Below, piece after piece: positions 1-64,000 of a stretch of DNA of 64,000 bases. Each line of letters opens with the position of its first letter. Position 1 is the first letter of the stretch. The position numbers and the translations under genes are program-made. The stretch covers positions 1 to 64,000 of the forward strand of contig JAZDCZ010000251.1 of assembly GCA_036679605.1 (NCBI GenBank), written 5' to 3'. Source of the DNA: Gemmatimonadota bacterium. GTDB lineage: Bacteria; Gemmatimonadota; Gemmatimonadetes; Gemmatimonadales; GWC2-71-9. The notes below the pieces were generated by a model, which saw nothing but the letters and a program-made list of their open reading frames with translations, did no database searches and was not told the DNA's origin.

Positions 1-1380
1 GAGTTTCCGGCGAGCGAGACCGACCGTACGAAGATCAAATCGTGGGCGCCCCCGCGGGACGTTCAGAGTTTCACTCCACATCGGCGCGTGGTCGACTACC
101 TGACGTCCACGGGAAGCGACTTCGAAAGCGTTCGCAAGGAGGGTGTCGTGGCGTCGGCGGTTCTGGTCGACGGTAGACTGATGCCGGGAACCGGAACCTT
201 GCTCCTGCTCCGAAAGGACGCTGCCACCCCCCAGGAATTGATTGTCAATCCTGCAATCGGACTCTCGATGTCGCTGCGAGGAGCACGAGGAGTGTATCCT
301 ACGCAACTCTTTGCAGTCATGGCGTTCATCAGACAGAGCTTCGAGGACGCGCAGCGCGATGGGGTGATCCACCAGGCCTACGCCAAGGATCCCAGCGGAA
401 TGACCAGACCAAAATGGGATCCGGACTACGCCGCACTGCGGGAAGTGTTGGAGGGGGCAAGACCTGTATTTTTTGAGGCCAACAATGCGGAGGACATCCG
501 CAATGTTTTGAAACTTGCAGAGGAGTACAGCTTCCGACCGACCATAGTGGGGGGAAACGAAGCCTGGAAAGTCGCCGACGAACTGAAAAGCGCCGGAGTT
601 TCGGTGCTCGTCTCGCTAGATTTTCCGAAACCAAAGAGGTGGAAGCCTAAGAAGGAGGAATCCGACACCAGCGCAACTGAGGCAGTCGAGGAACTCGAGC
701 CCGCTGCATGGCGAGAAAAAAAGGACATGGAGGAACGCTATGCCAACGCGGGTCGGCTGGCTGAAGCGGGCGTAACCTTTGCCCTGACGAGCGGCGGAGG
801 CAAGGCAAAGCTGCGCGAGGGTGCGCGGAAGGCAATCGAGTATGGTCTTTCGGAAGAGGCCGCCCTGGCCGCCCTCAGTACCGTGCCGGCATCACTCTTG
901 GGCATTCCGACCATCTCCAATGTCGACGAAGGAATGGCGGCCACATTCTTGGTGTCTAACGGACCGCTGTTCGACGAGGACACCAAAATCGCCTACACCT
1001 TCGTAGAGGGACTCATTGAGCGCGGCGACACCTCGGCTGAGCCGGCCGCTTCGGGAGATGCACCCTCCGTCGATCTCACGGGCGCATGGGAGATAGAGAT
1101 GGGCGAGTTTAGTGCAACAATGAAGCTGACACAGAAAGCGGGATCGTTTTCTGGTAGCATGTCGACGGACTTCGGCGAGGCTGTGGTCAAGGACGGCACG
1201 GTCTCCGGCAACACAATCTCGTTTGTCATGGTTCTCAGCGTGGGTGGCGATACGTTCGAGAACACATTCAGCGGCAGAGCCGATGCCGATAGCGCGTCGG
1301 GGAGTGGAGATGGCCCGCTGGGAGAATTCGAGTGGACGGCCAAGCGCACCAGCGGTCCCGGAGAGGAGGCCCTTCGATGA
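1..1380 (+). CDS. Amidohydrolase-family protein (5'-truncated by window) with C-terminal beta-rich domain
   Basis: Frame open from base 1 (EFPASETDRTK...). Amidohydrolase-like motifs (NAGRLAEAGV, GLSEEAALAALSTVPASLLG, GPLFDEDTKI). C-terminal DLTGAWEIEM...WTAKR domain. Confidence 0.8.
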   Translation, partial: EFPASETDRTKIKSWAPPRDVQSFTPHRRVVDYLTSTGSDFESVRKEGVVASAVLVDGRLMPGTGTLLLLRKDAATPQELIVNPAIGLSMSLRGARGVYPTQLFAVMAFIRQSFEDAQRDGVIHQAYAKDPSGMTRPKWDPDYAALREVLEGARPVFFEANNAEDIRNVLKLAEEYSFRPTIVGGNEAWKVADELKSAGVSVLVSLDFPKPKRWKPKKEESDTSATEAVEELEPAAWREKKDMEERYANAGRLAEAGVTFALTSGGGKAKLREGARKAIEYGLSEEAALAALSTVPASLLGIPTISNVDEGMAATFLVSNGPLFDEDTKIAYTFVEGLIERGDTSAEPAASGDAPSVDLTGAWEIEMGEFSATMKLTQKAGSFSGSMSTDFGEAVVKDGTVSGNTISFVMVLSVGGDTFENTFSGRADADSASGSGDGPLGEFEWTAKRTSGPGEEALR

Positions 1381-4016
1381 ATCGACATGCGAGAGTCTTA
1401 CTTCTAGCCGCGTTCGTTACAGGTTCGGTCGCGCCGGCGGCAGTCGCACAATGGAAGCAGCAGGTGGAACCGGGCACGGTTTCAGTTCCGCGTGGCGATA
1501 TTTTTATACGTAACATCGACACGATCTGGACTGCGAACGACACCATATATGAGCGTGCGTCGATTCTGATTCGGGGCGGCATCATCCAGGCCATTGGCCA
1601 AGATTTGAGACCGCCCGACGGCGTGACGGTCGTGGATGGCACCGGGATGACCGCCATTCCAGGTCTGGTAGACCAGCACTCTCACATTGCGATGAGGGCA
1701 ACGAACGAGGGTTCGTCACCGGTAGTGCCTGAGGTGCGAGTCATCGACGCCCTGGATCCGGACGATTTTGGGATCTACCGCGCTCTCTCTGGAGGCGTGA
1801 CCACCGCTCAGATCCTGCATGGCAGCTCGAACCCAATCGGCGGCCAGAGCGCCATTATCAAAACACGCTGGGGCATGGACAATTCCACAAAGCTTCTGGT
1901 CCAAGGCGCCCCGCAGACCGTGAAGTTCGCGCTCGGTGAGAACGTAACGCGGAAGAACTTTCCTGGAGCGCCCGGCAGTCCGAAACGCTTCCCTGCGTCT
2001 CGCGCTGGAGTAGAGGCGGTATACGTTCAGGCCTTCACTGCAGCACAGGAGTACAAGCGCGCATGGGAAGACTACCGCGCCCATCGCAAGAACTATCGTG
2101 TACCACCGCGGCGCGATTTGCGGCTCGAAGCGCTAGTGGAAATCATGGAAGGCCGTATTAGGGTCCACGCGCATTCATATCGCAGCGATGAGATCGTGAT
2201 GCTAATGAATGTGGCGGAGCAATTTGGTTTCAAGATTGACGTCTTCACGCACGTCTTAGAAGGCTACAAGGTTGCTGATGAAATGGCCGCACACGGAGCT
2301 GGCGGATCCACTTTTTCCGACTGGTGGCAGTACAAACTCGAGGCATTCGACGCGATCCCATACAATGCCGCAATAATGCAAGATCACGCTGTATTGACGA
2401 GCATCAACTCGGACATTCCTTGGTTGCAGTCGTTCATGGTGTACGAGTTCAACAAGCCGGTCAAATACGGCGGTGTATCGAAAGAGAACGCGTTGCGAAT
2501 GCTGACCATCAATCCGGCCCGCCAGCTCTTGATCGACGACAAGGTCGGTAGTCTCGAGGTGGGTAAGCAGGCCGACCTGGTTCTTCTTTCAGGTGATCCA
2601 TTCGACAGCTACTCTCGCGTCGAGAAGACCATAGTGGACGGCATCGTTTACTACGACCTCCAGAAAGAGGAGGAAACTCGTCACGAACAAATCCGCCGCC
2701 TGCAGACCGTGAAGCTGGTGCCGGACGTCACCACAACCGCGAGTGATGCCACCGCCCTGTCCGGAGTGTTCACCGGCGGTGCGGGTGGCGGTGTAGCGCA
2801 GGGCGAGGTAACGGCCCTGCGGGGAGCCACTGTACATACCGTGTCCGGTCCGGAGATTGTGAACGGCACGGTCCTCATTTCGAATGGAAGAATTACGGCG
2901 GTTGGGCCTGCCTCTCAAATTCAGCTTCCCGCCGGCGCACACATTGTAGACGTCAGCGGCAAGCATGTATATCCCGGCATGATCGATCCGATGACTCAGT
3001 TGGGGATGGTGGAAATCGCATCCATTACGTCGGCAAGAGATGAGCGAGAGATTGGACGCTTCAACGCGAACATCCGTGCAATTACGAGCGTTCACCCGCA
3101 GAGCGAAGCAATCCCCGTTGCCCGCGCCAATGGCATTACGACGGTTGTTACCGATCTTGGAGGCGACGCGACTATTCCGGGCACGGCAGCGCTGATTCAG
3201 CTAGCCGGAGACACTCAAGAACGCATGACAGTAAGCGATGACGTCGCACTGTTGGTCAATTTTCCGGCTGCTAAAGGAAAGGCATGGGACGAGGCCAAGC
3301 TCGAAGGTGAGCGCCTCGAAGAACTAATTGCGCTCTTCGAGCGCGCCACGGTATATGCCGAGAACCCCAGCACCAATTCCGATCCGACTCGCCCCTTCGA
3401 GGTTAACTTCGGCGACCGAAACGATATCATGTTGCAAGCCATGGTCCCGGCCGCAAAGGGCGAAATGCCTGTTTTCTTTAGAGTACGGACGGAAAGGGAC
3501 ATAAAGACGCTCTTCCTGTTCCTCGACAAGTTCCCCGAAATAACCGCCGTGGTAACCGGCGGTGATCAAGCGTTCCGAGTGGCCGAGGAGTTGGCGAAGC
3601 GCGAGATCCCCGTGATCGTGGGATCGGCGCTCAGTCCCACCATGGATAGAGACGACCCTATTGCGGCAGGGTGGCGCAATGCCGGGATCTTGAACGCGGC
3701 GGGAGTCAAGGTGAGCTTCGCGACCAACAGTGTCGCAGACGTGCGCAACCTACCCTATCACGCCGCCAAGTCGGTCGCCTTTGGGCTTCCAAGGGCTGAG
3801 GGACTCCGCGCGGTTACTCTGAACGCCGCAGAGATTCTGGGCATGGGAGATGAGTTGGGCAGCATAGACGTAGGCAAGAGGGCAGATCTTATCATAACCG
3901 ACGGTGATCCCCTTCAAATCCTGACCCATGTGGAGATGGCTTTCATCGCTGGGAAAGAGGTATCACTCGACAGCAGACACACACGGCTCTGGAAGGAGTA
4001 TCGTAACCGCCACTAG
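1377..4016 (+). CDS. Secreted amidohydrolase with two fused amidohydrolase domains
   Basis: ATG at 1377 overlaps the upstream TGA (ATGA). Signal peptide MNRHARVLLLAAF...AVA. Domain 1 has PGLVDQHSH, HAHSY and GSLEVGKQADL. Domain 2 has PGMIDPMTQ (no His pair) and GSIDVGKRADL. Confidence 0.85.
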   Translation: MNRHARVLLLAAFVTGSVAPAAVAQWKQQVEPGTVSVPRGDIFIRNIDTIWTANDTIYERASILIRGGIIQAIGQDLRPPDGVTVVDGTGMTAIPGLVDQHSHIAMRATNEGSSPVVPEVRVIDALDPDDFGIYRALSGGVTTAQILHGSSNPIGGQSAIIKTRWGMDNSTKLLVQGAPQTVKFALGENVTRKNFPGAPGSPKRFPASRAGVEAVYVQAFTAAQEYKRAWEDYRAHRKNYRVPPRRDLRLEALVEIMEGRIRVHAHSYRSDEIVMLMNVAEQFGFKIDVFTHVLEGYKVADEMAAHGAGGSTFSDWWQYKLEAFDAIPYNAAIMQDHAVLTSINSDIPWLQSFMVYEFNKPVKYGGVSKENALRMLTINPARQLLIDDKVGSLEVGKQADLVLLSGDPFDSYSRVEKTIVDGIVYYDLQKEEETRHEQIRRLQTVKLVPDVTTTASDATALSGVFTGGAGGGVAQGEVTALRGATVHTVSGPEIVNGTVLISNGRITAVGPASQIQLPAGAHIVDVSGKHVYPGMIDPMTQLGMVEIASITSARDEREIGRFNANIRAITSVHPQSEAIPVARANGITTVVTDLGGDATIPGTAALIQLAGDTQERMTVSDDVALLVNFPAAKGKAWDEAKLEGERLEELIALFERATVYAENPSTNSDPTRPFEVNFGDRNDIMLQAMVPAAKGEMPVFFRVRTERDIKTLFLFLDKFPEITAVVTGGDQAFRVAEELAKREIPVIVGSALSPTMDRDDPIAAGWRNAGILNAAGVKVSFATNSVADVRNLPYHAAKSVAFGLPRAEGLRAVTLNAAEILGMGDELGSIDVGKRADLIITDGDPLQILTHVEMAFIAGKEVSLDSRHTRLWKEYRNRH

Positions 4017-4039
4017 CATTTGCAGTTGGAAGACGCTTC

Positions 4040-4084
4040 AAAACGCAAACGGGGTGGCCACTTCAATTCGAAGTGACCGCCCCG
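4040..4084 (-). terminator. Intrinsic terminator between the convergent amidohydrolase and HU genes
   Basis: Hairpin cggggtggccacttc-aattc-gaagtgaccgccccg followed on the minus strand by tttgcgtttt. Confidence 0.65.
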
Positions 4085-4107
4085 GCCTACATCCGATAGT
4101 TAGGGAC

Positions 4108-4452
4108 CTATCCCGTTGGCATTCCTGATATCTGGCTTGGCTCCATGGCAGGCTCCACTCCCTCAGCAACCTTCGTTCGCAATTCTTTGGAGGGTTTGAA
4201 CACTGGCACCGGCCGGGCGGCAACCTCGACCGGATCTCCGGTGCGAGGGTTACGAGCCATGCGCGTCTTACGGCGCCGAATCTTGAACGTCCCGAAGCCA
4301 CGGATCTCGATGTTGCGTTGATCGGCCAAAGCCTCTTTCACAGCGTCCAGGAACGCATCGACCACGCGTGCGCAGTCTTTTTTTGAGATCATGGGACCAG
4401 CGGTGCGCGCAATTGACGCCGTTACCCGCTCGATGAGATCCGCCTTTGTCAT
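4108..4452 (-). CDS. hup: HU/IHF-family DNA-binding protein
   Basis: MTKADLIE...IEIRGFGTF...RMARNPRTG...PVFKPSKEL. Purine-rich RBS (gaaagggga) before ATG 4452. Confidence 0.92.
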   Translation of the reverse strand: MTKADLIERVTASIARTAGPMISKKDCARVVDAFLDAVKEALADQRNIEIRGFGTFKIRRRKTRMARNPRTGDPVEVAARPVPVFKPSKELRTKVAEGVEPAMEPSQISGMPTG

Positions 4453-4532
4453 GGATCCCCTTTCTGTCATGCAAAACTCGCCAAACTCAAGGCCCAAGGA
4501 GTGGGCCCGGGGGGTCATTAATATGACCTTAC

Positions 4533-5630
4533 CTATTGACTGTCAAGGGCTTGGACGAATTCGCCGAAGTGATTCCGGGCGTCATGGGGGCCAGGGGACG
4601 CCTCAGGATGGTACTGAACACCGAACATTGGCAGATCGGTGTGTCGCACGCCTTCGACAGTGTCGTCATTGAGGTTACGGTGTGTGACCTCAAGTATTTC
4701 CGTACCTGACACCACCTTACTCCTTCCCCTGACTGCAAATCCATGGTTTTGGCTGGTAATCAGGACCTTGCCTGTAGCCAAGTCCCGGACCGGATGGTTG
4801 CCACCCCGATGCCCATACGGAAGCTTCTCAGTTTCCCCACCGTAGGCGAGCGCGAGGAGTTGGTGACCCAGACAAATACCGAACGTTGGGAGCGCAGCAT
4901 CCACCAGTTGTCGAATTGCCGGCAAGACATAGTCGACGGCTGCCGGATCGCCCGGACCGTTGGAAAGGAAGAGACCGGAGGGTTCGAGTTCACGGACCCG
5001 GGCTGCGGGAGTATTGGATGGAACCACTGTGACGCGGCAGTTGAGGCTGGTCAACGTCCTCAGAATATTGCTCTTCATTCCGAAATCGTAGGCCACCACG
5101 TGGTGCTTTGAATCAGCATCGCCCACTGTGTACTCGGCGGCACACGTCGCACCGGATGCCAGGTCCTGACCCTCCATGCTGGGACTGGCGGCGAGCATCT
5201 CGCGAACCTGGGGTGACGGACACTCCCCGGGCGCAACGATACCCCTCATGGCGCCGACGGACCGGATGTGTCTCGTCAAGGCACGGGTATCGATCCCTTC
5301 GAGGGCCGGTATGTCGCGGTCTCCCAGCCAATCTTCCAGCGATCCCGTTGCCCGCCAATTGGAGTGCGATCGCGAAAGCTCACGTACGACGATACCACGT
5401 ATCTGAGGCTTATCTGATTCGACATCTTCCTCGTTGACGCCGTAGTTTCCAATCATTGGAGCTGTCATGACAACGATCTGACCGCTATACGAGGGATCGG
5501 TGAATACTTCCTGGTAGCCGGTCAAGTTCGTTGTGAATACCACCTCGCCGGTGGTAGGAGAAAACAAACGGCGCGTGGTTCCTGAGAACCACGCGCCGTC
5601 TTCCAGAAGAACGTAGGTCTGTTGCCTCAC
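4533..5630 (-). CDS. carA: Carbamoyl-phosphate synthase small subunit
   Basis: GEVVFTT..TGYQE.FTDPSY.GQ, SNGPGDP, FGICLGHQLL, SQNHGF, QYHPEASPGPHD. Confidence 0.97.
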   Translation of the reverse strand: MRQQTYVLLEDGAWFSGTTRRLFSPTTGEVVFTTNLTGYQEVFTDPSYSGQIVVMTAPMIGNYGVNEEDVESDKPQIRGIVVRELSRSHSNWRATGSLEDWLGDRDIPALEGIDTRALTRHIRSVGAMRGIVAPGECPSPQVREMLAASPSMEGQDLASGATCAAEYTVGDADSKHHVVAYDFGMKSNILRTLTSLNCRVTVVPSNTPAARVRELEPSGLFLSNGPGDPAAVDYVLPAIRQLVDAALPTFGICLGHQLLALAYGGETEKLPYGHRGGNHPVRDLATGKVLITSQNHGFAVRGRSKVVSGTEILEVTHRNLNDDTVEGVRHTDLPMFGVQYHPEASPGPHDARNHFGEFVQALDSQ

Positions 5631-5638
5631 CGCAACAC

Positions 5639-5995
5639 CTATTCCTGGCCGCTAGAGTCCGTTGTCGACGTTCCCCCCGACTGCAGATCCAGCGGAAGCC
5701 TGGCAGGAGCCGGGGCTACCGGAACCGGCTGGCCAATATCCTGGAGTGCCGAACTAGGCGTACCGCTCCTGCCGCCGAATCCCGCCAGCACTAGTGATAG
5801 AAACAGGAATATGCCGCCGCACCACCAGGACATCTTGGTGAGAATCGTTACCGCTTGCCTTCCGCCAAAGAACGATTCGGTAGAGTTGCCTCCGCCCATA
5901 GCGGCGAGCCCCCCACCCTTTCCCGATTGCAACAAGACAACCGTGCCCAGAAGCAACGAGTCGATAATCAGTAATGTCAAAAAGAATGCAAACAT
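5639..5995 (-). CDS. secG: Preprotein translocase subunit SecG
   Basis: VLLQSGKGGGLAAMGGG...FGGR...LTK with two TM segments. Follows tpiA. Confidence 0.93.
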   Translation of the reverse strand: MFAFFLTLLIIDSLLLGTVVLLQSGKGGGLAAMGGGNSTESFFGGRQAVTILTKMSWWCGGIFLFLSLVLAGFGGRSGTPSSALQDIGQPVPVAPAPARLPLDLQSGGTSTTDSSGQE

Positions 5996-6050
5996 CTGTC
6001 TCTTCTATGTGCTTTGTGGGCCGCAAGATACCCTGGCTCAGCTTGGTAAG

Positions 6051-6803
6051 TCAATCCAGTTCTGCCTGTGTGATGGACGCCCAAGTCACGGGGTCCAGAG
6101 AGGCTCCACCGACCAACACCCCATCGATTTGATCCTGGGCGAGCAACTCCGACACATTTTCCAACTTGACGCTGCCGCCATAGAGGATACGGAGTAGGCG
6201 CTCCGGTACGCCCTTTTTCACAAACCACCTCCGGATCGCAGAGTGTACCTCCGCGGCATCCTCGGAGCTGGCGGTCTTCCCGGTCCCAATCGCCCAAACC
6301 GGCTCGTAGGCGGCAACGACCCGTGCGAGTGTGCCCGAATCTAGACCGTCGAGCGCGCCGAGCTGGCGCTCGACGACGCTGAGGGTTTCTCCCGCCTCGC
6401 GCTCTTCTAGCTTCTCTCCTACACAAAACAATGGAGTTGCATTCGCCGCTAGGAGGGCCCTGACCTTTTTCCCAGTCTCCTCGACAGATTCGCCAAAGAC
6501 ATGCCTACGCTCAGAGTGACCCACGAGCGCAAAGTCGGCACCAGATTCGCGCGCCATGGCAACGCTTATCTCGCCTGTAAACGCACCTTTGTCCTCCCAA
6601 TAGACGTTCTGTGCGCCCACGTTCAGCTCAGGGCGGTCGGTCAATAGATCGGAAGCCGCAGCGATTGAGACGGCCGGGGCGAAGAACCAGACTTCGCGAT
6701 CTGATTGAGGTTGGTACCGCTGGAGAAACACTTGTAGAAACTCGCGCGTGCTCTCGGGTCCCATATGCATCTTCCAGTTCGCTGCGAAAATAATTCGCCT
6801 CAT
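6051..6803 (-). CDS. tpiA: Triosephosphate isomerase
   Basis: ANWKMH, GAFTGEIS, GHSERR, AYEPVWAIGTG, YGGSV, LVGGASL. Confidence 0.98.
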   Translation of the reverse strand: MRRIIFAANWKMHMGPESTREFLQVFLQRYQPQSDREVWFFAPAVSIAAASDLLTDRPELNVGAQNVYWEDKGAFTGEISVAMARESGADFALVGHSERRHVFGESVEETGKKVRALLAANATPLFCVGEKLEEREAGETLSVVERQLGALDGLDSGTLARVVAAYEPVWAIGTGKTASSEDAAEVHSAIRRWFVKKGVPERLLRILYGGSVKLENVSELLAQDQIDGVLVGGASLDPVTWASITQAELD

Positions 6804-7990
6804 AATTCATCCAGTGCCGCCACGCCTGGCAGCTTCTTGCCCTCGAGTAGCTCCAAGGATGCACCACCTCCAGTGGAGACATGAGTCATCATGGATTCGA
6901 GCCCCGCGGCAGCCACTGCGGCCGCGGAGTCACCGCCGCCTACTATGGTGGTAGCTCCACGTTGCGTGGCCGTCGCCATCGCACGCGCCACGGCTACGGT
7001 ACCCGAATCAAACGGTGGTGTCTCGAAAACTCCCATTGGTCCGTTCCACAAAACCGTTGCTGCTCTCGCAATTCGCTCGCCGAACAGATCTACGGTCTCG
7101 CTGCCAATATCGTATACGCTCCATCCTGCCGGGATCTCCTCGCGCGCAACGTCGCGGGTTGCAGCCTCGGCAGATAACCGCTCGGCCACGACCACTGTAA
7201 TTGGAAGCACGATTTTGTCCTCTGCCCGATCCAGCACCCGTTTCGCCAGATCCACTTTCTCTGGTTCAACCAGTGAATTACCGACTTCGAGTCCCATCGC
7301 AAGGAAGAACGTACACGCCATGGCACCGCCGATCAGGATCTCGTCCGTCGATTCAAGCAGCGCCTCGATCACATCTATCTTGCCCGACACCTTGGCTCCA
7401 CCGAGCAGCGCCACGAACGGACGTAGCGGATTCGCCATAGTTTCCTGGAAGTAGCTCAGTTCCCGTTCCATGAGAAACCCGGCAACAGCGGGTTTCAGCA
7501 GATGCGCTACCGCCTCGGTCGATGCGTGCGCACGATGGGCTGTGCCGAAAGCGTCGTTTACGTAAAAATCGCCGAGCTTGGCCAACGCCTCGGCGAGTGC
7601 CCGATCGTTCTGCTCTTCGCCGGCAAGAAAACGGGTGTTTTCAACGAGCAGGACGTCTCCGCGTCTCATCTTCTTTGTCTGGCTCGGCGCGTCGGCACTT
7701 AGAGGATCCTTCAAAAACGAGATGGGACATCCTAGGAGGTCTTCCAACTCCGCTCCTACCGGCTTCAACGAGAAGTCCTCCACACGCTCGCCATTGGGGC
7801 GCCCAAGGTGTGACAACAGAACTAGCCGACACCCTTTCTCACGCAGCCAGCGAATGGTCGGTAGAGCTGCTTCGATCCGTTTCGAGTCCGCTACTCGGCC
7901 GTCCTTCAGCGGCACGTTGAAGTCCACCCGAACCAGGGCACGCATCCCCTCCAGCGGTTGTCCCTCCAGCGATTTCAGCGTGCGCTTCAC
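6800..7990 (-). CDS. pgk: Phosphoglycerate kinase
   Basis: [52 protein letters not shown]. Confidence 0.98.
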
Positions 7991-8997
7991 ACCAGCCGCT
8001 CTGCCACGTGCTGCATCAAGTCAACGCACCGCGCTGAATAGCCCATCTCGTTGTCGTACCATGATGTGACATGAACCAGAGTGCCATCGATGACGTTGGT
8101 ACTCGCGCTGTCCACAGTACTCGAATGTAGATCGCCGATGAAATCGCTCGATACGAGCGGTTCATCACTGACCGCGAGCACGCCGCTCAGTGTCCCGGCG
8201 GCGGCGGCGCGGAAGGCACCGTTGATTTGGTCAATGTCCGTGCTCTTCTGCACCACACATGTCAGGTCCACTATCGAAACGTCGGCGGTGGGCACCCGGA
8301 GAGCGACACCGTCAATCTTCCCTTTCACCTCTGGAATGACGAGCGCCGTGGCCTTCGCCGCCCCTGTGCTTGTCGGAATTATGTTCTGTGCCGCAGCCCG
8401 TGCGCGCCTCAAGTCGGGGTGGGGCAAATCGAGAATCCGCTGATCGTTGGTGTAGCTGTGAATGGTGGTCATGAATCCGCGATCAAACCCGACGGTGTCG
8501 AGCAGCACCTTGACCACCGGGACCAAACAGTTTGTCGTGCACGAGGCGTTGGAAATCACGTGATGTTTTGCCGAGTCATAGGCCTCGTGATTGACACCCA
8601 TCACGATCGTAATGTCTTCCTGTTTGGCGGGAGCACTGATGATGACCTTCTTTGCACCGGCGGTCAGATGATCCGCGGCCTTCTCTCTCTTCGTGAACAG
8701 TCCGGTGGACTCCAGTACTATATCGACGCCTAGATCACCCCAGGGAAGTTTGGCTGGATCCCGTTCGGCCAGAACCTTGATCGTCTTCTCGTTAACCGTG
8801 ATGCCATCTGCACTGGCCACAACTGACCCACGGAATCTCCCGTGCACCGAGTCGTATTTGAGAAGGTGAGCCAGCGTTGTCGAGTCAGTAATATCGTTCA
8901 CCGCCACTAGATCCAGATCCGATCCGGTTTGAGTCAGTGCGCGTAGCACGTTGCGGCCGATACGTCCAAATCCGTTGATTCCGATCTTCACGCCCAT
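7987..8997 (-). CDS. gap: Type I glyceraldehyde-3-phosphate dehydrogenase
   Basis: [32 protein letters not shown]. Confidence 0.98.
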
Positions 8998-9019
8998 GTC
9001 GTTCCTCTATTTTGGTAAT

Positions 9020-9748
9020 TCATGAGATCCCAACGCGGACCTCAAATGGAAGTGCTCGTCCAAAAGTAACGGCACCGATACTTACCCACCCCGCCTGCTT
9101 GAGCGCCTGAGCCGCAGCGACGAGAGTCGCACCTGTCGTTAGAACATCGTCCACAAGAACGAGTGTATTCTCACACCTGCGGCCCGGGTGATCTGCCTCA
9201 AATGCTCCAGCGACGTTCTCTGCGCGCTGCTCCGGAGTCAACGACGTTTGCGATTTCGTGTCTCGCACTCGGCGAAGTGTGGTTTCCGAAAGTTCCAAAT
9301 TCCAGAGTCGGCTCAACGGTCGCGCGATGGCCCTGGCCTGATTGTAACCCCGCTCACGCAATCGTGCGTCACTCAATGGCACCGGTACTAGACATGCCTT
9401 CCCCGGGCGCGGTATGACACGGGCGATTGCCTCGGCCACGATCTCGCCCAGTCGAGAAAAACCCTCATACTTGAGGTGATGCACGATCTCGCGAGCCTCT
9501 GGCCCGAGCCAGAAACCGCTTGTTGCCCAGCTCAACTCATCTGGCCAATCCAAACAAAAACGACAGGGACCTACCGGTGGGAGTGGCTGCCGGCATCGGT
9601 GACAGCCTGCCGGCACCTCCCTGAGCCGCGACCGGCAAGGAGCGCAAACGAGAGCATCCGGGTTACTGGGCTCCACCGAACGCTCGCAAGATACGCACAC
9701 GTTTGGAAGCAGTAGTCGCTCGAGAGACTTGAGCGCCAAGCCCATCAC
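9020..9748 (-). CDS. comF: ComF-family protein (Zn ribbon plus phosphoribosyltransferase domain)
   Basis: CxxC pairs, RGYNQA, LVDDVLTTGAT. Confidence 0.9.
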   Translation of the reverse strand: MMGLALKSLERLLLPNVCVSCERSVEPSNPDALVCAPCRSRLREVPAGCHRCRQPLPPVGPCRFCLDWPDELSWATSGFWLGPEAREIVHHLKYEGFSRLGEIVAEAIARVIPRPGKACLVPVPLSDARLRERGYNQARAIARPLSRLWNLELSETTLRRVRDTKSQTSLTPEQRAENVAGAFEADHPGRRCENTLVLVDDVLTTGATLVAAAQALKQAGWVSIGAVTFGRALPFEVRVGIS

Positions 9749-10560
9749 GACCTCAGCATCTCCTCTACCTTGGCTCGCATCACTTCCAGTGGTGCCCTAG
9801 TTCCGGGGAAGAACCTCTCGAACGCATGCGCGCCTTGGGCTACGAGAACCCTCCGACCGTCAGCGGCATCCATCCCATGCTGGCGACAACTGCGCACCCA
9901 TTTGGTCTCACCCCGCGCATATACCATATCGAGTGCAGCACGACAGCCGCTCAACCTATCGAACTCGATTGGTTCTGGATCTGTTTCCCTCAACCCAAGC
10001 GGCGTCGCATTAATCACCACACCGATCTGGGACCGGTCGTCAGCGCGGGCGTCGACTTCCAAATCGGTCGCCCATGCGGCAAACTCGTGCTCGCGACGCC
10101 CGTCGCGCGAACGTACCAAAAGGGCAACTCCGTTTTCCCGGGCTGCTATCGCCACACTCCTGGCAGCACCTCCCGTCCCGATCACTAGCCATGGTCCGTC
10201 GGCCCCAAGGGCCTCGGTCGCGTCCAAAACCCCTCGCACATCAGTATTGTCACCGATCAGCCGATCTCCCTCGGGCCAGAACGTATTGACTGCACCCAAT
10301 TCCTTGGCGACCGGCGTCAGCCGAATCAACATATCGGCTACAGCGATCTTATGTGGGATCGTGACGTTTCCCGCGATTCCGACGGCCTCGAAGGCGCGAA
10401 GAACATGAGGAAGGGCCGAAGCGTCGGCGCGGATCGGTACATACGTCGCGTCGATCCCCAGGCAAGTCAGCGCTGCGTTGTGCATCGCTGGCGATAGCGA
10501 ATGCTCTATCGGATCTCCGATCACCGCGAGAACCGAGCTAGTCCCGCTTACGTCCGTCAC
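9745..10560 (-). CDS. aroE: Shikimate dehydrogenase
   Basis: GDPIEHSLSPAMHN, NVTIPHK, GAVNT, GDNTD, GTGGAAR, INATPLG. GTG start chosen 3' of GGAGG (start approximate). Confidence 0.93.
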   Translation of the reverse strand: MTDVSGTSSVLAVIGDPIEHSLSPAMHNAALTCLGIDATYVPIRADASALPHVLRAFEAVGIAGNVTIPHKIAVADMLIRLTPVAKELGAVNTFWPEGDRLIGDNTDVRGVLDATEALGADGPWLVIGTGGAARSVAIAARENGVALLVRSRDGRREHEFAAWATDLEVDARADDRSQIGVVINATPLGLRETDPEPIEFDRLSGCRAALDMVYARGETKWVRSCRQHGMDAADGRRVLVAQGAHAFERFFPGTRAPLEVMRAKVEEMLRS

Positions 10561-11017
10561 CACTGTCCTCCACAATACGCTTGGCGGCCGCCGCAATGAG
10601 GCCGCTCAACTGGTCGTATGTCGCTCGATAGGTATCCAGATCGGCTCCGAATGGATCTGCAACCTCGGCTTCCTGACCTTTCCTCCCAACAAATTCACCC
10701 AAAACATGAACCCGGTCAGCTCCGCCAAGCTCCTCCACCCTGGCCCGTTGATGTCTCGCCATCGTAAAGATGAGATCGGCGGTCTCTACCAAATCACGAG
10801 TCAGTAGCTGTGCACGATGGCTGGACAGATCGACCTCATGCTCTAGCGAGACAAGATATGCACCTTCGGACGCGGGCGTCCCATCCCACGCACCTGTTCC
10901 CGCAGACGACACCGAGATTCCTTCCATTCTGTGTCGTGCTAACTCTGCTCTCATCAAGGCCGCAGCTATCGGACTCCGGCAGATATTCCCAGTACAGACC
11001 ATCAGCACATTGGTCAT
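10538..11017 (-). CDS. Low-molecular-weight protein Tyr/Arg phosphatase
   Basis: P-loop CTGNICRS, SSAGT, DPFG. Confidence 0.92.
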   Translation of the reverse strand: MTNVLMVCTGNICRSPIAAALMRAELARHRMEGISVSSAGTGAWDGTPASEGAYLVSLEHEVDLSSHRAQLLTRDLVETADLIFTMARHQRARVEELGGADRVHVLGEFVGRKGQEAEVADPFGADLDTYRATYDQLSGLIAAAAKRIVEDSGDGRKRD

Positions 11018-11667
11018 GGTGAATACCTGCCAACACCAGCGCGCAACTCTGCTCGCGGGATCGCACCATCTCGAATGAGTTTGGGCTCTGGGCTAGTACA
11101 GTCGATCAGGGTCGACGAGGGAACATTACCCAAGACACCGCCGTCCAACACCAACAACTGTCCCGAATTAACGTTGTCCGAAAATATCTCCGCAAGTGCG
11201 CCCACTCCAGGTACCGTGGCATGCCCCGGCCGGTTGGCGGAAGTCGAACTGATCGGCTCCCCGAGTCGCTCGATCAGGGTCGCGGTATGCCTCTGTGAAG
11301 TCCAACGGACGGCGATGCCGCCTTCGGGTCCCCGAAGCCCATCCGGCAATATGCCTTCCCCTCCGAGCAAAACGAGCGTGAGCGGCCCGGGCCAGAACTT
11401 CTCTGACAGCGCACGGGCTGCAGGTGTGAATTGAAGGCCCCGATCGGTTGCCATCGCATGGTTCGCAATCAATAAGAGAAACGGCTTTCCAATGGGGCGG
11501 CCCTTCAGTTTCGCCAGTGCAACAAGGTGTTCATCTCGGGCCAGCGACCCCAAGCCATAAACCGTCTCCGTGGGGTAGGCTAGCAATCCGCCGCCTTGAA
11601 GGTGCTCGGATACCTGCGGAGCCGCAGCCACCACATCATCAATGGAGCGAAACGGCAGCACCGTCAT
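11014..11667 (-). CDS. tsaC: L-threonylcarbamoyladenylate synthase (YrdC/Sua5)
   Basis: YPTETVYGLG, KGRP..KP, FWPGPLTL, STSAN, PSSTLID. Confidence 0.93.
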   Translation of the reverse strand: MTVLPFRSIDDVVAAAPQVSEHLQGGGLLAYPTETVYGLGSLARDEHLVALAKLKGRPIGKPFLLLIANHAMATDRGLQFTPAARALSEKFWPGPLTLVLLGGEGILPDGLRGPEGGIAVRWTSQRHTATLIERLGEPISSTSANRPGHATVPGVGALAEIFSDNVNSGQLLVLDGGVLGNVPSSTLIDCTSPEPKLIRDGAIPRAELRAGVGRYSP

Positions 11668-12374
11668 TCTGTCGCCAACAGCTCGGCAAGCGCAAGATCC
11701 GTGGCCGTAGTGATCTTGATGTTGCTTGCGAGGTCAGGCACGAGGCGGACTTGGAAGCCCGCAGCTTGTACCAGAGCCGCCTCGTCCGTGTAGCTCGCTA
11801 CCGCCGATGCTTCTGTTCTCTCGTACGCTTGCCGCAACATCTCTCGCGGGAACCCCTGGGGCGTCTGGGCACGCCACAGCCGAGCCCGGTCAACCGTCTC
11901 GACGACTTCTCCCGCCTCCGAATCACACATCTTCAGCGTATCGGTAACCGGAAGTGCCGGTACAGCGCCACATGTCACCGCGACTCCTAACACGGCGTCG
12001 ATCGTGTCACGCTCGACGAACGGCCGCGCGGCGTCATGCACCAGGACTATGTCGACGGCATCTTCGAGCGCTTCCAGCGCAAGGCGAACTGATTCGCCTC
12101 GCGTAGCACCTCCGGCGACCAACCTCAATCGATCACTCGCCAGCGATTCGAGCCACGCTGGCGGCTGCTTAACCACCGACTCCGGTAGGGCCACGATGAT
12201 CGGACCCACGCGCGGGTGTTGAGCGAAAGGTCTGACTGACCGAAGCAGCATCGGCACACCTGCAATCAGATGTAGCTGCTTGGGCCCGGCCGTACCGGCC
12301 CTCTCACCGACACCACCGGCCGCTAACAGGACACCGACGTCAGGCTGCAAACCTGCTCGCGAGGTCCCTGACAT
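11664..12374 (-). CDS. ispD: 2-C-methyl-D-erythritol 4-phosphate cytidylyltransferase
   Basis: AAGGVGERAG..GPKQ, GGATRGESV, VHDAARPF, QTPQGF, TDEA, NIKITT. Start may be 12374 or 12350. Confidence 0.93.
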   Translation of the reverse strand: MSGTSRAGLQPDVGVLLAAGGVGERAGTAGPKQLHLIAGVPMLLRSVRPFAQHPRVGPIIVALPESVVKQPPAWLESLASDRLRLVAGGATRGESVRLALEALEDAVDIVLVHDAARPFVERDTIDAVLGVAVTCGAVPALPVTDTLKMCDSEAGEVVETVDRARLWRAQTPQGFPREMLRQAYERTEASAVASYTDEAALVQAAGFQVRLVPDLASNIKITTATDLALAELLATE

Positions 12375-13710
12375 GTGCGATGGGAATGGCGTTGAGTTGA
12401 GCGTCGTACTTACCCCGGGCAGAAACGAAGGCACGTCGGAATCCGAGTCGCTCCGCCTCGGCCAGCCGGCGATCTACCCCTGCCACGGGACGGATCTCAC
12501 CACCCAAACCTACCTCCCCCAAAAACAACGTGTCCGACGGAACCGGTCTATCACTGACCGAAGAACTCAGTGCAGCGACCACCGCAAGGTCAGATGCCGG
12601 TTCGACGAGCCTCACTCCTCCGGTCACGTTCACGAACACGTCGAGATCGTGAAACTTGAGTCCGGCCCTACGCTCGAGCACTGCCAGGAGTACGGCAAGG
12701 CGACGATGGTCCAGTCCTGTGGCAACCCGCTGGGGCGTGCCGTAACCCGACTGTGAAGCAAGTGCCTGGATTTCGATCAATACCGGCCGTGTCCCCTCCA
12801 TGAGCGCCGTCACCGCGGAACCCGGTGTGCTGGGGTCTCGTCCGGCCAAGAATGCGGCGGAGGGATTACTGACTCCCACCAAACCACCTTCTGTCATCTC
12901 GAAGATCCCCACTTCGTCGACCGACCCAAAGCGGTTTTTCACCGCACGCAGAATCCGGAAATGGTTGTTGCTCTCACCCTCAAAGTACAGCACCGTGTCG
13001 ACGACGTGCTCCAACATTTTGGGACCGGCGATTACGCCGCCTCTCGTCACATGACCAATTAGAATGACCGCTGCCCCGGTTTCCTTCGCGAATCGCATTA
13101 GTTTGGCGGCGCACTCTCTAACCTGGCCCACATTACCTGGTGCGCCCTCAAGATCTTCTGTATAGGTCGTCTGAATTGAATCGACAATCATTACCTGGAT
13201 ATTGTGGGCCTCGGCTCGTGCGATCATGCCCTCCAGCAAGACCTCCGGCAGCATTCTCACTCTGCCCGCGTCTTCACCCAGTCGATCTGCACGCAGCCTC
13301 ACCTGCTCAGCGGATTCTTCACCGGACACGTAGAGGGTTTTCACTCCCCTCTCTTCGAAGCGCGCTCCACACTGTAGCAAGAGAGTCGATTTGCCGATGC
13401 CAGGCTCTCCACCCACAATCGTCAGGGAACCAGGGACTATTCCGCCACCCAACACGAAATCGAATTCATTGAGCCCTGTCAGCAGTCGCGGCGCCGAGGA
13501 AGTTTCGAGATCGGAGAGTCTGACAATGTCAGGCCCCTCGCTTCGCCCCGTACCTCTCGGTGACTGAGTGCCTCTCCTTCGGCTCCCGGCACTTCCAGTT
13601 TCCTCTACGAGACAATTCCACGCGTCGCAAGACGAACACTTGCCGCCCCACTTTGCGTGTTCTGCGCCGCACTGGGTACAGCGGTACACCGAGCGGACCC
13701 TACGGGACAT
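12340..13710 (-). CDS. radA: DNA repair protein RadA/Sms
   Basis: Zn finger CTQC...CSSC, Walker A GEPGIGKS, KNRFG, Lon-like C-terminus. Confidence 0.97.
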   Translation of the reverse strand: MSRRVRSVYRCTQCGAEHAKWGGKCSSCDAWNCLVEETGSAGSRRRGTQSPRGTGRSEGPDIVRLSDLETSSAPRLLTGLNEFDFVLGGGIVPGSLTIVGGEPGIGKSTLLLQCGARFEERGVKTLYVSGEESAEQVRLRADRLGEDAGRVRMLPEVLLEGMIARAEAHNIQVMIVDSIQTTYTEDLEGAPGNVGQVRECAAKLMRFAKETGAAVILIGHVTRGGVIAGPKMLEHVVDTVLYFEGESNNHFRILRAVKNRFGSVDEVGIFEMTEGGLVGVSNPSAAFLAGRDPSTPGSAVTALMEGTRPVLIEIQALASQSGYGTPQRVATGLDHRRLAVLLAVLERRAGLKFHDLDVFVNVTGGVRLVEPASDLAVVAALSSSVSDRPVPSDTLFLGEVGLGGEIRPVAGVDRRLAEAERLGFRRAFVSARGKYDAQLNAIPIAHVRDLASRFAA

Positions 13711-15109
13711 CGAACTCGTCGCGCTGTCTGCTGGTGTAGTTGTCAAACCGCGTGTATTGCTTGTGGAAACTCAACTTTATGGTTCCCGTGGGTCCGTTCC
13801 GATGCTTTGCCAACATCAGGTCGGCAACACCCTCTTCGATGTCGTCGCTTCTCTCCAACAGATTCTGGTACATCTCGGCACGGTATATGAACATCACTAG
13901 ATCGGCGTCCTGTTCGATGGCTCCAGAGTCGCGAAGATCGGAAAGCACCGGCCTGCGGTCGCCACCGCGTTGCTCGGGCGCACGCGATAGCTGCGACAAC
14001 GCCACGACCGGCGTCTGGAGTTCACGTGCCAGCGCCTTCAACGATCGAGAGATAAAGCTTATTTCCTCCTGCCGGCTCTCGTGACGTGCCGACCCGCGGA
14101 TTAGCTGCAGGTAGTCAACGATGATCAATCCGATGTCATGTTCGGCCTTCATCCGCCGTGCCTTTGAGCGAATCTCCAACAGAGTGAGTGAAGGAGTGTC
14201 GTCAATCCAAAGTGGAGCAGTTCCCAAGAGCCCTGCCGCACGAGACATCTTGGGGTAATCATCGTCGCGCAGCTTGCCACTGCGGAGCCTTTGCAGATCG
14301 ACAAAACTCTCCGCTGCGAGCAGCCTTTCCACCAATTGGTCACGTGACATCTCGAGCGAGAATATCGCCGTCGGGGTACTGCCCTCCAGCGCGGCGTTCG
14401 CCGCCGCGTTGAGACAAAACGCCGTCTTGCCCATCGATGGTCGTGCGGCCACAATGATGAGATCGCTCTTTTGAAATCCGTTGGTCATCTCATCTAAATC
14501 TGTGAAGCCGCTCCGAATTCCACGTACCGATTCGTCTCCCCGATGGCGCAATTCAATGCGTTCCATCGCCTGCCACATGAGTTCTTTGATGCGAACTACT
14601 TCTTGAGTGCCTCTCTGAAAGGACAGCTCGAAGACCTGCTGTTCGGCTTCATCCAGCAGGTTGCCGACCTCTTCATGGCCCTCGTAAGCGGTCCGCACTA
14701 TCCCCGTGCCAATGTCAATGAGGCGCCGCAGCAGTGATTTTTCTTTGACGATCCGGCAGTGATACTCGATGTTGGCGGCCGTCGGCACCACATCGAGCAG
14801 CTCGGCGATGTAATCTGTGCCCCCGGCGCGCTCCAGATCTCCGCTCCGCTCCAGTTCGTCCCGCAGGACCACCGGATCGACTACGTCCCCTCGTTCGATA
14901 AGCTTCGCAAACGCTCGGAAGATTCGGCGGTGTTGTTCGCGATAGAACGCCGTGTCATCGAGCAACTCGACGGCCTTGAGACCGGCGTCGGCGTCCAGCA
15001 GCATCGCACCCAATACAGCCTGTTCGGCCTCCGAACTCCACGGAGTCCGTTGACCGGTCAGTTCTTCGGTGCTACTGGTCAAGGAGTTGGCGTGCGATAC
15101 GGACGTCAT
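13700..15109 (-). CDS. dnaB: Replicative DNA helicase
   Basis: EAEQAVLG, AARPSMGKT, VDYLQL, LSQLSR, DLRDSGAIEQDAD, KHRNGPTG. No intein-sized insertion. Confidence 0.98.
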   Translation of the reverse strand: MTSVSHANSLTSSTEELTGQRTPWSSEAEQAVLGAMLLDADAGLKAVELLDDTAFYREQHRRIFRAFAKLIERGDVVDPVVLRDELERSGDLERAGGTDYIAELLDVVPTAANIEYHCRIVKEKSLLRRLIDIGTGIVRTAYEGHEEVGNLLDEAEQQVFELSFQRGTQEVVRIKELMWQAMERIELRHRGDESVRGIRSGFTDLDEMTNGFQKSDLIIVAARPSMGKTAFCLNAAANAALEGSTPTAIFSLEMSRDQLVERLLAAESFVDLQRLRSGKLRDDDYPKMSRAAGLLGTAPLWIDDTPSLTLLEIRSKARRMKAEHDIGLIIVDYLQLIRGSARHESRQEEISFISRSLKALARELQTPVVALSQLSRAPEQRGGDRRPVLSDLRDSGAIEQDADLVMFIYRAEMYQNLLERSDDIEEGVADLMLAKHRNGPTGTIKLSFHKQYTRFDNYTSRQRDEFDVP

Positions 15110-15896
15110 CCCAAGTCGGCTGTTTCCAGTTCGGGTTTCTAAGGAGTGCAGCAGGGTGATACGTCACAACGAGTTTCGTTCCGCGGAACGAGTGCACCCG
15201 ATTCCGCAAGGATCCAAGCGACTGTCTCACGTTGAGTAGAGTCTCCGCTGCGGTACCGCCCATGGCTAGTATGACCTTTGGACCGATGATTTCAAGTTGT
15301 CGATGAAGATACTTCACGCAGGCGTCAATTTCGTCCTGCTGAGGCTTTCGATTATCGGGCGGGCGGCACTTGACGATGTTACAGATAAACACCTGTTCCC
15401 GTGGAAGATCTATTGCCCGAAGGATCTCTGTAAGCAGCTCGCCGGCTCGACCTACAAATGGCCGGCCGGTCTCGTCCTCTCTTGCTCCGGGACCCTCCCC
15501 CACGACCGCTAGCCGAGCATCGCTCGGGCCTTCGCCAGGCACGGTGTTAGTTCGATTCTCGCAGAGTCGACAATCGGTGCACGCGTTGACTGCGCCAACT
15601 ATTCCCTCGAGATCCGGCCTCGCGGCGTCATCCAAGTCGAACAGATCGGTTGTGGGAGCCGTCACCACAATGCCCTGTGCGGGAATTTCCGGTGCCCCCC
15701 TTTTCCATTTCTCCATACGCACAGGCTTTGCGGCCTTTCCTTTGCCGGCTAGCGGTTCGGCAGGTGGTGCGCTCGCGGAAGGTCCGGTCAGTCTCCCAAC
15801 GATTGCCGAAGACTCGCGACCCAACACCAATGGGCCCTCACCTAGTTCATCTCGCTGTCGAAGGTAGTTCCAAAGTAAGGATCGGGCGTCACTCAC
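15072..15896 (-). CDS. Uracil-DNA glycosylase family 4 (4Fe-4S)
   Basis: CTDCRLC, GEGPG..ED..GRPFVGRAG, NIVKCRPP.NR, TYHPAALLR. Confidence 0.93.
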   Translation of the reverse strand: MSDARSLLWNYLRQRDELGEGPLVLGRESSAIVGRLTGPSASAPPAEPLAGKGKAAKPVRMEKWKRGAPEIPAQGIVVTAPTTDLFDLDDAARPDLEGIVGAVNACTDCRLCENRTNTVPGEGPSDARLAVVGEGPGAREDETGRPFVGRAGELLTEILRAIDLPREQVFICNIVKCRPPDNRKPQQDEIDACVKYLHRQLEIIGPKVILAMGGTAAETLLNVRQSLGSLRNRVHSFRGTKLVVTYHPAALLRNPNWKQPTWDDVRIARQLLDQ

Positions 15897-17083
15897 AAGA
15901 GCTTCTCGACCCGATCCAGAATATTCTCCGCGACCTGCTGTTTGCTCAGCAATGGAAGTTCAGCGGCTTCCGATTTCGTAACTAGGGTCACCTTGTTGGT
16001 CTCGGTCTCGAATCCGGATTTCGGGTCCGACTCTGAATTGAGGACAATGAGATCGAGCTGCTTGGACTCGAGTTTCGCGCGCGCGCGTTCGACGCCGCCC
16101 GTTGTCTCGAGCGCGAAGCCTACCGCGATGCACGTCTCCTGTCTCAGCTCCGCGGTGCTCTTGAGCACGTCAGGAGTTGGCTCCAGACGAAGTGTAATCG
16201 TTCCGTCTTCCCGCTTTAGCTTGTCGCCAGCAGGTTCTCCTGCGCTGTAATCCGAGGGAGCGGCCGCCATTAGAATAACGTCCGCTCGAGTCAGTCGTTC
16301 CGCAATGGCGTCACGAAGTTGACAGGTGGTAACTACCTTCACCGTCTCGACACCATACGGTGTGGGTAGCTGGGTCGGCCCGGTTACTAGAGTAACCTGT
16401 GCTCCTCGCTCATAGGCCGCACAAGCGAGGGCGAACCCCATGCGTCCGCTGGATGGATTCGTTATGACGCGCACAGGATCGAGGTATTCTCGCGTTGGGC
16501 CGGCCGTAACGAGAACGTGCTTTCCCGAAAGGGAGCTGTGGGGTGCTCGCAGCAACCTGAGCGCTTCGGCCACGATCTCCTCCGGCTCAACCATCCGACC
16601 TGGCCGTTCGCTCGGGCCCTCGGCTAACGACCCCACGGCCGGACCGACGAAGGTCCACCCATTCGCTCTCAACGTATCGATGTTGGCAGAAGTAACCGGC
16701 TGCGCGAACATGTTGTCGTTCATTGCCGGTGCCGCAAGGACCGGAACTTCGCGGGCCAGTAGAATTGCGGTCAGTAGATCGTCTGCGATACCCTGAGCCG
16801 CCCTCGCCAAGAGATTGGCGGTGGCAGGACAAACGACGATGAGGTTGGGCTTACGACCGAGGTCGATATGGGCCAGAGCCCGGCCACGCTCCCATAAAGA
16901 GGTGGTCACGCTGTGTCCGCACAGTGCTTCGAAGGTGACCGGCCGGACGAACTCGGCCGCCGCCGCCGTCATGACCACGTCGACATCGGCGCCGGCCTCT
17001 TTCAACCGCCGGACAACGCTGCACGCCTTGTAACTCGCAATGCCGCCCGACACGCCTACTAGGACGCGCCGGACTGTGGTCAC
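15893..17083 (-). CDS. coaBC: Bifunctional phosphopantothenoylcysteine decarboxylase/synthetase
   Basis: GGIASYK, PATANL, PAMN, TAGPTRE.LDPVR.ITNPSSGRMG, VGFALET. Confidence 0.97.
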   Translation of the reverse strand: MTTVRRVLVGVSGGIASYKACSVVRRLKEAGADVDVVMTAAAAEFVRPVTFEALCGHSVTTSLWERGRALAHIDLGRKPNLIVVCPATANLLARAAQGIADDLLTAILLAREVPVLAAPAMNDNMFAQPVTSANIDTLRANGWTFVGPAVGSLAEGPSERPGRMVEPEEIVAEALRLLRAPHSSLSGKHVLVTAGPTREYLDPVRVITNPSSGRMGFALACAAYERGAQVTLVTGPTQLPTPYGVETVKVVTTCQLRDAIAERLTRADVILMAAAPSDYSAGEPAGDKLKREDGTITLRLEPTPDVLKSTAELRQETCIAVGFALETTGGVERARAKLESKQLDLIVLNSESDPKSGFETETNKVTLVTKSEAAELPLLSKQQVAENILDRVEKLL

Positions 17084-17292
17084 GCGTCGGAGCGTCTCCG
17101 ACGAACCATGCGGTAAGTCAGCGCTCCCGAGGCTAATTCTTCCAGTGCACGAGTGGTCAGTTTTTTCTCCAATTCGACTGACCGATCCCGCGGGAAATCA
17201 TTGACAAAACGCGCGAATTTTCCGGCCACTAGTACGCCCAGGTACTTGTTCCCTGCCCGCAAGGCTACTTCATCAGGTGTTACAATGTGCAT
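17080..17292 (-). CDS. rpoZ: RNA polymerase omega subunit
   Basis: NKYLGVLVAGKFAR...KLTTRALEEL, between gmk and coaBC. Confidence 0.85.
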   Translation of the reverse strand: MHIVTPDEVALRAGNKYLGVLVAGKFARFVNDFPRDRSVELEKKLTTRALEELASGALTYRMVRRRRSDA

Positions 17293-17305
17293 TCACTACT
17301 CCCAA

Positions 17306-17950
17306 TTAGGGCGCCAGGCGATCGACTATCTCCGTCAGCCCCTGGTGCAGATTATCCAAGTCTTCCTGTAACGAAGGGATTCTGTGTGAACGGCACGACT
17401 CAGAGTCAATAATCGAGGCAACCGCTGACACTGCCTGAGTCAGGTCGTCGTTCACCACTATGTAATCGTAATTAGATGCCTCTTCTATCTCTTCCATGGC
17501 CCGCAGCATCCGCTTGCGCAGATCCGGTCCGGACTCGTCACCTCCGCGCTGTTTCAGCCGCTCGACCAACACCGCTGCCGAAGGTGGGAGGATAAAGATA
17601 CTCACAACGGCCTCGCTGCGCTGGCGGACCTGGCGGGCACCACGGACCTCGATATCCAGCACGACATGGCGGCTGGTACTCAATACAGCATCCACTTCAC
17701 TTACCAGCGTGCCATACAAGTGACCGCTGTATTCCGCCCATTCGAGAAACTCACCATTGTCGCTGCGGCGGAGAAACTCCTCTTGTTCGAGAAAATGATA
17801 ATCTCTACCGTCTTGCTCTCCCTCTCGCGCTTTCCGCGTCGTCGCCGAGACACTGAAGCCGATATCTTCTCGGGCCGACGCCAGAGTCCTGGCGATAGTG
17901 GTCTTTCCTCCGCCCGACGGCGAAGAGAGCACCAACAGGAATCGTTTCAT
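17306..17950 (-). CDS. gmk: Guanylate kinase
   Basis: SSPSGGGKTT, SATTR..REGE.DG.DYHF, YGT, ILPPS, YDYIVVND. Confidence 0.97.
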   Translation of the reverse strand: MKRFLLVLSSPSGGGKTTIARTLASAREDIGFSVSATTRKAREGEQDGRDYHFLEQEEFLRRSDNGEFLEWAEYSGHLYGTLVSEVDAVLSTSRHVVLDIEVRGARQVRQRSEAVVSIFILPPSAAVLVERLKQRGGDESGPDLRKRMLRAMEEIEEASNYDYIVVNDDLTQAVSAVASIIDSESCRSHRIPSLQEDLDNLHQGLTEIVDRLAP

Positions 17951-18822
17951 TCCAGATTCTCGACCTGCTCGCGGAACTTCTCAATGACTCCCTTCATGGC
18001 GATCACCGTCTGTGCAATTACGGCGTCGTTGGCCTTGGATCCGATCGTGTTGATCTCTCGCAGCATCTCCTGGCCGAGGAATGTGAGTTCGCGACCTACC
18101 GGTCCGTCCTTTCGCACAACCTCCCGGCATGCTGCGAGATGGGTTCTGAGGCGAACGATTTCTTCGGTTATGTCGAGCTTGTCGGCGATAAGAGCGATCT
18201 CTTGATGCAGACGGTCGTCGTCCAGCTTCCGCCCATCCAGCAATTCAGACACCGACCTACCCAGCCGATCACGCTCGGCTGCCAGTCGCTGCGGTGCCCG
18301 TTCCTCAATCGATAGCGATTGGTCGTTCAGTTCGGTCAGGAAATCCAGCAGCACTGCAGTCAGCGCAGCGCCCTCCCGCTCCCGCGTCGTCACCACCTGC
18401 ACCACCGCCGCCTCTACGATCTCCAACACCTGCTTGGTATCTAGATGATTCTCCGATCCCTGCGTCACAGTGAAAATATCGGGTTGCCGCGCGACGAAAC
18501 CGATGTCGATGTCTCCCGGAAGTTTCAGAGCCTCTTTGAGGTCGGTCAAGGCCTTCACCACTTCACGCGCGCGATCTAGATTCACCGACGTCACGGCGTC
18601 CCGTTCAGGCTCTTCTATCCATCGTGCAATCAATGTGACGTGACCGCGGGCCAAGTGCGTCCTCACGTGAGCACGCAATTCGCTCTCGAGCGGCTGCAGC
18701 GGACTGCACAGCTTGATGACTGTAGAAAAGTGGCGGTGATTTACAGTACGGATCTCGACGTGAAGTCGTCCGGAGTTGACCGAACCCTCAGCAGCTCCGT
18801 ATCCGGTCATTGATCTGGGCAC
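17947..18822 (-). CDS. yicC: YicC/YloC-family endoribonuclease
   Basis: SMTGYG, EIRTVNHR, DITEEIVRL, QEMLREINTIGSK, REQVENLE. Confidence 0.95.
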   Translation of the reverse strand: MPRSMTGYGAAEGSVNSGRLHVEIRTVNHRHFSTVIKLCSPLQPLESELRAHVRTHLARGHVTLIARWIEEPERDAVTSVNLDRAREVVKALTDLKEALKLPGDIDIGFVARQPDIFTVTQGSENHLDTKQVLEIVEAAVVQVVTTREREGAALTAVLLDFLTELNDQSLSIEERAPQRLAAERDRLGRSVSELLDGRKLDDDRLHQEIALIADKLDITEEIVRLRTHLAACREVVRKDGPVGRELTFLGQEMLREINTIGSKANDAVIAQTVIAMKGVIEKFREQVENLE

Positions 18823-18898
18823 TCTGACTATCCTTGGCGCGTCGCGAAAAGAAAAGTAACATAGCCGTCTACTCCGCCAATCTCCACCACCACGTCGT

Positions 18899-20680
18899 CT
18901 AATTCAGGAATTTCCACTTTACACCGAACGTTTGCACGCTAGGAGGGAAGGTCAGACCAGGCACAAACGGAATCTTGTTGTTGTAGGCGTTACGGAGACT
19001 CCAGAATGCCGTGAAACCCGCTATCTGGAACTGCAGGAAACTCTCGTAGAAGGTGGCTCCTACGAGTGTGATGGGTTGCCCAGCCTCGTCCAACCCTGCG
19101 GTGCCCGTACTCCACGATTCGATTGCAATCTGTGCTTTCAGATCGAATGCACCACTTCTGAACGTCTTCCAGAATTTAGATCTGAGAGTCATCTCGACCC
19201 GCGCGTGCGTTGGCGGCTGCAGATCGGCCGATTTCCCCGAGGCCGGGTTCGAATACATTGCTGTAAAGGCGAGCGCATCAGACGTTTCCCACCGCACGTT
19301 GGCAACTACGTAGGTTGCCGCCTGAGAGGTGTCAACGCCCGCAATGACCTTGAGGTCGGGATAGGGCAGCGGCAAGAACCGGTCTCTCCGCACCACCCCA
19401 ACCCTCCCACTCAAGGCGCCGAGGTCGAGGCCTGCCTGCACCGATCTATCGAGCGTGCGCTGCGCCGAGTCGCTGCGAATCGCAGGCGCCTGCACCTCGT
19501 CGTTCAAATCGACTGATCCAACGAGAGACAAGATACCCCGGTAGAGCCCCACCGAACCCGTAGCCCCTTTGGAGGTCCGGTCTGCTTCATGTTTGCGCCA
19601 GCGACCACTCGCCGACACGACAAGACCTTGGAACGGCACCCAACCGACCATTCCTTCAAGTCCGGCGGTCGTTCTGGCATCACCCACAAGTCCTGTGATC
19701 TCCAGCGTGGACGCCGGCCTACGATAGCGGAGCGTAAGATGCGCTTGGCGAACATGTTGGTCGGGTACGATGGAGTCCGAGGTCCAAGAACTTGCCGCCA
19801 ACAGGGTCTCCACCCGGAGACCCATCCCGTGCGGCTTGCTCCCACTCGCCAGCTGTACGAGAATATCGGTTCTGGTTCCGAAGCGGCGCGGAACTAGGAT
19901 GTCGGGCGCTGTTCCCACTGCGTCGCGCTCCTCTCGCTGCTGCCGCAGTTGCCAACTCGCCTCAGTGCGATCCGACGGATGAAAGTCCAGCCGAGCCCAT
20001 ACGTCGAACGTTTGATCGTTGCGTCCCATTCCGCTCGCACCGTCAGTGCCGACGAAATCGGCGGCTAGGTTTACACCTAGCCCCATGGGCCATCGCTTCT
20101 GAAACATTCCGGCGAACTTGCCGGTGTTGAAGTCGCCGGTCCCAACGGTCAACTCGGTTCTTGCGTCGAGACCACCGTGCCTGGCGGAAACGAGATAGAT
20201 CTTCAATCTCGATGGCAATACCTGAACGTCGACACGATGCAGGTACGTAAGTGGGATGCGCCCGGGATCTATGAAGAGCGAGTCACCTCCCATGGGAATC
20301 ATGGGCATGCCGTCCCAGTAGATCTCGATCGAGGCACCCCCCCGCCCCGCATACGCGATGTACTCTGGCTGTCCCAGGAACCCGGCGCGGGCAATGTAAA
20401 CTCCTGGGATCGATGCCAGCAGATCGGAGAGAGTGAGACCTCGAACCCAGAGGATCGAGTCGCTGCTGAACGTGTACCGCGTCCCCGGCGGCAACGGTCC
20501 GGCAGGCACACTAGGCTCTCCGGTCGGGATAGCCAGCGGAAGCACCCGCACTGCACTATCTGGTGGGGACTGCTCCTCTACAGCAACCGTGGTGTCCTGT
20601 GCGGCCAATGAAACGGCTAATAATGAGAATGCTGGGCTGACTGACGCTACCACAACGAAGGCGCGCCACTTGGGGATCAC
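18899..20680 (-). CDS. Outer-membrane protein with TonB-dependent receptor plug-like domain
   Basis: GTG at 20680 overlaps the pepA stop. Signal peptide, plug motif TLSDLLASIPGV...YWDGMP, amphipathic strands, C-terminal GVKWKF. Confidence 0.75.
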   Translation of the reverse strand: MIPKWRAFVVVASVSPAFSLLAVSLAAQDTTVAVEEQSPPDSAVRVLPLAIPTGEPSVPAGPLPPGTRYTFSSDSILWVRGLTLSDLLASIPGVYIARAGFLGQPEYIAYAGRGGASIEIYWDGMPMIPMGGDSLFIDPGRIPLTYLHRVDVQVLPSRLKIYLVSARHGGLDARTELTVGTGDFNTGKFAGMFQKRWPMGLGVNLAADFVGTDGASGMGRNDQTFDVWARLDFHPSDRTEASWQLRQQREERDAVGTAPDILVPRRFGTRTDILVQLASGSKPHGMGLRVETLLAASSWTSDSIVPDQHVRQAHLTLRYRRPASTLEITGLVGDARTTAGLEGMVGWVPFQGLVVSASGRWRKHEADRTSKGATGSVGLYRGILSLVGSVDLNDEVQAPAIRSDSAQRTLDRSVQAGLDLGALSGRVGVVRRDRFLPLPYPDLKVIAGVDTSQAATYVVANVRWETSDALAFTAMYSNPASGKSADLQPPTHARVEMTLRSKFWKTFRSGAFDLKAQIAIESWSTGTAGLDEAGQPITLVGATFYESFLQFQIAGFTAFWSLRNAYNNKIPFVPGLTFPPSVQTFGVKWKFLN

Positions 20681-22170
20681 TCTGCCGATCGTCCGAGAAC
20701 AAACTCGGCAAACAACCTGACGCCCAAGCCTGTCGGCCCCTTCTCCATGTCCGGCCGGTCGGCATCGGTATACGCGGTTCCCGCGATATCGAGGTGCGCC
20801 CACGCGTAGCCGTCTACGAACTCTCGTAGAAACCAGCCCGCCGTAATAGACCCGGCGGCGCGCCCTCCGGTGTTCTTAATGTCTGCCACATCGGATTTGA
20901 GTTGCTCGCGGTACTCGTCCCACAGCGGTAGCGTCCAACATCTCTCTCCTGCAAGGTCACCTGCCTGCCGCACTTCCTCCATAAGCAGATCGTCATTACC
21001 CATAAGACCAGTGGCATGACCCCCCAGCGCAACCACTATGGCGCCCGTTAGTGTTGCAGCATCTATGACGCACGTCGGCTTGAACCGCCGTGCATACGAG
21101 AGCGCGTCACACAAAATCATGCGGCCTTCGGCATCGGTGTTGACGACTTCAATGCTCTTTCCAAAATGCGCACGAACGATGTCGCCTGGTTTTACTGCAA
21201 CTCCAGAGGGAAGATTTTCTGTTGCCGGAATCAGTCCGACCGCGTTGATGTTGGGCCTCAGACGGCCCAGCACTTCAAAAACTCCCAGTACTGCGGCTGC
21301 ACCGGACATATCGTACTTCATTTCTTCCATGTGCAGCGCGGGCTTGATCGAAATACCGCCGGAGTCGAAGGTGACTCCCTTACCAACGAAACACACCGGT
21401 GCCGACCGCCTCTTTCCCTTGTACTCCAGGACAATGAACCGTGGCTCCTCGGTCGAGCCCTGCGCTACAGCGAGCAACGCACCCATACCGGCCTTTTCAA
21501 TTTGCGCTCGGTCCAGCACTGTGACCTTGTGCCTATACTTTTTTGCTGTTTCTTGAGCCTTCGCCGCCAAGTACTTCGGTGTGCAGATGTTCCCCGGCTG
21601 AGCCTGGAGATCTCGGGCAGCGGCCTGCCCCGCAGCGATTGCTTCTCCGACCTCCACACCCCGCTCGACCTCCTTGCGATCCTCTCGTGTCACGAGGATG
21701 CGCAGATGATCGAGCCTGGGACGATCACTCCGCCGCCGCTTGAAGTCGTCGAATTCCCAAGCTCCCTGTGCCACGCCTTCCACTGCTACTTGCCCAAAGT
21801 CCGCCGACGAGACCCCAGCACGTGCTTCGGGTATGATGGTGTAGGCCATTTCCGTGACTCCAGCTGCCACCGCTTTTCGAGCAGCCACCGCGGCACTGCG
21901 GCGCACCGCACCCCTTGTCACCTCGGAGGCCGGACCGATGCCCACCAGAACGACCCGCTTGGCACCCTTGCTCGGATACAGCACGGAGATCTGGTCTCTC
22001 TCCCCGGTGAAATCACCTGTCGAGATGACACGGGAAAGCTCACCATCCGACTTGGCATCCAAGCTCCTGAGGGATCGTGGAACTCGGGGGCTCTGCAGGC
22101 CACAGACGGCCACAGCCAGTAAGGGGGTCCGAATGCGATCCATCTGAACGATCTGAACGGCAGACTTCAC
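20677..22170 (-). CDS. pepA: Leucyl aminopeptidase (M17)
   Basis: VGKGVTFDSGGISIK, MKYDMSG, NTDAEGR, ATLTGA, HLDIAGT. Confidence 0.96.
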   Translation of the reverse strand: MKSAVQIVQMDRIRTPLLAVAVCGLQSPRVPRSLRSLDAKSDGELSRVISTGDFTGERDQISVLYPSKGAKRVVLVGIGPASEVTRGAVRRSAAVAARKAVAAGVTEMAYTIIPEARAGVSSADFGQVAVEGVAQGAWEFDDFKRRRSDRPRLDHLRILVTREDRKEVERGVEVGEAIAAGQAAARDLQAQPGNICTPKYLAAKAQETAKKYRHKVTVLDRAQIEKAGMGALLAVAQGSTEEPRFIVLEYKGKRRSAPVCFVGKGVTFDSGGISIKPALHMEEMKYDMSGAAAVLGVFEVLGRLRPNINAVGLIPATENLPSGVAVKPGDIVRAHFGKSIEVVNTDAEGRMILCDALSYARRFKPTCVIDAATLTGAIVVALGGHATGLMGNDDLLMEEVRQAGDLAGERCWTLPLWDEYREQLKSDVADIKNTGGRAAGSITAGWFLREFVDGYAWAHLDIAGTAYTDADRPDMEKGPTGLGVRLFAEFVLGRSAE

Positions 22171-22434
22171 TTTACCTCGCCTCTCTAAGGACACCAGTAA
22201 CCGGACGGCCTACCGGCAATCTCACAACGCACGTCAGTAAGATTGAGATTGCACTCCTACGCAGCCCCTAGTACAAACGCCGACGGGATCGCCGGCGCAG
22301 CCTAAGGTAATTCCAACCCGGGGGGAGCGGCAAGCTGGATATGGGCCGTAGCCTTTGTACCTTGAGCCAAAGGAACGATTGCGTAGCTTTGGTCGTACTA
22401 GACTATCATCCGTTTCAACACTAGAGGCCGTATC

Positions 22435-23031
22435 ATGCGCCGTTTGGCTTGCACCGTCGTTCTTGTCGTCGCCAGTTTCGCTATAACCTCGCCGTTATAC
22501 AGCCAGCTCATCGAGCGGAGGGATAGTCGTCTTTGGCTCGCCTTCGGAGCCGGTGCAGGTTTACTGGACGTCGATTGCCCCGTCACGTGTCAGGGCGGTC
22601 GTAACACGGGCGTTGCCGGATTTTTTCAGATAGGCGGGACCCCGTCACTGCGCGTGCCCGTAGGCGTTGAGTTCAATGGATGGAGAAGGGACGAATCGGG
22701 CATTCAACGTGAGTATTTCCTGATATCGGCATTCTTCGACTTCTACCCGGTAGAACACGGGTCACTCTTTCTTCATGGCGGATTCGGAGCCGGACGCTAC
22801 GCCCAAGAGACCGTGACGCAAGCCGGCACGGAAGAACTCAGCGCCACTGGATTCGGATTTCAGTTCGGTGGTGGTTACGAGTTTCGTGTAAGTCCACACC
22901 TCCTAGCGGCGCCCTATATTCGATTCTTGATCGCACTCGGACAGGACTCGAAAGGGAAAACATTTTCGTTCAGTACCGACCTCGATCTCAACATGATTCA
23001 GGTTGGTGGCCAGGTCCGCTGGCTTCCGTAG
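22435..23031 (+). CDS. Small outer-membrane beta-barrel protein
   Basis: Signal peptide, alternating strands (GGFGAGRY, GGGYEF), C-terminal VGGQVRW. Confidence 0.7.
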   Translation: MRRLACTVVLVVASFAITSPLYSQLIERRDSRLWLAFGAGAGLLDVDCPVTCQGGRNTGVAGFFQIGGTPSLRVPVGVEFNGWRRDESGIQREYFLISAFFDFYPVEHGSLFLHGGFGAGRYAQETVTQAGTEELSATGFGFQFGGGYEFRVSPHLLAAPYIRFLIALGQDSKGKTFSFSTDLDLNMIQVGGQVRWLP

Positions 23032-23046
23032 CGGTCCGCGGCTGGG

Positions 23047-23721
23047 TCAAAGCTGTGGCTCGCTCATCGGAAGCCACACATGAAGATGATCGGCTGTACC
23101 AACATGGCGGAGCGTACCGAACCCCATCACGTTGAAATAGCCTGCCACCAACCAATTCCTCCAATCGCTGCGACCTACTGTACGCAAATCCATGGCATGG
23201 ACATAACCGTCCTCCTGGGGAAAGTGCCAAGACGCCTGGCGCACAGGTAGTCCCATTCCGACATAGTCCTCCGGCGTTCTCTTGAGATCCGTGACGACGA
23301 TGCCGCGGTCCGACAAGATGATCGTGCTCAACGCGACTCTGAGCAGCGGATGAAGAGTTCGGTAATAGGAACGCACTTCAGTTCCTTTTGTGTTCAAGTC
23401 TGACAGATAGAGCAGTGAATAGGCGCAGTAAGCCGCAATCAATGGGAATGCGACCCGTCTCGCGAGCAGCCGTATGCGAAGACGTCCTGTGAGCTTCTTG
23501 GAGATCCAGGCAGCGTAACACGCAACGATCATCATCGTTAGAACCGAAGACAGGATCACAGCTGCATACGGGGGCCAATTGTGCTCGTAGAGGTAGATCG
23601 ACGTTCTCACCAGCACCGCGAAGGGTAGCAGAACGAGAACGCCCAAGCCGATCAATATCCTGCTCAGCCTCAGGAACAACGATCGGCGCTTTGGCGATTG
23701 ACTCGGATGATCTTCAGACAT
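23047..23721 (-). CDS. Membrane protein with possible C-terminal M15/LAS-type Zn-peptidase-like domain
   Basis: Three N-terminal hydrophobic helices. SWH...HAMDLR and DHLHV motifs. Confidence 0.55.
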   Translation of the reverse strand: MSEDHPSQSPKRRSLFLRLSRILIGLGVLVLLPFAVLVRTSIYLYEHNWPPYAAVILSSVLTMMIVACYAAWISKKLTGRLRIRLLARRVAFPLIAAYCAYSLLYLSDLNTKGTEVRSYYRTLHPLLRVALSTIILSDRGIVVTDLKRTPEDYVGMGLPVRQASWHFPQEDGYVHAMDLRTVGRSDWRNWLVAGYFNVMGFGTLRHVGTADHLHVWLPMSEPQL

Positions 23722-23809
23722 GCTCAGTTCGCAATCACAGTAATTACGAACTTCCCGCCGAGTGGTTTCAGCGGCTAGAGGTGCGGCGTGGCGTTCGGGC
23801 TTGTCAGAG

Positions 23810-25522
23810 TCAGCTGATACCGAGCGCGTCGCGCACGTGCTGAATGAGTGCGATCGGATGAATCGGCTTGGGAACCATGTCTAAACCGGCGCTATCGAAC
23901 GTTTCCGAAGCGTCGGACCCAGCCTCCTCCCGCATGAGAACGATACGGAGTCCGGGATCCGTCTGCCTGAAGCCCTCCACGAGGTCACTCGAGGCAGTTT
24001 CGTCGGGCCTCAGTCCGATCAATACCACACCGATCCCACCAGCCTGCGATTTCAGAACCTCCACGCCGGCGGCTCCGGTACGAGCCGTTAGCACAGGTAT
24101 TCCCGCCCTCTCCAACAGCGTCTTGATCTCGGCAAGCACCTGCTTCTGCTCATCCACCACCAGCACGGAGAGAGTTCTCGCCGTATCGGAGGCTGTCTCT
24201 TCGGGCTCGCTGATCGGGCCAAGGACTTCGGTCACCGTCCGCGGTCGAATCATACACAGGTAGCCCAAAATGCTGCCGTCTCCGGAGTAACGCAGAGTAG
24301 CGGAGAGGAGGCCCGGAATCGACGCTCCGTCCTTCGCACGAAACTCGACCTCGACATCGCGGACGATGCCGGAATCAGTCACACCTTGCTGAAATGCACG
24401 AATGTCCTCAACTCTAGAGTACAGCCGAGTGGCTTCGAGCCCGATGAACTCGCCTCTGGTGTACCCGAACAGGTCAGTCGCAGCCTCGTTGCCGTCGGCA
24501 ATCGTGCCGTCTCGGGAAGACAGATAGACCGCGTCGCGCGACAGCTCGAAGAGACTACGGAACTTGCTCTCGCTTTCGCGCAATGCTTCTTCGGCCTTGC
24601 GACGTTCCTTGATGTCGCGAGCCACGGCCAGTATGAACTCTTCATCTCCCAAACGCCCGCGAGCGATGGCGACTTCAACCGGAAAAGACGTTCCATTGCG
24701 GCGGCGGTGTCTGCCACCACTGTACACCTTCGGCCGGTCGTTATCACGCGTGTCGGTGACATGATCGGACATCCCGTTGGCAGTGCCCAGAGGAAACTCC
24801 AAATCGATGTCGTCGATCTTGAGCGTCAGCAACTTGTCGCGTGAGCGGCCAAGCCAATTGCAGGCTGTCTCGTTCACGTCAATGAAGCGGCCAGTCTTGG
24901 CGTCGGTCACGAATATTGCCTCACCAGCCTGATCGATCATGCTACGGAACCGCCGCAGTTCGGATTCGCGGCCGTCCCGGTCGACCAATGTGCTATTGAG
25001 TTCGCGTAGCTGCGCCGTAATGTGCGCGACTTGTTGGTCGAGTTTGTCACGCTCCGTCCTCAGGCCCACCTCCCCCTGCCGCAGTCGGGTGATATCGCGG
25101 GCAATGATCGTGGCCGACACCACTCGGCCGTCCCGCTTGTTCGGAGCGACGCGACACTGGTACAAGGCATCTTCACTGAATGGGCCCGACCCACAACATT
25201 CGTAGCCGTGGGCCTCACCAGTGGCAAACACCCGAGCAATCGATTCACGGAGGACGATCTGGTACTCAGCATCTGTATAGGAGAAGACCGACGTCCCTGA
25301 TACGTCTACCTCGTCGGACCCAGACCCATGCCTGTTGAGATAAAGGATGGTCCCGTCTTCCTTGACTATGAAAACGAGATCAGCCGGATAGTCCACGCCG
25401 TTCGTGCCCGCGCGATCCTGCACCGTCACCGCAGGTGCCGGTGGGGATGCCACAGCTTGAGGTATCCGCCTGCCCTGAGTCCAACTAGGGCGGCTCTTTT
25501 CTTCCAAAACCAACTCCTTCAT
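23810..25522 (-). CDS. Multi-PAS protein with C-terminal atypical receiver domain
   Basis: Three PAS/PAC units (ARDITR, ARDIKERR), a coiled coil, and REC-like VLVVDE...VVLIGL...PKP. No HisKA/HATPase. Confidence 0.8.
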   Translation of the reverse strand: MKELVLEEKSRPSWTQGRRIPQAVASPPAPAVTVQDRAGTNGVDYPADLVFIVKEDGTILYLNRHGSGSDEVDVSGTSVFSYTDAEYQIVLRESIARVFATGEAHGYECCGSGPFSEDALYQCRVAPNKRDGRVVSATIIARDITRLRQGEVGLRTERDKLDQQVAHITAQLRELNSTLVDRDGRESELRRFRSMIDQAGEAIFVTDAKTGRFIDVNETACNWLGRSRDKLLTLKIDDIDLEFPLGTANGMSDHVTDTRDNDRPKVYSGGRHRRRNGTSFPVEVAIARGRLGDEEFILAVARDIKERRKAEEALRESESKFRSLFELSRDAVYLSSRDGTIADGNEAATDLFGYTRGEFIGLEATRLYSRVEDIRAFQQGVTDSGIVRDVEVEFRAKDGASIPGLLSATLRYSGDGSILGYLCMIRPRTVTEVLGPISEPEETASDTARTLSVLVVDEQKQVLAEIKTLLERAGIPVLTARTGAAGVEVLKSQAGGIGVVLIGLRPDETASSDLVEGFRQTDPGLRIVLMREEAGSDASETFDSAGLDMVPKPIHPIALIQHVRDALGIS

Positions 25523-25703
25523 CTATTGCCAGTTTCCCAATTGTTAAACTTGATCAGCATTTTCCGGTCCCGCTAGACGTAAAGCAAAAGGTATGCCGCG
25601 GGTTGTGATTCTTTAACCTGTTGTCGTTTAATGAGTTCCATGAGGTCGCCTGAGAAATACCATGAGGCAAAGCTCGCCGTTCCTTGCAGACCGCCCGACG
25701 GGA

Positions 25704-26210
25704 TCACAGTACCGTCCGGCCCTTGCTACAGGCCCAATTCTCCCAGAATCTGAGGTAGTAGGAATAGGATCTGCCCTGCGGTACTTTTTGCCAAGGGTGC
25801 GCCGTGTCGGCGGAGGGTGACGTAACCAATACACCTTTCATGAACTGATTCTGGGTCTCCACCTCAAGGTTTTGTCCGCAGTAGGGACACAAGAATTGCT
25901 TTGTGTCGGGGGCAATCCACCACAGGTAAGGGGCACGGGCACACTCGGGCCAGTCAGCGCATCCGTGTACCACCGGCCGAAACCGAACGGGCGTGTGACC
26001 TACCGCCTGACAGAAGCCGCAAAACCTACAAGTCCTCAGTTTTTCGTCGGGATCCACCGCCCTGGGGCCATAGAAGCCGGTGCGGCCGCAGTCGGGACAC
26101 TGCATCGGATCAGCCCGTTCACCGAATAGGGCATACGATTCATCATCCCAGTCTTGTTCAGAATAGGGGAGCTGCGTGCGGTTGCGCGGCCGCGAATTTG
26201 AGTCTTTCAT
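25704..26210 (-). CDS. Hypothetical multi-Cys (Zn-finger-like) protein
   Basis: CPDC, CRFCGFC, CADWPEC and CPYC clusters. RBS GAGG upstream. Confidence 0.65.
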   Translation of the reverse strand: MKDSNSRPRNRTQLPYSEQDWDDESYALFGERADPMQCPDCGRTGFYGPRAVDPDEKLRTCRFCGFCQAVGHTPVRFRPVVHGCADWPECARAPYLWWIAPDTKQFLCPYCGQNLEVETQNQFMKGVLVTSPSADTAHPWQKVPQGRSYSYYLRFWENWACSKGRTVL

Positions 26211-26346
26211 GCCCGACTGACCTCAATGCTTGAACACCCGTGGGCTAGTAATCCGGAGGTAACCACCCCCGCCACCAGATTCAACTCAATATTCGCACAG
26301 TCGAGGATGTTTCGCTGCGACGCGCATCACTTTTCTTGTTTGGAGA

Positions 26347-26844
26347 TTACCCCCGGCTTCGGCGCCAGAGATACCGGGCTAGCCAGCCGTAGAATGCCAC
26401 ATAGGTAACGGCGTAGATCGAAGCTTTGACAATCGCCTTCTTGACGGTTGGTCCTAGTTCCGGCGCCACCCCTTTAAGGGCCAGCGGCACGTCCAGGAGG
26501 TAGATCACATACGCCCCAACCAGAAAGGCCGCCACAAGCCCGCTCAGTACCGCAACGGTCTGGGCAACGCGCTGCCACCCTCGCCCGATAGCACCTACTG
26601 CCACGAATGTCAGTCCTATGGTAGCGAGCGGCATCGAGTCGAAGTGGGCACTGATGGTACCGAACTCCCACTCTGGACTCCCCAGGTTCAGGGGATACCA
26701 CAGAAGCCCAAGGTCGATCCATCCTACGAGCGCCAATGTTACTCCGAGCCCGGCGACCAAAGACCAAATCACGTCAGGTTCGCGGAGGATCTGGGCGGCA
26801 CGCTGTGATTTGACGGTCTTCTCAGGTACTACGACTTTGGCCAT
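26347..26844 (-). CDS. Four-TM membrane protein, HpsJ-like
   Basis: Four hydrophobic segments. D...YPL..GSPEWEF...FD.MPL pattern recalls the HpsJ-like family (from memory). Confidence 0.6.
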   Translation of the reverse strand: MAKVVVPEKTVKSQRAAQILREPDVIWSLVAGLGVTLALVGWIDLGLLWYPLNLGSPEWEFGTISAHFDSMPLATIGLTFVAVGAIGRGWQRVAQTVAVLSGLVAAFLVGAYVIYLLDVPLALKGVAPELGPTVKKAIVKASIYAVTYVAFYGWLARYLWRRSRG

Positions 26845-27002
26845 GGCACCAACTATTGAAGAAACAAGTCACAAACGCAATGGCCCTGCACCGCGGTCAG
26901 GGTATCTTTGACGGCCGAAGGGTCCCCTCTATATTGCGCTCAAGCAGGAGAACCTGTTTCCCAAGGTTCTACCGTACTCATTTGCCGAGGTGATGAAGGA
27001 AG

Positions 27003-27353
27003 ATGGCAGTGATCTTGATTGTCGATGATGATGCGTCGATTCGCACTTCGCTTCGACGTTTTCTAAAGCCGGATCACGAGGTTTTCGAAGCGGGAGACGG
27101 AGTTGAAGCTCTGGATCGGCTGGGGAAGCACCCGATAGATATTGTCTTCGTAGATGTCGCAATGCCCAACATGAACGGGATTGAGCTACTGCATCACATG
27201 AAGACAGACTATCCCGAGAAGAAGGTCGTCTTAATGTCAGCGTTCGATGATGTAATAGACTTGGCCGAGCGGGAGTCGAGTGTGGTTCAATCGCTGCGCA
27301 AACCGTTTACTCTCGATCAAATACAGGCCGCGGTGCTAGCTGCGGTCGCCTAG
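27003..27353 (+). CDS. Single-domain response regulator
   Basis: ILIVDDD, VDVAMPNMNG, MSA, LRKPF. Confidence 0.92.
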   Translation: MAVILIVDDDASIRTSLRRFLKPDHEVFEAGDGVEALDRLGKHPIDIVFVDVAMPNMNGIELLHHMKTDYPEKKVVLMSAFDDVIDLAERESSVVQSLRKPFTLDQIQAAVLAAVA

Positions 27354-27416
27354 CACCCATTCCTGCGACACTCGTTCGTGAAGCCAGTGGAACCAGAAGG
27401 GTCTCTGCGAGGTTGT

Positions 27417-27890
27417 ATGTGCGAGATGACCATTCTGATAGTCGAAGATAGTTATGAATTCCGCACCATGCTGCGGATTTTCTTGGAGGGCGCGGGTCAC
27501 AAGGTCGCAGAAGCGGCAGACGGTTTGGCGGCCCTCGAGCGGTATCGCGAGAGCCCAATCGACCTAGTAATCACCGACCTCATTATGCCTCACAAGAATG
27601 GTCTCCAGCTCATCGCGGATCTGAAATCTGAGGCCCGGCAGGTCAAGATCGTCGCGATGTCTTCGAGCGATCAGAAGCTCGCCGAGGCACGATCAGTCGG
27701 AGCAAGCCGAACTCTCTCCAAGCCGTTTTCGCGGAAACAGCTATTGGACGCCGTCGCCCATCGCGGAAACAGCTATTGGACGCCGTCGCCCAGCTTGTGG
27801 CCTAGATGGATCCATCTTCCAGCCCCGGTCATGCAACATCCAGAGATCCGCAATGGTCATGTTGGATTCGGACTGTCCGTGGAGTTCTGA
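27417..27890 (+). CDS. Single-domain response regulator with C-terminus frameshifted by a tandem duplication
   Basis: ILIVED, TDLIMP..NG, MSS, LSKPF. The tail after LDAVA is out of frame. Confidence 0.85.
   Translation: MCEMTILIVEDSYEFRTMLRIFLEGAGHKVAEAADGLAALERYRESPIDLVITDLIMPHKNGLQLIADLKSEARQVKIVAMSSSDQKLAEARSVGASRTLSKPFSRKQLLDAVAHRGNSYWTPSPSLWPRWIHLPAPVMQHPEIRNGHVGFGLSVEF
27729..27792. repeat. Perfect 32-bp tandem duplication
   Basis: tcgcggaaacagctattggacgccgtcgccca at 27729-27760 and 27761-27792. Confidence 0.95.
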
Positions 27891-27928
27891 CTATCTGATC
27901 CAGCGCGGTTCTTGACCGGCCGTCGGTC

Positions 27929-27968
27929 TTGACAACATTGGTTCTACACATGTAGTATTACACGTGTC
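27929..27968 (+). promoter_or_regulatory. Sigma70-type promoter overlapped by BlaI/CopY operators
   Basis: TTGACA (27929-34), 18 bp, TAGTAT (27953-58). TACAcaTGTA at 27945-54 and TACAcgTGTC at 27959-68. Confidence 0.85.
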
Positions 27969-27986
27969 GTTTCCAATGGGTGTACA

Positions 27987-28391
27987 ATGACAGCTCCGAA
28001 TACCAACAGCTCATACAAAGATTTGACCGAATTGCAGTTAGCCCTGCTGGACGTGTTATGGGCTGAGGGCGAAGTGACGGTTGCCGAAGCAACCGAGGCG
28101 CTCCTCGCAGAACGTGCCCTAGCCAGTACCACGGTTGCGACCTTGCTATCTCGACTCGAACGTCGCGGGGTCGTCACGCATCGTATAGAAGGGCGGCAAT
28201 ACGTCTACCGGGCAGACGTCACACGAGCCGAAGTGCGCGCCTCGATGGTGACGGCATTAGCTAACCGACTATTCAAAGGTGATGTCGCGGCGCTCATGAG
28301 CCACCTGCTCACCGAATCTGAGATCGCCGCCGGTGACCTCGAACGCGTCCGAGCGTTGATTGACGAGAAGACGCGGGAGAAAGAGGAATAA
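27987..28391 (+). CDS. BlaI/MecI/CopY-family repressor
   Basis: LTELQLALLDVLW...TTVATLLSRLERRG...GRQYVY...LF.GD...L..HL. Confidence 0.93.
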   Translation: MTAPNTNSSYKDLTELQLALLDVLWAEGEVTVAEATEALLAERALASTTVATLLSRLERRGVVTHRIEGRQYVYRADVTRAEVRASMVTALANRLFKGDVAALMSHLLTESEIAAGDLERVRALIDEKTREKEE

Positions 28392-28392
28392 T

Positions 28393-30708
28393 ATGCCTAC
28401 AGCGCTGCAAGCGATCGATTGGACGACTCTCGCATCTACGACTTCGTCATGGCTACTCACTTACCTGCTGCATAGCACAATACTCATCGCAGTGGTATCA
28501 CTCGTGGCAGGGTCTCGCTGGATTCGTTCGCTGGCAGTGCGCGATACGCTGTGGAAGGTCGCGCTGTTTGGCGGTGTGATCACGGCTACGCTCCAGGTGG
28601 GTGCTGGACTGACGCCCTTATCCGGCAACATGGAGTTTGCAGTCGATCCGGCTCGTAGGACTGTCGAGCCGCTCTCCGCGGTTGTCGAATTCACCGCAGC
28701 TCCGACGGAGGAGATCGCGAGCAACGCGACAATCGAAGATCTAGTGGCGGATGCCGCCGATGTCACGATTTCCGGCGACAACGCTCTGAAATCGTTGCCA
28801 GCAACATCGAAACCAGGGTCCACGGTGAGCCCCGTCTCGGCTGCCTTCTCGCGCAAGTCATGGCCCCTTGTCGCGGCGGCACTGTGGTTGGCCGGCGCAA
28901 TCTTTGGCCTCACGCGATTGGGGTTAGCAAGACTGCGACTGTCTCGATGCCTCAGTCGCCGACAGGAAGTGGGCGACCCGCGGCTTCAGATCACGATTGC
29001 CAACCTGAGCGATGTAGACGGACTCAAGAAGCCCGCACGATTGACTTGGTCAGCGCACATCCCTACCCCGGTAGCGCTACGCTCAGAGGTTTGCCTTCCC
29101 CGCCGCGCCTTGGTCGAACTCTCAATTGATCAACTAAGGAGCATCCTCGCTCACGAGATCGCACATGTCGTGCGGCGCGATTCGCTGTGGTTTACAGCGG
29201 CGCTCCTCGTAGAGCGTTTGCTTTTCTTCCAGCCTCTGAACGCTGTCGCCCGGCGCAACATCCGTGAACTTGCCGAGTATCTCTGCGACGACTGGGCTGT
29301 CTATCACACGAGGACGAAAATGACATTGGCAAAATGTTTGTTCGAGGTGGCGGCCTGGATCAAGACCCCGAGGCAGCCCACACTAGTGCCCAGCATAGGC
29401 GAAGATTCCTCGCAGCTCGTTCGACGCGTTGAGCGCATTCTCAAGTCCGACACGATTTCAAAGGTGGGTACGTCCATGCGTGCACACGCGACGGCCTCCA
29501 TCGGGATCTTCCTGCTGGTAGGGTTGACCGCGCCAGGCGTCTCGTGTGCCGGAGCACCGGCAAATGCAGGCGTTCCGGCACCGGCAAGCACCGAAACTAC
29601 CAGGCCGGCGTCCTTAGCAGACGATCCAGCGGACATGCCTGAACCGCTACCTGTAGATGAGTTGCGACCAGTGGCGTACACGACAACCGATGTGACGTTG
29701 GCTGAGGCTGTGATCTCGTCGGATTATCTAGAGGTATCTGTCGCTGATATCACAGACGATTTTCTGCTTGAGGCAGGCGTTGTAGTAGCCGCAGATATGG
29801 ATCTAGATCTCACAGCAGCAACGTTCGAGTACTCGGAGTCCCTTCAATTCGCTGCCGCGGAACCCATGCAGTACGTGATGGCCGAGGTACCCGTGCTCGA
29901 GACCGCGTTTGTTGCGGTACCAAGTCTTCTGACGCAGTCGACGCAAAGTGATACCGTCGATCCACGTATCGTTGCCTCGCTAGTCAAGACTTTACGCGAC
30001 CCAGATCCGGGTGTTCGGAAGGAGGCTGCTACGGCACTCGGGCGCTTACGTGCCAAGTCGGCCGTGCCTGGACTTATCGCAGCCTTGGACGACGAATACG
30101 CCGGCGTTCGGGCGTCAGCGGCTAGTGCCTTGGGCCGCCTCAAAGACGTCAGCTCCGTCGAACCTTTGATCGGCGCACTATCCGACACCTCGCGCACCGT
30201 GCGGAAGCAGGTATTGAGCGCACTTTCGAACCTCAGAGACGTCCGCGCTATTCCCGGATTCATCCGCGCGCTGCGGGACGAATCGGCCGATCTACGAACT
30301 CGTGCTGCGAACGCCCTCGGCCGAATCCGCGACGGTCAATCCGTCACTCCACTCATGGAGGTACTATCTGACACCTCCGCCGCAGTACGCCGGGCTGCCA
30401 TCTCCGCGCTTGCCAACCTGCGGGATCCTCGAGCCATCCCAGCGCTAGGCAGACTGCTACACGACGGATCGGCACGGGTGCGACTATCTGCCGTACGAGC
30501 CCTGGCCAAATTCAGGGATCGCCGGACTGTCGAACCGCTCATCGAGGCTCTGGCCGATTCCTCGGCCAGCGTGCGCAAGGCCGCAGTGTCCACTCTTGGG
30601 ACGCTACAGGATCCGCGTGCGGTCGAGCCGCTGATAGCAGCTCTCGAAGATGAGAACGCCGAAGTGCGGGCTACCGCGGTGAGGGCCCTATCGAGGATCC
30701 GCCGTTAG
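28393..30708 (+). CDS. BlaR1-like M56 metallopeptidase with C-terminal HEAT repeats
   Basis: TYLLHST, ILAHEIAHVVRRD (HExxH), FFQPL, EYLCDDWAV, LAKCL, RRVERIL. Then a TM segment, an acidic linker and about 8 HEAT repeats (VR..AA.ALG.L). Confidence 0.9.
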   Translation: MPTALQAIDWTTLASTTSSWLLTYLLHSTILIAVVSLVAGSRWIRSLAVRDTLWKVALFGGVITATLQVGAGLTPLSGNMEFAVDPARRTVEPLSAVVEFTAAPTEEIASNATIEDLVADAADVTISGDNALKSLPATSKPGSTVSPVSAAFSRKSWPLVAAALWLAGAIFGLTRLGLARLRLSRCLSRRQEVGDPRLQITIANLSDVDGLKKPARLTWSAHIPTPVALRSEVCLPRRALVELSIDQLRSILAHEIAHVVRRDSLWFTAALLVERLLFFQPLNAVARRNIRELAEYLCDDWAVYHTRTKMTLAKCLFEVAAWIKTPRQPTLVPSIGEDSSQLVRRVERILKSDTISKVGTSMRAHATASIGIFLLVGLTAPGVSCAGAPANAGVPAPASTETTRPASLADDPADMPEPLPVDELRPVAYTTTDVTLAEAVISSDYLEVSVADITDDFLLEAGVVVAADMDLDLTAATFEYSESLQFAAAEPMQYVMAEVPVLETAFVAVPSLLTQSTQSDTVDPRIVASLVKTLRDPDPGVRKEAATALGRLRAKSAVPGLIAALDDEYAGVRASAASALGRLKDVSSVEPLIGALSDTSRTVRKQVLSALSNLRDVRAIPGFIRALRDESADLRTRAANALGRIRDGQSVTPLMEVLSDTSAAVRRAAISALANLRDPRAIPALGRLLHDGSARVRLSAVRALAKFRDRRTVEPLIEALADSSASVRKAAVSTLGTLQDPRAVEPLIAALEDENAEVRATAVRALSRIRR

Positions 30709-30738
30709 CGGCACTGACTCAATGGCCGGAGAACTCAG

Positions 30739-32550
30739 ATGATTCCGTTTTGCAACAACAGGTCTAGTGTTCGGTTGGGACCGACCCTGTCGTCCATCGT
30801 CTTGCTAGGCGTGGGGTCGACCCTTCCGAGCTTTGCGGTAACCGACAAGTATTTCGAGTTCGCCGCTTCCCAACAAGGTGGTGAATCGGTGGCGGCTCTC
30901 TTGGCTGCAGCCCGAACGGCCGACCCAATCCTGTGCGAGGTCGCGGCACGCACCATCGATTTTCAAAACTATACGACCATCCGCCCCCCTGTCGCATACG
31001 ATTTACGACCCAGTAAATCCCAAGCGGCGGCCACGGCCGCATGGGTGGTCAACCGCATCGATGGCCCGGAAGCAATAGACGAACTCGCGTCGGCGCTGTC
31101 TGATGACAATCCCTGCGTGCGCAGTCTCGCCGGCCGTCTGCTGGCTCGGATCGATCATCCGGACGCCACCGAGGCATTGCTCGAGACCGCTAGACATGGC
31201 GGAACAGGGCGTGAGATGGCCGTCGTCGGACTTGGCATCCGCGGAGAGCGAAGAGCGCTTCCGTTGTTACTCGATGCGATTGCTGATGGCGCACCAGGCG
31301 TCCGAGTGGCCGGAGCGTGGGCGCTGGGTCGTGTACGCTCGCGGGATGTGGTGGACCCGCTCATCCGACTGCTCGGTGACGAGAATTCGGACGTACGCAT
31401 CGCGGCCAGCGGGGCGCTCGGTGCCGCAAAGGCGGTGGGCGCTATCGAAACACTTGCCCGCATGATGCAGCGGGACGAAGCCGCTGCACGGTCTGCCGCG
31501 GCATTGGCCCTGGGTCGAATCGATAGTCGGCGAGCCGTGCCTCAACTCATCGCAGCGCTCGACGATGACGTTCCGGCAGTGCGCATCGAGGTCGCGCGCG
31601 CGCTCGGGCGAATCGACGATCCGCGAGCACTCGACCCTCTGGTGAGAGTGTTGGAGGATGTCGAGCCGGATGTACGACGGGTGGCTGCTTGGGGTTTGGG
31701 TCAAATCGAGAGTGTGCGCGCGCTGGAACCGCTTGCTCGAGCGTTCGGCGACCGCGACCGGCGTGTGCGTCGATCCGTAGCTACTGCACTGGGGAGGATC
31801 GACGACATTTCGGGCGCGCCCTACCTGGAGCGTGCGTTGGGTGACGCCGACCCCCAGGTGCGACGCGCTAGTGCAAGAGCATTGGGCCAGATCGATGCTC
31901 AGCGTTCGGCCGAGCCGTTGGCCACAGCGCTAGACGATTCTGACGTACCTGTGCGCCTCGCGGTCATCACGGCGCTCCGACAGATAGGCGCAACTTCGGT
32001 CGTGAGTCCGCTCACCCGCGCCACTCAGAACGATGATTATCGCGTCCGAGTCGCTGCTGTCCGAGCCCTTGGGAGCCTGCACGACAGGCGCGGCCTCGCT
32101 GCAGTGACCGCAGCTCTGTCAGACCCCAATGTCAGCGTGCGCAGGGTCGCCGCCGTTGCGATCAGGCCTTTCAAGAGTCCCCAGTCGCTTGCGCCATTGT
32201 TGGCTGCCTTGCGCGATGACGACGCCGAGGTTCGCCGTCAAGCTGCCCGCGCTTTAGGCGAACTCAAGGATCGTCGTGCGACTGACGGACTGATGACTGC
32301 GTTGCAGGACGCCAGTTCGCAGGTGCGTAGCGCTGCAGCGGGTGCCCTTGGACAGGTGCGCGATCCGGCCGCCATCCGCGGGCTGAGTCGCGCGTTGTCC
32401 GACGAGAGCGAGCTGGTGCGCCGTGGCGCCGTCCGTGCGCTGTCTCAAATGAAAGACGCTACTGCTACTCAGGCTCTCATTGCAGCGCTTGAAGACAGCG
32501 ACGCAGAGGTGAGACGTCGGGCGGCACGTGCCTTGGGACGCAGACCGTAG
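30739..32550 (+). CDS. Probably exported HEAT-repeat protein
   Basis: Hydrophobic N-terminus followed by about 15 ~31-aa repeats of L..ALxDxDxxVRxxAAxALG. Confidence 0.88.
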   Translation: MIPFCNNRSSVRLGPTLSSIVLLGVGSTLPSFAVTDKYFEFAASQQGGESVAALLAAARTADPILCEVAARTIDFQNYTTIRPPVAYDLRPSKSQAAATAAWVVNRIDGPEAIDELASALSDDNPCVRSLAGRLLARIDHPDATEALLETARHGGTGREMAVVGLGIRGERRALPLLLDAIADGAPGVRVAGAWALGRVRSRDVVDPLIRLLGDENSDVRIAASGALGAAKAVGAIETLARMMQRDEAAARSAAALALGRIDSRRAVPQLIAALDDDVPAVRIEVARALGRIDDPRALDPLVRVLEDVEPDVRRVAAWGLGQIESVRALEPLARAFGDRDRRVRRSVATALGRIDDISGAPYLERALGDADPQVRRASARALGQIDAQRSAEPLATALDDSDVPVRLAVITALRQIGATSVVSPLTRATQNDDYRVRVAAVRALGSLHDRRGLAAVTAALSDPNVSVRRVAAVAIRPFKSPQSLAPLLAALRDDDAEVRRQAARALGELKDRRATDGLMTALQDASSQVRSAAAGALGQVRDPAAIRGLSRALSDESELVRRGAVRALSQMKDATATQALIAALEDSDAEVRRRAARALGRRP

Positions 32551-32607
32551 AATCGATACTGGACCGCGACGCCCGAAGGTTTAGGGCAAGGCTATAACGC
32601 TGACAAT

Positions 32608-33357
32608 TCATTTCCGGATCGATATCTTCTTTAGCAGGATTTCGACATCAGTGCACCGCGGCATATTTTTCTCGGTGGTTTCTTGATGGACGACTCCGGA
32701 GGTGGCGTCACGAACGTTCCGAGTGATCAGCACTACCTTGCTGGCATCGCAGGCCCGGAACCGACCGTCCAGGCGGTCGCCCATGGACTTGAAACTGTAA
32801 GCGCCGCAGAGGAGACGCCCGTTCTTAAACACGTCTCTGCACTCTACCACATCCCCGTTGTCGGCAACTACGGTGTCTCGCGTAGATCGTGTGTTCGGCG
32901 CGTGGACTAGGAGGACCCCTTTCGTTCCCACTCCAACAACCTGCCATTCATAGACGCCCGCGAATCTGCCCTTGCCGGACCCTGATAGCTCTGTGACGTG
33001 ATCTGTCCACCGATCCAAGAAGCCCTCGATTACGCTACTGCCATCCGGCACAAGCCGCACGGTGAACTCGACTGTCTCATTTCCCTTCACCTTCATCGGC
33101 TGTGAGTCCCACGTGGGGAAACCCGCACCGCCAACACGCAGGGTGTAGGTCCCGGGCTCGGGACACATCAAGGTGTACGCTCCGTCCTGATCGGTCAGGT
33201 ACCCGCGTTTGATGGCGCCGTTCTTGTCGATCAGCACGACAGAAGCGTCAGCCACCGGCAATTTGGTGGCAGAGTTCAGAATGACACCCTTTATGGTCTG
33301 TGCATTCAAGGATGGAACCAACGTAACGAGGACCAGGACCGACGTAATGACCCGCAT
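32608..33357 (-). CDS. Secreted protein with carboxypeptidase-regulatory-like N-terminal domain
   Basis: Signal peptide, QTIKGVI...PVADASV...TDQDGAY...PGTYTLRV. RBS GGAGG. Confidence 0.75.
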   Translation of the reverse strand: MRVITSVLVLVTLVPSLNAQTIKGVILNSATKLPVADASVVLIDKNGAIKRGYLTDQDGAYTLMCPEPGTYTLRVGGAGFPTWDSQPMKVKGNETVEFTVRLVPDGSSVIEGFLDRWTDHVTELSGSGKGRFAGVYEWQVVGVGTKGVLLVHAPNTRSTRDTVVADNGDVVECRDVFKNGRLLCGAYSFKSMGDRLDGRFRACDASKVVLITRNVRDATSGVVHQETTEKNMPRCTDVEILLKKISIRK

Positions 33358-33644
33358 GGCTCACCTCCAGCTCGGCCCAATATGAGACGGCATTTCGGGA
33401 TTGGCAAGTTGCCCACCTCAACGGCTTTTTGAGAGGGGCGGGAATTGTTGCGAACTCCTTGCGATCCTAGGTACGGCACCTCATGTTCGATCCTATTGGA
33501 AGACATCTACATCGGTGGTCCCTTGGACCCCGCCGCCGCACTGACGATGGTGTAGGACGCCACTGTATGACGCCCCGCTAACCGCCCGCCCGACGACGAG
33601 ATCGCTGAACCATCTGACATCTTGCTCCGGGAGGGTCAAATACG

Positions 33645-33899
33645 ATGACTGCCACAAAGTCTCGCGACACACCCGTCACGTTTTCGCGCCAGCACACAGC
33701 GCACATCCACGAGCTGATTGTGACGCCGGGGGCCCTGCTTCTCTGCCCGAGATGCGGCGACGCCTTAGAGATGGGTGAGCCGCTCGCCGGTGGGCACAGC
33801 GTCATGACGATATGGGAAGTGAAGTGTGCCAACTGCCACCGGAGCGCTGTTATCCGTGACTTGCCAGACAGGGTCAGTCGAAGCCGACAGCCCCACTAG
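33645..33899 (+). CDS. Small Zn-ribbon hypothetical protein
   Basis: RBS GGAGGG. CPRC...CANC. Confidence 0.65.
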   Translation: MTATKSRDTPVTFSRQHTAHIHELIVTPGALLLCPRCGDALEMGEPLAGGHSVMTIWEVKCANCHRSAVIRDLPDRVSRSRQPH

Positions 33900-33943
33900 A
33901 CCCCAACAGACCAGGAAGGGTCCTATTCGTTTGGGACGAGCCC

Positions 33944-35398
33944 TTAGTGGGTCGTGGCGGCGCCGAGATCCACCATCTTAGGACCACCTACAGACGCCAC
34001 CAGGGGCGCAGTCTTGAGATTCCGGATCTTCTTAAGATCCTTTGTGATGCGCCAGGCAGCGTCGGAGATCTCCTGTGCCAGCTCCCTCTGCTCCTCCGTC
34101 AGCGAACCTTCGGAAACCAGGCTTTGGCTGTTGGTCAGGATAGTGGTGAGTTCGTTATTGACATGATGCTTCATGGTCAGGGCTATCTGCAAGATAGCCT
34201 CCATTCTCCGGGCTTCTCGAAGCGCATCCTCCGCCTGCTTCCGATCTGTAGTATCACGAATATGCACGAGGACTCCTGAAACCGAGCCATCGGCGTCGTA
34301 GAAAGGGTCATATCGCGCATCCGCATGCCGATGCCCTAAAACGGGCAAGTCCCACCAGAACTCGAAATTCATCCGTTCCCCAGCCAGACAGCGATCCATG
34401 TTGGGCTTTGCCGTAGTCTCGAAAAACTTCTCTCCCAGCACCGAGGCTACAGTGTGTCCAAGAACCTCCTCGTGGGTCTTCCCGAGAGCCTCGCAGTAGG
34501 CCGGGTTAACCGCCTGATAGGTGTACGTAGAATCAACGAACACCATGAGATCCCTGCTGGCGGATACCATAGACTCATACTTCCGCAGCGCCTCCTCTGC
34601 CCGCCTGAGTTCGGTGACGTCACGAACAACAGCAAGCGCAAGCTCATCATCCAGCTTGTTGAACCTGACGTGCACGGGAAATGTGCTGCCGTCTTTCCGC
34701 CTATTCGTTCCATGCACTTCCACTACCTGCCCTATCTCCATCTCATCATAGACATTCCTCACCTGCTCGTGCAGTGGCCCGTCGATCTCAAGGTCGAGAA
34801 TGTTCATCTTCAAGAACTCTTCTCGACTGTACCCGTAATTAGCACACGCACGGTCGTTGACCTCGGTGAAGACAAAGTCGTCCATGCGACTGACAAAAAT
34901 CGGACAAGGAAACTCGTTGATCAGCGTTCGGTACTTGTTCTCGCTACGCCGCAGCACCTCCTCCGACCACTTGCGATCGGTGATGTCCTTGATCATCGCC
35001 AAACCGTACAGCGGCTCGCCTTGTTCGTCTCGAACCACCGAGGCAGTAAGGTGAATCCAGATTATGTCTTGACCCTTCGTGACGTAGCGTTTCTCGATGT
35101 GGTAAAACGGTATCTCCCCGCGGAACAGTTGTTCCGCCTGCTCAACGTCCTTCGCTAGATCCTCTGGGTAGGTAATATCAGGGAACCCCAGTTGCGTAAG
35201 CTCCGTCTCAGTGTATCCAACCATCTCGCAGAGCCTGTTGTTGACTTGCAAAAAGCGGTAATCCTGCCCCACGAGCGCCATTCCAAGCGGCCCCTCCTCG
35301 AAAATCCGCCGAAAACATTCCTCGCTCTCCCCCAGCTTCCTCACCATTCGCTCAGTAGCTTCTCTGAATTGCTCCTTGCTGTCGCGTACATCTCGCAT
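33944..35398 (-). CDS. Triple-PAS protein ending in a DHp (HisKA-like) hairpin without an ATPase domain
   Basis: PAS/PAC units (DITDRK, RDVTE, RDTTDRK). H-box-like KHHVNNELTTI, with a stop about 70 aa later. Confidence 0.82.
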   Translation of the reverse strand: MRDVRDSKEQFREATERMVRKLGESEECFRRIFEEGPLGMALVGQDYRFLQVNNRLCEMVGYTETELTQLGFPDITYPEDLAKDVEQAEQLFRGEIPFYHIEKRYVTKGQDIIWIHLTASVVRDEQGEPLYGLAMIKDITDRKWSEEVLRRSENKYRTLINEFPCPIFVSRMDDFVFTEVNDRACANYGYSREEFLKMNILDLEIDGPLHEQVRNVYDEMEIGQVVEVHGTNRRKDGSTFPVHVRFNKLDDELALAVVRDVTELRRAEEALRKYESMVSASRDLMVFVDSTYTYQAVNPAYCEALGKTHEEVLGHTVASVLGEKFFETTAKPNMDRCLAGERMNFEFWWDLPVLGHRHADARYDPFYDADGSVSGVLVHIRDTTDRKQAEDALREARRMEAILQIALTMKHHVNNELTTILTNSQSLVSEGSLTEEQRELAQEISDAAWRITKDLKKIRNLKTAPLVASVGGPKMVDLGAATTH

Positions 35399-35525
35399 CG
35401 CCTAGGTCCTCACGAGTCAGGTCGTCTGGCGTAGGTTGTTGTAGAAAAGGACCCACCAGCCACGTCGCTGGGGTCTCTCGGCCACGTCGTCGGGCTGGCA
35501 CCGCAGCCCTCTAGTTTATGTCTGA

Positions 35526-35609
35526 TGCCCGAGGAGAGAATCGAACTCTCACCCCATTGCTGGGACGGGATTTTGAGTCCCGCGCGTCTACCAATTCCAC
35601 CACTCGGGC
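35526..35609 (-). tRNA. tRNA-Leu(CAA)
   Basis: Minus strand gcccgagtggtggaattggtagacgcg-cggga-ctCAAaa-tcccg, long variable arm, gagagttcgattctctc-ctcgggca. CCA not encoded. Confidence 0.96.
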
Positions 35610-35699
35610 TTGAGTGGAGAAGTATAGCCGAGTTGAAGCGCGGAGGGCAGACCGCGTGGGCCGGTGCGGCGGCTGTCACACATCGAGAGCGGAGCACGT

Positions 35700-35862
35700 T
35701 CACGGTTCGTATCTACGACTGGTCTCCCTACCAGAGCGACTCGTCGATTCGTTGCTGATCAGCAATAGCCTCATCGAACTCCGGGTCTTCGCGCCACGTG
35801 CCGCAAAACTCATCCAGCGCTCGGTACCGGATAGACTCTTCACCCCCTAAGCCTGGCTTCAT
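35700..35862 (-). pseudogene. Remnant of an older vapBC-type module (antitoxin C-half plus toxin first strand)
   Basis: 35862-35728 reads MKPGLGGEESIRYRALDEFCGTWREDPEFDEAIADQQRIDESLW*. An overlapping frame then reads GRPVVDTNR, like a PIN start. Confidence 0.65.
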
Positions 35863-36152
35863 CTGCCCCGGCTACGTTTGGACTTCTTCCTCTCAGAGAC
35901 CCGCCGAGCCCGCAACGGCCACTCGTCGCCCGGCAATGGCGGCCGGTCCGGGACACGATCAAGAACCTCCAGATAGTCCGCGCGACGACCCCGGCGGCCC
36001 CGCTCCTCGAGATAATCCACAGTCATGAGCGCCGCCGCCTTCTCTGCCACCGCAACCGCAATGAACTGATTGATCGAAACATCGTCTTGCGCAGCAAGTT
36101 CGCGCACTTTTGCATGCAATGAATCCGGCAACCGCAAACTCAGCGTACTCAT
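35859..36152 (-). CDS. Ribbon-helix-helix (HicB-like) antitoxin
   Basis: MSTLSLRLPDSLH...DVSINQFIAVAVAEK...L.RVPD.PP.PGDE. RBS GGAGG. Confidence 0.88.
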   Translation of the reverse strand: MSTLSLRLPDSLHAKVRELAAQDDVSINQFIAVAVAEKAAALMTVDYLEERGRRGRRADYLEVLDRVPDRPPLPGDEWPLRARRVSERKKSKRSRGR

Positions 36153-36153
36153 C

Positions 36154-36567
36154 TCAACCTCCCAGTGCCAAGAGGAACTCACGCGGCGTCATGACGTCAA
36201 GCTCAAACTCTGCAGCCTCAGAGAAGTCACGGACGTTGAACGTCACGATGTATCGACACCCCGCAGCCACGGCTAACTCGAGCACCATCTCGTCCTGAGG
36301 ATCCCTTAAGCTGGGCCGCCACAGAAAGTGAATGGCCCGCTTGTCTCCGATGCGGCAGAGATGGTCCACCAAACCCGTGATCTGGCGAACGGACAATCTC
36401 AACCGGCGCGCCTCACGTCGCAGCACGGCCTCGTATTCCAATACTAAAGGCACAGATAATACTGGCTGCACCGAACGCCCGAGCAGCCGCAGCAGGTAGT
36501 GAGACGCCCCGGTGAGTGAACCTAGGCCCGCCACCAGAACGTTTGTGTCTACCACGGCCCGCGTCAT
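36154..36567 (-). CDS. PIN-domain toxin
   Basis: VVDTNVLV, SVPLVLEYE, WRP.LRDP.DEMVLELAV, TFNVRDF. Confidence 0.92.
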   Translation of the reverse strand: MTRAVVDTNVLVAGLGSLTGASHYLLRLLGRSVQPVLSVPLVLEYEAVLRREARRLRLSVRQITGLVDHLCRIGDKRAIHFLWRPSLRDPQDEMVLELAVAAGCRYIVTFNVRDFSEAAEFELDVMTPREFLLALGG

Positions 36568-36571
36568 TGTG

Positions 36572-36604
36572 TAGTATCATATACGATACTATATTATTAG
36601 GCAA
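36572..36604 (-). promoter_or_regulatory. TA promoter and palindromic operator, probably leaderless
   Basis: Minus strand TTGCCT, 17 bp, TATGAT ending 8 nt before the ATG. Inverted repeat TAGTATC-N6-GATACTA at 36572-36591. Confidence 0.75.
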
Positions 36605-36676
36605 GGTGGGGGTTATCTCCTGCACCTGACTGGTCGGTGGGATTCGTGAATGAGGAAAGCCTCGGCTAACAGATCC

Positions 36677-37183
36677 TCATCGGATCGGCGACGGCCGGCG
36701 CTGCGGCGCGCCACCCGGCCGGCGCGCCCTGCCCCGCCTTACCTGCTCTATGTTCTGTTGGAACCGCCTCATCAGCAGAACGAGCTGCGCCCGTTGCACC
36801 GGCGTCAAGAACTCAGAATAGGCCTGTTGGTCGGCCTTGCTGAGTTCCAACAACTCCGTCTGCACCGCGGTCAATGAATCGATGAGCCCAGCAACACTGT
36901 CGCTATTAGCAGCCACACCAGGTCGCATCTGCTGTTCCAGCGCCATCAGGAAAGCACGTTCGCGACGCTGTATCTGTGTGCGCTTTTGAAAAGAGTTCGC
37001 GGTCACATCGCGAAATTTCTCGAACTCCTCGTCCGACAACCCAGCCTGGGTCCGGTAGTTGCGCTGCAATCGCTCCATCACCTGCTGCATTAGGAGTTGT
37101 CGTTGACGGCCGGGCTCTTGAGCCGAGGCCGAACCAGAGAACATAGCGGCGAAAATTGCCGCCAACCAAAACTTCCGCATCAT
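36677..37183 (-). CDS. Periplasmic Spy/CpxP-like helical protein
   Basis: Signal peptide (ASA-Q), GLSDEE and LTPVQRAQL motifs. Confidence 0.75.
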   Translation of the reverse strand: MMRKFWLAAIFAAMFSGSASAQEPGRQRQLLMQQVMERLQRNYRTQAGLSDEEFEKFRDVTANSFQKRTQIQRRERAFLMALEQQMRPGVAANSDSVAGLIDSLTAVQTELLELSKADQQAYSEFLTPVQRAQLVLLMRRFQQNIEQVRRGRARRPGGAPQRRPSPIR

Positions 37184-37587
37184 CCCTCCATTGTGCGAAG
37201 CAACTCTTCGAGCTGGCCTTCAGTCAAGTTTTCTAGGTTCGCGGCCAACTCGTAGACCGGTGCGTACACTTCCAATGAATCGAACACTTCCTCCAACTCC
37301 TCTACCTCCAATGCTCGCAACTCTACAGGCACCGCGACATCTGATAGTGTTATCACATCGCGATCAATTTGACCACGAACAAGAACTCCTACGGTCAGCA
37401 ATATCATCGCAGCAGCAGCAGTCGCCTGCAAAACTCTCATCCTGCGCCACCAAACTACCGGGGCTGGCTCTGCCCTGAGCCGGGCAACCACCGCCTGGAC
37501 GGTACGCTCGACATCCAACCGCTCGGCAGCAACCCTGCCCAGCCTCTTGGCAACTCGCTCTAGCTCTCGCTCATCCATTTCCATCAA
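37180..37587 (-). CDS. Putative single-TM anti-sigma factor
   Basis: Immediately after the ECF sigma gene. WW...AAAAMILL TM segment and acidic C-terminus. Confidence 0.65.
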   Translation of the reverse strand: MMEMDERELERVAKRLGRVAAERLDVERTVQAVVARLRAEPAPVVWWRRMRVLQATAAAAMILLTVGVLVRGQIDRDVITLSDVAVPVELRALEVEELEEVFDSLEVYAPVYELAANLENLTEGQLEELLRTMEG

Positions 37588-37638
37588 AACCTCTCTCCTC
37601 CCGCCCTGTTTCTTCCGCCCAGTCCTACCGCCCTTTTT

Positions 37639-38199
37639 CTACCGCCCTTTTATCACCTTTTTGAGTCGCTTGACAGCATGATGGTAATGCACTCTCGCCG
37701 CCCCCACAGACGTGCCCAACCCCTCAGCTATCTCTTCGTATTCCAATCCCTGCTGCGCTCTCAGCAGAAAGACATCTCGTTGCATCGGTGGCAGACTCTG
37801 CACACCCGCCCGCAGTCGCTCCTCGAGATCGCGCTCCACCGTCGCCGCATGCGGATCACTACCCTCGTCCACCACATCCCTATCGTCCAGCGCCACGACG
37901 GGCCGCCTCAGATACTGGCGCCTCATGTCCTTCAGCGCGTTCGACCCAATCGCCAACAACCAGGTGCGAAAACTGGCCGTCCCACGGTAACTATCGATGC
38001 GGCGGAACGCCCTAAAAAACGCCTCCTGCACCAGGTCGTCCACGTCATCACCGGCTCCGGCACCACCTAGGTACCGCGCCAAGGCCGGAGCGTGGCGTCG
38101 CACCAATTCCGCCGCTGCCTCCTCGTCTCCGTCCCGCCAACGACCAATAAGGTCGGCGTCGGTAGGCTGCTCCGCAGCCCTAGTCACCTGCACACCCAA
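37639..38199 (-). CDS. ECF RNA polymerase sigma factor
   Basis: DDLVQEAF, FRTWLLAI..N, LP..QR.VFLLR...GLEYEEIA..LG. Confidence 0.93.
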   Translation of the reverse strand: MGVQVTRAAEQPTDADLIGRWRDGDEEAAAELVRRHAPALARYLGGAGAGDDVDDLVQEAFFRAFRRIDSYRGTASFRTWLLAIGSNALKDMRRQYLRRPVVALDDRDVVDEGSDPHAATVERDLEERLRAGVQSLPPMQRDVFLLRAQQGLEYEEIAEGLGTSVGAARVHYHHAVKRLKKVIKGR

Positions 38200-38257
38200 G
38201 TAGACGGTTCATATGCCCCTAATGTTAAGGCCCGCACAGCGAAATCCCGCCCCTCCC

Positions 38258-38303
38258 TTGCTCTTTATTAAAGATCCCTTTAGAATACTCGAACGAACGT
38301 TCG
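38258..38303 (+). promoter_or_regulatory. Promoter of the catabolic operon with PaaR-type operator
   Basis: TTGCTC (38258-63), 17 bp, TAGAAT (38281-86). CGAACGAACGTTCG at 38290-38303 fits CNAACGNNCGTTNG. Confidence 0.82.
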
Positions 38304-38322
38304 AATGACCAGGAGCGGAACC

Positions 38323-38928
38323 ATGGTTTCCATGCCCTACGATGATCGTCGCGAACACTTGCTGAGCACAGCGGCCCAGGTCTTCGCCAAATGCGGATTC
38401 CACGCAACGACCATGCGCGATCTCGCGCGGGCCACGGGCATGAGCCTGGCCGGCATGTACCACTACGTGACCGGAAAGGATGAGCTGCTCTACCAGATCC
38501 AAGAGCGCTGCTTTACCAGAGTGACCAAGGGGGCTATCGGGGCGGTGGCGGAAGGCGTGGACGCAACCGACCGACTGGACCGCTTCATTCGACATCACGT
38601 CATTTTTTTTGCCGAACACATGAACGAGATGAAGGTCCTATCTCACGAGGCGGAGAGCTTGACCACCAAGCATCGGAAAAAGATCGATCGGCTGAAGCGC
38701 CGTTATGTAGACCTCCTCCTTAAATTGATTCAGGACACGGGTGCATGCCCGCCTCAGCTCGACGAAAGGGTTGCAACCTACGCGCTGTTCGGCATGATGA
38801 ATTGGATCTACACATGGTACGATCCTGCTGGACCTATCCCGCCGCGGGACTTGGCGGACCAACTGGCAACGCTGTTCGTTAACGGAATGCAGACAGCGAT
38901 ACCTTCTTCGCAATCGTTCGGAGGATGA
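38323..38928 (+). CDS. TetR-family repressor (PaaR/KstR2-like)
   Basis: AAQVF...GFHATTMRDLA...MYHY..GKDELL, ALFGMMNWIYTWY. AGGAG RBS 7 nt before ATG 38323. Confidence 0.92.
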   Translation: MVSMPYDDRREHLLSTAAQVFAKCGFHATTMRDLARATGMSLAGMYHYVTGKDELLYQIQERCFTRVTKGAIGAVAEGVDATDRLDRFIRHHVIFFAEHMNEMKVLSHEAESLTTKHRKKIDRLKRRYVDLLLKLIQDTGACPPQLDERVATYALFGMMNWIYTWYDPAGPIPPRDLADQLATLFVNGMQTAIPSSQSFGG

Positions 38929-38934
38929 TTCGAT

Positions 38935-39762
38935 ATGGCTACCACAGCTACACCCAAGACTGAGACCGCAGGCGATGCGGCAACGCTCGTCAAGTACCGC
39001 GTGCAAGACAGGATGGCAATCATGGAGTTGAGCGATCCACCAGCCAACACCTATACGCACGAGATGATGTGTCAGCTCGACACAGCGATCCTCAAGGCGC
39101 GGATGGATGACGATGTCGAGGTTATCGTGCTGCGCGGCGAGGGCGACAAGTTCTTCTCGGCCGGTGCCAACATCCAGATGCTGTGCGAAGTAACTCCGCG
39201 CTTCAAGTATTTCTTCTGCCTCCACGCCAACGAGACTCTGAACCGATTCGAGCACACACCCAAGCTCGTGATCGCGGCGCTCAACGGACACACGGTGGGA
39301 GGCGGCCTCGAGATCGCCATGGCGTGCGACATCAGACTGGCACGCAAGGATTCCGGCAAGATCGGTCTCCCCGAAGTCAACCTCGGCGTACTCCCGGGTA
39401 CCGGCGGCACACAACGGCTCGCCCGCCTCATCGGCAAGTCCCGCTCGATGGAGATGATGGTGACCGGTGAGGTCTTCTCGTTCGAGAAAGCCCAGGAGAT
39501 CGGCCTCGTCAACGAGATATTTCCCAAAGACACCTTCTGGGACGACGTATTGATGTACGCCAAACAGTTCTGCACTCCCAACAAAGCCGCGAAGGCGGTC
39601 GGTCATATCAAGCGCGCGGTCTGCTCCGGTCTTGAAGTCCCATTTGAGAGCGGACTCGCGATAGAGCGCGAGTTGCAGCAGGGGCTTTTCCAGAGTGAGG
39701 ACGCAAAGGAAGGTCTCGCCGCGTACATCGAGAAGCGTATGGCGGAGTTCAAGGGACAGTAA
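38935..39762 (+). CDS. Crotonase-family enzyme resembling the N-terminal domain of BoxC
   Basis: FSAGANIQML...KYFFCLHANETLNRFE, GGGLE, LPEVNLGVLPGTGG. Confidence 0.85.
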   Translation: MATTATPKTETAGDAATLVKYRVQDRMAIMELSDPPANTYTHEMMCQLDTAILKARMDDDVEVIVLRGEGDKFFSAGANIQMLCEVTPRFKYFFCLHANETLNRFEHTPKLVIAALNGHTVGGGLEIAMACDIRLARKDSGKIGLPEVNLGVLPGTGGTQRLARLIGKSRSMEMMVTGEVFSFEKAQEIGLVNEIFPKDTFWDDVLMYAKQFCTPNKAAKAVGHIKRAVCSGLEVPFESGLAIERELQQGLFQSEDAKEGLAAYIEKRMAEFKGQ

Positions 39763-41195
39763 TGAAGACCGATCTGTTCATCAGCAATGAATGGCGGCAA
39801 GCAGCATCCGGCAACACGATGGACGTTACGAATCCCGCCACCGAAGAGGTAATAGCCTCGGTGGCGGCTGCCGGTGAAGATGATGTGAACGCTGCCGTCC
39901 AGGCGGCACGCTCATGCTTCGATAGCAGCGAGTGGCGCACGTTGCCTGCGCGCAAGCGCGGCGCCATGCTTTACCGAGCGGGCGAACTTCTCACAGAACG
40001 CCGCAACGAGATAGCAAAACTCGAAACGCTCCACAACGGGAAGCCGTTGTTCGAGTCTAAGATCGACGTTGCGATGAGTGCCGAAACACTCAAGTACTAT
40101 GCAGGTTGGGCCGACAAGCTGAGCGGCGACGTGCTCTCGGTCAACACGGGAGACTTCGTCTACACGGACAGGGAGCCGCTTGGAGTTGTGGCCGCTATCG
40201 TGCCGTGGAATTTCCCGCTGAATCTAGCGAGCTGGAAATTCGCGCCCGCTTTGGCAGCAGGCTGCACGGTCATCCTCAAACCTGCAAGTGAAACGCCTCT
40301 CACCGCGTTGGCGATGGGCGAGATCATGCAGGAAGCAGGTTTTCCTCCCGGCGCCTTCAACGTGCTGTCGGGTTCCGGCAGCGTTGCCGGCAATGCGTTG
40401 GTCAAGCATCCCGATGTCGACAAGATCGCTTTCACGGGTTCAACCGAGGTCGGTAAGCGCATCATGCGCGATGCCGCCGATACCGTTAAGCGCGTGACGC
40501 TGGAACTGGGCGGCAAGAGTCCCAATATCATTTTTGCTGATGCGGATTTGAAGTCGGCAGTGCGCGGCGCCCAGAACGGAATTTTTTATGGCAAGGGCGA
40601 GGTCTGCGCGGCCGGATCGCGGCTGCTTGTTGAGCGTTCCGTGCACGATCAGGTAGTGGAACAACTCGCCGCACGAGCCAAACGACTCGTGCCCGGCGAT
40701 CCATTCGAGAAAGACACGAGACTCGGCGCGGTCGTTTCCAAGGCCCAACAAGAAACGGTTCTCTCCTACATCGAAGCGGGCAAGAGCGAGGCGACGCTCG
40801 TGGCAGGCGGTAGTGCGGCCCAGGTGAACGGCAAGGGATACTTCGTCGAGGCCACGGTGTTCGACGACGCAAAGCCCGGCATGAAGATCGTGGAAGAAGA
40901 GATCTTTGGCCCCGTGCTATCGGTCCTGTCGTTCGACGACGTGGACGAAGCCATTGAATTAGCGAACAAGACGATGTACGGGCTGGCCGCCGGTATCTGG
41001 ACAAAGGACATCCAGAAGGCGTTCCGGGTCGCACGTTCCGTTCGGGCGGGCACGGTCTGGGTCAACACGTACAACATGTACGACTCTGCGGCACCGTTCG
41101 GCGGATTCAAGGCGAGCGGGTTCGGACGCGACCTGGGTCGTGAAGCGCTCAACGGATATACCGAAACCAAGACTGTTTGGGTGGGGCTCCGGTGA
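39762..41195 (+). CDS. Aldehyde dehydrogenase
   Basis: PWNFP, KPASETP, FTGSTEVG, LELGGKSP, GEVCAAGSR, EEIFGPV. Confidence 0.96.
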   Translation: MKTDLFISNEWRQAASGNTMDVTNPATEEVIASVAAAGEDDVNAAVQAARSCFDSSEWRTLPARKRGAMLYRAGELLTERRNEIAKLETLHNGKPLFESKIDVAMSAETLKYYAGWADKLSGDVLSVNTGDFVYTDREPLGVVAAIVPWNFPLNLASWKFAPALAAGCTVILKPASETPLTALAMGEIMQEAGFPPGAFNVLSGSGSVAGNALVKHPDVDKIAFTGSTEVGKRIMRDAADTVKRVTLELGGKSPNIIFADADLKSAVRGAQNGIFYGKGEVCAAGSRLLVERSVHDQVVEQLAARAKRLVPGDPFEKDTRLGAVVSKAQQETVLSYIEAGKSEATLVAGGSAAQVNGKGYFVEATVFDDAKPGMKIVEEEIFGPVLSVLSFDDVDEAIELANKTMYGLAAGIWTKDIQKAFRVARSVRAGTVWVNTYNMYDSAAPFGGFKASGFGRDLGREALNGYTETKTVWVGLR

Positions 41196-42391
41196 GAGAC
41201 GCCTTCATCTGTTCCGCGGTGCGCACTCCCGTTGGCCGGCACGGTGGCGCGTTGGCGAGCGTCCGGCCCGACGACCTCGCCGCCACCGCGCTCAAGGCAG
41301 CGGTCGAGCGGGTGGATTTCGATCCGGCCAACATCGACGACGTGATCTTGGGGTGTGCCAATCAAGCAGGTGAGGACAACCGCAATGTCGCTCGGATGGC
41401 GTCGCTGTTAGCGGGCTTTCCCGTCGAGATTCCAGGACAGACCGTAAACCGACTATGCGGATCGGGACTACAAGCAGTTGCGAGCGCCGCGCACGCTATC
41501 AAGGCGGGAGAAGGCGATGCCTTTTTGGCCGGTGGTGTGGAAAGCATGACCCGCGCACCGTACGTCCAGTTGAAGCCTGCAACCGGCTGGGACAGGCGGC
41601 CGCTGCAAGTTGCGGATACCACTTTGGGTTGGCGCTTCGTCAATCCACGAATGCCCCGAGAGTGGACCATCGCGCTTGGGGCCACGGCGGAACTCGTGGC
41701 CAAAGAGCACGGGATCACGCGCGAAGAGCAGGACGCGTTTGCGCTCCAGAGCCAGCGCAAGACGGCAGCAGCAATGCAAGACGGCGTGTTCGGCGACGAG
41801 ATAGTTCCTGTCTCTGTCGCGCGACCGAAGGGTAAGGTCGAAAGGGTAAGCGTAGACGAACACCCACGGCCCGACGTAACTCTCGATCAACTGGCGAAAC
41901 TGAACCCCGCATTCGTGCAAACCAACGGCACCGTGACCGCGGGGTCCGCCAGCGGAATCAACGACGGGGCAGCGGCACTACTGGTAGTGGGTGGTACGCC
42001 ACATGGCCTGAACGGCCTAGAACCTTTGGCGCGAGTGGTTGGCAGCGCAGTCGCGGGAATCGATCCTGCCCGCATGGGTCTTGGACCGGTGCCGGCTACA
42101 CTCAAGTTGCTCGAGCGAACGGGCGTTAGTGTCCACGAGATCGACTTGGTCGAGATAAACGAGGCATTCGCTGCGCAGGCCATTGCATGCATCAGGGTAC
42201 TGAGCCTCGACCCCAGCCGAGTAAACATCTACGGCGGCGCCATCGCGCTGGGTCACCCCCTCGGGTGCAGTGGCGCCAAGATACTGACCACGCTAGTGCA
42301 CGCACTCAAGCGCACCGGCGGTCGCTATGGGCTGGCCACTATGTGTATCGGCGTGGGCCAAGGGATCTCCATGCTGGTCGAGCGATTGTGA
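41192..42391 (+). CDS. Thiolase, PaaJ/PcaF (3-oxoadipyl-CoA) type
   Basis: RPDDL, GCANQAGEDNRNVARM, NRLCGSG, NEAFA, GHPLG, CIGVGQG. GTGA overlap with ALDH. Confidence 0.93.
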   Translation: MRDAFICSAVRTPVGRHGGALASVRPDDLAATALKAAVERVDFDPANIDDVILGCANQAGEDNRNVARMASLLAGFPVEIPGQTVNRLCGSGLQAVASAAHAIKAGEGDAFLAGGVESMTRAPYVQLKPATGWDRRPLQVADTTLGWRFVNPRMPREWTIALGATAELVAKEHGITREEQDAFALQSQRKTAAAMQDGVFGDEIVPVSVARPKGKVERVSVDEHPRPDVTLDQLAKLNPAFVQTNGTVTAGSASGINDGAAALLVVGGTPHGLNGLEPLARVVGSAVAGIDPARMGLGPVPATLKLLERTGVSVHEIDLVEINEAFAAQAIACIRVLSLDPSRVNIYGGAIALGHPLGCSGAKILTTLVHALKRTGGRYGLATMCIGVGQGISMLVERL

Positions 42392-43179
42392 CCGAACCTC
42401 ACGTTCTCGTAACGACCGACGCCAGAGTTGCGACCATCACACTCAACCGGCCCGACAAGCTGAATGCGTTCGCCGGACAGATGCGTCAGGAACTAGCCGA
42501 CGCTGTGAGTCAAATGGCGAATGACGACACAGTCAGGGTCATAGTCATTACCGGCGCAGGCAGAGCCTTCTGTGCAGGTGCGGATATCGGATACATGAAA
42601 CAGTTGCTCGAGGACGACGACTATGAATCGGCGGAGGCCTTGGTTGAGGCTGGTCGCTCCGTAGTCACAACCATTCGGGCAACGGCCAAGCCCGTGGTCG
42701 CTTCACTCAACGGTGCTGCGGCCGGTGGAGGAGCCAACATGGCACTCGCCTGCGACATCCGCATTGCGTCGGACAGAGCAAGCATCGGTCAGACCTTTAA
42801 TAGAATCGGACTCCACCCCGACTGGGGCGGTACCTATTTCCTTCCTCGCCTAGTAGGACCATCAAAAGCCCTGGAACTGATTTTTTCGGCAGACATGTTG
42901 GATGCCCAAAGTGCTCTAGCCATTGGATTGTTCAACAGAGTTGTGCCGCATGGCGAGCTTGCACGTGAGACCGCTGCATTTGCACGAATGTTGGCGGAGA
43001 AGCCGCCGATCTCTTTGGCGCTTGCCAAGGAGGCCATCTACCGCAGCGATGAGAGCAATCTCAATCAAATGCTGGATGTAGAGTTGGACCATCAGCTCCG
43101 CTGTTTCAAGAGTCACGACGCCAAGGAAGGACTCCAGGCGTTCCTAGAAAAACGATCACCCCATTTTGAAGGCAGGTAG
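42388..43179 (+). CDS. PaaG-like enoyl-CoA isomerase/hydratase
   Basis: AFCAGAD, NGAAAGGGANMALACD, IGLHPDWGGTYFLPRLVG (Asp-type crotonase without the two Glu). GTGA overlap. Confidence 0.85.
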   Translation: MTEPHVLVTTDARVATITLNRPDKLNAFAGQMRQELADAVSQMANDDTVRVIVITGAGRAFCAGADIGYMKQLLEDDDYESAEALVEAGRSVVTTIRATAKPVVASLNGAAAGGGANMALACDIRIASDRASIGQTFNRIGLHPDWGGTYFLPRLVGPSKALELIFSADMLDAQSALAIGLFNRVVPHGELARETAAFARMLAEKPPISLALAKEAIYRSDESNLNQMLDVELDHQLRCFKSHDAKEGLQAFLEKRSPHFEGR

Positions 43180-43182
43180 AGA

Positions 43183-44298
43183 ATGATTCGTAAGGTCCAC
43201 AACTGGGATGACTGGATCGACTACTTCTACTTCTGGCAGGATTCGATTGGGCTCGATCGATCGGAGTTACGTGACTTCGAGTTCGACATCAAGTTCGGCG
43301 AGCCCGAGGCCGGCGCGATCGAATTCGGCCACTACAAGGGACAACTCAAGTGGCCAAGCATAATGCACATTCCCGACCAGCGAATTCGCGATGCGCTCAT
43401 GAACTTGATCATCTATCAAGGTGACACCGAGTTTGCTTCGGTAGAGCAGCAGCGCAATCTCCTGCTTTCTCCGCCCAGCGACTACGACATGCAGGCGATC
43501 ATGCGCGTAATGTGCGAGGAGATGCGGCATGGCTGGCAGATGTCGTATCTGCTGTGCGAACATTTTGGTGATGAAGGCAAACGAGAAGCACAGAAGATGC
43601 TGGAGCGCACTGCGGACGAGGGTCAGCGCCTACTGGGTAGCTTCAATGAGCTGGTCGACAACTGGCTCGACTTCTTTACCTACACCCAGTTCATCGATCG
43701 CGACGGCAAATTCCAGCTCAAGATGCTGTCGACCTCTGCGTTCGAGCCGCTAGCACGCTCTATGGGACCGATGCTCAAAGAGGAGAGTTTCCACCTCGGC
43801 ACCGGCAACAACGGTTTGCTCAGGATCATCAAGGCCGGGATCATTCCGCCGGAGATCATGCAGCACTTCTTCAACAAGTGGGTACCGACGGCATTCGATC
43901 TGTTTGGGACCGATCACTCGTCGTCGGCACACTGGGCCTACGTGTGGGGTCTGAAAGGCCGGTTCGACGAGCGCGAGAACCCCGTCGAGGCCGACAAGGA
44001 CGCTCTGAACGACATGTCGCGCCAGCTCTATCGGCAGGAATGCGTGCGCCTGGTCGACAGACTCAACAAATTCATTCCCGACCGCGACCGCTGGCTGATG
44101 ATCCCAGACATCAAGTTCAATCGGAGTATAGGCGAACACGCGCACATGCATTACGATGTCCACGGGAATGAACTGAGCGCCAATCGCTACGAGAAGTACA
44201 TAGCATCCGTGACGCCCTCCAAGGACGATTACGATCTAGTGCACAAGCTCACGAAGGAGCCCGACTGGATCGAAGCCCGCGAAATCTCAAAGAATTGA
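43183..44298 (+). CDS. Short BoxB-like di-iron aryl-CoA epoxidase subunit
   Basis: QGDTEFASVEQQR, EEMRH, WLDFF....F.DRDGKFQL, F.PLAR, EESFH. Confidence 0.88.
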   Translation: MIRKVHNWDDWIDYFYFWQDSIGLDRSELRDFEFDIKFGEPEAGAIEFGHYKGQLKWPSIMHIPDQRIRDALMNLIIYQGDTEFASVEQQRNLLLSPPSDYDMQAIMRVMCEEMRHGWQMSYLLCEHFGDEGKREAQKMLERTADEGQRLLGSFNELVDNWLDFFTYTQFIDRDGKFQLKMLSTSAFEPLARSMGPMLKEESFHLGTGNNGLLRIIKAGIIPPEIMQHFFNKWVPTAFDLFGTDHSSSAHWAYVWGLKGRFDERENPVEADKDALNDMSRQLYRQECVRLVDRLNKFIPDRDRWLMIPDIKFNRSIGEHAHMHYDVHGNELSANRYEKYIASVTPSKDDYDLVHKLTKEPDWIEAREISKN

Positions 44299-44978
44299 CG
44301 CGCGTCATCGCACACCGCGGCGCATCGGGCAAGGAGTTGGAGAACACGCTCGCTGCGTTCCGTACGGCGGTGGCACTCGGTGCGGACGGCGTTGAACTCG
44401 ACGTTCATGTAACATCTGACGCGGTTGTGGTCGTACATCACGACGACACGATCGCCGGCATGCCGATTCGCGATAAATCCCTGGACGAATTGCGCACGCA
44501 ACCTCTCGGCAACGGCGAACCGATCCCTACGTTGGATGACGTGCTGAGAGAGTTAAGTGATGCCGTAGAGGTCTTTGTCGAAGTAAAAGAGCTACCTGCC
44601 GAGCATGACGCCACGCTGTTGTCGGTACTGGATAGCGGGCCGGCGTATCAGCGCTACCGAGTTCACTCGTTCGACCATCGCATAGTGAAGAGGCTCCGCG
44701 AAGCAAGACCTTCCCTACCCTGCGGTGTGCTGTCGACCTCCTATTTGCTCGATCCGCTAGCGCAGGTCCAGGACGCCATGGCTACGAGCCTTTGGCAAGA
44801 GCAGTCGCTAATCGATCGCGATCTCGTGGATCTCACGCACAACGAAAACATCGAAGTTTACGCGTGGACGGTGAACGACATTGACCGCATGCGCGAATTG
44901 GTGGGGCTCGGTGTTGATGCTATTTGTACGAATCATCCTGACATCGCCCAAAAGGTTGTCACCGGCTCAGAAGTCTAA
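44295..44978 (+). CDS. Glycerophosphodiester phosphodiesterase
   Basis: IAHRGAS..ENTL.AF, ELDVH, HHD, EVK, SFD, WTVND, TNHPD. Confidence 0.93.
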   Translation: MTRVIAHRGASGKELENTLAAFRTAVALGADGVELDVHVTSDAVVVVHHDDTIAGMPIRDKSLDELRTQPLGNGEPIPTLDDVLRELSDAVEVFVEVKELPAEHDATLLSVLDSGPAYQRYRVHSFDHRIVKRLREARPSLPCGVLSTSYLLDPLAQVQDAMATSLWQEQSLIDRDLVDLTHNENIEVYAWTVNDIDRMRELVGLGVDAICTNHPDIAQKVVTGSEV

Positions 44979-45010
44979 TGGCCCGGGTTAATGGGCCGTT
45001 GTCGGCGGAC

Positions 45011-45109
45011 TGTTGTCAGCGGCTCAGAGCCGCTACTCGGCTGATGTCGCTGATAGCGACAGTCACGCACCATCTTTTCATTCGGGGACGTAGTAGTGGA
45101 GGGAGTAGG
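45011..45109. repeat. Hairpin-rich direct repeat, copy A
   Basis: 45011-45060 matches 51865-51914 at 49/50. 45062-45109 is a diverged match to 52029-52076. Confidence 0.9.
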
Positions 45110-45159
45110 ACACAGATGGACGCAGAATACGCTGATGACTAAGAGCGCTAGTGCGCGCG

Positions 45160-45720
45160 CCACTCACGGTCCGGGCTCCCGAGCAATCAGCGATTCTTCC
45201 GTTCCCCTACACTCGGTCAACACTTCCGTCCTTCCTCACCTTGACAAGTACCATCCGCACCGGATCTCACTCCCCTTCCAACGTGAACTGCACGGAGGTC
45301 GCGGATGTACGCTTCACACCAGCCGCAGATCCCAGAGTCACGAACTTGAGAAGTGCGCTCCCCAGTCCGGCAAAGCTGATCGACTTCTTCTTTTTCTCCG
45401 TTCCGAGAAAGACGAAATGCCTGGCCTCATAAACCTGCGAAGCAATGTAGAATTGTCCGTGTCGTCATCCGTCAACTTTCCTAACCGGCGGGCTACAGCG
45501 AACAAGTTGCTGATTCTCTTTCCAGTCACCCGAGGCGTACGGATGAAGAACGCGTTCTCTGTACGAAAACTGATCCTGAACTCGGCCTTGGCTTCAAGAT
45601 CCAACTGGTCGAATCCGATCTCGCCTTCCAGCCGTACGAAGGTTCGCGAGACGCCCTGCAGCTACAGAGAAATGTTCCCTTCCTTGTCCAGATTTCGTGT
45701 GTTGATACAATTGATGCCTG
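45160..45720 (-). pseudogene. Possible decayed gene remnant, family unknown
   Basis: Protein-like reading (..LQGVSRTFVRLEGEIGFDQLDL..; ..HFVFLGTEKKKKSISFAGLG..) broken by stops and a frame change. Confidence 0.3.
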
Positions 45721-45726
45721 ATAACC

Positions 45727-46908
45727 CTATCTCTTGTCCACAAGTCTTCCACGCACAACATAGAACACATCCAACGAATCCCGAACGATCGAATAGATCG
45801 TATTCCGTATGATCAACGGATGCCACACGTCAATCACACTCCACGGCGCGTCAACCGACCATAAGTACCGCCCTTCGAGATCAAAAACATCGAAAACGGT
45901 ATTCTTCCCACGGGTCACCCGCCTAACCCACAATCGCCCTTCGTCATCGAGGTCGATATTCTCAATGAAGGGGTGTACCTTCGGTAACATCGTACGGTCC
46001 AGCTCAGTGTACCGCGACCAACGATCCATTCTTGGTTCGAGCACAGCCAATGCCTCATCAACCTCGCCATCCGTCACCTTCAGCTGCGCATTGTTCACTT
46101 CAATGACGAGGGTGGTATCGAGCCCAAATGTTGTCCGGTAAATAGCGTACTCATTTGTCCGAGTAGACCAGATGTTGCCGTTTCGGTCAACGATCCAATG
46201 GAACCTGGGTGCGAAGGGCATATCCATCGTACCTCTGGGTATCTCGATCTTCACTTCGTACTCCCCTAGATCATCGATGAGCTGTACCGAATCTTGAACT
46301 CCTGATCGCGGGTCAAATCGCCTTACGAACCCGGCCAGCACTCCCGTGGAATATCCCAGCCCCTCGTCGTAAACCAAGCCGTTGTCGTCAATGCCTCCCT
46401 GCCAGAAAAAACTACGCATGATGGAGTTCATTCTAAATGACTCGATCAACTTGCCACTCGCATTGAATTCGGACAACCGACGGTTACCTCCGTCCAGCAC
46501 CCAAAGTGTCCCCTCAGGGGACCACTTCAAACCCCGCGCCGACTTAAACTCAGCGGGTCCCTCCCCAAGTCGTCCAAATGCGAACTTGAACGTTCCGGTG
46601 GAGTCGAAGACCCGGATTTCCTGACCAATGTGGTCGAGCACGTACACGGATCCAGATTTATCAACTGCAACACCAGTAACCGAACTGAATACATCTCTGC
46701 CATTCCCTTCCACAGCACCGATTCTTAGATCTTCCTTGATTATGCGGGTCGCCGTCAGTTGTGCTGGATACGTGTGGCGCACGTGCACGGTACCACCTCC
46801 ATCTTTGGAGGCGTGCACTTCGACAGCACCGTTCCAACTGGACTCCTGTTTGCATCCGGAAACGAGCGCCAGGTTGAGGTACAGGACAAAGTATATGCGT
46901 TGCGTCAT
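45727..46908 (-). CDS. 6-bladed beta-propeller (NHL-like) lipoprotein
   Basis: Lipobox VSG-C, EDLRIG...F..V.GVAVD..G.VYVLD, FGRLGEGPAEF, DDEGRLWV, FDVFD.EGRYL, RDSLDV.YV. Confidence 0.85.
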   Translation of the reverse strand: MTQRIYFVLYLNLALVSGCKQESSWNGAVEVHASKDGGGTVHVRHTYPAQLTATRIIKEDLRIGAVEGNGRDVFSSVTGVAVDKSGSVYVLDHIGQEIRVFDSTGTFKFAFGRLGEGPAEFKSARGLKWSPEGTLWVLDGGNRRLSEFNASGKLIESFRMNSIMRSFFWQGGIDDNGLVYDEGLGYSTGVLAGFVRRFDPRSGVQDSVQLIDDLGEYEVKIEIPRGTMDMPFAPRFHWIVDRNGNIWSTRTNEYAIYRTTFGLDTTLVIEVNNAQLKVTDGEVDEALAVLEPRMDRWSRYTELDRTMLPKVHPFIENIDLDDEGRLWVRRVTRGKNTVFDVFDLEGRYLWSVDAPWSVIDVWHPLIIRNTIYSIVRDSLDVFYVVRGRLVDKR

Positions 46909-46919
46909 GGCCTACGACC

Positions 46920-47963
46920 TCAATGTGCGATCATCATGCGACTTACGAGAGGAGAGCCAAGTGAGTCGGTACCAACAAGGACAAGAGACTCCTGATCGAA
47001 TCGAGTCGCCACAGTTGCGGCTACCTTCCACACTGCAACGTCAGCTGGGCCATCCCCATCGACTTTGATGAAGCGGAGAATCCCCGAGTCGCTCTCCGCC
47101 CAAACAACCATGTACGACTCTTGCTCCTGAGGCCAGATCATAATGGCCTTTGGGAACGTCCACCAGATCTCCTTGATGTGATCTGCACCGGAACCATAGT
47201 GGATTATGTTCTCTAGTACGTCGTCCCCGATGCCGGGACCTGTGGCTACTCGCAGGGTCTTGTTGGGTTCTGTCAGAAACACGTTTCCTGTCGTTGCCTG
47301 GGCGACAAGCGCTCGTGACTCATCCAGCATATAGATGGCCCCCCCAGCCACGATGGCACCGACATGATCTGAAGCTTCTCCTGGGAGTTGAAGTCCTGTG
47401 TGGGCTGTTGCTCCGCTGGTTGGCCAGAACCAGTGCACTTCCTGCTTCACAAGGTCAGGGCGTACCGTACCTCCCGTAAGGACAATAGTTGTGTCATCGT
47501 TAATCCTCAGATCTTTTGGGTTCACGACGAGTGGATCCACAACCATTTGGCGGATGAATTGAAGTTCCATATCCAACACTAACACCGCCTCATACCCTAA
47601 ATCGTACACAGCTGTCAGATTCCCTGAACCAGATGTTGCCACCAGATATGGTTGGCGAAAACCTCGGCCTGTCTCATCTAATCTCTTGACAACTCTGACG
47701 ACACTTCCGTTCTCACCGTCCAGGATAACCAAAGCGGCACGCTGGGGATCAGCAACTATCACTGTCTTCGAAGCACCTTTCATCTGTACTGACACCGACC
47801 GAGGTGCCTCTAACTCAATTTGGTCGACGGCTCTGATACTCCAGACATACTGCGGAACCCGACGCACCTGCGGCCGTTCGCCACCGCACGCTAATAGGGT
47901 TGTGCAAACAAGCAGGCAGATCACGTTCCTGAGGTCGTACGTGCAATTCGTTGACATTGGCAC
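46920..47963 (-). CDS. Divergent beta-propeller-like lipoprotein
   Basis: Lipobox LLA-C, NHL-like blades (LEAPRSV..VIVAD, FRQPYLV..AVYD). Confidence 0.65.
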   Translation of the reverse strand: MPMSTNCTYDLRNVICLLVCTTLLACGGERPQVRRVPQYVWSIRAVDQIELEAPRSVSVQMKGASKTVIVADPQRAALVILDGENGSVVRVVKRLDETGRGFRQPYLVATSGSGNLTAVYDLGYEAVLVLDMELQFIRQMVVDPLVVNPKDLRINDDTTIVLTGGTVRPDLVKQEVHWFWPTSGATAHTGLQLPGEASDHVGAIVAGGAIYMLDESRALVAQATTGNVFLTEPNKTLRVATGPGIGDDVLENIIHYGSGADHIKEIWWTFPKAIMIWPQEQESYMVVWAESDSGILRFIKVDGDGPADVAVWKVAATVATRFDQESLVLVGTDSLGSPLVSRMMIAH

Positions 47964-48034
47964 CGTCTTCGGATTCGCTGAGCTAGACTTGGCAGAGGTG
48001 ACGCACTCTGCCTTGCTGTCACCACGCCTGACAG

Positions 48035-48454
48035 CTAGCCACCTGCCATCGTACGACTGCCGTCACTAGACTTACCTTTGTCTTCACCGCCCGTACCTTC
48101 TGATGTGGCACCTTTCGTTGAGGTCACTACCACCCTTGATTCGCCATTGCACGGCTTGGTCCACATAATGTCGGGTGCTACCTCTAACGCCCAAATTTTT
48201 TCCCCAGATGTCAGCTGTACCTGGTCGCCCCAGTCTCTCAGCATAACACCCACAACGCAAATACCGCCGTTCTCACGGCAGCCCTCGAACGGCACCAATT
48301 CACAGTCGTTGCTACCGGTATTGTCGCCAAACCAAGGTACTGCCGTACACAGGGGGCATGTCTCACAGGCCTGAGCGACAAGGGGACGCGGCACGAAGCT
48401 TAATCCACAGACGATGAATGCACCTGCAAGTAACATTATCTTAATTCTTTGCAT
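48035..48454 (-). CDS. Small secreted Cys-rich protein / peptide precursor
   Basis: Strong RBS AGGAGG. Signal peptide ending LVA, then a 6-Cys core QACETCPLC-x14-C-x7-C-x6-C. Confidence 0.8.
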   Translation of the reverse strand: MQRIKIMLLAGAFIVCGLSFVPRPLVAQACETCPLCTAVPWFGDNTGSNDCELVPFEGCRENGGICVVGVMLRDWGDQVQLTSGEKIWALEVAPDIMWTKPCNGESRVVVTSTKGATSEGTGGEDKGKSSDGSRTMAGG

Positions 48455-48592
48455 CGTAGATTCCTCCTGGTAGTTACATGTCATTTGTCACTCCCCCCAA
48501 GCCAGCTCAGCGAATCCATTCACTGCCAATTCCTCGGCTTTCCTCATCAGATTGCGGCGCCCTTCCGACCGTCGTGATCATGTTCCGTCGTT

Positions 48593-50068
48593 CTATCTCT
48601 CCGACAAGAGCGCTATTAGGGCAGCTGGGCTACCTGCGCGAGACAACAGATCACTGGCCAGCTCCAGGACCGTATCCTTGTGGTAGTTAAGACTCCTGGT
48701 TTCCCGAACGTCGATTACCCCATCCGCACTCTCGACCTGCCCAAGCACGATGTCAGGAAGGATCCCTGGTCCGGGATCCAGCGGTCGCCCCCCGTCGGAC
48801 CGGTATACTGTTCTTGGCTCCCGAAAGAGTCGAGGTGCATCGACGAAGGGAGGGCCCCCGTTTCGCGAGAGTTGCGCACCCGAGACGCGACCGACCGATC
48901 GACCAGTTGGCGTGTACCACCGTGAAGTAGTGATCCGCATTGCGGCACCATCAGGAAGGGGGTACAAGCCGTATGTCACACCCTTCCCGAACGTTCGTTG
49001 ACCGATCAACACCGCACGATCGTGATCCTGGAGAGCACCTACAATTGCCTCGGCAGCACTTGCAGTCCCTTGATCGATTAGTACTACGATCGGCATATCG
49101 GGCCACCGCTGTCGACGCTCCGAAATCTCGAGATGTGGGCGAACGGGCTGCCTAAAGCGCTGTTCCACTATGACCAGACCGCTGTCGAGGAAGAGTTCCG
49201 CTATTCTTCTTGCCTGACTGCTGATACCGCCCGGGTTGTCCCGAAGATCAAGAATGAGAGCACGCATACCTCGGTCGCGCAAAACGTCGATCCGCCGCAT
49301 AAGATCACGCGCGGCATTCTGACTGACAACGCGAAGCCGCACGTAGCCCATCGTAGAATCCAGCATCGTCCATTGTGTGATCGAACTGACCTCCACGTAT
49401 CCTCGCTTGAGGCTTATTGACACGGGTTCAGTCGTGGCTTTCTGAAGCGCTTTGATGCGGACAACGGTACCTGGGTTCCCTCGCAAGGCGCTAGCAGCCC
49501 GCGTGGCTGACCAATTCCAGGTTGATTGCCCGTCTATCTCAACGATACGATCACCACCCTGTAATCCCACTCGTGCGGCCGGGCCCCCAGGAGTAGGGGT
49601 AACGATCTGAATCAAGCCGTTGTGGGACTCAACCCCAGCACCGATTCCGGAGTACGAACCGCTCGCCAATGTCGTCAGCGCATGATACGAACTCTTCTCC
49701 ACATATGCGGTATAGGGATCATCGATTCGGGCGATCAATCCCTCAATGGCCAGCTGATATACGTCTGAACGACTGATCGAATCCACGTAGTGGTCTGCGA
49801 TGTATGTGATCATCCTGTCAAGAGTCCGGGCTTTGCTCGTCTCTAGTTGTACCGCACCTCCTAAGCCCCCCGCTCCACTTACCTCGCCGTTTGGAGCCCT
49901 TAAAGACACAACTAGACGGTCTCGATCCATTTCCGCACTGTAGTCAGTTGCGGTCTTCCCACGCGCGCAGGCGAACGACACCGACAGTGTCAGGACTGCC
50001 CACCGAACTCCTACGTCGACTCTCGGTCCGCCCCGGACAAGCGGGCCAAATAACGTGGTCCGCATCAT
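48593..50068 (-). CDS. S41 C-terminal processing peptidase (CtpA-like) with PDZ domain
   Basis: DDPYT, YSGIG, PDZ (GGPAARVGL.GDRI), DLRDNPGG, TASAAE, TFGKG. RBS GAGGAG, possible lipobox SFA-C. Confidence 0.92.
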   Translation of the reverse strand: MMRTTLFGPLVRGGPRVDVGVRWAVLTLSVSFACARGKTATDYSAEMDRDRLVVSLRAPNGEVSGAGGLGGAVQLETSKARTLDRMITYIADHYVDSISRSDVYQLAIEGLIARIDDPYTAYVEKSSYHALTTLASGSYSGIGAGVESHNGLIQIVTPTPGGPAARVGLQGGDRIVEIDGQSTWNWSATRAASALRGNPGTVVRIKALQKATTEPVSISLKRGYVEVSSITQWTMLDSTMGYVRLRVVSQNAARDLMRRIDVLRDRGMRALILDLRDNPGGISSQARRIAELFLDSGLVIVEQRFRQPVRPHLEISERRQRWPDMPIVVLIDQGTASAAEAIVGALQDHDRAVLIGQRTFGKGVTYGLYPLPDGAAMRITTSRWYTPTGRSVGRVSGAQLSRNGGPPFVDAPRLFREPRTVYRSDGGRPLDPGPGILPDIVLGQVESADGVIDVRETRSLNYHKDTVLELASDLLSRAGSPAALIALLSER

Positions 50069-50385
50069 GGGACTCCTCAACAACCGCCACCGTCCCTTTC
50101 CAGGCGGTACTTCTGCACGACCGGGAACTGGAATGTGCGGTTCGTGACAAAACAGAATCGATTGTCAAATGCGGCCCGAGCTTGTCCGAACAAAGCCGAG
50201 TGAACTCTCGTGCGCGTACGCTGCATCAGTAACTTGCCATTCGTAAGCGCAAGCAGCGCCATGACCAATGCTTTATGGGTCGCATGTCCCAAATTCCTTC
50301 TCGGAGTCAGGCATAGAATCTTCCGCGATGTCTTGAAACACCAGAAATTTCACAGACCATGACCCCTTTCTGTCTCTCCACTCCA

Positions 50386-50482
50386 CTCAACCGCCGGCCA
50401 CGCAAACGCCTCGGCTACCGTACCCCGGAGGAATGCTATGAACCGTAATCCTCATTGTTGCACTTCAAACTTGATATCAAGC
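50386..50482 (+). mobile_element. IS30-family 3'-end scar
   Basis: LNRRPRKRLGYRTPEECYEP* (IS30 transposase C-terminal motif) followed by the end-like sequence gttgcacttcaaacttga. Confidence 0.8.
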
Positions 50483-50489
50483 GTCCTAA

Positions 50490-50600
50490 TAGACCTGTGC
50501 CCCAAAAGTTGGACAGGTTTGACCCCCGGCTTTTCCGATTAGGGTGGGGTCAGCAGGCTGTGGACGTAGGTCCACGGAGCCTGATCGCCTGAGGCGATCA
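50490..50600. mobile_element. Possible IS3-family terminal repeat remnant with hairpins
   Basis: tagacctgtgccccaaaagttggacagg recalls IS3/IS150-group ends (from memory). Hairpins gtggac-gtag-gtccac and tgatcgcct-g-aggcgatca. Confidence 0.45.
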
Positions 50601-50960
50601 CCGATTCGTAACTGTCTCCCTGACGAATTCACATGCACTAGAGGTCGGCGTCACCACACTACGGGTCGGCCACCCCAGAAGCTCTAGGTCTAGGTCACTG
50701 CGGTCGCTACCAGCATTGTTGCCTAGCACCTCGACCTCAACTGTATCGCGACGCCGATCTCATCAAATTTCACACCCTCTCTCCCACCTGCCGTCCCGCT
50801 GGAGCGCGAGTGGGGTGCAACAGCGACATGATTCACCCGCCGCTCTACTTGGGCAACCCTGGAGTCGCCATAACCGGTCACGGATGCGACATTCCACCGC
50901 GCGGTGGTTGACGCGGCATCAGACGGCTCTCACATTCACACTCCTCTAGTTCCAAGGCAT

Positions 50961-51816
50961 ATGATGGACGTGATCGTCGGTTATAGTCTGTCTTCACCCG
51001 TTGCGGCCAATATCGTGCGTGCTGCCCTTACCACGATCGGTGCCGAGGCAGTTCGGATCCGCAATCCACGCCCGTGGAAGATCAGAACACTGTCTCGGCT
51101 ATCTGCCCTCGTTGACGACCTCGCACCGTGGACGGAGGGTGCGATTGCGCGTATAGCCGCCATCCATCGCGCGCGCCTGACCATGCCGATCGTGGTTTAT
51201 TACCCGGACACAACCGAGGCGGCGGGAGCCGTCGGCCGGCTGCAGATGATGTCGGCCGTAACGCTCAAGATGCAAGTGCTCGATCGCTACGAGACCAAGC
51301 GCCTCCGCTCTCTATTGACACCACTCCTGGCTAACCTCCCGGAAGCCCAGTTCCGTGGCATGCTCGGCTTTATCCTGCCCCAGGTGTCACCACATGTCGG
51401 GCGGTTCGTCGACGCGGCCTGCCGGCGACTCGCTCGAGGCGCGAGCGACCATCCACAGGTGGCAGACCTGGCAATCGCGGCGAACGTGTCGCTGCGACAC
51501 CTGGAACGCCAGTGTCAAATCTGCAACGTACCCAACCCCAACCGTCTACTCGACATGGGTGATGCTGCTATGGATCGAGTGGATGGCTCTTGCGGAACGA
51601 GTCGGCAGCGAGCTGTTCGCCGCACAGATAGGGATCGCGAAGAAAGATCTGGCACGCATTAGGGCCCGGCTCCTCGGCGCCCACAGTGTCGGCCTACAAG
51701 GCCAGCCGCCCCAGCACACTTTCGTAGTCGCGTTCCTGGGCTTCGCGAGCGTCCTCGGTGTTGAATCTGACATGGCGGACGAAGTGCTGCGACGCATCGC
51801 GGGGGGGGGGCATTAG
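50961..51816 (+). pseudogene. Frameshifted AraC-like HTH regulator
   Basis: HTH VADLA.AANVSLRHLERQC...P.PNRLL. Removing one base near 51555 joins LD to WVMLLW...AAQIG...LARIRARLLG. Confidence 0.75.
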
Positions 51817-51864
51817 GGAATCCGATCGTTAGAAGAGCGGCGTGATGGCCGGGCACGGCGCGGA

Positions 51865-52105
51865 TGTTGTCAGCGGCTCATAGCCGCTACTCGGCTGATG
51901 TCGCTGATAGCGACGTCACGCATCGAAACATGCAGCAGCGAACATGACGGGGCCAAAACGGATCAATGTCGCTCTTAGCGACACCCGCCGAGCCGCGACT
52001 CTCATGTCGCGAGTTCCCCTGCAAGGACGTCATGCACCATCTTTTCAGCCGGCGACGTGGCGGCAAAGAGAGTAGGTTGAAACGAACACGCATGTCGCGA
52101 GCACC
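51865..52105. repeat. Hairpin-rich direct repeat, copy B (longest)
   Basis: Contains both halves of copy A separated by about 110 bp, plus the segment shared with copy C. Confidence 0.9.
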
Positions 52106-52497
52106 TACCACGCCGCCACCAATACATCCGTTTGCCCAAAGTCATCACCTACGAAGAGGAGTGGTTCGCCCCGTGCGACCGCCAGGGCGTAGCTGAAACA
52201 ATCTCCGAAGTTGAGAGCGGCAGGATGGCGGCCGCGGCCGAACTTGACCGCCGCGTCACGTGCCAGTCGCGCGTCTTCCTCTGTAACGGATACTATCTCG
52301 GCCCCGATCTCTCTCAAGAAAAGGTCGAGCTGCGGATCGGCCGACTCACCATACCGCCCCAACAGTACGAGTGCAGTTTCCACCACGGTTGCCGCCGAGA
52401 CTTGCCGAGCCGGGGCAGCCTGGATCGCCGCGATCAACCGGTCGGCCACTGGCTCGCTCACGAGAACGGCAACCATGGCCGAGCTGTCGAGAACCAT
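52105..52497 (-). CDS. vapC: VapC toxin
   Basis: MVLDSSA, FGRGRHPAALNFGDCFSYALA, LLFVGDDF..TD. Confidence 0.95.
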   Translation of the reverse strand: MVLDSSAMVAVLVSEPVADRLIAAIQAAPARQVSAATVVETALVLLGRYGESADPQLDLFLREIGAEIVSVTEEDARLARDAAVKFGRGRHPAALNFGDCFSYALAVARGEPLLFVGDDFGQTDVLVAAW

Positions 52498-52500
52498 AGA

Positions 52501-52752
52501 TCAGCTGGGAAGCCCGTGTTCGTCGTAACCAATGATCTCATCTGCCGAACGGGGGTCCGCAACCGGCAACCGGGCAAGCCGATCCTGTATTCGTCCGACT
52601 CTCTCACTGAGGTCGTTCCGACGGCACATACGTTCGCGTTCGAGCCGCTGACGCAGTGACTCGCGGATCGCCTCGGTGAGCGATTCTCCTGTTGCCCTGG
52701 CCAGTTCCCTTGCCAGGCGGTCGGTTTCGTCGTCTTTGATACTCAAGGCCAT
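52501..52752 (-). CDS. vapB: VapB antitoxin (Rv0623-like)
   Basis: MALSIKDDETDRLARELA..TGESLTEAI...IIGYDEHGLP. Confidence 0.93.
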   Translation of the reverse strand: MALSIKDDETDRLARELARATGESLTEAIRESLRQRLERERMCRRNDLSERVGRIQDRLARLPVADPRSADEIIGYDEHGLPS

Positions 52753-52821
52753 GTCTAGCTTTCGATATTATTATCTATAAGTCTATACCACGGTGCGGTG
52801 GCCGTCAAGATATCGGCCCGG

Positions 52822-52878
52822 CCATGTCTTCATCCGGCAACGTGGTGGCAAAGAGAGTAGGTTCATGTCGCGAGCACC
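52822..52878. repeat. Direct repeat, copy C
   Basis: ccatgtcttcatccggcaacgtggtggcaaagagagtaggttcatgtcgcgagcacc matches 52037-52105 apart from a 12-bp indel and a few substitutions. Confidence 0.88.
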
Positions 52879-52924
52879 CCTGTCACTATCACCCCCACCC
52901 CGACGTTGCCAGGACAATCATAAA

Positions 52925-53788
52925 GTGAAACGAATCGCAGTTATTGGCGCAGGAACGATGGGCCACGGTATTGCACAGATCGCTGCAATGGCGGGCTGTG
53001 GGGTTAGGCTCACCGACTCCAATGCCGAAGTACTAGCCGCCGCACCAAGCCGAGTCGAGAAAAACCTGCAAGGCGGGGTATCACGCGGCAAGACGTCAGC
53101 AGACGACGCCGATGCGGCGATCGCACGAATCACTACCACTCCGTCCATCGAGGAGGCAGTCGGCGACGCCACGTTCGTGATCGAAGCGGTGTTGGAAGAC
53201 ATCGACGTCAAGAAAGATCTTTTCCGTCAACTCGATCAGCTAACGAGCCCGGATGCTGTTCTCGCGACGAATACATCCTCGCTCTCGGTGTCCCAGATCG
53301 CCTCGGCTACGAACAACCCCGGCCGCGTTGTGGGCATGCACTTTTTCAATCCGGTCCACATCATGAAGTTGGTCGAGATCATCGCCCATCCTGATGCCGA
53401 TTCCGATGCGGTTGCCGGCACTCGCGCACTGGCCGAGGAATTCGGCAAGCAACCGATCGTGGTGCGCGATACACCCGGCTTCGCATCCTCTCGTCTTGGC
53501 GTGGTCCTCGGACTCGAGGCCATGCGCATGGTCGAGCAAGAGGTCGCGTCACCCGAGGATATCGACAAGGCGATGGTGCTGGGCTACGGGCACCCCATGG
53601 GTCCACTCCGAGTTTCCGACCTGGTGGGCCTAGACATTCGGCTTGCCATAGCCGACTACTTACATTCACAGCTGGCCGATGCGCAGTACGAAGCACCTGA
53701 CCTATTGCGCCGCAAAGTAGAATCGGGTGAACTGGGCAAGAAGGTCGGCAAGGGATTCTACGACTGGCCCGACACGACCAAACCGTAA
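52925..53788 (+). CDS. 3-hydroxyacyl-CoA dehydrogenase (PaaH/Hbd-like)
   Basis: GAGTMGHGIA, EAVLE, TNTSSL, GMHFFNP, GHPMGPL..SDLVGLD, GKGFY. Confidence 0.95.
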   Translation: MKRIAVIGAGTMGHGIAQIAAMAGCGVRLTDSNAEVLAAAPSRVEKNLQGGVSRGKTSADDADAAIARITTTPSIEEAVGDATFVIEAVLEDIDVKKDLFRQLDQLTSPDAVLATNTSSLSVSQIASATNNPGRVVGMHFFNPVHIMKLVEIIAHPDADSDAVAGTRALAEEFGKQPIVVRDTPGFASSRLGVVLGLEAMRMVEQEVASPEDIDKAMVLGYGHPMGPLRVSDLVGLDIRLAIADYLHSQLADAQYEAPDLLRRKVESGELGKKVGKGFYDWPDTTKP

Positions 53789-53812
53789 CACTACGATAAG
53801 GATTGCACGACA

Positions 53813-54595
53813 ATGGATGAAAACAAAAACGTCCTGATAGAGATAGAAGGCCATGTTGCCAAACTCACGATCAACCGGCCGGAAAAGCTGAACGCTCTCA
53901 ACAACGAGACACGAAACGAACTGATGGATCTGCTTGACGATCTGGCGGTGAGCGACGATACGCGCGTTGCGATCATTACCGGGGCCGGAGAGAAGGCGTT
54001 CATCGCCGGCGCCGACATAAGTGAATTCGAGGGCCGCACGGCCGTCGATCAATATGAGGCCATGAGGGGACGCAACGTGTTCGAAGCAGTGGAGGCTTTT
54101 CCCAAACCACTCATAGCTGCGCTCAATGGTTTTTGCCTGGGAGGCGGATGCGAACTCGCGATGGCGTGCGACATCAGGATCGCTTCTGAAAAGGCAAAGC
54201 TGGGGCAACCCGAAATAAATCTGGGACTTCTTCCCGGCGGCGGCGGTACACAGCGGCTTCCGCGTCTGGTGGGGTTGGGTCGTGCGCTCAAGCTGATGTA
54301 TACGGGAGACATGATATCGGCAGCTGAGGCATATGAGATAGGATTGGTGGACGAGGTCGTCGCGCCAGAGAAGCTGAACGACCGGGTTGCCGAACTCGCG
54401 GCGGCGATCGCCAAGAAGAGTCCCGTGGCGCTCAGGTTAATCAAACGTTCGGCTCATGCCAGTACGCGCACATCGCTCGACGAAGGACTGCAGCAAGAGA
54501 AGGCACTGTTCGGAATCGCGTTCGCGTCCGAGGACAAGGCCGAGGGCGTAGCTGCGTTCCTCGAAAAGAGGCCTGCCAACTTCAAGGGCCGCTGA
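53813..54595 (+). CDS. Enoyl-CoA hydratase (PaaF/Crt-like)
   Basis: AFIAGADI, GGGCELAM, GQPEINLG..PGGGGTQRL. Confidence 0.94.
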   Translation: MDENKNVLIEIEGHVAKLTINRPEKLNALNNETRNELMDLLDDLAVSDDTRVAIITGAGEKAFIAGADISEFEGRTAVDQYEAMRGRNVFEAVEAFPKPLIAALNGFCLGGGCELAMACDIRIASEKAKLGQPEINLGLLPGGGGTQRLPRLVGLGRALKLMYTGDMISAAEAYEIGLVDEVVAPEKLNDRVAELAAAIAKKSPVALRLIKRSAHASTRTSLDEGLQQEKALFGIAFASEDKAEGVAAFLEKRPANFKGR

Positions 54596-54606
54596 GGAGG
54601 ACCCGG

Positions 54607-55461
54607 GTGCCCGGAGTCACCGACCTTCACGTTCACATTCAGCCATGGCGTCAACTCAAACCGCACATCGCCAAGGTCATGTGGCAGGGCCAGGAGGACC
54701 AGCGCGAACGCCTGATAGCGATCATGGAGGATCCCAAACTCCTGATCGAGCTGTTGGACCAGGCAGATATATGGCGAGTTGCACTGATCAACTATCCAAG
54801 CCCCGATCTGATGGGATTTACCGATGAGACGAACACATTTGCGGCGGAATACTCCAGGCACGCACCCGACCGACTGATTCCGTTCGGCGGCGTTCACCCG
54901 CGCTTCACAAACGATCCAGAGGGTCAGGTCGAAGAACTGATGCAGATGGGCATCCGCTGCCTCAAGATCCATCCACCACATCAGCTCTTCCCGGCCAACG
55001 CCTACACACAGGGCCTCGATGCACTGGGCCGGATCTACCGGCGCTGTGAGGAACGGGGTCTACCGGTCACTATCCATACGGGAACGAGCATTTTCCCGGG
55101 GGCGCGTTGCAAGTTCGGACGACCCATGGAAGTTGACGACGTGGCGATCGATTTTCCCGATCTCACGATCATCATGGCACACGGTGGCCGCCCGCTGTGG
55201 ATGGACGAGGCATTTTTTATCATGCGGCGTCATAAGAATGTCTATCTGGAATTATCGGGGATCCCGCCCAAAAAATTGCCGGAGTATTTTCCGCGCTTGA
55301 GGGACATTGCAGACCGGGTCGTCTGGGGCACGGATTGGCCCAGCCCCGGAGTCACGGACCTGCGCAAGAACCTAGATCAGTTCATGGCCCTTCCCTTTCC
55401 GGATGAGATGAAGCACAGCATCACAAGCACTAATCCGCTGTCGTTATTCCCGGAGGTCTAA
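54607..55461 (+). CDS. Amidohydrolase_2-family protein
   Basis: DLHVH, KIHP, IHTG, AHGG, WGTDWP. Confidence 0.9.
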   Translation: MPGVTDLHVHIQPWRQLKPHIAKVMWQGQEDQRERLIAIMEDPKLLIELLDQADIWRVALINYPSPDLMGFTDETNTFAAEYSRHAPDRLIPFGGVHPRFTNDPEGQVEELMQMGIRCLKIHPPHQLFPANAYTQGLDALGRIYRRCEERGLPVTIHTGTSIFPGARCKFGRPMEVDDVAIDFPDLTIIMAHGGRPLWMDEAFFIMRRHKNVYLELSGIPPKKLPEYFPRLRDIADRVVWGTDWPSPGVTDLRKNLDQFMALPFPDEMKHSITSTNPLSLFPEV

Positions 55462-56870
55462 TGCGCGGTGTGGCGCTGACGGCTGGACCGACACTCTTCA
55501 TTGTGACGATCGCGTTTCCGGCACCGGGAGCGCTGCCGGCGCCTGCATGGCACGTGGCTGGTCTCGCTGGTTGGATGGCCATCTGGTGGCTAACTGCAGT
55601 CGTACCACTTGAAGCCACATCCTTACTTCCCATCGTTATTCTACCGTTGGCCGGCATGCGCTCACTTCTCGACGTGACAGCATCCTATGCCGATCCGGTG
55701 ATCTTCCTATTCCTCGGTGGATTCCTGCTGGCGGCCACGCTCGAGCGCTGGGGCCTCCACAAGAGATTTGCGCTTGGGACCATCCGGCGAGTCGGGACCG
55801 ATGCGCCGCGAGTGGTGCTCGCGTTCATGATCGCGTCAGCCGTTCTCAGCATGTGGATCTCCAATACCGCGACTGCTGTCATGATGTTGCCCGTCGCAGT
55901 GGCATTGGTTGGTTCCAAGGTGGACTCAGGTGGATTCTCGACTGCCCTCATGCTTGGAATTGCGTATGCCTGTTCGATCGGTGGCGTGGCCACACTCATC
56001 GGCACCCCACCCAACGCTATTCTTGCCGGCGCCGTGAGTGAACTCACTGACCAAGAAATCGGATTCGCAGAGTGGCTCGTGGTGGGTTTGGCCATCTCGA
56101 TTCCCATGCTCTTCGCGTGTTGGTGGCTGTTGGTGAAGATGTTTGGGGTGCACGGCGAAGTCGCGGGCCTCAAGGAAACCTTAGAGAGCGAGCAGGCCAA
56201 CGTCGGGACCCTCTCCGGAGCCGAACGATTTGTCTTGAGTGTGTTCGGGTTGACCGCCCTGGCATGGATACTCCGAGCTCCCAAGTCCATTGGCGACATC
56301 CGCATCCCGGGGCTAACCGACCTGATCCCCGGCATATCAGACGCGGCGATCGCAATTGCCGCAGCGGTGATCCTCTTTGTGATTCCACTCAGCAAGTCAC
56401 GCTTCGACACGGCGCTCGATTGGGAGTCTGCGCGCAAGATCCCCTGGGGCGTGCTTCTGCTCTTTGGCGGCGGCCTGGCTCTGGCCGGTTCGTTCGGATC
56501 GAGCGGACTGAGCGACCAGTTGGGAAGCCTGTTAGTCGGCTTGAGAGGTGCTCCACTGATCCTAGTGCTGTTGGCCACCACAGCGAGCTTCGTTCTACTC
56601 ACTGAGTTGACTAGTAACACAGCGACCGCGGCTCTCGGAATGCCGCTCATGGTGGGCGTAGCCCAGGGACTCGGCGAGGCTGCACTACCCCTGATGGCCG
56701 CGGCTGCGCTGGGATGCTCCATGGCTTTCATGCTGCCGGTCGCCACCCCACCCAACGCCATATTGTTTGGCTCCGGGGTGGTACGATCACGTGATATGGC
56801 GCGCGCCGGTCTCCGACTAAATATCATTGCCATAGGTATAATTACCGTGGTCATATGGATTTGGACTTAG
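55461..56870 (+). CDS. SLC13/DASS sodium:carboxylate symporter
   Basis: SMWISNTAT, IGTPPN, LLFGGG, TSNTAT, PVATPPNA. Confidence 0.94.
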   Translation: MRGVALTAGPTLFIVTIAFPAPGALPAPAWHVAGLAGWMAIWWLTAVVPLEATSLLPIVILPLAGMRSLLDVTASYADPVIFLFLGGFLLAATLERWGLHKRFALGTIRRVGTDAPRVVLAFMIASAVLSMWISNTATAVMMLPVAVALVGSKVDSGGFSTALMLGIAYACSIGGVATLIGTPPNAILAGAVSELTDQEIGFAEWLVVGLAISIPMLFACWWLLVKMFGVHGEVAGLKETLESEQANVGTLSGAERFVLSVFGLTALAWILRAPKSIGDIRIPGLTDLIPGISDAAIAIAAAVILFVIPLSKSRFDTALDWESARKIPWGVLLLFGGGLALAGSFGSSGLSDQLGSLLVGLRGAPLILVLLATTASFVLLTELTSNTATAALGMPLMVGVAQGLGEAALPLMAAAALGCSMAFMLPVATPPNAILFGSGVVRSRDMARAGLRLNIIAIGIITVVIWIWT

Positions 56871-56920
56871 CAGGGGGCAGCACGGTATGTGCTGCTCCGA
56901 CCAGGAAATCGAGGGCGGCA

Positions 56921-57148
56921 ATGTCTGATCCCCAACCCATCGCGAATTTCAGGACGCGTCTTGAAGCAGAATCCGCGTCCGCCGCCCTCTCTGCAGAGGG
57001 AATCCCGTTTCTGATCCAGTCCGGTGAGGGAAGCGGCTACGGGCCGTTACCCGGTGGTGCAAGTATCTTAGTCCGTGCCGAACAGGCAGATCTCGCGCGA
57101 TCACTGCTCGCTGGCGTGGCCGAAACAGGAGCTGACTGCGATGTCTGA
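56921..57148 (+). CDS. DUF2007-like small protein
   Basis: EAE.....L.AEGI.......ILV...QAD.AR..L pattern. Confidence 0.75.
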   Translation: MSDPQPIANFRTRLEAESASAALSAEGIPFLIQSGEGSGYGPLPGGASILVRAEQADLARSLLAGVAETGADCDV

Positions 57149-57512
57149 CCGGACCCTAGTCGTGCTGGCAGCCGCGTTCGCGTTCACTGCGGTTGCGGCA
57201 GGTGCTTTTGGGGCGCACGCGCTAAAGGACCGACTGTCGACTGAGTCCCTGGGAATCTTTGAGACCGGAGCGCGGTATCAGATGTATCACGCTCTGGCCC
57301 TATTCGCAGTTGCCTGGGTCGGCACTCGATGGGAGACCAGACAGATCGCGTGGTCCGGCTGGTTGTTTGTGGCCGGCATAGTGATCTTTTCGGGTAGTCT
57401 GTACCTACTCGCACTGACGGGTACGAGGTGGCTGGGAGCGATCACGCCGGTCGGCGGGGTCTGCTTTCTCGCTGGTTGGATTAGTTTAGCATGGGCTGCC
57501 GCGCATAATTGA
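57141..57512 (+). CDS. DUF423 (YgdD/TMEM256) membrane protein
   Basis: GAFGAHAL, TGARYQMYHALAL, FSGSLY, GAITPVGG. Confidence 0.92.
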   Translation: MSDRTLVVLAAAFAFTAVAAGAFGAHALKDRLSTESLGIFETGARYQMYHALALFAVAWVGTRWETRQIAWSGWLFVAGIVIFSGSLYLLALTGTRWLGAITPVGGVCFLAGWISLAWAAAHN

Positions 57513-57556
57513 CTAGAACGCGGATGGGCTGCCGCAGATAATTGACTAGAACGCGG
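57491..57556. repeat. 33-bp near-perfect tandem duplication spanning the DUF423 stop
   Basis: atgggctgccgc[gc/ag]ataattgactagaacgcgg at 57491-57523 and 57524-57556. Confidence 0.9.
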
Positions 57557-57632
57557 ATAATTTGATCAGAATATCCAATGACGAATGTCCAATGTTAATG
57601 TTGAGTACTGAAATACATTTGCCGGAGCTAGT

Positions 57633-57998
57633 ATGAAACACGTAGTCGTCTTCTCGCTTGCCGTTGTCCTTCTGGCTGTTGCTTGCATCACCGAAAAGGA
57701 AGGCCAGATCTTCATCATTCTCAATACACAGCCGCCAGACACCACGTCGGACCCAGACGTAACGATCGCGGGCGAAGCCTTCCGCGACCCAAGACGCACC
57801 GATCCCACAGTAGTGGTCACCATAACGGGCGGTTTGGCGACCGTAGTGGATACGACCAACCCTTTCAGGTTGTTCGAGGTCACGGTCCCCCTGGTCAGAA
57901 ACGCCAAGAACAGGCTGTCGTTTTCGGCCAGCGACAACACGGGGGCAGTTTCGCAAAACATTGTAGAGGTGGTGATCGTTCAGCAGGATTCGACCTAA
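57633..57998 (+). CDS. Small Ig-like lipoprotein
   Basis: Lipobox AVA-C, beta-rich (VTIAG, F.VTVPL..N..N.L...A.D..G). Confidence 0.7.
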   Translation: MKHVVVFSLAVVLLAVACITEKEGQIFIILNTQPPDTTSDPDVTIAGEAFRDPRRTDPTVVVTITGGLATVVDTTNPFRLFEVTVPLVRNAKNRLSFSASDNTGAVSQNIVEVVIVQQDST

Positions 57999-58036
57999 CG
58001 GCCTCGCAAGACGATGGCAGCACTGGGTATGACCAC

Positions 58037-58912
58037 ATGAGCGCAATCGCCTACTTCAACGGCGAATTTCTGGCGAAGGATCGGATCAGCATCTCGCCGG
58101 ACGACCGCGGTTTCCTGTTCGCGGATGGGGTGTACGACGTGGCCTTGAGCTATGGCGGCAAGTTCTTCCGCATCGACGCCCATCTAGAACGCCTTGCCGA
58201 CGGTCTCCAGGCACTGGACATAGACGGCGTAAATCCGGCTGCCCTGGCTGGCGTCGCCCACGAGCTACTGCGGCGCAACGATGCCCAGACCGACGATAAA
58301 GCGATATACTTTCAAGTCACCCGTGGTGTGGCGCCGCGCAGCCACGCATTTCCAATCGAATCCGTAGAGCCCACCGTCTACGCCACTGTCATGCCGTTTG
58401 TGCGCAAGGGCGACGCTGCCAAGGGTACGTCTGTCGTTACGGCACCGGACATCCGGTGGACCCGCTGTGACATCAAGTCGATAGGGCTCACCGCCAATTG
58501 CCTGGCTAATCAGCGTGCTCACGAGGACGGTGCCACAGAGGCCATCTTCGTTCGAAACGGCGTTGCTCTGGAAGGCACTGCCTCGTCGTTCTTTGCAATT
58601 TTCGACGGGGTCGTAACCACGGCACCCAACAGCAACTACATACTGCCGGGGATCACACGGGCAGCGATCCTGGAAATCTGCGCCGGCCACAACATTGAGT
58701 GCACAGAAGCCCCGATCTTCGAGCGCGATCTCAAACGTGCTGACGAGCTATTTCTGGCTGGTACCACGACCGAGGTCCTCCCGATTGTCGAACTCGATGG
58801 AGTGGCAGTCGGCAACGGGCGGCCCGGACCGGTAGTCCAGCGCCTCGTCGAGTTGTTCCGTGAACTCGTTGAGTCGGAGTGTAGTGGAACTCCGGCGGTA
58901 CGGACCGCGTAA
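58037..58912 (+). CDS. PLP class IV aminotransferase (D-amino-acid aminotransferase-like)
   Basis: DRGFLFADGVY, QVTRG.APR.H.FP, RW.RCDIKS, ILPGITR, ADELF. Confidence 0.9.
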   Translation: MSAIAYFNGEFLAKDRISISPDDRGFLFADGVYDVALSYGGKFFRIDAHLERLADGLQALDIDGVNPAALAGVAHELLRRNDAQTDDKAIYFQVTRGVAPRSHAFPIESVEPTVYATVMPFVRKGDAAKGTSVVTAPDIRWTRCDIKSIGLTANCLANQRAHEDGATEAIFVRNGVALEGTASSFFAIFDGVVTTAPNSNYILPGITRAAILEICAGHNIECTEAPIFERDLKRADELFLAGTTTEVLPIVELDGVAVGNGRPGPVVQRLVELFRELVESECSGTPAVRTA

Positions 58913-58921
58913 GGCATTGAA

Positions 58922-59398
58922 ATGGCTATAGAAGCAGGAAACTGCGAGCTGTGCGGCCATGGGCTCGAGATCCTGACACGGCCCATCAAGCGGTTGCGCT
59001 GGACCCGCCACTTGTGGCAAGGCGTCGCCAGTTTGTTTCGTGGACCGCTTAGGATATGCAACAGTTGCGGCGCAATGTATTCCGAACGGGGCGAGCTGCT
59101 AGCCGCGGGTGCGGTTCAGACGGAGTTCGAGCAGACGCTCGATAAATACCGCAAGGACATGTCGTACGTGCGAGACAGCTTTGGAGGGGTGGTGGTCGCC
59201 TCTGAGATGGCGGTGATTTGGCTCATTGCCGGCGCCCCAGCAAATGTTGGCGGTGCGGTCCTAGCGGCAGCGATTGGAGTTGTGGCTCTTGCGCCGTTCG
59301 GTTTTTTTTGGCGCAAGGTACAGCTCGCAAAGCAAGACCTTAGACAGTTGAAGAAGACCAGAACCCGCGGACAACCCAACACGGGCACGCCCGGTTGA
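58922..59398 (+). CDS. Hypothetical Zn-ribbon plus 2-TM protein
   Basis: CELC...CNSC and two C-terminal hydrophobic helices. Confidence 0.65.
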   Translation: MAIEAGNCELCGHGLEILTRPIKRLRWTRHLWQGVASLFRGPLRICNSCGAMYSERGELLAAGAVQTEFEQTLDKYRKDMSYVRDSFGGVVVASEMAVIWLIAGAPANVGGAVLAAAIGVVALAPFGFFWRKVQLAKQDLRQLKKTRTRGQPNTGTPG

Positions 59399-59455
59399 CT
59401 CCCTGGCGTGACCGTACTATCTCTCGCCCTAATCCATATTGCTAAAGGAATCGTA

Positions 59456-60805
59456 ATGCTACGACTAACCAGCCCGTCGTGTTGCGTAGCGCTGCTGCTC
59501 GCAACGGCGCTCCAAGCTCAAACCGACTTCGAGTTCGATGATTACTCGCTCGATAACGGGCTTAGAGTCTTGTTGGTAGAGAACCACGCGGCAGCGGTGG
59601 TCACGGTGAACATCTGGTACAACGTCGGGAGCCGCAACGAAGAACCCGGGCGTTCCGGATTCGCCCACCTGTTCGAGCACATGATGTTTCAAGGCTCGGC
59701 GAACATCGGCAAGGCCGAGCATGCACAGTTAGTCGAGCGCGCAGGCGGCACCATGAATGGCACGACTAGCCCCGATCGTACCAATTATTACGAGGTGCTG
59801 CCGTCCAACCGTCTGAACCTCGGTCTATGGTTGGAAGCCGATAGGATGCGGTCGCTAGCAATAACGAAAGAAAACTTTGACAACCAGCGTGACGTGGTGA
59901 AGGAGGAGCGACGGCTGAGCTACGAAAACCAGCCTTACGCACTGTCGTTTCTCGAGGCCAGTGCCCAGGTATACGACTCAGCCGGTTGTTTCGGTTACGG
60001 CCATACCAATATCGGCTCGATGGAGGATCTCGACAGCGCCAAGGTCGAGGACGTCCAGGCTTTCTTCGACATGTACTACGTACCCAATAACGCAACCCTA
60101 GTCGTCGCGGGCGACTTCGACCCGGGTGAAGCCAAGCGTCTGATCCGGCGATACTTCGGGGATATTCCCCGGGGGCCGAGTCATGCTCCGTTCGAGTGTG
60201 CTTACGAATTTGGCAAGGGCGCACGTTCTCGTACTTGGGTAGACGAACATGCCAACCTGCCGGCAGTGGTCATCGCATACCGCATCCCACCTCACGCGAC
60301 CGATGACACGCGAGCGCTCCGACTACTCAGCACCATTCTTGGTGGCGGAGAGAGTTCGCGCCTCAACAAGACCATGGTTCGCGAGGAGAAGTCCGCTGTC
60401 CAGGCACTCTCACAAGTCAATTCGCGGCGCGGACCTGGAATGTTCCTGACGATTGCCATAGCCAACCAGGGGGTCGACGGCAAGACCTTGTCAAATCAGT
60501 TGGCCACACAAATCAAGCGCATATCAGATGATGGTGTTACCGACGCCGAGATTGAAAAGGCCAAAAATGATTTTCGGTCGGGGTACATCTTTGGTATTCA
60601 GACCGGCATGGAGCGCGCGGAGCGACTACAGCACTATATCCATTTCCACAACGATTTGAGCGAAGTTGGAACTGACCTTGACGAATACTCGCAGGTCACT
60701 GCTGCGGACGTTCAACGTGTGGCAGCAAAGTACCTGGTGCCGGAAAACAGTTTCGCTATCACTATCGTACCCAAGGCGGCCGCCGACAAAGGGATCGTTC
60801 CATGA
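59456..60805 (+). CDS. M16 (pitrilysin) peptidase, catalytic subunit
   Basis: Signal peptide, VGSRNE..GRSGFAHLFEHMMF (HxxEH), VKEERR. Confidence 0.95.
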   Translation: MLRLTSPSCCVALLLATALQAQTDFEFDDYSLDNGLRVLLVENHAAAVVTVNIWYNVGSRNEEPGRSGFAHLFEHMMFQGSANIGKAEHAQLVERAGGTMNGTTSPDRTNYYEVLPSNRLNLGLWLEADRMRSLAITKENFDNQRDVVKEERRLSYENQPYALSFLEASAQVYDSAGCFGYGHTNIGSMEDLDSAKVEDVQAFFDMYYVPNNATLVVAGDFDPGEAKRLIRRYFGDIPRGPSHAPFECAYEFGKGARSRTWVDEHANLPAVVIAYRIPPHATDDTRALRLLSTILGGGESSRLNKTMVREEKSAVQALSQVNSRRGPGMFLTIAIANQGVDGKTLSNQLATQIKRISDDGVTDAEIEKAKNDFRSGYIFGIQTGMERAERLQHYIHFHNDLSEVGTDLDEYSQVTAADVQRVAAKYLVPENSFAITIVPKAAADKGIVP

Positions 60806-62904
60806 AACATTACATTAGCTTGACAACCGGACTGCTCTTAGCGGTAGTTGTGTCGTCGCTGACCGCACAATACCCCACTGCACCGCCCAGTCCGGCGGCG
60901 CTTCGCCCTCTAGAGTTTCCGGCGGTGAGCGAGGCCACGCTCGACAACGGCATGCGTATCGTTGTAGTCGAGAATCACGACCTTCCGATAGTCAGCGTAT
61001 CGCTCAACATGGCTGCGGGCACACGCTACGATCCGGACGGTCTCACCGGACTTGCGATCACAGCAGCAGAACTAATCACCAAGGGCACCGAGTCACGTTC
61101 CGCCGATCAGATCGCGGAACAGATTGAGAGCGCGGGTGGGAGTCTAACCGCGAATCCAGGAAACGACTTCTTCGTGCTCTCGTCAACAGTGCTGACCGAT
61201 AAGGTCGAGCTTGTTTTCGAACTGATGGGCGACGTCCTGTTGCATTCGACGTTTCCCGAATCAGAACTCGAATTATTCAGGACCCGTATGCTGTCCACGA
61301 TTAGCGCCAACAAAACTGTGCCGAGCGCACTCGTGTCCCAGTACTTCGCCCGTGAGATGTACGGCGACCATCCATATGGACGAGCAGCGCATGAAGCGTC
61401 GATATCAGCCATAACAAGAGAGGACGTGGTCGCGTTCGCACGGGAACGCCTGGTCCCTGGCGGTGCGCTCCTGGTGGTGGCCGGCGACATCTCGGCAAAT
61501 GAAGTACGCTCGCTAGCGCGACGCGCGCTCGGCGAGTGGAGCGGTGAGGAACAGACCATAGACGTTCCCGCACCACCGGAGCGACGCGCCACCGAGATCC
61601 TGCTCGTGCATCGTCCCGGGTCGACGCAATCCACCATCTGGATCGGGAACCTCGCACTCCGGCCCAGCGACGACCTCTACTACGCAGCCCGAATAACCAA
61701 TCAAGTTCTGGGTGGTGGCTTCGAGGGCCGGCTGCTCAAGATTCTACGAGAGGAAAAAGGTTGGACCTACTCGTCCGGGTCCGGGTTGGTGCGGCGAAAG
61801 GACATCGGCTATTTCCGGGCCGGCGCTGAGGTCCGCACCGAGGTTACGGACAGCTCGGTTGTCGAACTGCTGCATCAACTACGACTCATTCGGCAAGACG
61901 ACCTCACCGAAGACGAGCTGGCCTCTGCAAAGGGTTTCATGGTCGGCTCATTCCCGCTTGCGATAGAAACGCCGCAGCAGATCGCGGGCGCCGTCGCTAA
62001 CACGAAGCTACTGGGATTGGGAGACGAGTATCTCGCGGCCTACCGTGACCGTCTATCCAGTGTGACCGCGTCCGACGCGAAGAACGCAGCAAGGGCGATC
62101 ATTCATCCTGATTCTGCCGTTGTAGTTGTCGTCGGTGACGGACAAGCGATCTACGAGAAGCTGGCAGCTATTGCTCCGGTCAACATCATCGACACAGACG
62201 GCAATCCCGTTTCGCCTGAAGATCTAGCGCCCAAAGCGATTGCCGTAGAGTTCGACGCATCTCAGCTCGAGGTTCGCACGGACTCGTTCCAGATAACCGT
62301 GCAGGGCAACCCGATGGGGCAGCTCGTCACAGAACTCAGCAAGTCGGGCGACACGCTGGTTTACGTTGAGAGCATGTCGCTTGCGGCGGTCGGCATCAGC
62401 CAGGCGACCACGCTGCGGTTCGATGCGGCCACACTTGCCACGCTGACCGTCGAACAGAACGGACAGCTCGGCGGCCAAGCATCCGAGATCCAGCTCACCT
62501 ACTCTGGCGACCGGGTTGCCGGTCACGCGCAGAGCCCTCAACCCGGCGGTGCACCCAAGGTCATCAATATCGACACGACCGTCGTAGCAGGAACGATCGA
62601 CCTGAACGCAGTGCAATTCTTACTTCCCACCTTACCCTTGGCCGAGGGCGCATCCTGGACGCTCAACGCATTCGACGCGTCGACCGGCACAATGAGACAG
62701 GTGAAACTCAAGGTGGCCGGTATGGAGGACGTCACCGTTCCGGCAGGAACATTCTCCACCTTCCGCATCGACGGTGACACCGGTGGCCAGTCGTTCGTGT
62801 TCTATGTGAGCACAGATGCTCCGCGCCGATTGGTCAAAGTACAACTCGTGGGGCAACCGCTGGGGTTTGAGTTGGTGAGTGGTGGAGCGGCACCGCTGCC
62901 CTAA
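60802..62904 (+). CDS. M16 peptidase non-catalytic subunit with extra C-terminal domain
   Basis: TLDNGM, no HxxEH, LREEKGWTY. C-terminal LPLAEG...VTVPAGTF (DUF3108-like). Confidence 0.88.
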   Translation: MKHYISLTTGLLLAVVVSSLTAQYPTAPPSPAALRPLEFPAVSEATLDNGMRIVVVENHDLPIVSVSLNMAAGTRYDPDGLTGLAITAAELITKGTESRSADQIAEQIESAGGSLTANPGNDFFVLSSTVLTDKVELVFELMGDVLLHSTFPESELELFRTRMLSTISANKTVPSALVSQYFAREMYGDHPYGRAAHEASISAITREDVVAFARERLVPGGALLVVAGDISANEVRSLARRALGEWSGEEQTIDVPAPPERRATEILLVHRPGSTQSTIWIGNLALRPSDDLYYAARITNQVLGGGFEGRLLKILREEKGWTYSSGSGLVRRKDIGYFRAGAEVRTEVTDSSVVELLHQLRLIRQDDLTEDELASAKGFMVGSFPLAIETPQQIAGAVANTKLLGLGDEYLAAYRDRLSSVTASDAKNAARAIIHPDSAVVVVVGDGQAIYEKLAAIAPVNIIDTDGNPVSPEDLAPKAIAVEFDASQLEVRTDSFQITVQGNPMGQLVTELSKSGDTLVYVESMSLAAVGISQATTLRFDAATLATLTVEQNGQLGGQASEIQLTYSGDRVAGHAQSPQPGGAPKVINIDTTVVAGTIDLNAVQFLLPTLPLAEGASWTLNAFDASTGTMRQVKLKVAGMEDVTVPAGTFSTFRIDGDTGGQSFVFYVSTDAPRRLVKVQLVGQPLGFELVSGGAAPLP

Positions 62905-63323
62905 GTGCGAAGCGGATTCAGCACACGCACAGTCCCATACATGCGTCCGTGCCCCAAATCTTCCGAGTAGAGTGTAGTTACGTTCGCCGCCGCCGCCGCG
63001 TGAAGGATCAAGGCGTCCCAGAATGACAGCTGGAAACGACGTTCGAGGTCGAGCGCCTCCAGAATCGCTTCGCCATCGTTGACCACGACCTCCCAGGCCA
63101 GGTAGTCCTCGACCAGCCGCTGAGCCTCAGTCAGTCCGAGCGGTCGTGCGCATTTGCGCCGTACATTTACATAGAACTCTTGAAGAACCTGAGTACTAAT
63201 CACTCCCTGGCGGTCCTCCCACAACTGACTCACCAACTCCCCCGCCCGTTCGTGCTTGAGACCCGCCGCCCGATCGTGTGCATAAACCAGAATATTCGTA
63301 TCGACGAACGCTCTATCGCTCAT
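62901..63323 (-). CDS. PIN-domain (VapC-like) toxin
   Basis: FVDTNILVYA, STQVLQEFY, SFWDALI, LYSEDL, NP. Confidence 0.93.
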   Translation of the reverse strand: MSDRAFVDTNILVYAHDRAAGLKHERAGELVSQLWEDRQGVISTQVLQEFYVNVRRKCARPLGLTEAQRLVEDYLAWEVVVNDGEAILEALDLERRFQLSFWDALILHAAAAANVTTLYSEDLGHGRMYGTVRVLNPLRT

Positions 63324-63549
63324 GGAGATCCTGACGCGATGCCGGAGGGCTCCACTGGAGATCGCGCCCCTTCCGTAGCCTCGCTAGCGCACGTCGTTTC
63401 GCCACATCGTACGCCTTGTCGCGACGGATCAGTTCATCGAGTTGATCGGCCAGGAGCCGACTTACGGACGTACCTTTGCGAGCAGCAAGCACCTTAGCTT
63501 CACGTACAAGCCGCTGCTCCACCTTGAGTGTGATGTTTGTCTTCATCAT
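63313..63549 (-). CDS. RHH antitoxin (DUF6364-like)
   Basis: KTNITLKV....REAKVLAARKGTSVSRLL...RQDLHER, overlapping the PIN gene. Confidence 0.88.
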   Translation of the reverse strand: MMKTNITLKVEQRLVREAKVLAARKGTSVSRLLADQLDELIRRDKAYDVAKRRALARLRKGRDLQWSPPASRQDLHER

Positions 63550-63553
63550 CAAG

Positions 63554-63594
63554 AATAGCACAGTATCTCGTGCAGCACAATAACGCGTGCTATT
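63554..63594. promoter_or_regulatory. Tandem palindromic operator of the TA operon
   Basis: GCAC-N8-GTGC twice (63558-73, 63575-90) inside the outer repeat aatagcac...gtgctatt. Confidence 0.7.
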
Positions 63595-63747
63595 TCTCCC
63601 AACTCGTACGAGGCATCCTTCATGGACGCCAAACTACAACACTCTTGTCATCGACCCCGTACCCTTTTCACCGCGTGTCAGCTCTTTCCTACGCGACTAC
63701 CGTCCAGTTATTCCGCCCGCGCACACTTACATGCTGAGCAGACTCCA

Positions 63748-63768
63748 GGTATGATATATCGTCATACC
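63748..63768 (+). promoter_or_regulatory. Palindromic operator / -10 region
   Basis: GGTATGA-tatatcg-TCATACC containing TATGAT, just before the GGAGG RBS. Confidence 0.7.
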
Positions 63769-63780
63769 ACGGAGGCGGGC

Positions 63781-64000
63781 ATGCGCAAGGCCAAAATTGC
63801 CGTTACCCTGAAGAAAGACACTGTGAAGCGTGTCGATCAGCTTGTGCGGGAGCAAGTGTACGAAAGCCGGAGTCGGGCCGTGGAGGAGGCTGTTGAAGAG
63901 AAATTGGCCCGGTTGGACCGGCGCCGCTTGGTGCGAGAGTGCGCCAAGCTGGACCCGGATTTTGAAAAGGCAATGGCGGAAGAAGGGATTGCGGCCGAGG
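63781..64000 (+). CDS. CopG/RHH antitoxin-like protein (3'-truncated by window; not in ORF track)
   Basis: MRKAKIAVTL...VDQLV......SRSRAVEEAVEEKLARL...L.RECAKLDP.FEKAMAEEG. Confidence 0.85.
   Translation, partial: MRKAKIAVTLKKDTVKRVDQLVREQVYESRSRAVEEAVEEKLARLDRRRLVRECAKLDPDFEKAMAEEGIAAE

Follow-up and report, generated by a model that had tools for sequence, protein, structure and literature searches.

The window, the whole stretch of DNA analysed here, comprises 64,000 nucleotides of a Gemmatimonadota genome. On its plus strand lie two groups of genes 7814 bp apart, within which the spacing ranges from small overlaps up to 24 bp. A palindromic operator of the CNAACGNNCGTTNG type (38290..38303, an exact match) is located directly 5′ of the start codon of tetR (38305..38928), which encodes a TetR-family repressor (PF00440 and PF17932) and predicted aryl-CoA sensor. 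It is followed by ECH1 (38935..39762), a single-domain crotonase of the BoxC lineage and the predicted 2,3-epoxybenzoyl-CoA dihydrolase (ring opener); an aldehyde dehydrogenase (39762..41195; PF00171), predicted to oxidise the ring-cleavage semialdehyde; a 3-oxoadipyl-CoA thiolase-like protein (41177..42391); ECH2 (42388..43179), a crotonase-fold protein of isomerase type predicted to convert cis-3,4- into trans-2,3-dehydroadipyl-CoA; a compact BoxB-type di-iron protein of 371 amino acids (43183..44298), the predicted aryl-CoA epoxidase; and a GDPD-family phosphodiesterase-like protein (44295..44978; PF03009). The ORF listed for ECH2 spans 42187-43179, and its likely start is the GTG at 42388. 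The second group encodes a 3-hydroxyacyl-CoA dehydrogenase (52922..53788, listed ORF from 52793; PF02737 and PF00725), predicted to act on 3-hydroxyadipyl-CoA; ECH3 (53813..54595), an enoyl-CoA hydratase predicted to act on 2,3-dehydroadipyl-CoA; an Amidohydro_2-family protein (54607..55461; PF04909); and an accessory DASS-family anion symporter (55461..56870; TIGR00785 above cut-off). An earlier note had the cluster begin at 38323, which is corrected here to 38305 with the operator ahead of it; the rest of its gene list agreed with our ORF check and profile search in position, strand and family.

An insert foreign to the pathway (45005..52790) separates the two groups. It contains beta-propeller proteins, a small Cys-rich secreted ORF, an S41 peptidase, a family-less ORF and a PIN-domain gene, and a 65-bp direct repeat is found in this region (45005-45069 and 51860-51922). 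The gene order is kept across 59 fetched GTDB loci, and the dehydrogenase gene directly follows the GDPD gene, without the insert, in all 52 of them that reach it. Because of this adjacency, the 7.8-kb insert is regarded as an interruption of one operon. In a same-genus genome, too, the operon halves are apart, there on different contigs. The GDPD gene is present in 55 of the 59 related loci, the dehydrogenase gene in 52, ECH3 in only 18 and the transporter gene in 11.

The six iron ligands of the di-iron protein (E83, E113, H116, D172, E201 and H204) align with E120, E150, H153, D211, E240 and H243 of BoxB from Aromatoleum (Azoarcus) evansii (PDB 3PER, 3PM5, 3Q1G; TIGR03225) and are invariant in all 36 short forms. 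Of the BoxB residues that orient the benzoyl group, Q116, T119, S123, F193 and F203 are retained, and F206 and T210 are replaced by Tyr and Ile. In BoxB numbering, Q116 and F193 occur in 36/36 short forms and T119 and S123 in 35/36, while position 206 is mostly Tyr and position 210 mostly Ile (Ile, Val or Gln). PMC5489048 assigns the orientation of the benzoyl group to S123, T119 and Q116; E. coli PaaA has Gly, Ser and His at these positions in the alignment. The AlphaFold model (pLDDT 93) gave Foldseek TM scores of 0.88-0.90 to BoxB entries (0.90 to 3PM5) and 0.53-0.54 to PaaA. The protein scored 226 bits with the BoxB profile TIGR03225 (cut-off 499) and 42 bits with the PaaA profile, and it is 37% identical to a Mycetohabitans BoxB and 23% identical to PaaA. 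Like A. evansii BoxB it is a single catalytic chain of the same fold, but it is ∼100 amino acids shorter: it lacks the C-tail, some of the N-terminus and two loops within the chain, of ∼19 and ∼23 aa. Almost all of the 120 top homologues fall within 359-385 aa; judged from sequence, the 371-aa length is a family trait and not a truncation. The BoxB-type motifs and the less than canonical length described earlier were thus borne out. The single-subunit state proposed earlier for the epoxidase is not new, as canonical BoxB is already described as monomeric in PMC4498308.

In a quick IQ-TREE run with long branches, the long BoxB forms made up a separate clade (support 100) inside the BoxB-family clade (99), and the 371-aa protein fell outside the long-BoxB clade and so did not nest within canonical BoxB in this tree. 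The compact family was found in Gemmatimonadota, Binatia, Dehalococcoidia, Thermoanaerobaculia and Poseidoniales (Marine Group II) archaea, and database labels for this one family vary between PaaI/Paa and BoxB. Di-iron carboxylate proteins catalyse varied chemistry according to PMC5489048, and the operon has neither a reductase nor a ligase. The protein might accordingly be a hydroxylase or desaturase of another acyl-CoA within a specialised beta-oxidation module. We consider this very improbable in view of its place in the BoxB clade, its BoxC-type partner, the aromatic CoA ligases and Hcr genes nearby and its interchange with a PaaA-like complex (see below).

ECH1 is the best BoxC match in the genome (88.9 bits, cut-off 712), covering the N-terminal half only (model positions 18-231 of 548). 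It aligns with the FSAGANI and FCxxxNET signature and both catalytic Glu residues of the BoxC N-domain, and is 37% identical to BoxC over 173 aa. In a quick tree with long branches it clustered with BoxC domains, apart from PaaF, PaaG and Dch (97 SH-aLRT). It is a one-domain protein of 275 aa without the second, non-catalytic domain of BoxC (two domains, ∼550 aa). Among solved structures, 2PPY, an uncharacterised Geobacillus protein, comes nearest (242 bits). ECH2 is without both hydratase Glu residues in the alignment. Among characterised functions its top score came from the PaaG model TIGR02280 (238 bits, cut-off 345), and in the tree it lay outside the PaaG clade (support 98). ECH3 keeps both catalytic Glu residues and is placed with PaaF of E. 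coli at weak support (81). The thiolase scored just below cut-off with NF006551 (551 bits, cut-off 605) and TIGR02430 (541 bits, cut-off 597) and is 56% identical to E. coli PaaJ. The aldehyde dehydrogenase is generic, ALDH/betaine-aldehyde-dehydrogenase-like (146.5 bits with the PaaZ model TIGR02278, cut-off 563), and is predicted to be a functional stand-in for BoxD from outside the BoxD/PaaZ family.

To our knowledge, two model systems represent ring cleavage through CoA epoxides, Box (BoxABCD, BoxR) and Paa (PaaABCDE/G/Z/J/F/H, PaaR; E. coli, Thermus thermophilus); the compact family would extend this chemistry to the lineages named above. With the Box pathway the operon shares an epoxidase, a crotonase-fold ring opener, an aldehyde dehydrogenase, a beta-oxidation tail and links to benzoate-CoA ligases. 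It differs in being without BoxA, in the one-domain ring opener, in an aldehyde dehydrogenase from outside the BoxD/PaaZ family, in having a TetR with a PaaR-type operator instead of BoxR, and in the extra GDPD-like and amidohydrolase genes. With the Paa pathway it shares the chemistry class, a similar lower pathway and the operator, but no match to PaaB, PaaC, PaaE, PaaZ, PaaI or PaaX was found in the genome, and PaaK is represented only by distant PaaK-like proteins (29%). The label "hybrid Box/Paa" was dropped, since the lower pathway made up by the "Paa-like" genes is present in Box clusters as well.

A search of the genome, which is 96.5% complete, detected no BoxA (only ferredoxin-domain matches, no PF00175) and no two-domain BoxC; the BoxB-like gene is its only PF05138 gene. 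The earlier statement that BoxA, PaaB/C/E and PaaZ are missing therefore holds genome-wide, and neither boxA with a full boxC nor a complete paaABCE/paaZ set was found elsewhere in the genome. A CoA ligase is absent from the window, as had been noted; two TIGR02262 benzoate-CoA-ligase-family genes above cut-off lie together on another contig, where one of them probably serves an anthranilate cluster. The genome also has hcrCAB-like genes, a benzoyl-CoA-reductase-like operon, two 7Fe-type ferredoxins, an AbmA-like enzyme for 2-aminobenzoyl-CoA and IorAB-like genes, IOR being patchy across genomes. No Pad-type cluster was evident. An aromatic ammonia-lyase, considered as an entry for phenylalanine and tyrosine, was rejected as a histidine lyase within a hut cluster.

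In four genomes of the same family, a divergent PaaA/D/B/C-like complex, called type II here, is found in the operon instead of short BoxB. The type II operons match the short-BoxB operon in TetR, operator type, ECH1 and tail, and the GDPD gene is found in them too. The complex keeps T119/S123 like BoxB, but it is multi-subunit, far from BoxB in the tree, and sits after tetR and not between ECH2 and GDPD. Its relatives on Thermus plasmids, in haloarchaea and in other Gemmatimonadota are uncharacterised and annotated as Paa. Those of Thermus and haloarchaea adjoin a benzoate-CoA-ligase-family gene, or UbiD decarboxylases and a CoA-transferase, each with an ECH1-type gene. The Thermus gene, labelled paaA_2, stands beside a benzoate-CoA-ligase-family gene and looks like part of a second system separate from Paa.

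We surveyed 151 Gemmatimonadota genomes, of which 34 have short BoxB, 35 type II, 30 canonical PaaA and 52 none; no two of the three systems were found in the same genome. ECH1 is present in 69/69 genomes having either short BoxB or type II, and an Hcr-type reductase in 60 of these 69. In the order short BoxB, type II, canonical PaaA and none, HcrA-like genes occur in 30, 30, 5 and 3 genomes, the benzoate-CoA-ligase family in 24, 19, 5 and 4, PaaK-like genes in 2, 0, 7 and 6, and HPPD in 0/34, 0/35, 29/30 and 31/52. Since the genomes are related, few independent events lie behind these counts. In 29/34 short-BoxB genomes no FNR domain as in BoxA and PaaE (PF00175) was found. Close orthologues of the Amidohydro_2 protein occur in 45 genomes (all 34 with short BoxB, 10 with type II, and G110), and a 34% homologue lies 3′ of boxC in a Nonomuraea box cluster. 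Among 60 distant metagenome loci, ECH1 is near short BoxB in 42, an hcrA-like gene is present in 10 (the one scanned exceeds the HcrA cut-off) and benzoate-CoA ligases above cut-off adjoin short BoxB in 2; by family these neighbours are called 4-hydroxybenzoyl-CoA reductase and benzoate-CoA ligases. No GDPD gene turned up in these distant loci, and 67 metagenome loci gave no BoxA match.

Sites of the CNAACGNNCGTTNG type were matched in 66 of 206 fetched loci, including many short-BoxB and type II operons, and 62 sites were tallied. The operator equals the consensus given in PMC6651687 for the phenylacetyl-CoA-sensing PaaR of T. thermophilus. The earlier mention of a PaaR-like regulator holds to that extent, but in relatives such a site also precedes a boxCB-ligase cluster of canonical type, with one mismatch, and an anaerobic bcr/hcr cluster, as an exact copy. 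Four canonical paa loci from the phylum showed no convincing site. The TetR is 38% identical to that of the anaerobic bcr/hcr cluster in G016 and 36% to that of the canonical box cluster in G146.

Taken from these sequence comparisons, the operon is probably a minimal aerobic benzoyl-CoA (Box) pathway with a compact BoxB and a single-domain BoxC-type crotonase, without BoxA. On the strength of the neighbours and of the operator common to the canonical box cluster, we favour benzoyl-CoA as the likely substrate. Phenylacetyl-CoA, which the earlier note had suggested for what does appear to be an uncharacterised aryl-CoA epoxide route, is an unlikely candidate. In such a route a compact BoxB of altered specificity would replace PaaABCE, with ECH2 as PaaG, ECH1 and the aldehyde dehydrogenase as a split PaaZ and the others as PaaF/H/J; phenylacetyl-CoA would come directly from phenylpyruvate, so that neither a ligase nor chain shortening would be needed. 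The strict exclusivity with canonical PaaA and HPPD agrees with it, as do the in-operon swap with a PaaA/B/C/D-like complex, the PaaR-type operator, the similarity of the thiolase to PaaJ and of ECH2 to PaaG, the IorAB-like genes and the short BoxB of Poseidoniales, which are protein degraders. Against it stand the BoxC lineage of ECH1, the retained S123 (Gly in PaaA), the benzoate-CoA ligases and HcrA adjoining family members, the apparent separateness of the replacing complex from Paa in Thermus, and an operator common to box and bcr clusters with no convincing site in canonical paa loci. Hcr-type enzymes, moreover, require an aroyl thioester. For BoxB itself, PMC4498308 reports that phenylacetyl-CoA is not turned over.

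Several observations count against benzoyl-CoA: the changes at F206 and T210, the identity of the operator with the PaaR site, the exclusivity of short BoxB and canonical PaaA (0/30), which is expected if both do the same job, the 10/34 short-BoxB genomes without a ligase above cut-off, the Hcr-like and Bcr-like proteins of Gemmatimonadota, which score below curated cut-offs, and the failure to find a route that shortens the phenylalanine/tyrosine side chain to (4-hydroxy)benzoyl-CoA. The pocket changes and the divergence of the Bcr-like and Hcr-like enzymes of this genome from curated benzoyl-CoA enzymes would also suit a substituted or heterocyclic aroyl-CoA (4-hydroxy-, methyl- or aminobenzoyl-CoA), whose extra group or dead-end products might be handled by the conserved, otherwise unexplained Amidohydro_2 and GDPD-like proteins. 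We think this improbable: a 4-hydroxy-removing reductase, present in 60/69 genomes, points to benzoyl-CoA without substituents, the genome has a separate AbmA-like enzyme for 2-aminobenzoyl-CoA, and the distant loci yielded no GDPD gene.

In the benzoyl-CoA pathway that we favour, the compact BoxB would epoxidise benzoyl-CoA, ECH1 would open the ring and the aldehyde dehydrogenase would oxidise the semialdehyde. ECH2 would then isomerise and ECH3 hydrate dehydroadipyl-CoA, and the dehydrogenase and thiolase would complete the lower pathway. The most likely electron source would be a low-potential ferredoxin of general use instead of a dedicated reductase. Benzoyl-CoA would be supplied from benzoate by the ligase and from 4-hydroxybenzoyl-CoA by the unlinked HcrCAB-like enzyme. 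Both epoxidase groups always occur with a BoxC-like crotonase and never with HPPD, which suggests that tyrosine and phenylalanine are likely degraded through this system in lineages that do not have HPPD, the enzyme normally used.

The operon thus represents a predicted new variant of the Box pathway. A wider scenario is put forward tentatively. About half of the sampled Gemmatimonadota may degrade tyrosine and phenylalanine without HPPD by a previously undescribed route, via 4-hydroxybenzoyl-CoA and benzoyl-CoA ("anaerobic-type" Hcr) followed by O2-dependent ring opening. Two unrelated epoxidases would fill one slot, a reductase-free compact BoxB with ferredoxin and a PaaABCD-like complex that would be a second, convergent benzoyl-CoA epoxidase, at present wrongly labelled Paa in Thermus, haloarchaea and others. 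Each would work with a single-domain BoxC ancestor. The same gene set might also underlie the aerobic benzoyl-CoA pathway that Bacillus stearothermophilus reportedly has. Compact BoxB and one-domain BoxC offer a minimal two-protein system in which to ask what BoxA, the additional loops and the second domain of BoxC contribute. The swap predicts the same substrate for the divergent PaaA-like complexes and compact BoxB; if this is true, both annotations would be corrected. From the exclusion of HPPD, a gap is apparent in the breakdown of aromatic amino acids by bacteria that are abundant in soils and sediments.

The eleven pathway genes proposed in the earlier note were confirmed at their positions, tightly coupled inside each half of the operon, in an assembly of 6.7 Mb that is 96.5% complete and 6.3% contaminated, where the window is C170:1-64000. 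Conservation of the neighbourhood across genomes, a check which that note had proposed, was found in 59 GTDB loci, where the order tetR, ECH1, ALDH, thiolase, ECH2, BoxB-like gene, GDPD (phosphodiesterase-like), dehydrogenase, (ECH3), amidohydrolase, (DASS transporter) is retained. ECH1 (38935-39762), ECH2 (42388-43179) and ECH3 (53813-54595) are crotonases, and the BoxB-like gene lies at 43183-44298 (+). Each of these 59 loci with the di-iron protein comes from Gemmatimonadota or from one unnamed bacterium. With neighbourhoods mapped by tblastn and counts limited by contig ends, genes of at least 45% identity were present for tetR in 38 of the 59 loci, ECH1 in 42, ALDH in 50, thiolase in 56, ECH2 in 56, the BoxB-like gene in 59, GDPD in 55, the dehydrogenase in 52, ECH3 in 18, the amidohydrolase in 44 and DASS in 11. 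The dehydrogenase directly follows GDPD in all 52 loci that reach it, so the 7.8 kb between the two halves in the window is an interruption of one operon. This synteny excludes both an assembly join and a pair of distinct operons.

A 65-bp direct repeat lies near both insert ends (45005-45069 and 51860-51922, 95% identical), and partial copies of it occur on contigs C154, C217, C357 and C64. Several contig ends also carry a further element of ~97 bp, found in the window near 50385. Within the insert, the ORF group at 45727-50083 (−) resembles a peptide-processing cluster, with an S41 peptidase, a pair of beta-propeller-like ORFs and, at 48035-48484, a small ORF for a secreted Cys-rich protein. 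PIN-domain genes at 52105-52497 (−), 35859-36567 (−) and 62901-63323 (+), each with small adjacent ORFs, are likely toxin-antitoxin pairs; the domain scan covered 52105-52497 only. As read from translation, 28360-32550 (+) encodes a peptidase-M56-like protein with HEAT repeats and then a long HEAT-repeat protein.

The di-iron protein (371 aa) is compact rather than truncated. Among 6940 homologue matches, almost all of the 120 top-scoring ones are 359-385 aa long, and its AlphaFold model has a pLDDT of 93; with the conserved residues, these rule out a broken BoxB. Foldseek TM values of the model were 0.88-0.90 to BoxB and 0.53-0.54 to PaaA. E83, E113, H116, D172, E201 and H204, the counterparts of the six BoxB iron ligands named in PMC5489048, are invariant in 36/36 short forms. 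BoxB residues Q116, T119, S123, F193 and F203 are largely retained; in most short forms Tyr stands in place of F206 and Ile in place of T210. Canonical BoxB is ~100 residues longer, the extra length lying in segments of the N-terminus, a pair of internal loops and the C-tail. In the phylogeny that the earlier note had called for, the BoxB family formed one clade (99) and the long forms a nested clade (100), with the short forms outside it (87); this IQ-TREE run was quick, as were all our trees, and its L099 and L100 rows named 'tIIC' are a miscopied PaaA-like subunit. Short forms were also found among proteins named Poseidoniales/Thalassarchaeaceae, Binatia, Dehalococcoidia and Thermoanaerobaculia. 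The Poseidoniales (Marine Group II) loci (L153, L156, L159, L163, L170, L172, L181 and L182) mostly carry ECH1, the BoxB-like gene, a 187-aa ORF without Pfam or NCBIfam match and a 3-hydroxyacyl-CoA dehydrogenase. The single-subunit state, which the earlier note inferred for the epoxidase, is not the novelty, since canonical BoxB is already described as monomeric (PMC4498308).

ECH1 is the top BoxC match in the genome and covers only the N-terminal half of BoxC. ECH1 has in common with BoxC N-domains the two catalytic Glu together with the FSAGANI / FCxxxNET signature, a combination that ECH2 and ECH3 lack. A quick tree separated the ECH1 family and BoxC domains from PaaF, PaaG, Dch and Oah with a support of 97, and placed ECH2 outside the PaaG clade. 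By these sequence features, ECH1 is a one-domain BoxC relative. Structure 2PPY is that of a Geobacillus protein. Catalysis in BoxC is confined to the N-domain (PMC4498308). Hydratase, 3-hydroxyacyl-CoA dehydrogenase and thiolase genes also occur in canonical box operons (PMC6449761); the 'Paa-like' genes therefore do not make the pathway a Box/Paa hybrid. Among 60 distant metagenome loci (identity 52-61%; drawn from the 80 top-scoring of 601 matches, with many on short contigs), 42 contained ECH1, 10 an hcrA-like gene and 2 a benzoate-CoA ligase over cut-off. A gene for a mismatch-specific uracil/thymine DNA glycosylase lies between ECH1 (or ALDH) and ECH2 in 15 distant loci with short BoxB (L125-L127, L131, L134-L137, L139-L142, L150, L152 and L120), and a rhodanese-like gene recurs in 21.

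The BoxB-like gene is the single PF05138 gene of the genome. The genome-wide search, proposed earlier, for boxA, paaE, paaK and paaZ was negative in the 96.5%-complete assembly. For BoxA there were only ferredoxin-domain matches and the FNR domain was absent; PaaB, PaaC, PaaE, PaaI, PaaX and PaaZ gave no match, and PaaK-like proteins reached only 29%. Thus neither BoxA, full BoxC, PaaABCE, PaaZ nor PaaK was found elsewhere in the genome. Judged from its genes, the compact system would work like Box. It differs from canonical Box in the absence of BoxA and of a two-domain BoxC and in a BoxB score below cut-off, and it does not belong to Paa. Zaar et al. 2001 reportedly worked on Azoarcus evansii and Bacillus stearothermophilus. 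No description of short BoxB, one-domain BoxC or the swap reported below was found at title/abstract level, where most papers of this field in JBC, J Bacteriol and Mol Microbiol were unsearchable. Gemmatimonadota are unmentioned in the accessible parts of PMC13186573 and PMC10803450.

No electron donor gene was found in the operon, and the FNR domain is missing in 29/34 short-BoxB genomes. A thioredoxin-like 2Fe-2S ferredoxin directly follows short BoxB in 7/60 distant loci, and a NuoF-like protein occurs in 4. In Binatia-type loci (L121, L124, L128-L130, L132 and L133) the operator stands directly before short BoxB, followed by the 2Fe-2S ferredoxin and NuoF-like genes; this pair would be a candidate dedicated BoxA substitute. 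The BoxA-BoxB contact is only transient (PMC4498308). The genome studied here encodes two 7Fe-type ferredoxins (C154:10865-11140 and C165:27206-27619), and a general ferredoxin is predicted to be the likeliest electron supply. NuoF-like and formate dehydrogenase genes (C357:109279-113725, L195) could encode the oxidation of formate from ring opening.

Among 151 Gemmatimonadota genomes, 34 carried short BoxB, 35 a type II PaaA-like protein (scores 1e-32 to 1e-39; 7/35 checked by tree, the others assigned by score band) and 30 a canonical PaaA over cut-off, with zero overlap. The four type II loci fetched from the same family (G037, G057, G068 and G061) all have the same operon, in G061 without thiolase; PaaA/C/D-like and small genes come after tetR and the ECH2-GDPD interval is empty. 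This operon is absent near the type II genes of three loci from other families. ECH1 orthologues occurred in 70/151 genomes: 34/34 with short BoxB, 35/35 with type II, G110, and 0/30 with canonical PaaA. From the operon swap and the ECH1 distribution, a single slot is filled by either of two unrelated oxygenases. The type II complexes are divergent and PaaA/D/B/C-like but have no PaaE; they were located at L082:7900-10404 (−), L083:9539-12150, L098:13992-16395 and L099:11995-14288, from Gemmatimonadota, Thermus plasmids and haloarchaea. Carriers include a Thermus thermophilus strain with the AP031329-type plasmid and Haloterrigena turkmenica. The Thermus plasmid relatives (~60% identity) adjoin a benzoate-CoA-ligase-family gene, and the label paaA_2 in 4/6 records implies a separate first paaA there. 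Haloarchaeal plasmid relatives, likewise at ~60%, adjoin UbiD pairs, a CoA-transferase and a 2Fe-2S ferredoxin. Type II retains T119 and S123, as does BoxB; with the benzoyl-CoA-type neighbours, this suggests that type II complexes may be mis-annotated benzoyl-CoA epoxidases.

Neighbours and co-occurrence indicate that the substrate of the compact BoxB system is probably benzoyl-CoA. HcrA-like genes were found in 30/34 short-BoxB, 30/35 type II, 5/30 canonical PaaA and 3/52 other genomes; the benzoate-CoA-ligase family in 24/34, 19/35, 5/30 and 4/52; and PaaK-like genes in 2/34, 0/35, 7/30 and 6/52, respectively. Close Bcr orthologues were present in 15/34 short-BoxB and 12/35 type II genomes, compared with 30 and 30 for Hcr, so that Hcr co-occurrence is only partly a by-product of anaerobic Bcr; the hcr-like clade tracks both epoxidases across the phylum, including genomes without a close Bcr orthologue. 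The one hcrA scanned from the distant loci was over the equivalog cut-off, and gene clustering of those 60 loci brought out no recurrent PaaK-like family. Phenylacetyl-CoA, named as a possibility in the earlier note, now appears an unlikely substrate, ranking below benzoyl-CoA. Short BoxB and canonical PaaA are mutually exclusive, as phenylacetyl-CoA would predict, and the operator at 38290-38303 is identical to the Thermus PaaR consensus (PMC6651687). However, G016 has the same operator in front of an anaerobic bcr-hcr-tetR cluster, and a one-mismatch form stands ahead of a canonical boxC-boxB-ligase cluster in G146; the operator was therefore dropped as proof of phenylacetyl-CoA. No convincing site was found at four canonical paa loci. 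The own-genome scan gave 12 exact sites, the family's longer palindrome being matched solely by the site before tetR, and named no donor or feeder, since no site lies near hcr, bcr, ligase, IOR or FDH genes. A substituted aroyl-CoA is improbable and other chemistry very improbable.

Further candidate genes of aromatic metabolism lie elsewhere in the genome. From its genes, the cluster at C212:84924-98820 (L070), with tryptophan 2,3-dioxygenase, kynureninase-like, AbmA-like flavoprotein and two benzoate-CoA-ligase-family genes (both over cut-off), is read as a putative route from tryptophan to anthraniloyl-CoA. The hcrC/A/B-like genes follow a YggX-like gene at C357:200182-204151 (L188:9182-13151); their top model is 4-hydroxybenzoyl-CoA reductase, with a score below cut-off, and the beta subunit retains the four-Cys insert. 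A benzoyl-CoA-reductase-like operon that starts with a TetR gene and contains oah, dch, had and genes for four reductase subunits at C214:11190-19118 (L194:3190-11118), with all genes below curated cut-offs and close orthologues in 29/151 genomes, is possibly a separate reductase class.

HPPD was not found in this genome. It occurs in 60/151 genomes: 0/34 with short BoxB, 0/35 with type II, 29/30 with canonical PaaA and 31/52 others. The pattern holds within two families; in f2, 26/31 genomes have HPPD, and the three short-BoxB genomes, from three genera, lack it. A side-chain-shortening step for Phe/Tyr was sought via ammonia-lyase, Pad-type and IOR genes and not found, which is the main support for phenylacetyl-CoA and the main weakness of a tyrosine/phenylalanine reading: phenylalanine ammonia-lyase was ruled out as entry, the candidate being HutH, no Pad-type genes were evident, and IOR, present here as IorAB-like genes, occurs in 23/151 genomes without pattern. 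The simplest reading, drawn from related genomes, is that the ECH1/epoxidase/Hcr system would serve tyrosine in place of the homogentisate route and phenylalanine in place of Paa.
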